Below, piece after piece: positions 1-64,000 of a stretch of DNA of 64,000 nucleotides. The stretch's first letter is position 1, and every line of letters starts with the position of its first letter. Below the pieces are notes generated by a model that saw nothing but the letters and a program-made list of their open reading frames with translations, ran no database searches and was not told the DNA's origin. Position numbers and translations under genes: made by a program. Source of the DNA: Macrostomum lignano (lineage: Eukaryota); assembly GCA_002269645.1 (NCBI GenBank), contig NIVC01001803.1, positions 1-64,000 on the forward strand, read 5' to 3'.

Positions 1-275
1 ATTTGTAGTTTCATTGTATTGTGAGCTCATAACTGAAGCCTGGATTTTGGGGGATTAACACACCTTTATTATCAAAAGTTTGAATCTTAAAATAATTTCC
101 CGCCTTGTCTGTAATTGTCTGTTTCAAATTAGCTTTAAATAATCAAGCTGAGACAGTAGCAAGTCTTAAAATACGTTGCAAAGTTTCTTCCTGTGCTATG
201 CCAGATGTTCAGATGGTCTTCAGCTCCACCATCAGTGTAAAAGCATAAAAGGAAGGAGTAAATCTTATATAACTC

Positions 276-277
<2 letters not shown>

Positions 278-335
<58 letters not shown>
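278..335. repeat. (AT)n microsatellite
   Basis: Pure AT dinucleotide run. Confidence 0.97.
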
Positions 336-342
<7 letters not shown>

Positions 343-679
343 CATGTTTACGAGTGCAGATTTAAATACGTTTACATAGATACGGATACATATGCACAAA
401 GAAAATAAGTTCCATTAGAATGATCAACATTTGTACCACCCTATTAGTGATAAAATATACAACAATCAGAAGCAGCTATACATCCAGTTTTGCGTATGTT
501 GTGCAGTGATTACTGAATTCCGGCAACAAGCAAGAGAAGCAAGTGGTCAGTCGTGAGGTTAGTATCGGGTTTTGTGTTTTGCTATTTGAAATGCATCGTA
601 ATTACAGTGAGCGTGTAGCAGGTAAACAGAGGTTTAAAAAAGAACGAAAACAACACCGCTAGTCAATTCGACAGTGAGC

Positions 680-17636
<16,957 letters not shown>

Positions 17637-20600
17637 GAAGACAGCAGCGTGTGGATCTGCTGGAAAAGTCTTTAACACTTGTCGATTCACTTCCTTTGGA
17701 GTGATTTGATGATGAGGTATGAGAATTTTCCCCAGAAAGATGGGCGCTTGAATTCCTCAATCGCGGGTCCAGCAGTAGGTGATTCTTTTGTATTAATACA
17801 CTGGATTTGGTCGGTCTAAACATTCAGAGGCCTCAGCCAATCAGAGAGCTCAGGCAGTTGAAGACTTTGAAAATGAAATCCTGAACTCTCAATCACTATT
17901 AAAAGTAATAGCGGCCAACGTTTTTATGTCACAGACTTAATTTTTTACTCAAAGTAGCATCACAGCTTTAAAGTTAGCTCGTAGTTAAGATAAACACCGG
18001 TTCGTACCGTTAGTACTGTTTTAAACGTCACACATACGCCGAAACTTTCTGCGACCTTCAGGGCCTTCTAACCCGTTTCAGCAAGCCACTTCACGCTCCG
18101 GAGCGGCAGTGCTAGCCAACTGAAGAGGTGACGGAAGTCTTTAGTTGCAGGGCTCGTGTTTAAGTGGCTCAAGTCGAAGATTTCGGCTCTTGCCGAACTT
18201 TCGAGTCCGCGAGCTCAATTTAGGATTCGCTGCGAGACTGTGGAAACTGACCGCTCTGTTTTTTATCTCTTTTGCTTCCCAAAAGCTTCGATTTATGCTG
18301 TTTCCATGTCAAGTGTCTTCTGTGAAGCACTGCTGCAGCATAGCTGCTTATTAGAAAGTGCCAGGATGCTTTTCAGTCACTCTGCACCAGTGTGTACAAT
18401 CAATGTTATAGGTTAAGATTACAATTCCGAGTTCGGAGTAGTAATTTATAGTACTGTTATTAGTAGAATTCCATTATCAATTAAAAATCTTCAATAATGA
18501 CAATACGAATACCATGTGCCAGTATCTGCGCAAAGTTTTCTCCCAGTCTTCAAAGAAATATGGAGGGAAGTAGGTTTCCGAGACAAATTTTTCGCCAAGT
18601 ATGAATTTTACGATTCGTACGATAGTACACCGACCTTGCGGCTTGAGAAGTCATTGTACTTTTACATATTCAATCCTGGTTAGACTGATATTGCGCGTAT
18701 TGATACGCGCTAATTAAGCCTTCTTACGTTTGAACAAGCAAAGTTCAAAGCAGTGCGCGCTGAAAGAATCAGGTCACTCTTGTAGTGCGTCGCTCACTAG
18801 AAATTAAATAACCTTACGCTGTACAAAGACAACTTTCAGACGGACAGGCAAGCAGACAGACAAACGGTCTGGGTAGGTTCAGTGCGGCAGGTTATGCAAA
18901 ACTGGGTTAAGCCTGCCAGCTGGACCGGCGCGGACGGAGGTCACATCTGTCACGCAAGACCTCAGCTTGTGTGCTTAGTTGCTAACGGATTACACAAATG
19001 GAATGTGCCTAGACATGCTGACTGCAGAACCCTGGCTGCCCGTAGGTAGATATTATTGTTTTATTAATGAAGCATATGTTCAGACAATTGCAGGGACTGC
19101 AGAGTTGACTCAGCTAGCTAGAAAATGAGCCGGATTTAACTGATGCGATCGCACGGGCTTAGCGCTATCAAATTCCACTGGAGTCAGACAGGTGAGCTAT
19201 GATGAAAAACTGCCTACGAGCTAATGCGATATTTTAGCATATAATATCGTCTTAACAACTATTTTTATAATTTCTAACTTTTCCTGCAAGTTTGAAATAA
19301 TCTCTGTAAAAATATCCTTTTCTGCTGCCTCGAATTCCTTCTATACTACTCATATGAGACAAGCTAAGTAGCTAGGTTAGCTACGAAAGTTAACGTTTTT
19401 CCAAGTGGCAATACGCGCAAAATGTTCGATAATTTTTGCAAGTTTCTACAGGTCACCTGTCTGTTGAACGACAGGTAACTCAACGTTTCCAGAATCTCAA
19501 ACAGAAACAAACTACTAGTAGAAGAAACCTAAAACTGAAGGAAGTTCTACTCACTATTTGAAGGTTCCACAATCAAGCCATGCACGGCTCTTTAGCTTGA
19601 TGTGCCATACACCTGTTTTGCCAACTCCCGAACGGCTCGAGAATAGCTCTAGTTCCAACATGGTTCTAGTTCCGGTTTGCTTCTAAACCTTCAGAAAATT
19701 TACAAGCCCATTCTGAGAGAGTATCGCGAAATGAAGCTGAACGAATCAACTCAACAGGTTGGTTTTGGTGCGCTCTGTACTCTATCGAGAATCGCACATT
19801 GAAGAGCGAATGTCTACAGGTTTTGCAAAAAATACCGCTCATTCTATATGTTTAATCTGGCCCCAGTGAAACTGAAACCCATCAGTTCGCAAGTTTATAA
19901 CATTAGCAGTGTTGGGGAATTCATACATATCCCGCTGACTGCTCTGGCGCCACCGCTGTACAACAGCTCCAAGCCGAACCTCATCAACTTTGTCGGTCTG
20001 GCGCTGCGCCTGTCTGAGCTTCTCGCCTCAGGTTTTATTGAGAGAAAGCGTGAAGCAATTCGCTACTTAACAATCAATGTTGAATAATTCAATGGGTTTT
20101 GACTGCAGTGACGACGAGGAGTTTTACCAGCTTTAGAAAGCGACCGGTGCAGTGAAAACACGGACAAATGTGTGGTACCATGCTTTCATGCCTCTGGTTA
20201 ACGACCTTCTGACCAATGAAGTTGCTACTGAAGCTTTCAAGTCCTTCTGGAATTCAACGAGTCATCGCAGACGCGAGCTGAGCCACTTCTGCGAGATCCA
20301 AGATGGCGACAATCACTGGATGATGTTTTTCTTCGTGGCAGCATCTGAATTTCGGTGCAGCCACAAATTCTACACAACAAGGATGTCAACTTGATGAAGG
20401 CTTTAGACTTGAGTTTTGACATGGTGCAATAGCAAACGACGAAGACTTTCTGCCAGGGTTGCCAGAGTTCTGAAATATATTTTAAACTGCAACACCCGGT
20501 CCTGGTCCGGTAACCAGGAAGCCGAGATGCTCTTTTTGGGAAAAACTTCTGAGCGTTTTGCGAGACTGTACAACTCTTGTATGATTGCTTACTTACTGTG

Positions 20601-22617
20601 CTTGTATCACGCCGACTTTGTGAAAATTCTACGTGGTGCAACATATGTGGATAAATATCCTTTCGATTGAGCAAACAAGTACAGCGACCTGAGCACCAAA
20701 TCAGCTTCAGAAATGACAATTTGAATAATCATACTTAAAAAATCGATAGAATAAACAACATTGTTTGGAGTTTCATCTAGGAAGGCAAGCTATGTTCTGC
20801 TATATTTGCGGCGGTTCTGGAATTCGAAAACCAATCAAATGTCATTTCTTAATTGATTCCATGCCTGATATACGGGACTAAGCTTTAACTTGACAATAGT
20901 TTTCAATTATAGCGATGCTGCGAAACTATATCAAAACCAGATAAAGTGAATGAGTTCACTAAGACACAACTGGCCATATCAAAATCTCTATGTGAATACA
21001 TAGCATACTCTATGTTCAGGTAATCAAGGAAGCCAATGGTAAGTTAAAAGTAATGGCTGTGATTGCTTTGCTGCTGGAGGTTCCTCTAACTAAGAGAGAA
21101 TGACTACTGGATTGAGACAGCATCTCACTGAGGAGTCGGCAGGCGGTCTCCAACGTAGGCTCGTATCGACTCGACGCAACTGCATCACCCGAAAACGAGA
21201 TTTGAGATTTACTTTTTTGTTTCTTAGCTCGTATGTAGCTTTATATTTATGCAATTATCGTCCCAATGTTGATTGTAAGTAAAATGGAATTTTCATATGA
21301 CCCAGTAACCCAATACTTGGTCTATACTGTTTACATTTTGAATAACAAGTTCACAGTTCACAGTTGACGCTATAAATAAAGATCCGAAGCTGGCGCTACC
21401 AGATAGAGATCAGCAGTGCTCTGCAAAACACAACGAACAAGTCGGGTGCCAAACACAGCCTGGCTGCTTGCAGTGGCCCACCGGAAAAGCCTCACTGTCG
21501 GTGCAGCAGTGGTTCTGCCGCAAATTTCTGGTGTTTACAATAAGCTCAGAGTCAAACCTTTGCTGTTCGTCTTCTTAAAAGTAAGCTGTGTGTATCTCTG
21601 TGAAGGATTTTGACAGTTTCTGGCTGTTTTAGCTTATTGAAAACTGATGACAAGAGCTGTAACCTGAATTATGAAAATGGCTGCATCTTCAGAATAATCT
21701 CAAACTGTCATCTCTTCCCAGCTTACAGTTTCATTCTCTGAGACTCGTGGTGTAACTCGCATCTTATCGCCGCTCGTGCCAAAGTCCGTTGCCTTGAAAT
21801 TATTTAACTCTGAATTTCAATGAACTCAATGGAGTTTCAACAAGTATATTGTCACAGCCGACGTGCGGCTATAATGTACGCAATCGTTGGAGGGGCCAGT
21901 GCTAGTGCACGTTGGTCGAGAGGGCTATAGCTAAACGTTGAGTCAAAGAAAAGCGTAAAGACAATGAAGGGCTCCATCCCATGGTACAGTTTGTATATCA
22001 AATTGGCTGCTACGCCTTCCTGGTGGTGGCACCTGTGCGCAATGGCCTCCTCGCTTGCGTTCATCACGTGTTTTTTTAATACTTTTGTGACTCAGCAGAT
22101 AACAAAAACAAAAAAGGTAGCGATGCCCTGTAAATGTGTCTAAAAATAGGAGCAGAGTAACAGTAGGGCTTAAAGGCGAATAAAGGCTCTAAGATAGCTG
22201 GTATTCACATGCATTCACACTCGCACTCACATTCTCGCTACCTGGTGCCATTTTTCATCTTAATTGTACAAGCCAATAGCCACCAAAAATATTTCTTTTT
22301 TGATTGCTACGAAAGCTAAAGTTTCTCAGTGTGAAATTAACTGCGGCATATATGAAAAGTTCATAGAACATAAATTTGAGTTGGAATTTTTCTTCAAAGA
22401 AAACCAACAGTAAAAAATTGTATGACAAAAAGACAATGTCAGCAAGTAGACTGTGGTAACCACGGCAACATGAAAAGAAACTATAGGCCCGTACAGGGCA
22501 CAAGTCTTAATGAGCAAGGCCAAATTCAAATATAGCTAAAGCTTCCAGTTCAAGTGAAACACATTGCAAGCCAAGCTGAGAGAGTCAGCCTCAAAAAGTG
22601 CACTGACAAGGTTCGTT

Positions 22618-25290
22618 TTATTTTCTATCGCCAAAAAGTGCAAAGGGAAAATCCTTCCGCATACGCTTCCCTCCCGTCAGGAACTCGTGCTCCAGCAGCT
22701 CCTGTGCTGAGCTTCTCTTCCGGTAGTCTTTAGTGGTGCAGCGGCTGTAGAAATCCTGAAGCTCTGCGGACCGGCCGTCTGGCAGGGCGGGGGCGCCCCT
22801 CCTGTCGATCAGCTGGGCCATTTCTAACAGGCTTTTGGCGTTCGCGAACGGCCTCACGCCGGAGGCCATCTGGAAGACCGAGCAGCCGAACGCCCAGATG
22901 TCCGACTCTCTGCTGTACTGCACGCTGTCCGACTCTCCCGCTCCGAGCAGCTCTGGCGCCATGAAGTTCAGAGTGCCTTTGGGTAGCGATTGAGAGGAGG
23001 CTGAGATGTGGCTGATTGACAGCTCCAGCTTGATTGACAGGCCGAAGTCGATCAGCTTGATTCGCGTGTTGTCAGCACAAACAATTATGTTCGAGCAGTT
23101 GATGTCTCTGTGGATCACGGGCGGCTGCCCGCTGTGCAGGTAGAGCAGCGCGCGGCAGATCTGCGAGCGGTCGGTCAGTGAGCAGTCATCATTCATGGAA
23201 ACATGGAACAGGAGACTGCGAGGGAGGAGGTTCGCTCCCTCCCCCGCAGAGACTGGCGCTCCCTCCCCGCATCAAGGATGCACAATGGTCACCTGCTCGC
23301 TGAAGTCTCGAATCGTCAGCTCGTCCAGCGGCTTGCTGTCGATAAGCCTCTCCAAGCTTCGGCCGTCCAGCAGCTCCATGAACACAACGACTGTGGCGGG
23401 CTCCGGCTGAGCGATGTGCAAGAACGTGACGATGTTGGGATGCCGCAGTCGGCACAGGTTTCTCTCGTTCTCGACAGCTCTATGGATCTCTGTGCTCACA
23501 GAGGTTTGGTCATCACCGAGCTTCACAGGCAGTCTGAGAGTCTTGGCAGCGCACGTGACGCCCGTGTCAGTTCGAACTTCGTGAACTTCGCCGAAGCCTC
23601 CGCGGCCGATGAGGCTAACGGCGTCCCAGCGCTCCCGGAACGGTGGGCCTTCGGGTCTGAAGAGAGGCAAATTGAGTTAAGAATTTCTTCGGCAGTTCAA
23701 GAGTATGCTTACATACATGTGTCTGCGCTGAAGAAACTCACGGAGGCTTATCGAAAAATGTCTCGTCTTTGAGCCTGAAACGTGTAGAAATTTGAATCGT
23801 GTTTTGCAAACAATCAAGCTTTCGAAATAATCTTCGTGTTCTTATCTTGGTCTGTGGGATGCTGAGCAATGCCGGTTGGTGATATTGGTACAACATTTTC
23901 ATCAAAACTCACCCTCGAAGCAGCTCAGCCAGTTCGCTCTTTCCTTTCTTTCTGGCCAAATCAAACGCAGTCATGCCATAGCAGTCCTTGAGACTCCAAT
24001 TTGAGCCTGAGTCCAACAGAACCCGACCGACTGCAGCGGCGGTGTGGAGCGGTCCCGAGAAAGCAGCCCACATGAGCGGTGTGAACTCAGCTCGTTCCCT
24101 GGCGTTGGCGGAGGCTCCGGCAGCCAGCAGAGCGGAGGCTGCTACAGAATTCCCGGCCTTGGCTGCCTGGTGCAGGCAATTCTCAGCCAATATATCCGCA
24201 CAGGTGGGGTCACCCAGCTGTACCAGCTGCTCCCACAGAGCCTCATCACTGCACGAGCTGTTTTGAGCTGCCCACATCAATGCGGTTTGACCCCAATCAT
24301 TGGGCAAATCAGAATTACCGCGGGTCGCCGCTCGCCGCAGTCCCGCGAGTCGCCTGCCCTCACCAGCCGCTGCAGTTCCTGTCGATCCGCCTCTTCCTGC
24401 AAAGGCGAGCGGGAAATTTGAGCACAGCTGCTCAGCTGCAGCCGCATCGGCACCGAATATGCCGCTCACCTGGGCTGTCAGGCCGGAGATCCTGCCACCG
24501 ACATCCACAGCCAGGCGCATCTCGCTGCAGCAAAAAGGAAAGTAAAATGCGTTTTCTAATTGAACCCTTCCAGGAAATGTTTCATGATGAACTTTTAAGC
24601 TGTAATTTGGTTCTCTTCTCTCATACAGCCAATATTGTGATTATGAAAATGTGAGCTATTTCTGAACGATTAAGCAGAACTTGACGGACACAGTAGCGAA
24701 CTGCTCACTTACCGCTTGATGTAGCTGGCCAGCTCTGAGTGGCCGCTGAGCCTCGCCAGGTCCGACGCCGTCCGACCCTCGCGATCCTTCAGTCCGAACA
24801 GCTGCAACCTTTTTGAGTTTCCCTGCTTCCAGCAATCACTAAACCTCTGCTGCCTGAGCAGGTGCAGCAGTTGCTTGGCGCATTTCCAGCTTCCAGTCCG
24901 CGCCGCCTCCATCAGCGGAGTGGCGCCGTAATCGTTCAGCAGCCACTTCGCATCGAACGACAGCAGCGTCAGCAGCCGCAGGTGGTCCCGACGGGCTGCC
25001 ATGTGCGCAGCCGTGTCGCCGTTCGCGTCAGCCGCCTTGGGATTCGCGCCCAGCTCAAATAAATACAAGATGCACTTTTCAGTGTGCACGGGAGTCTCAG
25101 GAGCGTCGGCCACCAGCATGAGGACGGTCCGACGAGCTGCATCAGCGCTGGTGACCAGCTGGCGCGTTGCCAGCCGCCGTACCTGTCCGAAGTCACCTCG
25201 GATGACGTCGTTGGCGAGAGTCTGGAGATCGGCTGGTGAGTCTCCGACGCTTGCCCGGTTGCTGGGGTCCGGCTGAGTGAGTTTCTGCAA
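22618..25290 (-). CDS. Ankyrin-repeat plus Ser/Thr kinase gene, copy A (first exon not found; 1-nt deletion in second ANK exon)
   Basis: Exons 24713-25290 (ANK), 24470-24524, 23913-24396 (ANK; 484 nt, 485 needed), 23742-23774 (33-nt micro-exon), 23293-23656 (GRGGFG, CAAK), 22618-23160 (HRDINCSN, DFG, GTLNFMAPE, SDIWAFG). Intron phases match at every junction. Confidence 0.8.
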
Positions 25291-28277
25291 CTGCAATTGA
25301 GGCACCCAAGCTGCACATTCAAAGATTTTTAAGTACGTCTACATCTAATCGTATATGCTTCTAATCATCTAATAAAGTCGATATTAGATAGGTTTCTCTC
25401 GATCTTCAACCCTTAGCATGAATGTCATATTTCTACAGTTTCTCTGATCGTTACAGCTTTAAACAGATGTTAAACAGGCAATTTTATAAAACAATTAAGT
25501 GAAAAGGAGAGCCAAACACACTTTTTTGTACTTCAATATCTTGACATGTTTTCAGCTGATATCTGAGTTAGGCCGAGATATTGGAGTCTAGACTCGATTC
25601 GTCAGTCTTTTTATTTTAAGGTGGTGGTGAGGTGATTACTCTGGATATCGTCAGAATAGATTACTTTAGACTAGGAGTTCAGAAGGTAAGTTTGAGTAGG
25701 AGAGCGATAGGGAGAGAGCGAGTGAAAAAGGAGGAGTAGCAGAAAGAGAAAAAGGAGCGAGAGCTTCCTTCTCACTGAACGCTACCGTTAGATGTGTTCT
25801 AACGCTTGACGCACTGGGATCTTTACTGTGACACAAGCATGTGCTGTGTGTTCCAGATAGAAAAAACCTTCTGATGTTCGCATTAGACTAAAGCATAGAA
25901 CTGGGCATAAGCTAGAAGTAGGATCACTTAAATTTGAGTGAGTTCTTGCAGCTGAAATTGACACACCCTGTGACCTACATCTAAGCATAGAAGTTTTTTG
26001 AGTAGACTTGAATTTACGAGCTACCGGAGTTACTAATCGTCAATTTCTGTGGCTTCAACTTACCGCATAGTCAGGGAACTCAGCAGTTACTTCTTCGTCT
26101 TCCCAAGTGGAATTTGAATCGTCTGAAGAGCTTGACATGGCACAGCGCGGGCTGCTTGTTGATGCAAGATGTGTCAGCAGCTCTGTGTCTGACAGGACAG
26201 AGACCTCCTGTGTTGCTAATTTTATAGCCTTGGCTGCCTGTGGCGGATTGGCTAAAATATTTTTCCCTCTTTCTTTTGCTGTGTACTACTCTGAGCAGTA
26301 TAGGCTGCAGTACTACTTATAATGATGCATATTTTATAACACTTAGTTGCTGTGCTGTGAAACAATAACAAGAGCTCCACTCGACTCACCGGTTTTTTTA
26401 ATTAGTACCAGTAGCAGCTTCTTTCTGCCTCTCCCAGCCTCCATTTTTTCTTCATCTGTACAAGCTCAGATTGAGCAGTAGAAGGTAAAACTGATGCGGC
26501 AGAGATGCTGAGCTCATTCGACAAGGAGAGGCGGGTGCACAACAGGTGAACTTTGTGCAGGGGTTTTTGGACAATGAGGCAAAGCTAATGAGGCCCCATT
26601 GTGTGCAGCCGCTGCATCTCCTTCTGTCTCTCCATTCTCTGTGCAGCGCCCAGCAATGAGTTGAGGGCTGCGGAGCCCGTGCTTGCAGTGGCGGCCTGAG
26701 AACTGGTGCGGTGCTCTGAGTCCTGTGCCAGCTGTGGCTGGGACTGAAACTCAGAATCTCGAGAACAGCAAATATTTTAATATCAAAGATATGTAGTATT
26801 CTATTTACAGAATAATTTAAATTGAAACTAGCAACTCAAAAAATAAATTGACATGACGCTACTGAATTTAATTACTGGATCGGGACTGAGAGTTTAAATA
26901 TGAAAAAAACAGAATTCAGTCTAAAAGTACATCTCTGAAACCAGTTCATTCAACGGACTTGGCTAACTTGACTAACAATTGGATTGCCTGCTCTCGGAGG
27001 CTGCGATCTCAGCCCCATCTCATTCTGCATCATTTAGAGCTGCCAGCTTCCTCACTGTAGAGGCTCCTCACTCAGCTTTCCCGTTCCCAATCAGACTCCA
27101 GCTCAGACTCCGCACACTCCGCCCAATAAACACTTAGCTAAAGAAGCAAAAGTGCAACTGGCTTTGCAATGCAATCTCTGCCTCCGCCCGTCATCTCCGA
27201 GCACAGAAACGAAGGTGCAGTGAGGGGGCAGGTAGGGTGCTCAAGCACAATGCAGAGTCTCCATTGTGTAAGGCTGGGGCTGCAACTCATTCGGAAGCAG
27301 CCGCCACTGCAGCCTCAGACAGGTCAGGTGTGCGCTGCTCATCCTGCAGCCTCATCGCTATGAGCATCGGCAAGAAGTGGAAACTCAGTGGCTGCTCAGG
27401 GCGCACAGCTCGCGCCTCGCTGCTCAGAGGGAGGGCGGCTGCCCCCCCCCCCAGCTTGAGCCGCCCCTCCAGCATCATCTCATTCTACATCATTTAGAGC
27501 TGCCAGCCTCCTCACTGAAAAGGCTCTGAGCAGCTGATTGTGTCTCCGCACTGACCGCCTTCTGCTCTCATGAAATGCTGCTTTCTATCTCAAATTTGCA
27601 TTGCCGGGCTGTCTGCCACTTAGTAAATAAATTTTGAAACTTTTATTGCTGTAGCTCGTAAATTTAATATTTTTTTTATTTTTACATTAAATTAAAGTGC
27701 AGCAGAGTCATTGGATCATGTTTATAGTTTCATCTAGTTTTATAGTTTTTAGTTTCATACTTTACATTTTTATTCTACACAAAAAGTTTTTTTGTTTATA
27801 ATACTGGCAAAGATTTTAGTAGTAGTATATCAATCATTAGTTTAAACATGCATCATATTAATTTAATAAAATTTTACAAATTCGCGTCATAAAGTACCTT
27901 GATATCGGCCTATTTTTATATAATGCACTGGTACTTGTTACCCGCACTGTGTTTAGATGCATTTTTATGTAGAGACAAGCTGTTGAAACCCGCGGATTTT
28001 GAACCCAGTGAATTCCAATACCCGAAACTATTTTTGCATATATTCTGGAATCTGAGGCCATACTCAAACAAAAACTTGTTAAAAGTTAGTAGGATAGAGG
28101 TAAACATAAAAAAGAGTTCATTCGTGTAAAATTAGGATTTGAGGCAAACATGGATATTGTTGGCTGGGGTGCTGCGGAGAATGTCGGGCAATGTCTGTCT
28201 GACTCTAAAACATGTAATGGCAAACTCTGGCCTCTGCCTGACTCTCCCTACGTACCTTGGATCCTTTGAAAAATCTA

Positions 28278-29025
28278 TCTTCTCTTCTGTTTCCTCTCTT
28301 CTCTCTCGTCCCTCGTCTCTCCTCTCTGCTCTCTCTCCTCTCCTTTCTTCTCTTTTTCCTCTCTCCTCTCTCCCCTCTTCTCTCGTATCTTCCTTCACCT
28401 CTCTTCTCTCTCGTCTTTATTTGCTCTCTGTTCTCTCCTTTCTCTTCTCTCTCTTCGCTTTTATCTCTTTTCATTTCTCTCTGCTTCCCCCTCTCTCTCT
28501 TATCTCTCCTCTCCCATCTTTCTTCTCCTCTCTACTCTCGCCCCTCTCCATTCTCCTCTTTTCTCTCCTCTCTTCTCACTCACTTCTCTCTCCCTTTGTT
28601 TCTTCTCTCGTCTCTGTAATCTCTTCTCTCTTCTCTCTTCTCTCTCCTCTGTTTTCTCTATTCTCCCATTTCTCGTCTGTTCATTTTCGTCTCTGCTCTC
28701 AGCTCATCCCCCTCTTTCATGTCATCTTTACTGTCTTATATGTTCTCTCATTCTGTCCTCTGTACTCTTTTCTTTCCCCTCTTTTGTCTCCTCACTTTCC
28801 TTTCTCCTTTCTTCTCTTCTCTTCTCTTCCCTCTTCTATATACTCTCTCCCTCTCTTGTCTCGTCTCTTCTCTCTCCACTCTTCTCCTTTATCTCTCATC
28901 TCTCAATTCTCATCTCTCCTTACACCTCTCTCATCTGTACAACCTTATCTCTTCTCTCTTCCATCTACTCTCCTCTCATCTCTTCTTTCACCTCTTTACT
29001 AACTCCTCTCTGCTCTCCTCTCAGA
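28278..29025. repeat. CT-rich low-complexity (polypyrimidine) tract
   Basis: Degenerate CTCTT/TCTC runs. Confidence 0.9.
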
Positions 29026-29962
29026 CAGACCCACAGACAAACAACGCAGATATTCTTTTTTGTTTATATTGTTGCTTAGTGCTCTGACTGCTAATTAAAT
29101 ATTCACTAGTGTGTCTCACGGCAGCTCAATGTTCAACTCTGCCGTTAAATATCTTATACTCTATGAACATCCAGTGTATTTATTAGTGCTCACTTATTTA
29201 TTCATAATCTTCAGATGTCGCCTCTCCTCACTGAACTTTTCACGTGTCTTTTCTTCTATCTTCTCACCACTCTCACTCATCTTCACCCATCTCCCTTTTC
29301 CCACATCTCCCTCTCAACTATCTCCCTGTCACTGTCTCACTATCTCACTGTCACTGTCCCTCTCCCTCTCCTTCATTTCGAGCTTCTCTGCGCTCCGCTC
29401 GCAACAGCTCTCAGCAACAATTAGCAACTGTCTCTTCAGGACAGAGCTGATGAGGCACCGCTGTGTGCAGCTGGGCTGTTTTGTGCAGCCTCTGCATCTC
29501 CTTCTGTCTCTCCTTGCTCTGAGGCGCCCAGCCGTGAGTTGGGGGTTTTAGTTGGGGCTGCGAAAAAACAAGGCATCTACTCGCCCCGACCCCAGCAATC
29601 CAAGTAGCTGCAGACCGCCGAGCTCGATGCCCAGAGCACAATTGCAAAGCTGAGGTTTGAGGGCCGAGCCAGCAGCCTGCGGACGCGTGACAAAAGAAGA
29701 CTCGCCTCAGCAAATGCTTTGGGGGGTTGGGGGGGGGTTGATGGCTGCTTGAGCGCTTACCCTACCCCGCTCAAACCATTCACTGCTTTTGCATTGTGCC
29801 TGTGCGTTCTCGTTGACTGTAAAATTCGCTGCCTTTGGTATTCGGTACTGGGGGTTTTCAGATGCGAGCCTCGAAGTCACAATTGGGCTTTGGAGGCCAG
29901 TGCGATTGAAATTCTGTCTGCCATGTAAACAGAATAAGGCAAGGAAAATGATACGTGCTGTA

Positions 29963-30690
29963 GGCTGGGACTGGGGCTTGGACTGGAGCTGGGGCTGGGA
30001 CTGTAGCTGGGGCTGGGGCTGGGGCTGGAGCTGGAGCTGGGGCTGGGACTGTAGCTGGGGCTGGGGCTGGAGCTGGAGCTGGGGCTGGGACTGTAGCTGG
30101 GGCTGGGGCTGGAGCTGGGGCTGGGACTGGAGCTGGGGCTGGGGCTGGAGCTGAGGCTGGGACTGGAGCTGGGGCTGGGACTGGGGCTTGGACTGGAGCT
30201 GGGGCTGGGACTGGAGCTGGGGCTGGGGCTGGGGCTGGAGCTGGAGCTGGGGCTGGGACTGTAGCTGGGGCTGGGGCTGGAGCTGGGGCTGGGACTGGAG
30301 CTGGGGCTGGGGTTGGAGCTGAGGCTGGGACTGGAGCTGGGGCTGGGGCTGGGGCTGGGAGTGGAGCTGGGGCTGGGACTGAAGCTAGGGCTGGGACTGG
30401 GGCTGGAGCTGGTGCTGGGACTGGAGCTGGAGCTGGGACTGGGGCTGGAGCTGGGACTGGAGCTGGGGCTGGGACTGGAGCTGGGGCTGGGACTGAGGCT
30501 GGAGCTGGGGCTGGAGCTGGGGCTGGAGCTGGGGCTGGAGCTGGGGCTGGAGCTGGGGCTGGAGCTGGGGCTGGAGCTGGGGCTGGAGCTGGGGCTGGAG
30601 CTGGGGCTGGAGCTGGGGCTGGGATTTGGACTGGGGCTGGTGCTGGGAATGGAGCTGGGGCTGGAGCTGGGGCTGGGACTGGAGACTGGG
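29963..30690. repeat. Hexamer satellite GG(G/A)GCT / GGGACT
   Basis: About 120 hexamers with higher-order variants. Confidence 0.95.
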
Positions 30691-31179
30691 ACATACTGTA
30701 AATTGTCAAAAAAATTGTTTTGATTTTGTTTAACAGTGTATCTCTAATAAAAGCGGTGCACTGAGAAATCTTGGCTAATTAGAAATTTGAACCCCCGTTG
30801 TTGACGGCGGCGAGCTCAGCCCCGCCTAATTCTGCATCATTTAGAGCTGTCAGCCTCCTCACTGCAGAGAATCTGACCAGCTCATTGTGCTTTCGAACTG
30901 ACCGCCTTCTGCTCTGCTAAACAGAAGAAACTCTTGTTAGATCATTCGAGCTGCACCCTTCGGACTGCCTTTGGCTTGGGAAGACCGCTCAGCAACTTCT
31001 CAAAGCACCGCTCACTGCACTCTCTTCTCAGCTTTTCTTACCTGACGGAGCAGCACCTGGCAGGCTGCACACTTGTGCAACTGCTGGCAGCCCAGCCCCA
31101 TCTCCACGTGCCTGCCCTCTGTCGGGTCTCCTGCCGCTGCCCCGCTCCGCAGCAGCAGCTCTGAGTCAGTGCGAATCGG

Positions 31180-32056
31180 ATCCCAGCTCAGCTTCTCTAT
31201 TCTCCATCAGATCCCAGCTCAGCTTCTCTATTCTCCATCAGATCCCAGCTCAGCTTCTCTATTTTCCATCAGATTCCAGCTCAGCTTCTCTACTCTCCAT
31301 CAGATCCCAGCTCAGCTTCTCTATTCTCCATCAGATCCCAGCTCAGCTTCTCTATTCTCCATCAGATCCCAGCTCAGCTTCTCTACTCTCCATCAGATCC
31401 CAGCTCAGCTTCTCTATTTTCCATCAGATCCCAGCTCAGCTTCTCTATTCTCCATCAGATCCCAGCTCAGCTTCTCTATTTTCCATCAGATCCCAGCTCA
31501 GCTTCTCTATTTTCCATCAGATCCCAGCTCAGCTTCTCTACTCTCCATCAGATCCCAACTCAGCTTCTCTACTCTCCATCAGATCCCAGCTCAGCTTCTC
31601 TATTTTCCATCAGATCCCAGCTCAGCTTCTCTACTCTCCATCAGATCCCAGCTCAGCTTCTCTACTCTCCATCAGATCCCAGCTCAGCTTCTCTACTCTC
31701 CATCAGATCCCAGCTCAGCTTCTCTATTCTCCATCAGATCCCAGCTCAGCTTCTCTATTCTCCATCAGATCCCAGCTCAGCTTCTCTATTTTCCATCAGA
31801 TCCCAGCTCAGCTTCTCTACTCTCCATCAGATCCCAGCTCAGCTTCTCTATTTTCCATCAGATCCCAGCTCAGCTTCTCTACTCTCCATCAGATCCCAGC
31901 TCAGCTTCTCTACTCTCCATCAGATCCCAGCTCAGCTTCTCTACTCTCCATCAGATCCCAGCTCAGCTTCTCTATTCTCCATCAGATCCCAGCTCATCTT
32001 CTCTATTCTCCATCAGATCCCAGCTCAGCTTCTCTATTCTCCATCAGATCCCAGCT
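31180..32056. repeat. 31-bp minisatellite CAGATCCCAGCTCAGCTTCTCTA(T/C)T(C/T)TCCAT, about 28 copies
   Basis: Read directly. Confidence 0.95.
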
Positions 32057-32561
32057 CAGACTCCGTCCAATAAAATTTGCTTTCTCTAGTTTTTAGAAAC
32101 CTAAAGAAGCAAAAAAAGTGCAGCTGGCCGCCAGCCCAGCCTCCGCCCGTCATATCTGAGCACAGACGCGAAGGTGCAGTGGGGGACAGGCAGGTTGCTC
32201 AAGCACAATGCAGAATCTCCATTGTGCAAGGCAGGGGCTGCAACTCAGACAATCGCCAATTGAATCTCGCTTTGGCAGTGGCTTCAAAATGCCTGACTAA
32301 AATATGCGATATACATGTATGAGACAGCCTGACAAAATGAATTCAGCTCAGTGTCTCTGCCCTCTCATGCTGAGATCTCTGACGCTCTCAGTTTTAGATT
32401 TGCGGAGTTGTCTTGCGCCCACCAGCTATCGTCTGCACAAGGACCACTAGGAATTCACTTCAAGTCTAGCAGTCCTTGCGTTTGCATTGAGCCAGTTCTG
32501 CTTAGCATTGCCTATGAGCTCAAGAAATTTTTGTGCCTGGAGTTAGAGTTGTAGTTCTGCC

Positions 32562-33147
32562 ATCTCTTTACTCTCTCTGCTCTAATCTCTCTGCAGCTGG
32601 CTCTACTCTCTCTGCAGCTGCTCTAATCTCTCTGCAGCTGGCTCTACTCTCTCTGCAGCTGCTCTAATCTCTCTGCAGCTGGCTCTACTCTCTCTGCAGC
32701 TTCTCTACACTCTCTGCAGCTTCTCTACTCTCTCTGCAGCTGCTCTACTATCTCTGCAGCTGTCTCTACTCTCTCTGCAGCTGCTCTAATCTCTCTGCAG
32801 CTGCTCTAATCTCTCTGCAGCTGGCTCTACTCTCTCTGCAGCTTCTCTACACTCTCTGCAGCTTCTCTACTCTCTCTGCAGCTGCTCTACTATCTCTGCA
32901 GCTGCTCTAATCTCTCTGCAGCTGGCTCTACTCTCTCTGCAGCTTCTCTACACTCTCTGCAGCTTCTCTACTCTCTCTGCAGCTGCTCTACTATCTCTGC
33001 AGCTGCTCTAATCTCTCTGCAGCTGGCTCTACTCTCTCTGCAGCTTCTCTACACTCTCTGCAGCTTCTCTACTCTCTCTGCAGCTGCTCTACTATCTCTG
33101 CAGCTGTCTCTACTATCTCTGCAGCTGTCTCTACTATCTCTGCAGCT
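32562..33147. repeat. 19-21 bp minisatellite with CTCTCTGCAGCT core
   Basis: Read directly; variant units recur as higher-order blocks. Confidence 0.93.
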
Positions 33148-34026
33148 AATATTTCAGAATCTCACTCTCTTTCACTCCCCTAATTTCATACAATTTTTTC
33201 AGCAGTTGAGTTAAACAAACACGACAGCCCCTCAGTGCTGAGAGTTGTGCAGTTCCGATATGCTAGAGAGTCACACATGAGTATATTTGATCGATTCGTC
33301 AGTAGAGCTCAAAAAAGCGACAGCAACTGATGAGAAATAGCAAAGAGCTTCAGTACAAATTGGCATTTGAGCAGCTTGAGGGAGGGCAGAGAGTAAAAGA
33401 CTGGTGGGGAGGAGAAACAAACAGGCCGTAACGCATGCGGTGCAGATAAACAGTTTGTGCTCAAAATTAAAAGTTCATGGGAGCATCTGGCACTCAGTCT
33501 AAGGGAAATTAAAGCAGTCATAGCCTATGTCTGCGGGAAATTTATAAAACTGTTCTGAGATAAAGGCGAAAATCGGGACAACTCGAGACAAGAAATTGAA
33601 AAGTTGAATAAATTTTGTCTGACATTCAAGCAGGCTAAACAAAATATTTGAGCCGAGTCAAAAATTTGCAGTTTGTTGGAAAATCCTCCTTAATTGATTA
33701 CAAAGTGCTGGAAAAATTATAAAGCGGTCTCAATGCCATTCAATTCCTGAATGCGACTTTGTAGAAATAGGACTTAGCACTCGTAGTTAAAGTTAGATTA
33801 GCCAGTCACAGACAATTCGATAAAACTTTTGTATGTTTTATTTGCGCTAAAGTACAAAGCACAAAACTAAAAGTGCATACGCTGGTATCAAAACTTTCGT
33901 TGAAATGTTGAAATCGAAACGCTAACCGAAGCATGCATATCATTACATGTAGGGATGAAATTAGGGAAAGTTCAAAGACAATTATTGTAAGCTAGACTGC
34001 AAAAGCAGAAATTTTCAGACACAGTT

Positions 34027-34995
34027 TTAAAACCATCTCGGCTTAGCTCGTAGCGTATACGAGCCAGGCTTTTTCGTCAGGAACTCGTGCTCCAGCAACT
34101 GCTGCGCTGAGTTTCTCTCGCTGCGGGTCTTGGCGGTGCAGCGGCTGTAGAAGTCCCTCAGCTCTGCGGACCGGCCGTCCGGCAATGCGGGCGCGCCCCT
34201 CCTGTCAAGATATTGGGCCATTTCCCAGAAGCTTTTGAATCTGGAGAACGGTCTGGCACCGGACGCCATCTGGAAGACCAAGCAGCCGAATGCCCAGATG
34301 TCCGACTCTCTGCTGCTGCTGCATTGCATGCTGTCAAAGGTCCCAATTCCGAGCAGCTCCGGCGCCAAGAAGTTCAGAGTGCCTTTGGGTGACTGAGTGG
34401 AGGCTGAGATGTGGCTGACTGACTGCTCCAGCTTGATTGACAGACCGAAGTCGATCAGCTTGATTCGCGTGTTGTCAGCACAAACAATTATGTTGGAGCA
34501 GTTGATGTCTCTGTGGATCACGGGCGGCTGTCGGCAGTGCAGGTAGAGCAGCGCGCGGCAGATCTGCGAGCGGTCGGTCAGTGAGCAGTCATCATTCATT
34601 GGAAAATGGAACAGGAGCATCAAGGATGCACAATGCTCACCTGCTCGCTGAAGTCTCGAATCTTTGGCTCGTCCAGCGGCTTGTTGTTGATAAACCTCTC
34701 CAAGCTCCGGCCGTCCAGCAGCTCCATGAACACAACGACTGTGGCGGGCTCCGTCTGAGCGATGTGCAAGAACCTGACGATGTTGGGATGCCGCAGTCGG
34801 CACAGGTTTTTCTCGCTCTCAACAGCTTTATCGATATTCTTCATTTTCGTCTCCTTCTGATCGCCGAGCTGCACAGGCAGTCTGAGAGTCTTGGCGGCGC
34901 ACCTGATGCCTCTGTCAGTGACAACTTCCTGGATGTCACCAAAAAATCCCCTGGCAACAAAGCGAATGGAGTCCCAGCTGTCCTTGAAAACGGAG
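34027..34995 (-). CDS. Kinase module B2, no ANK exons of its own, divergent Gly-rich loop
   Basis: Exons 34641-34995 (RFVARGFFGDIQEV...CAAK) and 34027-34563 (HRDINCSN, DFG, FLAPE); same intron position as its paralogs. Confidence 0.8.
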
Positions 34996-35382
34996 CTGTT
35001 GGAACAATTTGGAAAGCGAGTCAGAAAGCGTTGAGCCGCTTATCAGAATTTTTGGCATCGCCTGACAGAAAGGCTAAAATAAGGAGATGCACGGGAGCCT
35101 CAGCAGATGGAGGGATTGGTTGGATTTCATATTCAGTAAAACTCAGCTGCTTATAATTTGCAGCAACTCCCTCGAACTGTTTTTGAGTCTGAGCAGGGCT
35201 TCTGCTTTATCAAAGAAATTGAGCTCAATTCTATTACTCTTAGATTCAAGCTGGCGCTTCGGTGCCCACTGCTCAAAGTAGACGGCGCATCTTTAGCGTG
35301 AGCACAGGGAGCCGCTTGACTACTGATAGAAAAATGTTACACTGGTCTCCCCTCAGCATGAGCATCATATCGCACAGGTATC

Positions 35383-38300
35383 TCAGGCTAGCCGAATTAC
35401 TGTAAATTTGTACCTCACGATAAGAAACTCGTGCCCCATCAGCTCCAGAGCGGATTTTCTGCTTTTGCGGTCCATGGCGGTGCAGCGGCTGTAGAAGTCC
35501 TGCAGCTCCGCTGAGCAGCCCGTCGGCAGGGTGGGGGCGCCGCTGCTTCTCAGCTTCTCGGGCAGCGTGTGTCGCATTTTGTGTTCAGCGAAGGGCCGCC
35601 TGCCCGAGGCCATCTGGAAGACCGAGCAGCCGAACGCCCAGATGTCCGACTCTCTGCTGTACCGCGGGTTGTCCGACTCCTCCGGTGCCAGCAGCTCCGG
35701 AGCCATGAAGTTCAGAGTGCCTTTGGGTGACTGAGTGGAGGCTGACATGTGGCTGACTGACTGCTCCAGCTTGATTGACAGGCCGAAGTCGATCAGCTTG
35801 ATTCGCGTGTTGTCAGCACAAACAATTATGTTCGAGCAGTTGATGTCTCTGTGGATCACGGGCGGCTGCCGGCTGTGCAGGTAGAGCAGCGCGCGGCAGA
35901 TCTGCGAGCGGTCGGTCAGTGAGCAGTCATCATTCATGGGAAAATGGAACAGGAGCATCAAGGATGCACAATGCTCACCTGCTCGCTGAAGTCTCGAATA
36001 GTCAGCTCGTCCAGCGGCTTGTTGTTGATAAACCTCTCCAAGCTCCGGCCGTCCAGCAGCTCCATGAACACAACGACTATGGCGGGCTCCGGCTGAGCGA
36101 TGTGCAAGAACGTGACGATGTTGGGATGCCGCAGTCGGCACAGGTTTTTCTCGCTCTCGACAGCTCTGTGGATCTCTGTGCTCACAGAGTCCAGCTCATC
36201 ACCGAGCTGCACAGGCAGTCTGAGAGTCTTGGCAGCGCACGTGACGCCCGTGTCAGTTCGAACTTCGTGGACATCGCCGAAGCCTCCGCGGCCGATGAGG
36301 CGAACGACGTCCCAGCGCTCCAGGAACGGGGGGCCTTCGGGTCTGAGGGGATGCGAATTGAGGGATAATTTGCATGCTGTCGCTGTGTGCTGTAGCTGTG
36401 TGCTGTAGCTGTGTGTGCTGTCGCTGTGTGCTGTAGCTGTGTGTTCTGTAGCTGTGTGCTGTAGCTGTGTGTGCTGTAGCTGTGTGCTGTAGCTGTATGT
36501 GCTGTAGCTGTGTGTGCTGTAGCTGTGTGTGCTGTAGCTGTGTGTGCTGTAGCTGTGTGTGCTGTAGCTGTGTGTGCTGTATCTGTGTGTGCTGTAGCTG
36601 TATGTGCTGTAGCTGTGTGCTGTAGCTGTGTGTGCTGTAGCTGTATGTGCTGTAGCTGTGTGCTGTAGCTGTATGTGCTGTAGCTGTGTGCTGTAGCTGT
36701 GTGTGCTGTAGCTGTGTGTGCTGTAGCTGTGTGCTGTAGCTGTGTGTGCTGTAGCTGTGTGCTGTAGCTGTGTGTGCTGTAGCTGTGTGTGCTGTAGCTG
36801 TGTGTGCTGTATCTGTGTGTGCTGTAGCTGTATGTGCTGTAGCTGTGTGCTGTAGCTGTGTGTGCTGTAGCTGTGTGTGCTGTAGCTGTGTGCTGTAGCT
36901 GTGTGTGCTGTAGCTGTGTGCGCTGTAGCTGTGTGTGCTGTAGCTGTGTGTGCTGTAGCTGTGTGTGCTGTAGCTGTGTGTGCTGTATCTGTGTGTGCTG
37001 TAGCTGTATGTGCTGTAGCTGTGTGCTGTAGCTGTGTGTGCTGTAGCTGTGTGTGCTGTAGCTGTGTGCTGTAGCTGTGTGTGCTGTAGCTGTATGTGCT
37101 GTAGCTGTGTGCTGTAGCTGTGTGTGCTGTAGCTGTGTGTGCTGTAGCTGTGTGCTGTAGCTGTGTGTGCTGTAGCTGTGTGCTGTAGCTGTGTGTGCTG
37201 TAGCTGTGTGTGCTGTAGCTGTGTGTGCTGTAGCTGTGTGTGCTGTATCTGTGTGTGCTGTAGCTGTATGTGCTGTAGCTGTGTGCTGTAGCTGTGTGTG
37301 CTGTAGCTGTGTGTGCTGTAGCTGTGTGCTGTAGCTGTGTGTGCTGTAGCTGTGTGCGCTGTAGCTGTGTGTGCTGTAGCTGTGTGTGCTGTAGCTGTGT
37401 GTGCTGTAGCTGTGTGTGCTGTATCTGTGTGTGCTGTAGCTGTATGTGCTGTAGCTGTGTGCTGTAGCTGTGTGTGCTGTAGCTGTGTGTGCTGTAGCTG
37501 TGTGCTGTAGCTGTGTGTGCTGTAGCTGTGTGCGCTGTAGCTGTGTGTGCTGTAGCTGTGTGTGCTGTAGCTGTGTGTGCTGTAGCTGTGTGTGCTGTAT
37601 CTGTGTGTGCTGTAGCTGTATGTGCTGTAGCTGTGTGCTGTAGCTGTGTGTGCTGTAGCTGTGTGCGCTGTAGCTGTGTGTGCTGTAGCTGTGTGCGCTG
37701 TAGCTGTGTGCTGTAGCTGTGTGTGCTGTAGCTGTGTGTGTTGTAGCTGTGTGTGCTGTAGCTGTGTGCGGTACTCATTGATGCTAATCGAAGTAGCCCT
37801 CTCTTTCAAATCTGAAACATTTTGACCATGAATTTTTTTAGATTTTTTGGATCCTAAAAATACTTTAATACTAAAAGTTAAATTAATTCATACATATTAA
37901 AACATCCAATGTATCAATACAATTAATTTTTTACTAATATTACTTGCAAGATTTGTTCTGTTTTAAATTCTGACTTCCATTTCTTCTTTTATTTTGGACT
38001 CAGCAAAATGCTTGCTGGTGTCTCACAGCTCGCAGGCAGCTGAACATTAATATTCAACTGGCAATCTGCAGTCAAACTGCACTGCAAACTCCCTCAATGC
38101 AGCTCAGTCAGTCCTTGCTGCCCATTTAAACTACAAAAATGTAAAAATGCCCACTCAGAGCAACTGCAGTCAGCTGCTCAAAATTCAATCATAAATTATT
38201 ACAGTATAGTTTTTATCAATGATAAATCAAAGTCAGAGAGACATTCTCAGTCGACATCGAAACTCACCCACGCGGCAGCTCAGCCAGTTCGCTTTTCCAC

Positions 38301-40069
38301 CCAGCAGCCAGAGCAGTCCTGCCGCCTCTGGCCTTCAGGCTCCCATCCGCCACTGAGTCAAGCGATTTCCACCGATTCCCGGCATTGTAGGAGGCTCCAG
38401 CAGCCAGCAGAGCGGAGGCTGCGGCAGAATTGCCAGCACTGGCTGCATGGTGCAGACAACTGGCAGCTACTATATCCACACAGGTGGGGTCACCCAGCTG
38501 CACCAGCTGCTCCCACAGAGCCTCATCACCGCACGTGCAGTTCCGAGCTGCATGCATCAACGCGGTGCGACCCCATTTGTCAGGAAGGTCGCAGCTGCCG
38601 CGGGTCGCCGCTCGCCGCAGCCCCGCCCAGTCGCCCGCCTCGGCCAGCCGCTGCAGTTTGTGTCGATCCGCCTCCTCCTGCAAAGGCAAGCGGGAAATTT
38701 GAGCACAGCTGCTCAGCTGCAGCCGCATCGGCACCGCAGATGCCGCTCACCTGGGCTGTCAGGCCGCAGATATCGCCATGTGCATCCAAAATTAGCCGCA
38801 TCTCCCTGCAACAGCAGCAAATTTGCGATTTTCTCAAATCCGAAAACTACGATTGCCAAAAACGTCTGTACAATATAATTTTTATGATAAATTTAGTAAA
38901 AACAAATTCCTTAATTATTTGAGCTGCTCGCAGATGGAGTTTCCAAGAGGACTGCAGCAGCTCTGCAACAATCAGCATTGGCGAGAGCGTATCCGACTTC
39001 TCACATGCAGCTCATTTTCCATTTCTGCAGCATGAGTTTCCTTCCATCTCACAATGTCTCACAAAGCATTCACGTACAGCCTCCCAGTTCTCCATCTGCA
39101 GCTCAACCCACACACTCTCACTGCACACCGAGGCCCTACAGCTTCCATTCTCGACTGAGATCAACCGGCACCCTATTGACTGGGAGGCAGCCAGCCAATC
39201 ACAGCTCTCGCCCATCAAGCGGTTAGCCAGAGACAAGATCAGCTGACTGGCTCTGATTGGCTGGCCTGAGACTGCAGCTCTGGCCACCCCAGCCGAATGC
39301 TGCAAAACTTGATGAACACAGCAGCGAACTGCTCACTCACCGCTCGATGTAGCTGGCCAGCTCTGGGTAGCCGCTGCGCCTCGCCAGGTCCGACGCAGAA
39401 CGACGCTCGCGATTCTTCAGTCCGATCAGCCGCGACCTTTTCGAGTTTTCACGATTCTCATACTCGTTGAACCCGTCCTGCCTGAGCAGGTGCAGTAGGT
39501 GCTTGACGCATTTCCAGCTTCCAGTCCGCGCCGCCTCAATCAGCGGAGTGGCGCCGTTGTCGTTCCGCAGCCACTTCGCATCGAACGACTGCAGCGTCAG
39601 CAGCCGCAGGTGGTCCCGCCGGGCTGCCAGGTGCGCAGCCGTGTCGCCATTCGCGTCAGCCGCCTTGGGGTTCGCGCCCAGCTCAAATAAGTACAAGATG
39701 CACTTTTCAGTGTGCACGGGAGTCTCAGGAGCGTCGGCCACCAGCATGAGGACGGTCCGACGAGCTGCATCAGCGCTGGTGACCAGCTTGCGCGTTGCCA
39801 GCCGCCGCACCTGTCCGAAGTCACCTCGGATGACGTCGTGAGCGAGAGTGTGGAGATCGGCTGGTGAGTCTCCGACTCTTGCCCGGTTTCTGGGGTCCGG
39901 CTGAGTGAGTTTCTGCAACTGCAATCGAGGCACCCAAGCTGCACATTCAAACATGTGAGTGAGTTGCTGCAACTGCATTTGAGAATAAAATATTACTAAG
40001 CTTGCATTTGTTTAACTTAACTCTACTTACTTTTTCGTCAGGAAATGGTAATATCCATGGCTCCATCAT
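35383..40069 (-). CDS. Ankyrin-repeat plus Ser/Thr kinase gene, copy B (frame intact)
   Basis: Exons 40031-40069 (MMEPWILPFPDEK, inferred start), 39341-39972 (or 39918), 38751-38805, 38268-38677, 35979-36342, 35383-35901. All phases are compatible and no frameshift is needed. Confidence 0.82.
36376..37769. repeat. 13/15-bp GCTGTAGCTGTGT(GT) satellite in the ANK-kinase intron of copy B
   Basis: About 1.4 kb; the same unit occurs at 50880-51066 and 59470-59507. Confidence 0.96.
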
Positions 40070-42779
40070 GACTGGAGCTCAGTCGCAGGTGTCTCAGCTC
40101 AGCCCGAGAGTCCGGCAGGGCACCGGCCGCCTCTGCAGCAGATTTTATTGGCCCTGGAGCAGCTGCAGCGAACTCCTTCTCAAACTGCCTGCTCAGATTG
40201 CGGCTGCTTTTGCTGGCTTGTGCGGTCGCCTCTGCCCAGCTTTCTGCCTCTCCCATTGGCTCTGAGGTAACAGCAGAACTGCTGCAATATCAGTGCGTGG
40301 CTACTTGAGTTAGTAGTGCATTGAGCAGGCGTGAATCAGATTGAGCCCTGAGTGTGCAGTCAGATTAAACGAGAAAGTAGTTAGCAATATTGAGTGATTT
40401 TTTAAAGAGATTAAAAATTATCAATTGAAGGTATCAAGCTGAAATGAATTAATCCCAAATGTTTTATTAATTATTCATTTTATTCATTGAAAGAAATTCG
40501 GTTTGTGATTTGACTCATATTTTTGTGTGATATCCTAAAACGCTGTTGTCGAAAGTTTTAAGTAAAAAAACAAATCCAGCTCATTTCTGTGGCTGCGTTT
40601 TTAATTACTGTGTGGTTTATCTTCACCTTCCTGGCTTGGCAGCAACTTCTTGACGCAGCACTTTGGCCATCGAAACGAGTTCTTAAGCGAAAGTGCGTAC
40701 GCACTAATATCATATCCTCCATTTTGTTGTAGCCTGTCTGGTGATGCACCAACTCGAGTTTGGTACTGCCGCATGGTGGAGCCTCCACGGTTCTCCGCTG
40801 TCGTCGGTGTTTGAGTTTCTGTTCTCCGGAGTGTGATAGATCAGCTATGCTGCTTGTTTCAAGTGGTAGAAGAACACGTGAGAGCTATCGAAGCTCTGAT
40901 GTCTGTATTTATATTGTAAAGCGATGCTACGTGCGCAAGAGCAATGACATAATTTTAGCGTACACAGATTGCCCATAACTCAATTGACAATAACTCAAAC
41001 CTAACGTGCCAAGCTTGCGTAGATAATAAGAGATAAAGAAATAATAAGAAAGTACAAATACGAATCAATACTCACACTGGGTGCATGCACATACTAGAGA
41101 TTACGATTTCTGACTTGATAAAATGGGAGATCGGTATCGGTACCCGGAGATCCTGATCAAAGCTTAGTTTTGAACTCGTGACGAAGATTGGCAAACGGTG
41201 CAGAATCTCCTGGGGACAACAGAATCTGGTTTAGGATCTCCGGATGGGGAGAACTGACCATGCCCCGGAGATCCCACAATAGATACGGATCTCCCGCGGA
41301 GACCCATAACCTTTTGTAGTCTCCGAAGGCGATCCTAAACCCTTTAAGGTCTCCGGTCGCAGATCCCAGCCCGTTTGCAGTCTCCGAATCGGCGACCTAA
41401 AACTGTCCGGAGCCCCGTACGCTCGTAGATTATAATTCGTAACACGTGTTGGCGGCGTGGCGGGAATGCTGCAGATGCGTCAGTTGCCGCAGAGACAGTC
41501 GGTGGATCTGAATGAACGGGGAACTGGGAAGTTTTTAGCAAATCTGGACTGGGCCCTCTAGCAGCTGCATGGTCCGTGTGCCGGGCCTGCACGGTGCGCC
41601 CAGAATCGACAGTGCAGTTTCAAGCGTCAGGTGTGCAATAACGACTCTCTCAGCTCAGCGATTGCTGGCTGTCGTCGGCTCTGCATGGCCTCGAGAGATT
41701 GGAATTGACGTACTGGCTGCTGCAGCTGCAGTTGCCGTTGCTGCCGCTGCTGCATGCGATCGTGGCCTGGCCGATGGTCGCTGTGTGGAATGGCTCTGAG
41801 AAAATGTGCTGAATGCAATTATTAGAACTGGTGAGCAGTTCCCTATTTGTTATCATGAATGCATTGCTCACAAGAAACAACCTAAACGCCAAATTTAGTT
41901 CCGTGTTTTATTTTACAGTACTGAGTTTCAAAGTGCTTGCATGTGTAATTTCAGAAAAGTGAAAGATAAGATTTTATATTCGGAACCTTATTCTTTACTT
42001 CGAGCCAGATGGTTGCTAGAATAACTCGATATGAAAGACGAACTATATGATACGCTATAGAAACGATAAAAAACGAAAAGGCCTTTTGAGCGAGATGCTC
42101 TGGGTCGATAGATTTATAAATTAAGTGAAAGCGTACAATACACGATTGAGCGTAATATCGGGTTTGGCGATCAGTAAAGAGTGAATGTGGTGTGATCAAT
42201 AATTGGGGGCTGCACGTATGAACAGCATAAATATTCTAACCTAATTGAGTGTACATTTAGCTATTGCAAACGAAAAAGTGCAAGAAATACCACGACACAA
42301 TGGCAGCTCCAGAACACCAGAACTGCCGCATGAACCGAGTGCACCCCTTCTTTCCTGTATTTGGATTTGTGCACAAGAGGGAATATTTTTGTTGTAAATT
42401 ATTTTTTTGAGATGGTGAGGACCCTGTACTGATGGTTGAAAGTCGTTGAGATCAGGTTTTGGGCAGCAAAATAGATGCAGTTTGAGGAATGCGAATTGAA
42501 AATGAATAATGCGTATAATGAATAATCATTAATGAATGATGAATCATTGCTATTTCTTTGGGGATGATACTACATATAGAATCAATGGGGTTATTGAAGC
42601 TGTGGAGAATTCTGTTCTGAAAGTGCCTGATTAGGGATTGGTCAAGCGGCAGGTAAAAGAATTATTATGCTCAAAGATTTTCAAAATATTTCAACCATAT
42701 TTTTTTGATTTCTTTGGGAATACTCGATATAGAATTATGGGATTATAGAGCAATTGGACAAATTGAAAACGCTGTTGAC

Positions 42780-44340
42780 GAGATTCGCTAATAAAACAAA
42801 TCCAGCTGCTTGCTGGGTGGGACGGGGCTGAGAGAATGTGCCGAATGCCGTTGGCCTTGACGACTTCGGCCAAATCAGCACTTGGAGGTGAATGGATGCC
42901 GGTTTTCCGACACCAGAGTGCTTGAAAGACCAAGACGAGCGAAGATCTGCAGACAGCTGATCTGTACAGCTATAGCAGCGCTGCTCATGACCTGCATCTC
43001 TGGCCCCTTGGTGTGCGCATCTACCACGAGATCACCGCGAAGTCTATATGCAGCCGCTCACGCGGCTCGGTAGGTAACGACCTTGGCTGCATGGGGGCCT
43101 CGAAAGGTTCCGGTTGGTTGAGCTGACAGGTGCCACAGGCTTTGACAGCAGCCTCGAGATCCTTGTCGACGTTCGGCCACCAGACGCCAGCTTCTGGCCA
43201 GAGCGCGCATCAGGCAGATGGCTGATTAATATCATGATGAATTTCACGGAGCACCAGCTATCGATACCGCGACTCAGGTGCCCTACAGCCTTGATCTGTG
43301 TGCGCCGCGCCACTGTCTAGACGAATGATGATAGACGAATCCGTGTCTTCGTCGAGCAGCAGAAAATTGACGGTCGCCTCTTCTTCGAACTGCTGAGGCA
43401 GCGACAGTCGTGACAGCGAATCGTAGTTGGCATGCTTCTACGACAGCCGGAACTCGAGTGAGCAGTCGTAGCTGACCGGCCGGGCAGCAGTGTTCGTCTG
43501 GATGCCCTTGAGCTCGCAGAGCAGCTCGAGCAGTGGCAGGATGGTCAGTGACGATGGTAAACATGCGACCGTAAAGCAACTGGTGAAACCGGTGCAGCCC
43601 GAAGATGATTGCTAGTGCCTCCTTGTCGAGCTGAGAGTAGCCGCGCTGAGCTGAGTTGAGGCTAGCGAACACCGACTTCGTCAGGACACGGGTCCTAGTT
43701 GCCGACACCGCAGGGTGAGGCATCACATTCCAGCCGCAGAGTCAGCTCCGGGTTGTAGTGGAAGAGCACTGGCTTCTAGCAGAAGCTTCTTGGCCTCGCT
43801 GAACGCATTCTGCTGAGGCAGGCCCCGGTTCCACTGGACATCCTTGGCCAGCAGCTGGTTGAGAGGCGCCACCACGGTAGACAGGTTAGGCAGAAACCGG
43901 CCTTACTGTGTCAGCACGCCGAAGAAGGAGCGCAGCTGACTGACGTCATTGGGCGCCGGGGCGTCTTACACAACCGCGACCTGGTCCTTTAGTGGTCTGT
44001 GTGCAATCAATGAAGGATTGGGACTTCTGTTTGTTCAGGCGGACTCCGGACTCCAGCAGGCGCCGCAGAACTTCTGTCAGATTATTCTTGTGCTCCTGCA
44101 GCGACTTGACTATGACAAGGATGTTATCGACGAACACTTGGACGGTCTCAAGATCGGGAGTCCAGTGTCCTTTGGAAAATCACTGTGGTGCGCTTGATTC
44201 CGAATGGCATGCGGCTGAACTGGAAGAGCCCCTCGGTGTGTTGATGGTGGTGAATGCCATGCTGTCATCGCCCAGCAGAAGCTGCAGAAAGGCGATCGAT
44301 GGACAAGTCCAGCTTTCTCCTCTTGCAGCCACCACTGAGC
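42780..44340 (-). mobile_element. Decayed Ty3/gypsy LTR retrotransposon pol (RT, RNase H, start of integrase)
   Basis: GLFQFSRMPFGI, VFVDNILVIVKSLQEHKNNLTEVLRRL, YSQLDKEALAIIFGLHRFHQLLYGRMFTIVTDH, in broken frames. Boundaries are approximate. Confidence 0.88.
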
Positions 44341-44353
44341 ATGGCAAACGGAG

Positions 44354-44707
44354 TCTGAGTGCTGGGTGTCTGAGAGCTGAGTGTCTGAGGGCTGGGTGTC
44401 TGAGTGCTTGGTGTCTGGGTACTGGGTATCTGAGTGCTGGATTTCTGAGTGCTGGGTGTCAGAGTGGTGGGTGACAGAGTTCTAGGTGTCTGAGTGCTGG
44501 GTGTCTGAGTGCTGGGTGTCTGAGTGCTGGGTGTCTGAGGGCTGGGTGTCTGAGGGCTGGGTGTCTGAGTGCTGGGTATCTGAGGGCTGGGTGTCTGAGT
44601 GCTGGGTATCTGAGGACTGGCTGTCTGAGGGCTGGGTGTCTGAGTGCAGGGTGTCTGAGGGCTGGGTGTCTGAGGGTTGGGTGTATGAGTGCTTGGTGTC
44701 TGAGTGC
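44354..44707. repeat. 15-bp minisatellite TCTGAG(T/G)GCTGGGTG
   Basis: Degenerate tandem units next to the gypsy RT remnant. Confidence 0.92.
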
Positions 44708-45299
44708 AGGGCTTGGTGGATATGGAACGATCAGCTCAAGTTGTAGAAACAACAAGAGCTACAGGTGAGGGTTTCCTCCTCAGACGTACATTGAGTCAAT
44801 CTTCACCGCTGCCTAAGGGCGGAATCAGAAGGATCCGCATGGCAACAGACCTCAGTAGAGTTGGTATAGGGCTGACAGTCAATATTGATGAACTTCCGTG
44901 ATTGCCTGGAGTTTAAGGCCACTAAATAGCTTTAGGCAAAGGACCAGGTTCAAGCAGTCACTGCTGATGAGGGGAGCGGGTTGCTCAACGATGCTGGGTG
45001 AGCCATCCGGATGTGGCCTGTGGCGGTCCGGATCACCAGAAGAGTCCTCCGAGTCTGGGGAAGGTGGGCTACGCTTAGCTGGTGAAGCTGATAGTCCAAC
45101 TAGTGAAAGAGGCGGGATCAAATAATGCAAAACTATTTGAAGGCCCGCTTTGTTTACGTGTATTTAGCGATGTTTGCCTTCACAAAAGCATTCTGTTCGA
45201 CTGGTTTAAAGAACCCTGCACTGGGCCTGAAGCTTTGTGCCTCGGAAACGCCGAAATAGGTGTATGCAGAATTTGCTAAGGTTCTTAAATTATTTGTAA

Positions 45300-45660
45300 G
45301 ATAAACCTGTCGGCCTCTCCGAGCGGGACTCTGCCGCTTCGAGAGCACCACGGTGGCAGCTTTGCTGTTGGCTTGGGACGCGACTATCATGCAGACCTGC
45401 GCCCCCAGTCACCTGCACCTCGCTGCCACCTCGGCCGAGGACCGCAAAGCAGCCAAGTACTTCGATCTGGGCGACCACCACGACTTCCGCATGGTCGGTG
45501 TGGAGACTCTAGGCCCCTTGGCCCCCATGCCCTGGAGCTGGTTGTCGCTCTTGCGGCCCGCATTCTGGGGAGCGGGGGACCCGGGTGCGCATCTTACGGC
45601 GACTCGAGGCGGCTGTGCAGGCTGGAAACGCCCGCACAAAGCTTTCTGCGGTAGGCCGTC
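45300..45660 (+). mobile_element. 3' fragment of a non-LTR retrotransposon with restriction-like endonuclease (CRE-clade-like)
   Basis: LAWDATIMQTCAPSHL...EDRKAAKYFDL...VGVETLGP..(shift)..ALELVVALAARI...RLEAAVQAGNA matches the WD..DT.APSH / RK..KY / ETLG / QRGN C-terminal pattern of CRE-type ORFs. Clade assignment is from memory of the motif. Confidence 0.7.
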
Positions 45661-46017
45661 TGAGTTTTAATTCCTGCTCTCATTTAAATTATTGGCAGAT
45701 ATTATGGTAAAATAATTATAACATTGTAAACTTTACTGCAATAGGTATAGCTATTGGATTTTGGATAATAGATATGCTATATTTTAATATTTTTAGTTGT
45801 TTAAATTTTGTCATTCCATGCAAAGTTTCCAAAGAACGCGAGTGTCGTGTCCTTCTACTTTAGTAGTCCGTGATCGCTTCTAGTCCAGTGGTTTCAAGAA
45901 GCCCATTTTTTTACGACTTGCTTCCAATCCAGGAGATTTAGGAAGTCCCTTCAACATAGCTTATTCACAAAAAAACAAAATAAACTTTAGCTCTCACATA
46001 GCTATGATAAAAATATG

Positions 46018-46271
46018 GCTGGTGAATGGCTGCCTGAGCACGGAATTGTTGAGCACTGCAGCTGGTGAATGGCTGCCTGAGCACGGAATTGTTGAGCACT
46101 GCAGCTGGTGAATGGCTGCCTGAGCACGGAATTGTTGAGCACTGCAGCTGGTGAATGGCTGCCTGAGCACGGAATTGTTGAGCACTGCAGCTGGTGAATG
46201 GCTGCTTGAGCACGGATTGTTGAGCACTGCAGCTGGTGAATGGCTGCTTAAGCACGGATTGTTGAGCACTG
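46018..46271. repeat. 43-bp minisatellite, about 6 copies
   Basis: GCTGGTGAATGGCTGCCTGAGCACGGAATTGTTGAGCACTGCA repeated. Confidence 0.93.
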
Positions 46272-46403
46272 GCTTTGGCTCTGTCCAGATTTAGTGCTGG
46301 CTTGAGGCTGGAAGATCAAAAGCAGCGCAGCAACTCCTCCAATGCAAGGCAGCCAATGCACATTTTCAGTACAGGCCTGTAGGTGGGCGACTTCCTCATC
46401 GGT

Positions 46404-47070
46404 ATCTCAGAATCGCTCAGTATCTCTCAGAATCTCAGAATCTCTCAGCACCTCAGAATCCTCAGCATCTCAGAATCTCTCAGCATCTCAGAATCTCTCA
46501 GCATCTCAGAATCTCTCAGCATCTCAGAATCTCTCAGCATCTCAGAGTCTCTTAGCATCTCAGAATCTCTCAGCATCTCAGAGTCTCCCAGCATCTCAGA
46601 ATCTCTCAGCATCTCAGAATCTCTCAGCACCTCAGAATCTCTCAGCATCTCAGAATCTCTCAGCATCTCAGAATCTCTCAGCACCTCAGAATCTCTCAGC
46701 ATCTCAGAATCTCTCAGCATCTCAGAATCTCTCAGCATCTCAGAGTCTCTTAGCATCTCAGAATCTCTCAGCATCTCAGAGTCTCCCAGCATCTCAGAAT
46801 CTCTCAGCATCTCAGAATCTCTCAGCACCTCAGAATCTCTCAGCACCTCAGAATCTCTCAGCATCTCAGAATCTCTCAGCACCTCAGAATCTCTCAGCAT
46901 CTCAGAATCTCTCAGCACCTCAGAATCTCTCAGCACCTCAGAATCTCTCAGCACCTCAGAATCTTCAGCACCTCAGAATCTCTCAGCACCTCAGAATCTC
47001 TCAGCATCTCAGAATCTCTCAGCATCTCAGAGTCTCTCAGCATCTCAGAATCTCCCAGCATCTCAGAATC
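46404..47070. repeat. 18-bp minisatellite CTCAGAATCTCTCAGCA(T/C)
   Basis: About 37 copies built from a 9-bp CTCAG sub-unit. Confidence 0.95.
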
Positions 47071-49266
47071 TCAACCATCTTAAGAATTTTTTTGCACTCT
47101 CATCAAAACAAAATACTAGCGAAAATAATTTCTCAGATTCATTTTTTCGGTTTCAAATTTAAACAAAAATAAGCACATTCAGCTTTAATAAGTCCTGATA
47201 GTAGTATGAAATGGAACAAGTTAAACAATGATCACTTGCGAAGCGCAAAATTACCAAAGGATTGCTGAACAGCCCAATTGCGCGATTCTTGAGCTTTCCG
47301 CTGCAGTCAAAGTGCCCAGCTCACTGTGATGTCAGCAAGCGACAGGCAATGTTTATCTTATCACAAAGCTTCAACGATTGCACAGCTACTCAAAATAGTC
47401 AACAGTTAAACAGCTGCTCAGGCAGCTGTCTTGCCCAGTGTTGCTTTCGACCCAGCTTGACGTCACTGTCAGCTGATTTTTGGGCTGCATGGCTGCTCTT
47501 CTCATGCCAGCTCTTCGCGACTCTCTTATCGGGATGAGCTTGCTCTGATCTGCGTTGCAGCTTCGGTGGCTCAACTTATCTTGTTTTCTCCTGGGTCTGA
47601 TTTTAGGTGCAACCTGTGGCACTTTTGCCTTTTTCGGTCTGGCCTTGCTGCGAATATGAAGCTTTTGTTTGGTAATCGTTTTCGTGAGACATCTCGCTTG
47701 CACTCCAGTGTCCAGTTCGACCTCCGCCTGCCTTGGTCAGGTGACTTCGACAGTTAACATGCTCAGCAAGGCATTTGAACAAATAAATGCTAGCATGTGG
47801 TAGGGTTTCCAGCTAAAATAATAATTCTACACACCTGCTCATGGATCTGTTACTCCACAGACAGCCTCCCAGCCTCTGCAAGCCATGGATCTGACATTAC
47901 ATTCTTTAAAACAATGAAACTATCAGCACTCATGGCTAATGCATAGAAAATTTGCAGACAAGTTAGCAGGGCCGAAGAAGTTTATCTGATAAACACTCAA
48001 ATGCACGTGATTCAGCTTGAAACAGTCACAAATTTTCAAAGAATTCATACTTTAGGAATGCTTCACCTTTAAGCATTTGGGCATACACAGAGCCGCAGGC
48101 AGGCAAACTCCAGCGCCAAGTTGCCTCGAGTCCGGCTTATCTGCTTTTAAGAAACTTTTAAGCGACTTTTCGCTGCTCTTGGAAAGCAAAAAAACTGGCA
48201 CGAGGCGCTGCAGAGTCTTTCGATACGATTCCGAAAAAAACTTTAGCAAAACTCACTAGGAGGTTTTTGGAGAAGCCAACATATTGCTAATGCTTGGCAT
48301 GAATTGCAATTCTGCAACATGATGAAGTGAAGCATTTGTGCTGCAATGCATCCGAATTCAACTGTCAAGACTTTGTTTTCAGTCAATGCAGGTGCCCACC
48401 CAGCCTGCAAAGATGAAGGCACCAACCCCGCCTCAGTCATGAATGAACTCCAATGTATAAGTAAATTATTTCAATGCAATGTACTTCTGGGGAAACCAAT
48501 GAAAAACACTTGTGCAATCAAGAAGATGCTTTACTCCGCGATAGCCGCTCTCTGCTTCATCAGATCCCAGCTGAAACGTGTACAGTCCGATTTCGCGGCA
48601 GAACAGCCTGAGGACCTTCAACTTCGCAGGACATGGATAGCTTGCTTCCATGAATTCGCAACAGCTTCATGACTTGCTATATCATTTTTCTATGCTCGCG
48701 GCAACAGTTAACTGATTACTTGGTTCATTCTCTAAAGGCTGATCTAATGTAGCGCATATATTTAGCTCGTAGTTATAGCATGGTAAAGTTGAATCGTTAC
48801 ACGATTGCACCGACTGTCATAGGCAAAAACAGAAGTAAAAATAGTCAGAATGATCCATACAACAAGAGATACAGTCACAAAGCTTCAATATGACTAAAAA
48901 GCGACAAAATGAGTTGAATCCGAGTCGGGAATCAGCGAATAAAGGTGATTCCCACATGCCCAGGTCTGCGAGCTGCGCTGCTGTGCTCATCCCCATATCT
49001 TTGAATGATTCTTTATCGGCTCCCATTTTGAGGCAAGAAGCAGCTCAATCGGGCTGAACAGTGCCTGCAAACAGCAGCTATTGAGACGCTCCCTGTGTGT
49101 TGGGTTGCTTCTTTTCTGAAACCACTGCTAATTCCAAAGGAAATCCACATTTAGCAGTCGGATTTTTAGCAGAAAGGTTGCGTTATAGGGTTGATGCTCG
49201 GGATGCTGGGTGAATGATGAGGGGTCAATTCGCTGGGTGAATGATGGGATGGATGATCCAGGGTTA

Positions 49267-49592
49267 TTTTTTATTAGAGGCAGGGGTTGTGTGCACCCTG
49301 GCGCACTTTAAGCGACATAGGCACACAACCGGCGAGAGGCATTACTGCCCATTCCGCCGACTCCCCTGAGCAGGCATACAAGCGCGCGGATACATACGCA
49401 GGCACACACTCACACAGGAGTGTACAGCGGCCCTAACTTTATTTTATCGTTAGGCATGTACACTTCACTGCGCCTTGGGTGGTTGGCTCTCAAGGCCGTT
49501 AATTGCACGAGCAGAGCCAAGCCGAGATTCAAATTCAGCCCCAAATTAATTCGCACCAGAGCCTGCGCTAGACCGCTGGGCTACGGCCCCCT
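49267..49592 (-). mobile_element. tRNA-derived SINE with A-rich tail and 14-bp target-site duplication
   Basis: Head GGGGGCCGTAGCCCAGCGGTCTAGCGC (A box), degenerate B box GAATTTGAATCTC, tail CTAATAAAAAA; flanked by ATGATCCAGGGTTA at 49253-49266 and 49593-49606. Confidence 0.8.
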
Positions 49593-49863
49593 ATGATCCA
49601 GGGTTAGTTGTTTTGTGAATGCTGGGTGGGAGAAAACAATCCTGTCACACTTAACAAGCCGCATCAGCTATCAATACCAGCGACAACAAGGAAAGCAACC
49701 CCGCACTGTCTCTTCACAGTTGGTGAAAGGGAAAGAGTTTGCTTGGACTCCAACGGCTTGGATATCTGAATGAAGGCATGAAGGAATGAAGACATCCAAC
49801 TTAGCCTCACTGGATTTCTACTCTCAGCTCTACTCTATCTTTTACTCTACAGCTCAGATTCTG

Positions 49864-52800
49864 TCATTTCCATGCACCGAAAAACGAGCTAAAAAATCCC
49901 AGCTGCAGCTTCCTGTCCGTCAGGAACTCGTGCTCCAGCAGCTCCTGTGCCGATTTTCTTCTGCGGTCCTTGGCGGTGCAGCGGCTGTGGAAGTCCCTCA
50001 GCTCTGCGGATCGGCCGTCGGGCAGGACGGGGGCGCCCCTCCTCTCAATCAGCTGGGCCATTCCTAAAAAGTTCCTGGCGTCTGCAAACGGCCTCGCGCC
50101 AGACACCATCTGATATACCGAGCAGCCGAAAGCCCAGATGTCTGACTCTCTGCTGTACTGCACGCTGTCCGACTCTCCTGCTCCGAGCAGCTCTGGCGCC
50201 ATGAAGTTCAGAGTGCCTTTGGGTGACTGAGTTGAGGTTAAGATGTGGCTGACTGACTGCTCCAGCTTGATTGACAGGCCGAAGTCGATCAGCTTGATTC
50301 GCGTGTTGTCAGCACAAACAATTATGTTGGAGCAGTTGATGTCTCTGTGGATCACGGGCGGCTGCCGGCTGTGCAGGTAGAGCAGCGCGCGGCAGATCTG
50401 CGAGCGGTCGGTCAGTGAGCAGTCATCATTCATGGGAGCATGTAACAGGAGCATCAAGGATGCACAATGCTCACCTGCTTGCTGAAGTCTCGAATCGTCA
50501 CCTCGTCGAGCGGCTTTTTGTCGATAAACCTCTCCAAGCTCCGGCCGTTCAGCAGCTCCATGAACACAACGACTGTGGCGGGCTCCGGCTGAGCGATGTG
50601 CAAGAACCTGACGATGTTGGTATGCCGCAGTCGGCACAGGTTTCTTTCGCTCTCGACAGCTCTGTGGATCTCTGAGCTCATAGAGAGCAGCTCATCACCG
50701 AGCTGCACAGGCAGTCTGAGAGTCTTGGCAGCGCACGTGACGCCCGTGTCAGTTCGAACTTCGTGGACTTCGCCGAAGCCTCCGCGGCCGATGAGACGAA
50801 CGACGTCCCAGCGCTCCAGGAACGGGGGGCCTTCGGGTCTGAGGGGATGCGAATTGAGGCAGTTAACGTTAGTTTGCATGCTGTAGCTGTGTGTGCTGTA
50901 GCTGTGTGTTGTAGTTGAGTGTGCTGTAGCTGTGTGCTGTAGTTGAGTGTGCTGTAGCTGTGTGTGCTGTAGCTGTGTGCTGTAGCTGTGTATGCTGTAG
51001 CTGTGTGTGCTGTAGCTGTGTGCTGTAGCTGTGTGCTGTAGCTGTGTATGCTGTAGCTGTGTGTGCGGTAGTTACGAGTATGTGCTGTGGGAACTGAAAG
51101 ATGCTGAAGGAACTTACGGCAGTTCCAGAGGCTCGTCGAAGTAAATCCTGCCGTCGTACCTAAATAGGCGATGCACAGTCTGTTAGGGAATTCAGAGAGT
51201 CCACGCTTTTTGGTTTATTGTATCACTTTATCAATTTTCATTTGTTTTAAGTGTCGAGCAGGCAAAGTTGATCTTTTTGCAATAATACAGAAGAGGACCA
51301 CAAAAGGAACTATCCATGTTATTTTGAACTTAAACAGCAAAATGGTGGCTGGTTTTTCAGAGCTCGCAGGAAACTAAACCTTATTATTTAAATTGCAATC
51401 GGGAGTCAAACTGCACTGCAAACTCCTGAATCCCACTCAGTCATTTTAAACTAAATAGGCGTGCAGGAATGTTTTTTGAGCACGCCAATTGAGAAAATTG
51501 GAATTGAGAAATGCGCAAGGTTTGCTTATAACAAAGATTTTTTTAATTTTTATTTTAGTTATAAAAAGATTTTTTAAAATCTAAAATACTGTTGAAACTT
51601 CCGGATTTTTATCCTGCTGAATTCCAATCATCTGAACTATTTTTAATACTTTCTTGAGTCTAAAGTCATACTAAAAAAAAAGTGTTTTTAGCTAATATGG
51701 AGGTAAACAAAAGTGAAGTAAATTCGTGTTAAATTAAGATTTAAAGCCTTCTGTCCTCTCCTAAATCTTCTTCTCGCTCTCCTCTATCCTTACTCTTGTC
51801 TTCAGTCTCCTTTTTCGCGGAATAACTTTTGGATTTTATAATGTTTTCACATACATGTATAGTTTCTAGGATTCAAAATCAGCAGATTTATACTACGCTG
51901 GTTACAACAGTATGTTCAATCAAAAATTACAGCACCTTGTTTATCAATGATAAATCAAAGTCAGAGAGACATTCTCAAGTCGCCATGGAAACTCACCCAC
52001 GCAGCAGCTCAGCCAGTCCGCTGTTTCCCTTTTGTGTGGCCAAATCCAGCGCAGTCCTGCCGTCTCTGTCCTTCAGGCTCCAATCCGCCCCTAAGTCCAG
52101 CAGAACCCGACCGACTGCGGCGGCGGTGGCGGGGGGCGCAAAGAAGGCTGCCAGCATGAGGGGCGTGGAGTGACAGTCATTCCTGGCATTGGCGGAAGCT
52201 CCGGCAGCCAGCAGATCAAAGGCTGCGGCAAAATTGCCAGAACGTGCTGCCGAGTGCAGGCAAGTGGTAGAAGATATATCCGCAGAGGTAGGGTCACCCA
52301 GCTGCACCAGCTGCTTCCACAGAGCCTCCTCACTGCACGAGCTGTTCTGAGCAGCCCACATCAACGCAGTGTGACTCCAACTGTCAGGCAGGTCGCAGCT
52401 GTTGCGAGTCGCTGCTCGCCGCAGCCCCCCCCCCCCGAGTTGCCCGAATCGGCCAGCCGCTGCAGTTCCTGTCGATCTGCCTCCTCCTGCAATGGCAAGT
52501 GAGAAATTTGAGCACAGCTGCTCAGCTGCAGCCGCATCGGCACCTCAGATGTCACTCACCTGAGCTGTCAGGCCGGAGATCCTGCCACGTGCATTCACAA
52601 TTAGCCGCATCTCCCTGCAGCAGCAAAAATTAGAAGCAAATCCGCAATTTTCTTGACTCCAACAATTACGAGCGTACGATTGTCAAATAAAACTTTAAGT
52701 TGCGCAATACTATTTCCATGATAAATTTAGTAAGCAAAAATCCCTAACTTTCTGAGCTGCTCGCAGATGCACTTTCCAAGAGGCCTGCAGTAGCTCTGCA

Positions 52801-53926
52801 ACAATCAGCATTGGCGAGAGCGCATCCGACGTCTCACACTCCCTCTCATTTTCCATTTCTGCAGCATGAGTTTCCTTCCATCTTACAATAACAAAGCACT
52901 CACGCACAGCCTCCCAGTTCTCCATCTGCAGCACAACCCACACACTATCACTGCACACCAAGGCCCTACAGCTTCCATTCTCGACTGAGATCAACCGGCA
53001 CCCCATTGGCTGGGAGGCAGCCAGCCAATCACAGCTCTCGCCCATCAAGCAGTCAGCCAGAGAGAAGCTCAGCTGACTGGCTCTGATTGGCTGGCCTGAG
53101 ACTGCAGCTCTGGCCACCCCAGCCGAATGCTGCAAAACTTGCTGGACACAGCAGCGAACTGCTCACTCACCGGTCGATGTAGCTGGCCAGCTCTGAGTGG
53201 CCGCTGAGCCTCGCCAGGTCCGACGCCTTCCGACCCTCGCGATTCTTCAGTTCGAGCAGCCGCGACCTCTTCGAGTTTTCGTGCTTCCCGCACTCATTGA
53301 ACCTTTCCTGCCTGAGCAGGTGCAGTAGGTGCTTGGCGCATTTCCAGCTTCCAGTCCGCGCCGCCTCCATCAGCGGAGTGGCGCCGTTGTCGTTCAGCAG
53401 CCACTTCGCATTGAACGATAGCAGCGTTAGCAGCCGCAGGTGGTCCCGCCGGGCTGCCAGGTGCGCAGCCGTGTCGCCATTCGCGTCAGCCGCCTTGGGG
53501 TTCGCGCCCAGCTCAAATAAGTACAAGATGCACTTTTCAGTGTGCACGGGAGTCTCAGGAGCGTCGGCCACCAGCATGAAGACGGTCCGACGAGCTGCAT
53601 CAGCGCTGGTGACCAGCTGGCGCGTTGCCAGCCGCCGCACCTGTCCGAAGTCTCCTTGGATGACGTCCTGGGCGAGATTGTGAAGATCGGCTGGTGAGTC
53701 TCCGACGCTTGTCCGGTTGGTGGGGTCCGGCAGAGTCAGCTGAATCATGCTTTGCTCAAAAAGAAGTTCGTCAGCGACTTTAGTCAGCTGCAATTGAGGC
53801 ACCCAAGCTGCACAATCAAACATGGGAGCCAGTTCTTGCAACTGCAATTAAGCCTCCAATATAAATATGCTTCAATTTTATCTCTTTAACTGTACTTACC
53901 CGTTTGACAACATCCTCTCTCGTCAT
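49864..53926 (-). CDS. Ankyrin-repeat plus Ser/Thr kinase gene, copy C (frame broken at a G12 run)
   Basis: Exons 53900-53926 (MTREDVVKR, inferred start), 53171-53841 (or 53787), 52560-52614, 51997-52486 (490 nt, off-phase at C12 run 52425-52436), 50475-50838, 49864-50397. Confidence 0.8.
50880..51066. repeat. GCTGTAGCTGTGT(GT) satellite in the ANK-kinase intron of copy C
   Basis: Same unit and same position as in copy B. Confidence 0.93.
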
Positions 53927-54669
53927 AAGATGATCGTCATAAGATGATCTCAGTCGCTCTGCCATGGCTGCAAGCTCAGTCACAGGTGTCTCAACTCAGC
54001 CCGAGAGTCCGGCAGGGCAGCGGCCGCCTCTGCAGCAGATTTTATTGGCCTTGAAGCAGCTGCAGCGAATTCCTTCTCACCCTGCCTGCTCAGATTGCGG
54101 CTGCTTTTGTTGGCTTGTGCGGCCGCCTCTGCCCAGTCTTCTGCCTCTCCCATTGGTTCTGAGCTCTGAGTGTGCTGTATTTGGATTTGTGCAATGGGTG
54201 CGGTTGGGCGTAATACAATGTGGACCTGGTGACGCAACTGAGAAGAATTTTATTGCAAATTGTTATTTCAAGATGGTGAGGAACCTGCGCTGACGGTTGA
54301 AGGTTGTTGAGATCTGGTTTTTAGGCAGCGAATTGAATGAGGTTCGAATATAAATGGCTTTCGAAAATGAAAAATTAAAGGATTTTACTAGTAGCGAGTA
54401 GTAGTATGTTGGAAAGTTTTAGTCATTTTTAGTGATAATACAGATAGAATTAATAGGATTATAAAAGCTGTGGAGGATTCTGTCCTGATAGTGACTGATT
54501 GGGAATCAAGCAAGTTGCACATGCATTGGGTTGAAGACCTTCTTTGGGAATAATCGGTATAGAAGTACATGTAATGGGATTATGGAGCAAGTGAAAACAC
54601 AGCCCCAGAATTCCCTCTGCCTACATTGTGACATCTGGAACACTGCTGAAGTCGTTAGTCACAGATGAA

Positions 54670-55260
54670 GCAAAACCAGGTCCTTGCTCGCTGGTTGTTG
54701 GCTTTGACGATTTCGGCAAACTCGGCACTCGAAGGTGAATTGAGGTCCATTGTTCGGCATCAGGACCTTTGCAAGGCCAAGGCGAGCGAAGATCTCCTGT
54801 CGACAGTTGATCATTGCAGCTGCACAGTGCTGCGCATTATTTGCATCTTCCTCTTTGAACTGGGGAGACAGCGAGCCTTAATTGGCATGATTCTCCATTG
54901 GCTGGAACTCAAGTGAGTAGCCGTAGCTCGATGGTGAACCTGCGGCTATAGAGTGAAACCGGTGCAGCTCGAAGACGATTGCCAGCAGCAATTCTTGTCG
55001 AGCTGCGCTGAGGCTGCGGCTGGCGAAGGCCACGTACGGCGCGGTGCTGGTCGCCGATTCGGTGGGACAGCACCACACCGACACCGTAGGATATGAGCAC
55101 TGCGGTTGAACTGAGAGCCCGCCCTCCGAGTTTTAATGGTGACGAATGTCATGCTCTCGTCGTCCAGCAGAAGCTGCACTCGGTCGTTAGAGAAGTAGAA
55201 CTGAGTCCACTTGCTTGGCAAACAGGTGGGGTCCTCGGTGAGGGACAGCGGCTACTGCTC
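54670..55260 (-). mobile_element. Decayed Ty3/gypsy pol fragment (RNase H region)
   Basis: VAFASRSLSAA...AIVFELHRFH; nucleotide similarity to 42780-43000 and 43590-43700. Confidence 0.7.
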
Positions 55261-55749
55261 AGCCTGGCACGCTGGGTTCAAGGTCTGCGTAAAGTCGCTG
55301 TCTCATAAAGACACTTGGAGTAGATTTTGAGACACAAGTTGAGTTGTCAAAAGATGCTTAAGCAGCTGACTTAAGCATGCAATTGTCGACATTAAAGACA
55401 CTATACTCGTACTGTAGTTGAATTTTCAAAGAATTGGGAATTTTCGAAGACATTTTACATGTGTAAGAACGAGGGCGTCATGAACAGGTAAGCTGTGTCC
55501 GGTTCCATTCTAAAACTCGGAAATTTGCGATTTGAAATTTATGTTTTGGTTCTTAGAATTTGGGTTTCACCGGGCTCGCTTTCAGTCCAAAATGTTCTAG
55601 AAATCCATGAATTTTCTGACTTGTTTCCAGTCCAGGTGGTTCCAGGGGTTATATTTGGGCTTGTCGGAGACGAGCAATAGTAATTTGAAGCCGGGGGAGT
55701 CACCGGGTATTAAGTTGGCAACCGGTTTTAAGCCTCTTGGCTCTTCATC

Positions 55750-56600
55750 AGAATAAAAATGTATCTAAGGTGCACTTGAACTAGAAAACCTAAGGACAAA
55801 GAATGATTGAAATAACAACTAACAAGATTAATATTCCTGAATGGCCAATAACTTGAGTATAATAGTATTAATGCGTCATCCTGCGGCTCGTTATTGCGGC
55901 CGTCGAATTTGCCTTGCTTGGTAAGCGGCTCATCAAAAACCCGGCCTCTCCCACCTCCGGCAGGAGCGATGGAGAGCGGCGCTGAGCCCAGCGTCGCAAT
56001 TGCTGAATCCAGCAGACACGCCAGTGCCTTCCGCCCATCGGTTGCCGCTGCCAGTCCTTGCGTTGGAGCTGAAGTGGCGCAGCAGAACTCGGTCGCTGAC
56101 TTGGAGCTCGAGCGCATGCGGCTGCTGCTCCACCAACCGCTCTTGACGCTGCCGCACACTGCTCGTCAGCGATGACATCAGCAGGTACAGCCGGCTGCGC
56201 AGTCTGTGGCCGGTGAGCAGCTGGCTGGGGAGCCTCGCGCCTCGCCAGTGAACGATTGCGGCGTGCTGCGGTAGGACATCAGCACTCGCTACAGGGCTGC
56301 CGTTGAGTGCCCGCTCCTGAAAAGATGTCGGTTGTTGCCGGGTGGAACGGGAATGGGAAAATGTAGCGGATGCAGTTGCACCTCGCTGAACTGCGCGGAG
56401 ATAAACTAGGAAGACTGCGACTCATGGAAAATACATCGCAGAGTCGCTCGATGATGACAGCAGACGTTTTGCTCTGCACCTGCTGCACCTCTGGCCACAC
56501 ACTAAAGGCTTCCACGATGACCAGGTACGTGTGACCGTCACGGGGCCTGCGAAGTCAAGGTGCAGCCTCGCCCAGGGTTCGGAAGGATCCCCCAATTTCA
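55750..56600 (-). mobile_element. Decayed Ty3/gypsy integrase fragment
   Basis: PWARLHLDFAGP..HTYLVIVEAFSVWPEV..SKTSAVIIERL...PFHPAT motifs across frameshifts. Confidence 0.78.
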
Positions 56601-56811
56601 TTTTTATAAGCAGTTGAGTTAAGCAAACATGGCAGCCACTCAGTGCTGAGAGTCGGGCAGCTCCGGTATGCTAGAGTCACACATGAGTATATTTGATCAA
56701 TTCGTTACAAAGCTCACAACATAGCGATAGCAGCTGATGGTAAACAGCAAAGAGCCTGAGTACAATTTGGCATTTGAGCAGCATTACTGCTTGAGAGTAA
56801 AATAAATCATA

Positions 56812-58114
56812 CGAGGGGTATTCAATAAGTTTCCGGATGCACGAAGTGGGAATGTTATCTACACAATTTAGCATAGCAGGTATAATAATGTACATTATTT
56901 TTTATTATATTTGTGCAATATTAGACAAATTGACTCTATAAAGCCTGTGCTGCGCACACTAAAAGTTAGCATACCCCTTTAACACGGATAATACACAATG
57001 GAGCTCAACAGAGGCCATTGGAGAGCAATGGTTTATAATAACTACAAAATGGGTTTAAGGCAGCAGGAGAGCTTTGAGAAACTTTAAGCGGCTTTTGTCA
57101 ATGAAGCACCTTCCAGCACTATATTTTTTGAGTGGTTTGCCGAAGTTTCGACGTGGCCAGCGGAGTCTGGATGATGAAGAGTGCAGTGGCTGGCCCACCT
57201 CCGCAGCAAGGAATGAGAATGTTTCTGCTATTCGGGCCATTATTTAGGATGATGCCAGGGTTGACTGTGTCTCAGATAGAGGCCGAAATGGGCATCTCAT
57301 CGGGAGCCATCCGCAAGATACTGCACTCGGGCTCAACCTGAGCAAGGTTTCTGCACGTTGGGTGCCTCATCACCTGACGGAGGAGCAAAGGAGGCTCGGG
57401 TGGCTTGGTGCCATGCCATGCTTGATAGATTTGATGGTGGCCGCTTAAACTCGGTCTGGAAACTCGTCAGTGGTGACGAATCCTGGATCTGTAGTTTTGA
57501 CCCAGAGACCGAGCAGCAGTCGACCCAGTGGACACGAGTTGCAGACGCTCCATCATTGAAGCTGCAGCGAGAGAGCAGCGTGGCAAAGCAGATGGTGGCC
57601 GTTTTTGTGATGAAAGCTGGTCACCTAGCGACCGTGCCACTTGTGCAGCAGCGCACGGTCACCGGCAACTGGTATACCAACTGCTGCCTGCCAGAAGTGC
57701 TGAATTGTCTCTCTAGTTGCCGCCTCAAAGACTCGAGCTCGGGGTGTGCTTCTTCATCACGACAACGCTCCCGCCCACAAGTCCAGGCAAGTGGTCGAAT
57801 TCCTGGCTGGAGAAGGCACTGAAGAGCTCGGCCATCCATCCTACAGCCCAGACCTGACCCCGTGCGACTTCTACGTGTTTCCGCAAACCAAGAGGAAGAT
57901 GTGTGGCAGTCGCTATTTATCGCCAGAAGCTGCAGTCAAGGCCTTCATCAAGCATGTCAGGGGGTGCGAAGTTCAGAGTGGTCCGGCTGTTTCAATAATT
58001 GGTTTGAAGGGATGCAACAGTGCATAAACTCTTCTTGAGAGTGCTTTGAAAAAATATGACTGTCAGTTGCTCTATAACTATTTCAGTCTTTTCACATTCG
58101 GAAACTTATTGAAT
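56812..58114 (+). mobile_element. Mariner (DD34D) transposon, inactive, right TIR truncated
   Basis: TA then CGAGGGGTATTCAATAAGTTTCCG at left; inverted CGGAAACTTATTGAAT at 58099-58114. The broken transposase starts at ATG 56998 and has WVPHHL, GDESW, HHDNAPAH and YSPDLTPCDF, with 34 residues between the last two catalytic Asp. Confidence 0.93.
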
Positions 58115-58427
58115 TCAAAGAGTTTAAGCGCAGTCACAGCCTGTCTGCGGGAAATTCATAAAAAAGTTCTAGGATAAATAAAGTGAAAATCGAGAGAACT
58201 TGAGACAATGAAAATTTAAGTAGACTTTGCCTGAACTTTGAGCAGCTCAATAAAAGATGAAAAATCTATGCCAAAGTACAAATCACAAAGTACGAGTACA
58301 GGTACATACGATGGTGTGTAATTTTCAGCCCTACAAAAACGCTCTAGTGGAAAAAATCTGAAGAATCGAAACGCCAACTGAGGCGCCCTATGAAAAGTTC
58401 CAAAGCCGAGTATTGTAGGCAGGACTG

Positions 58428-59429
58428 TCAAAACTTTGCTCGCTTAGCTCTGTGAGTCTGACTTGGCGGGTCATTTCTAAAAATTTTTTTCGCATTTTCA
58501 GTCTGGATTCTTTCGCTTGTCAGAAACTCGTGCTCCAGCAGCTCCTGTGCTGAGTTTCTCTTCCTGCTGTCCTTGGCGGTGCAGCCGCTGTAGAAATCCG
58601 TCAGCTCTGCGGACCGGCCGCTCCTGCCAAGATGCTTAAACAACTCACGGGCGCTTCTAGCATCGACGAAAGGCTTGGTGCCCGAGACAATCTGGAAGAC
58701 CGAGCAGCCGAACGCCCAGATGTCCGACTCTCTGCTGTGCTGCACGCTGTTCGACTCTACCAACTCTCCCGCTCCGAGCAGCTCAGGCGCCATGAAGTTC
58801 AGAGAGCTTTTGGGTGTCTCTGGGAAAGATGCGTGGCGGATGACTATCTGCTCCAGCTTGATTGACAGGCCGAAGTCGATCAGCTTCATTCGCGTGTTGT
58901 CAGCACAAACAATCATGTTGGAGCAGTTGATGTCTCTGTGGATCACGGGCGGCTGCCGGCTGTGCAGGTAGAGCAGCGCGCGGCAGATCTGGGAGCGGTC
59001 GGTCAGTGAGCAGTCATCATTCTGGGAACATGGAACAGGAGCATCAAGGATGCACAATGCTCACCTGCTCGCTGAAGTCTCGAATCGTCAGCTCGTCCAG
59101 CGGCTTTTTGTCGATAAACCTCTCCAAGCTTCGGCCGTCTAGCAGCTGCATGAACACAACGACTGTGTTGGGCTCCGGCTGAGCGATGTGCAAGAACCTG
59201 ACGATGTTGGTATGCCGCAGTCGGCACAGGTTTCTCTCGATCTCGACAGCTCTGTGGATCTCTGTGCTCACAGAGGTTTGCTCTTCACCGAGCTGCACAG
59301 GCAGTCTGAGAGTCTTGGTAGCGCACGTGACGCCCGTGTCAGTTCGAACTTCGTGGACTTCGCCGAAGCCTTCGCGGCCGATAAGGCGAACGGCGTCCCA
59401 GCGCTCCAGGAACGGGGGGGCCTTCGGGT
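58428..59429 (-). pseudogene. Kinase module D, lacks ANK exons, +1 frameshift, degenerate activation segment
   Basis: Exons 59065-59429 (365 nt versus 364 in A, B1 and C; G7 at 59414-59420 versus G6 in B1 and C) and 58428-58988 (KSSLNFMAPE; short C-lobe deletion around APALPDG). It may be intact if the G run is an assembly error. Confidence 0.6.
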
Positions 59430-59507
59430 CTGAGAGAATGCGAATTGAGGCAATGAGGGATAATTTGCATGCTGTAGCTGTGTGTGCTGTAGCTGTGTGC
59501 TGTAGCT

Positions 59508-60070
59508 GCCGGCGACCAGCCTGCCGGCGACCAGCCTGTCGGCGACCAGCCTGTTGGCGACCAGCCTGCCGGCGACCAGCCTGCCGGCGACCAGCCTGTC
59601 GGCGACCAGCCTGTTGGCGACCAGCTTGTTGGCGACCAGCCTGCCGGCGACCAGCCTGTCGGCGACCAGCCTGTTGGCAACCAGCCTGCCGGCGACCAGC
59701 CTGCCGGCGACCAGCCTGCCGGCTACCAACCTGCCGGCGACCAGCCTGCCGGCGACAGCCTGCCGGCGACCAGCCTGCCGGCGACCAGCCTGCCGGCGAC
59801 CAGCCTGCCGGCGAGCAGCCTGCCGGCGACCAGCCTGTCGGCGACCAGCCTGTCGGCGACCAGCCTGTTGGCGACCAGCCTGTCGGCGACCAGCCTGCCG
59901 GCGAGCAGCCTGCCGGCGACCAGCCTGTCGGCGACCAGCCTGTTGGCGACCAGCCTGTTGGCGACCAGCCTGTTGGCGACCAGCCTGTCGGCGATCAGCC
60001 TGCCGGCGACCAGTCTGTAAACGACCAGCCTGTCGGCAACCAGTCTGTTAATGACCAGCCCGCTGGCGAG
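59508..60070. repeat. 15-bp repeat G(C/T)(C/T)GGCGACCAGCCT, about 37 copies
   Basis: Read directly; in frame with the downstream RING-like segment. Confidence 0.95.
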
Positions 60071-60238
60071 CAGCATCTATTATGTCCTGTTTGCAGGAGT
60101 TTTGCAATTCCAGCGGCTTTTAAAGTTGTGGTGCCATGTGGCCACGGCGTTGGTGCTGACACTATTTGGCGCATGCAGCAGCGCTGTCCGTTGTGCCGCG
60201 GGCGTTTGGACATGCACATGCGTATAATTGGTGGGTAG
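59508..60238 (+). other. Coding-like fragment: GDQP(A/V) pentapeptide repeats in frame with a C-terminal RING-like domain
   Basis: 15-nt repeats run into EQHLLCPVCRSFAIPAAFKVVVPCGHGVGADTIWRMQQRCPLCRGRLDMHMRIIGG*. No ATG in this frame; one repeat at about 59755 is 1 nt short. Confidence 0.6.
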
Positions 60239-60351
60239 TTTGTTGGATAGGTTTTTCTGAAGTTTATTTAAAATTTGTTGTGACCAAAAAATAAAGGTGG
60301 AATTGCACTTTAAAATTGCCGCCCACATGATTGATAGCTTTGGTAGCGCTT

Positions 60352-62393
60352 TGTGACCAGATGGCCAAGGACCCACATGGACCCCACCTGTAGCCAAGGT
60401 GCAATAGTTGGTCACTCGATCATGGTATGACCGAGTGGCTGCCACCACTCTATGTGACCTGGCGCACCTGGATCTTTCTACCAGACCTCTCGAGGCTAGA
60501 GCCCCGCCTGGGATGGTTATCAGGAGATTTAGGCTAACAGGGGAGACACATGCAGCCAAGTACAGGGACTCTGCTTGGGGCATGATCGGGAACTCTGGGC
60601 TCAATCTGGAGGATTTCTCAGCAGGGGATCCTTTGTGGCTGTGAGCGAGGCTGACTTGCGACTCTGATTACTAAGAGTAGTATGAGGCGAACATGTACTG
60701 TCTATAGTTTAGATTGCTCAGGGCGAAGGGACGAGTTAACATGGGGCTGCAACCTTCCTGCTGCCATTCTGTGCCAAGATTCGCTAATCCATCTACTGCA
60801 CGCACGCACGGCCCCGCAGCACGCACTCACAGGCGAGCTTTGCACGGGGGAGGCCATTAGCTTACCCAAACTTCCTTATGCTTTGCCACCCCGGGAGAAA
60901 GGCTTAGCAAGCCATGGGTGAAATGATGGTGAAAGAGTGAATAATGATGAGGTTAGTTAATAGTTAATTAGGCCCTTAGGCAAATAATCAGGCAATTAGG
61001 CGGCTTCACTATTAAGTAAAAATACAGCAAAAGGTACGGTATTACAACTGGCTAAGCTCTCTAATCAGACAATGAAAAAATAGGCAAACTCCGGATAAGC
61101 AAAGGCAATTAGAGCACAAATTAGTAATAGGAACTCACCGGCAGCTGCACAGAGAGAGAGAGAGAGAGGCGGAGTGACCGAGGGCGGCTGTAGGCTGCAG
61201 TCAGGCAGGCAGTGAAGCGGCGATGCGCTGAGGCGACGAGGCGCTGGTGTAGATCAGGCGAAGCTGATGATGCTGGGCGGTATCAGACCGCTGGCCAATA
61301 GGCGAGCTCACTTGGGGAGCTGAAGATAACTTGGCGGTAACAGACCGCGGACCGGCAGGGATTCGTCTCATAGACGAATGGGTCAGAACTCAGTCTGACG
61401 GTAAGCCCAAAGAGGCGAAGAGTTGAGGATTCTCATGCCGAAATCGCTTCCTTTTATAGCCTTCCCAGCCGCCGCTCCAAGGTCGTTTCCATGACTCCCT
61501 CTCTCTGATTGGCTGCCGGCAGAATGACGTCAGAATGAGTCATGATGAGAAGCATGAGACCAGCATAGCAACATGAGAAATAGAGAAATTGCGCAATCCG
61601 GAGGCGGGGTGGGGGGATAATTGGCGCAGCGGGAGGTCGCGAAAGTGTTGCGTAAGCAAACATTGAGAACAATGGGGCTGGGGTCGAGAACAAAGGAATT
61701 GGAAATCGGGGATAATTGGGGAGAATCGAGAACAATGGAAAAGTAAACATTGGAGAAAAGGTGATAATTAGGTGCGAAAACGAGAAAAGAAAGAGAAAAT
61801 CGGAGAAAATGTGATAATTGGTGGGGGTAAAGAGAACAAAAGAATCGAAAATGAGAACAATAGTTCAAGCGGAGGTGGGGTGGGGGTCGCATGAGAAATT
61901 TGGGGAGGAGAACAATGGCATGAGAGAAGGTTGCGCAAGAGAGCGGGATGATTCATCGATGAGTCATCGAGGGGAAGAAGGGGTCACACGACTTGCGTCA
62001 CCGTTTGGGAGTTTGGGAAAGGATGGGAGATCGACGAGCACACAACATACTGTAAGTAGACGTAGAGAAAGAGGGGACAGCGCAAGAAAAGAGTGCAGAG
62101 AGAGACAAAAAGAGGGGGGATAGGGAAAGTACAAGAAGAATAGGGCGGAGCGCAGGGGAGATAAGGTAGAGGGGAGGGTACAGAGAGGGACAGGGAGCTC
62201 CGGAAAGGCAGGTGTGGCGGCAGGGGAGACGGAACCAAGGCAGCAGGGGGGTGCAGCAGAGCGGGAGTCTCCAGGCCTGGTCGGAAACCTGGCCGAGTCT
62301 CGACAGCTCTGTGCAGGGGGGGGGGGTACACGGGATAGGAGGCACTTACGAAAAAGTTCCCATGCCCTATCCCGCGACCAGAGCGTGGTTACA
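60352..62393 (-). mobile_element. Candidate solo LTR (about 2.0 kb)
   Basis: Termini TGTGACCA...TGGTTACA form an 8-bp inverted repeat with 1 mismatch, with an internal minus-strand Pol II promoter. No target-site duplication (CGCTT versus TCAGA). Confidence 0.3.
61452..61532 (-). promoter_or_regulatory. Pol II core promoter-like cluster: CRE, CCAAT, TATA
   Basis: TGACGTCA 61525-61532, CCAAT 61508-61512 and TATAAAA 61452-61458 in canonical order on the minus strand; a CG|GTGAGT donor follows at 61138. Confidence 0.5.
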
Positions 62394-63504
62394 TCAGAAG
62401 ACTGAATTTTTTCGATACAAAAAAATTCGGCTTTCATTTTTGCCTTTGCGTTTTTTCTTATTGTTGTAGAGAACAACAGATCGGGAACGCGAAATCACAA
62501 ATTTCAACAATCACTCACGATTTCATTTTATCACTAGCTACCGTGATTTGTTTCTTCAAATTTCAATTTGAAACAAGTACTGTTTACAGGGTTCTACCGT
62601 GTTAAGAATTTGTAGCGAAATGAAACAGGGTTACCGGTTATCATCCGCTCAAAGAATGGATATTGACAGAATGTTTTTATCAGAGCATAAAACTGTGAAT
62701 TGGCTGTCTTATACCGATTTGAACTATACTGCTTCGTGCGTTGGGCTGCTCAATTTTAGCTTACCACTTTAGACCCTCCCCCTCCACTGAACTGATCGAT
62801 TTACACTGATCGATCGGTACAGTACTTCTTCGCAATGTACATCGTTCGTCCTAACTACATGTACTCAGTTCTATAATACAATATAAAGGACCAACGCGTC
62901 AGTTAAGAAACGCTGTTTACAACTTGCGGCTCAAGCCAATTCAATCGCTTCGTCTCAATCTTAATTCATCACAAAAACTGTAAGTGAAATTAGTAGGACT
63001 ATTAGTGCTTCACATTCTGCTGTTTGACGCTATCTTATTTCTAAAAGAAGTAAAATCACTCGAAGGGAAAACGAAAAAAAATGGAATTTTGAACATGTGA
63101 TTTATATTGGCACCCTTGTTAAGAAATCTGAGGGACGCATCTCAGCTGGTGGCATCTGCCTAAAATTGAAGTTCTTATGTATTTAGTAACAGCCTATATT
63201 TATAACTGTGAAGCAAACAAAACCTATTTATGCTTCAGAACAGAAGTTGGGGATTCTCTTGGTCTTTGTTCCTGCTTTGGTTTCTCTTGGCTTTAGAAAA
63301 AGCATAACTTCTCGAAGCCTTTGTTCGCTTCGCTGACCAGTTTTCCACAGACATACAGAAAAATACGGTCTAATTACTTATATGCTCTGTAGTCATATTT
63401 ACCCATGGATGAATCACAGACCTAGATCTCCTCTTAGCCTCTCGTATATACAGCAATATGTTTTGTTATATATTTTATACGTAAATGTATAGTAATAAAT
63501 ACTA

Positions 63505-64000
63505 CAGGGTGGGCGGAAAGTAACTCCCTATTTTAAATTACTTATAAATTGTATATAATTTGTTACTGCTTTGTCATATTTTTATGATTAATTCTCTCAA
63601 ATGGCACAATTTTATTGATAGTTTCGTTTTTGATTTCAGATAAAACTGTAACATGGCTCAGCAGTTAACACTTCAGGAGCGTGCCCAGTTGGCGTCACGA
63701 TTTGAAGGGGTGGTCCACATGAATGGCCATCCAGGAGCCCGGATTTGACGCCCTGCGACTTTTTTCTTTGGAGTTGGGTAAAGGAAGAAGTCTACCGGTC
63801 CAAACCAACGACACTCGAAGAACTGGAGGATCAAATAAAGGGAGTCATGTCCACCATCCCAGCGGAGTTTCTGAGAAAGTCAGTGGATACCATTCCTGAA
63901 CGTTTGCAGCAGCTGGTGGAAAGATCTGGGGCACATATTGAATTTTAGAGATAACTTACCATTTATGCCTACCTTTTATGATTAATTTTTTGAGAAGAAA
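63505..64000 (+). mobile_element. Internally deleted Tc1/mariner-superfamily element (runs off the window)
   Basis: Starts TA|CAGGGTG; N-terminal MAQQLTLQERAQLASRFE joined directly to C-terminal GPHEWPSRSPDLTPCDFFLWSWVKEEVY...GAHIEF. Confidence 0.82.

Follow-up and report, generated by a model that had tools for sequence, protein, structure and literature searches.

What does a run of ankyrin-repeat (ANK) and kinase open reading frames on one strand of the Macrostomum lignano genome encode, and what would such proteins do? We addressed this question in a window of 64,000 nt, in which the listed open reading frames contain Ank_2 and Pkinase domains (Pfam). Three ANK-kinase genes with multiple exons (A, B and C) and one kinase-only unit (D) lie on the minus strand between 22618 and 59429, arranged head-to-tail in tandem. 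In a tblastn search of the window with the copy-A model, all units fell on this strand, at 26108-22621 (A), 39948-34075 (B together with the kinase module B2), 53757-49876 (C) and 59427-58509 (D). The gene models are as follows.

22618..26138, minus strand: gene A, ANK-kinase, introns GT-AG, about 711 aa with the frame restored
26138-26064, 25290-24713, 24524-24470 (55 nt), 24396-23913, 23774-23742 (33-nt mini-exon), 23656-23293 and 23160-22618, minus strand: exons of gene A
34027..40069, minus strand: gene B, ANK-kinase-kinase, intact, 941 aa, clean open reading frame with GT-AG introns throughout
40069-40031, 39918-39341, 38805-38751 (55 nt), 38677-38268, 36342-35979, 35901-35414, 34995-34641 and 34563-34027, minus strand: exons of gene B
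49864..53965, minus strand: gene C, ANK-kinase, about 721 aa with the frame restored
53965-53900, 53787-53171, 52614-52560 (55 nt), 52486-51997, 51159-51118, 50838-50475 and 50397-49864, minus strand: exons of gene C
51159-51118, minus strand: 42-nt mini-exon of gene C, YDGRIYFDEPLELP, leading from ANK exon 2 to the kinase
58428..59429, minus strand: unit D, kinase only, with an N-lobe exon at 59429-59065 (365 nt) and a C-lobe exon at 58988-58428

The genes follow a common plan. The ankyrin part runs from a start exon through ANK exon 1, the 55-nt exon and ANK exon 2 to a mini-exon of 33 or 42 nt, and one to three copies of a kinase cassette made of two exons (364 + 488 = 852 nt) come after it. 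Because this cassette is phase 2-2 symmetric, its duplicates stay in frame. All introns of the array genes are GT-AG. An earlier note on this DNA had joined the ANK and kinase reading frames into single proteins, and the clean gene models bear this out: the junctions that it proposed (24713/24524, 23913/23774/23656, 38268/36342 and 51997/50838) are canonical GT-AG and keep the frame, its 55-nt exon is present in A (24524-24470), B (38805-38751) and C (52614-52560), and GenBank models of paralogs share the junctions. Among these, RNA-seq-derived models of paralogs that are 76-81% identical join ANK to kinase at the same positions. The same note had recorded the mini-exon between ANK exon 2 and the kinase correctly for A (33 nt) and overlooked it in C (42 nt). 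Its separate kinase-only module B2 does not stand, as these last two exons of gene B splice in frame to the rest (35414 to 34995) and constitute B's second kinase domain. The resulting ANK-kinase-kinase architecture is shared with M. lignano P0001, and P0021 is 100% identical to gene B across the ANK region. The AF2 model of gene B has a pLDDT of 81.6, with residues 327-364 below 50.

If the splicing of the paralogs is assumed, only B is intact as assembled, and in each of A, C and D the frame is broken once, by a single base. Gene B is altered in two other places, and its ANK deletion is real, because P0021 has it too; the mini-exon remnant is presumably skipped in splicing.

24338..24351, minus strand: frame break in gene A (1-nt deletion at about 24346), GACTCG^CGGG, one G short relative to P0002 (GDSAGLRR)
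52425..52436, minus strand: frame break in gene C, a 12-G homopolymer in ANK exon 2; 10 or 13 Gs would keep the frame
59420-59414, minus strand: frame break in unit D, a 7-C run, +1 in the N-lobe exon
38351..38377, minus strand: about 24 aa deleted in frame from ANK exon 2 of B, most of repeat 7 lost, also in P0021
37784..37811, minus strand: degenerate mini-exon remnant in B with an in-frame TAG inside

Each of the broken copies has this one disruption only in more than 2 kb, and no in-frame stop. The three breaks are all single-base and lie at G/C-rich sites (CGGCGGG, the 12-G run and the 7-C run); such contexts are frequent error sites in long-read assemblies. The break in C falls in the same codon as that in A. 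P0002 is the counterpart of gene A in another assembly, colinear with the window from gene A through the adjoining mGluR gene, and it is in frame at A's break site; the N-terminus of gene A is similar to P0003. A protein database search with the neighbouring mGluR exon, aimed at this locus in the GenBank assembly, returned only proteins that are 45-60% identical, not one of them named as M. lignano. We also considered a 734-aa model of gene A that reads through the 73-nt intron 24469-24397, the retention of which is the only way to keep the reading frame open at the break. This model was rejected, as paralog proteins show the intron spliced, and its open frame is a chance product of intron retention and the 1-nt deletion. 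Unit D has a 7-aa deletion in its C-lobe exon, and neither ANK exons nor a mini-exon were found upstream of it, between 54200 and 64000.

The family extends far beyond this locus. The ANK module is common to at least about 38 clusters at 90% identity, spread over many contigs, and about 39 kinase clusters (50% identity clustering) lie above 38% identity. Above about 38% identity, all relatives checked are from M. lignano, as are all named representatives (33 of 33), and the nearest kinases from outside Macrostomum are 30-36% identical, in agreement with the expanded, lineage-specific family that had been proposed. In the databases searched, the family is known from M. lignano only, for which the absence of other Macrostomum proteomes from the databases may be partly responsible. 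Paralogs are 76-100% identical to the array genes and share their splice junctions, those of the 55-nt exon and the mini-exon among them; annotated examples are BOX15_Mlig034440g1 (P0001), Mlig015152g1 (P0004), Mlig017273g1 and Mlig013011g1, together with UniRef A0A1I8... entries. These appear as 'hypothetical protein' or 'Protein kinase domain-containing protein' and have the ANK-kinase or ANK-kinase-kinase architecture of the array, the genes of which are themselves already annotated as hypothetical proteins. Our literature searches found no publication on this family, whether on its arrays, on the variable surface or on the caspase link described below, and a recent expression paper on M. 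lignano, searched for ankyrin, caspase and immune terms, had nothing specific to it.

The N-terminal ANK module comprises about eight repeats, with repeats 1-4 near-invariant and repeats 5-8 hypervariable among paralogs. A variable ANK surface had been suggested from the letters alone, and it is well defined: the entropy maxima of repeats 5-8 lie at ANK positions 2, 3, 5, 13 and 14 (1.65-2.76 bits, with most other positions at or below 0.9), and loop positions 26-32 of the repeats stay at or below 0.5 bits. Overall, target-contact positions have 1.15 bits against 0.42 for the others (Mann-Whitney p = 5e-6). Positions 2, 3, 5, 13 and 14 are the canonical target-binding positions of ANK repeats and are randomised in DARPin libraries. 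At the codon level, pN was 0.34-0.43 at contact codons and 0.12-0.20 in the framework (p <= 0.001 in six of six pairs), and by a crude NG86 estimate over 24 codons contact-codon pN equalled or exceeded framework pS in all six pairs, significantly in two. Separately, we note that the ANK1 sequence includes 'GDFGQV', which contains the letters DFG.

The kinase cassettes match PF00069 with 95-116 bits for the C-lobe exons and 44 bits for the N-lobe exon (cut-off 31.7) and retain the G-loop, the AxK Lys, the alpha-C Glu, HRD, DFG and APE. The motifs in A, the first kinase of B and C read GRGGFG, CAAK, HRD, DFG and APE; the G-loop is ARGFFG in the second kinase of B and GREGFG in D. All five domains and their close paralogs have the catalytic loop HRDINCSN, with Asn where Ser/Thr kinases have Lys (HRDxKxxN), whereas more distant M. 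lignano ANK-kinases retain HRDIKCSN or HRDIKSSN. Judged from this loop, the Lys-to-Asn change could leave kinase activity weak or absent; LIMK (DLNSHN) illustrates that activity is possible without the catalytic-loop Lys. The assignment as STE/MAP3K-like kinases holds by sequence and by fold: in a PDB sequence search the best matches were ASK1 (1e-28), then MEKK2, TNIK and PAK, with MKK7 also among the top, and Foldseek placed TNIK, MAP4K4, MEK1, ASK1 and WNK highest. The KEN domain is absent, as had been noticed before: the proteins stop 15-30 aa past the kinase, Pfam gives only Ank and Pkinase, and a search for Ribonuc_2-5A in the array proteins gave no match. Orthology to a named MAP3K (ASK or MEKK) was not found, with non-Macrostomum kinases at most about 36% identical and ANK repeats the only other domains.

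Divergence between the copies is uneven along the genes, as had been described and is numerically borne out. dS is 0.10-0.13 in ANK1 and 0.05-0.11 in the kinase N-lobe, compared with 0.22-0.56 in ANK2 and 0.29-0.40 in the C-lobe. Stronger purifying selection on ANK1 and the kinase core was rejected as the cause, because dS is low there too and dN/dS is 0.6-1.1; the low dS in these exons instead indicates gene conversion. The pattern of conserved and variable exons thus points to what is largely a dS mosaic from gene conversion. Exon-wide dN/dS is 0.3-1.1, which is compatible with relaxed constraint too. The kinase N-lobe exon of P0002, the counterpart of A, is closer to that of B. The family evolves by tandem duplication, gene conversion (the mosaic dS and the P0002 N-lobe) and exon shuffling.

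The ANK half of these genes is also found in a different setting. M. lignano ANK-caspase genes (P0024, P0027 and others) have the same ANK exons, the 55-nt exon, a 42-nt mini-exon and the (CACACAGCTACAG)n minisatellite, and their likeness to the ANK-kinase genes stops inside this minisatellite. In the window, repeat arrays occupy the following positions.

36384..37773, no strand assigned: (CACACAGCTACAG)n minisatellite, about 95 copies, in the gene B intron that leads from the mini-exon remnant to the first kinase exon
50878..51071, no strand assigned: (CACACAGCTACAG)n minisatellite between the gene C mini-exon and the first kinase exon
59506..60048, no strand assigned: another minisatellite, a 15-mer, immediately upstream of D
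about 59470-59505, no strand assigned: short remnant of the 13-mer minisatellite, preceding unit D's 15-mer array

ANK-caspase and array genes are 91% identical in ANK1 at the nucleotide level; amino-acid identity is 80-86% for ANK exon 1 and 63-70% for exon 2. Paralogs with Kinase-ANK-Caspase and ANK-Kinase-Caspase architectures exist as well. Pfam found no caspase domain (Peptidase_C14) in the window, and the caspase part of P0027 gave only weak (24-44% identity), short local alignments there, in kinase exons. The effector of these ANK-caspase genes is a caspase (Peptidase_C14) and that of the array genes a kinase; the two gene types share the ANK module alone, in a relationship of paralogy and domain fusion. 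Flatworms lack several canonical components of extrinsic apoptosis, and no activator of the platyhelminth ANK-caspases is known (PMC11463336).

Known proteins resemble the array products in part. The best kinase matches (ASK1/MAP3K5, MEKK2, TNIK/MAP4K, PAK and MEK; E = 1e-28) are about 26-29% identical in fold alignments, and ASK1 has GTLQYMAPE where the array kinases have the similar GTLNFMAPE, yet the flanking domains of ASK1 are missing from the array proteins and no orthology is implied. STE kinases read HRDIKGDN, in contrast to the HRDINCSN of the array, in which an ANK domain forms the N-terminal regulator. RNase L (ANK, pseudokinase and KEN) and ILK (ANK and pseudokinase) share the order of N-terminal ANK followed by a kinase fold, and the activating ligand of RNase L is bound by its ANK domain. 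However, RNase L has a KEN domain, which the array proteins lack, and is not among the top matches; ILK has degenerate motifs where the array has intact HRD and DFG, and it is not among the best matches either. RIPK4 and ANKK1 have the reverse order, with the kinase N-terminal and ANK C-terminal. The positions randomised in DARPins coincide with the hypervariable positions of the array (2, 3, 5, 13 and 14, also 10, in repeats 5-8), but DARPins form a library, whereas the array is a natural, germline-encoded series of paralogs that are putative binders. By analogy, NLR-like, VLR-like and FREP-like families offer a parallel, with their lineage-specific tandem expansion, gene conversion, variable binding surface and interchangeable effectors; unlike these expanded invertebrate immune receptors, the array has no NACHT, TIR, death-fold, LRR or Ig domain.

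On balance, we favour reading the array family as a recognition-plus-effector system with the modular evolution laid out above. It has this appearance because variation falls almost only on the target-binding positions of the ANK repeats and because the ANK half is common to caspase genes. Ligands would then be bound by a diversified surface on repeats 5-8, and repeats 1-4 would present an unvarying surface at which the proteins associate with each other or with a shared partner; a bound ligand would regulate whichever effector is attached, the kinase here or the caspase in paralogs, in a system of the innate-immunity or regulated-cell-death type, and the junction minisatellite might serve as a recombination substrate for effector swapping. 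By analogy, an immune or cell-death role is plausible, and the fusion of the ANK module or the kinase type to caspase domains in paralogs supports an immune role indirectly; against it, the array proteins carry none of the known immune domains (TIR, death-fold and NACHT). Against recognition stand the three of four units that are frame-broken as assembled and the loss of part of the ANK domain from B through the 24-aa deletion. These features, together with the dead mini-exon in B, the missing ANK exons and 7-aa C-lobe deletion of D, exon-wide dN/dS of 0.3-1.1 and the lack of any near-identical annotated protein recovered for C, D or B's kinase domains, suit surplus tandem copies that are decaying near-neutrally, with the variable positions being the least constrained loop residues and no recognition function here. 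We consider such decay unlikely. Only one disruption per copy occurs in more than 2 kb, without in-frame stops and despite 8-30% divergence; the breaks lie in contexts prone to error in long-read assemblies; the P0002 counterpart of A is in frame; and variation is concentrated on five ANK positions, with loop positions 26-32 at or below 0.5 bits and framework pN two to three times below that of the binding site.

A lineage-specific expansion in tandem arrays with a fast-evolving interaction surface would suit reproductive as well as immune proteins, and M. lignano is a hermaphrodite known for many fast-evolving, reproduction-biased transcripts. The family could accordingly be a germline or reproduction kinase family, like testis-specific kinase expansions elsewhere, shaped by sexual selection or conflict and not by pathogens or non-self. 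The caspase fusions of the ANK module and kinase type point to cell-death signalling rather than sperm function, and we hold this account, too, to be doubtful. Assembly artefacts (haplotigs or collapsed repeats) draw some support from the redundancy of the M. lignano assembly, which has 180 Mb in blocks at least 95% identical (PMC5730564). The copies are not haplotigs, however, because they are 8-30% divergent and follow one another in tandem within a single contiguous sequence; their introns, indels and minisatellite lengths differ, and at least 38 distinct 90%-identity clusters sit on many contigs. These clusters also argue against a single-copy orthologue of ILK, RNase L, TNNI3K or ANKK1/RIPK4, as do the absence of ILK, RNase L and TNNI3K chains from the best PDB sequence or fold matches, the 30-36% identity of the nearest non-Macrostomum kinases and the absence of a KEN domain. 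Copy divergence, cluster counts and the distance of outside kinases refute both the haplotig and the conserved-orthologue explanations, which we regard as extremely improbable.

If the family were only a cluster of fast-decaying duplicates, the result would be ordinary. The locus is in any case a clean natural case of modular exon shuffling, with a phase-symmetric kinase cassette and a minisatellite at the module junction, and one ANK module is reused before kinases, caspases or both, with variation exactly on the ANK binding groove. On the recognition-plus-effector reading, the family is a testable candidate for the coupling of recognition to signalling or cell death in a basal flatworm, and directly so, since M. 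lignano has transgenesis and RNAi. A more far-reaching proposal, which we advance tentatively and think rather less likely to be right, is that M. lignano possesses a germline-encoded ANK recognition system with constant repeats 1-4, DARPin-like repeats 5-8 and effectors (between one and three MAP3K-like kinase domains, a caspase, or both kinds together) that are swappable through a hotspot in the (CACACAGCTACAG)n intron, with gene conversion shuffling exons. If true, this ANK recognition system would be a functional analogue of NLR/VLR-type repertoires with a direct connection to kinase signalling and cell death.

Across the minus strand from 22618 to 59429, in a window that is minisatellite-rich eukaryotic DNA of about 48% G+C, Pfam scores open reading frames (ORFs) as Ank_2 or as half Pkinase domains. 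Joining these ORFs at GT-AG splice sites yielded three complete ankyrin (ANK)-kinase genes and one partial unit:

26138-22618, minus strand: gene A, 7 exons
40069-34027, minus strand: gene B, 8 exons; ANK-kinase-kinase, 941 aa with no interruption
53965-49864, minus strand: gene C, exon plan as gene A except for a 42-nt mini-exon at 51159-51118
59429-58428, minus strand: unit D, two kinase exons only

Gene A opens with a start exon and ANK exon 1 (578 nt), followed by a 55-nt exon, ANK exon 2 and a 33-nt mini-exon; its kinase is split between an N-lobe exon (364 nt) and a C-lobe exon. An earlier note had proposed that ANK and kinase exons are joined in this way in A, B and C, which holds, and all the junction coordinates it quoted are correct (canonical GT-AG), but it overlooked the 42-nt mini-exon of C. 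Its separate kinase-only module, B2, is actually the second kinase of gene B, to which kinase 1 is spliced in frame (donor 35414, acceptor 34995). Upstream of D, neither an ANK exon nor a mini-exon was found within the window. A stretch conserved at about 84% lies 5′ of the start exons of B and C (40255-40070 and 54152-53970, minus strand) and recurs at about 9750-10000 in L001, the Macrostomum lignano locus of the database protein P0001. At its start is a short ORF with its own ATG (MGEAE[S/D]WAEA...), out of frame with the main ATG; the stretch could be a 5′ UTR with an upstream ORF or an alternative first exon.

The close database relatives of these genes are M. lignano proteins only. Protein P0021 matches gene B at 100% identity over ANK exon 1, the 55-nt exon, ANK exon 2 and the kinase start; it shares an in-frame loss of about 24 aa in ANK exon 2, a deletion that is therefore genuine. 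P0002 is a chimeric gene prediction that runs colinear with the window from gene A through the adjoining class-C GPCR gene, whose exons are mostly 98-100% identical. Together, these matches identify the window as M. lignano DNA. Four paralogs, P0001 (ANK-kinase-kinase, 985 aa) and P0004-P0006 (ANK-kinase), match the window genes at 76-81% identity and share their junctions (marked by slashes): past the 55-nt exon (...GLTAQ/EEADR...), around the mini-exon (...AELLRG/YDGKIYFDEPLALP/PEGPPF...) and between kinases 1 and 2 (...HEFFIV/SPVFRDSWD...). The GenBank BOX15_Mlig models derive from RNA-seq and transcriptome assemblies (PMC5730564). Clean GT-AG models and the same junctions in these paralog models thus uphold the joining of ANK and kinase exons into one gene, and provide indirect but good evidence that both parts share one transcript.

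The surface of the ANK domain had been proposed to vary. We aligned the ANK modules of 20 paralogs, indexing eight repeats on the conserved Thr-6, and took the canonical target-contact positions to be the DARPin set (2, 3, 5, 13, 14 and 33). Mean Shannon entropy was 1.15 bits at contact positions versus 0.42 bits in the framework (Mann-Whitney p = 5e-6), and the signal was confined to repeats 5-8, which are encoded by ANK exon 2. Here positions 2, 3, 5, 13 and 14 reached 2.76, 2.38, 2.09, 2.13 and 1.65 bits, position 10 reached 1.66 and position 33 only 0.48; nearly all others, loop positions 26-32 included, were at or below 0.9 bits. Repeats 1-4 were near-invariant at all positions. On repeats 5-8 the canonical binding face of the family is thus hypervariable. 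In codon-level comparisons of A, C, L001 and L002 (the locus of the ANK-caspase protein P0027), pN was 0.34-0.43 at contact positions versus 0.12-0.20 in the framework (p <= 0.001 in all six pairs). Contact-position pN was at least as high as framework pS in six of six pairs, significantly so in two only. The face therefore seems to evolve at least as fast as neutral on a constrained scaffold, which is suggestive of diversifying selection.

The kinase proved STE/MAP3K-like and without a KEN domain, as the earlier note had read it. Its best solved relatives are ASK1/MAP3K5 (E = 1e-28), then MEKK2, TNIK, PAK and MKK7, and an AlphaFold model of B (mean pLDDT 81.6; ANK domain and kinase 1 confident) retrieved TNIK, MAP4K4, MEK1, ASK1 and WNK in Foldseek. 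Standard catalytic motifs are kept. All five window domains and the close paralogs have HRDINCSN as their catalytic loop, whereas more distant M. lignano ANK-kinases retain HRDIKCSN or HRDIKSSN, so the lysine loss is derived in this subfamily. LIMK (DLNSHN) illustrates that a kinase with such a loop can still be active. In the C-lobe exons (for example, 50397-49864), paralog differences in the otherwise conserved kinase cluster at four sites: the loop between beta3 and alphaC, a portion of the activation loop, the surroundings of helix alpha-G (ADARNFLGMAQLIERRG) and the C-terminal tail. In some kinases, substrates or regulators dock at alpha-G.

An exhaustive HMMER search with the kinase domain returned about 39 clusters (built at 50% identity) that exceed roughly 38% identity to it. 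Species were looked up for 30 cluster representatives: at 37% identity or more, 20 of 21 were from M. lignano and the other was a Logan contig; the remaining nine, at 26-36%, were non-Macrostomum or lacked a species label. The next relatives, at 30-36%, come from oomycetes, Mortierella fungi, plants (a MAP3K) and birds (PAK3-like). The adjoining GPCR gene, in contrast, has ordinary relatives at 45-60% identity across invertebrates.

The division into similar and variable exons noted earlier is real, but the cause it implied does not hold, because the similar exons are low in dS too.

Divergence by exon between window copies
ANK exon 1: dS 0.10-0.13, dN/dS 0.6-0.9
Kinase N-lobe exon (first kinase domains of A, B, C and D): dS 0.05-0.11, dN/dS 0.6-1.1
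ANK exon 2: dS 0.22-0.56, dN/dS 0.35-1.0
Kinase C-lobe exon: dS 0.29-0.40, dN/dS 0.33-0.74

That ANK exon 1 and the N-lobe exon are alike even at silent sites points to homogenization by gene conversion. Consistent with such conversion, P0002 (A's counterpart) matches A at 96-98% in the ANK exons but at just 87.6% in the N-lobe exon, being nearer B there. The kinase cassette (364 + 488 = 852 nt, phase 2-2) explains how tandem duplication stays in frame; B has two cassettes and L001 three. Those of L001 lie in tandem at 20065-23671, two with identical C-lobe exons, and the annotated P0001 takes in just two of the three kinase domains.

With paralog-type splicing, B alone is intact as assembled. 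Gene A is one G short at about 24346 (GACTCG^CGGG), where P0002 is in frame (GDSAGLRR); gene C has a 12-G run at 52436-52425, in the same codon as A's break, where 10 or 13 G would be in frame; and unit D has 7 C at 59420-59414 versus 6 C in other copies. Apart from these breaks, no copy has a stop codon in more than 2 kb. G/C-rich sequence surrounds all three breaks, two of which fall in long homopolymer runs, so they may be assembly errors. The breaks in A (24338-24351) and C (52425-52436) are independent disruptions of one codon, at the GDSAGLRR site where ANK exon 2 starts, and could reflect a common error-prone or mutation-prone sequence context. In addition, B's mini-exon is dead (TAG within 37811-37784), and D lacks 7 aa of the C-lobe and has GREGFG as its glycine loop. 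An array made up largely of decaying duplicates is nevertheless unlikely, given that the variation is position-specific and that each broken copy has a single break, at a G/C-rich site. A fast-evolving, reproduction-related kinase family is likewise a less likely reading, and the proposals that the copies are haplotigs or the kinase a conserved orthologue are refuted. What the window holds is a real, M. lignano-restricted tandem family of ANK-(STE-like kinase) genes, with modular exons, gene conversion and caspase effector swapping.

The ANK module is shared by M. lignano proteins ending in a caspase domain (P0024, P0027, P0030 and P0032-34). In L002, ANK exon 1 is 91% identical in nucleotides to the window copies and is accompanied by the 55-nt exon, ANK exon 2 and a 42-nt mini-exon (YEGKVYFNEPLALP), directly followed by a (CACACAGCTACAG)n minisatellite. 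The same minisatellite occupies the corresponding place in L001, B (36384-37773) and C (50878-51071), with a remnant before D, and occurs nowhere else in the window. Similarity between caspase-type and kinase-type genes stops inside it. More distant kinase paralogs include Kinase-ANK-Caspase and ANK-Kinase-Caspase proteins. A 2024 study reported platyhelminth ANK-caspases, which it describes as essentially confined to flatworm parasites, along with a single M. lignano caspase whose pro-domain is kinase-like; it did not cover the ANK-kinase family (PMC11463336). The free-living M. lignano has several ANK-caspases as well as Kinase-ANK-Caspase and ANK-Kinase-Caspase proteins (P0024, P0027, P0030, P0032-34, P0135, P0137, P0180; L002). 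P0027 and P0038 have QAGRG in place of QACRG at the catalytic cysteine and may be pseudo-caspases; P0033, P0034, P0137 and P0180 keep QACRG.

Downstream, gene A adjoins the class-C GPCR (metabotropic-glutamate-receptor-like) gene at 1148-17690 (minus strand; 7tm_3 and NCD3G exon at 1148-2701, ANF_receptor start at 17025-17690), which the P0002 prediction fuses with A's counterpart. Transposon pieces separate the gene copies: an LTR-retrotransposon RT/RNase H at 43283-43726 (minus strand; PF17917, 1.5e-11) and a weak DDE_3 (Tc1/mariner-like) transposase piece at 57358-58027 (plus strand; 2.5e-4). Long, very regular minisatellites (periods 15-48 nt, 80-98% matches) lie in introns and intergenic DNA:

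8874-9418, 12769-13146, 29963-30690, 31175-32059, 32577-33147, 44353-44711, 46018-47072 and 59506-60048: minisatellites

These arrays give rise to long but spurious ORFs on either strand, among them poly-(PA) and (LAPLV)n, the latter even translated inside P0002.

The ANK-kinase genes are already public as hypothetical proteins; literature searches found no published description of the array, the dual-kinase gene, the DARPin-like variable positions, the caspase-shared module or the junction minisatellite. We infer by analogy that the ANK-kinase and ANK-caspase genes form a recognition-plus-effector family of immune or cell-death type, in which the variable face of repeats 5-8 would bind diverse ligands and control the attached kinase or caspase, and the (CACACAGCTACAG)n minisatellite may mediate effector shuffling. 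The family is of moderate interest, which would become high only if function were shown, and it fits among lineage-specific repeat-plus-effector expansions.
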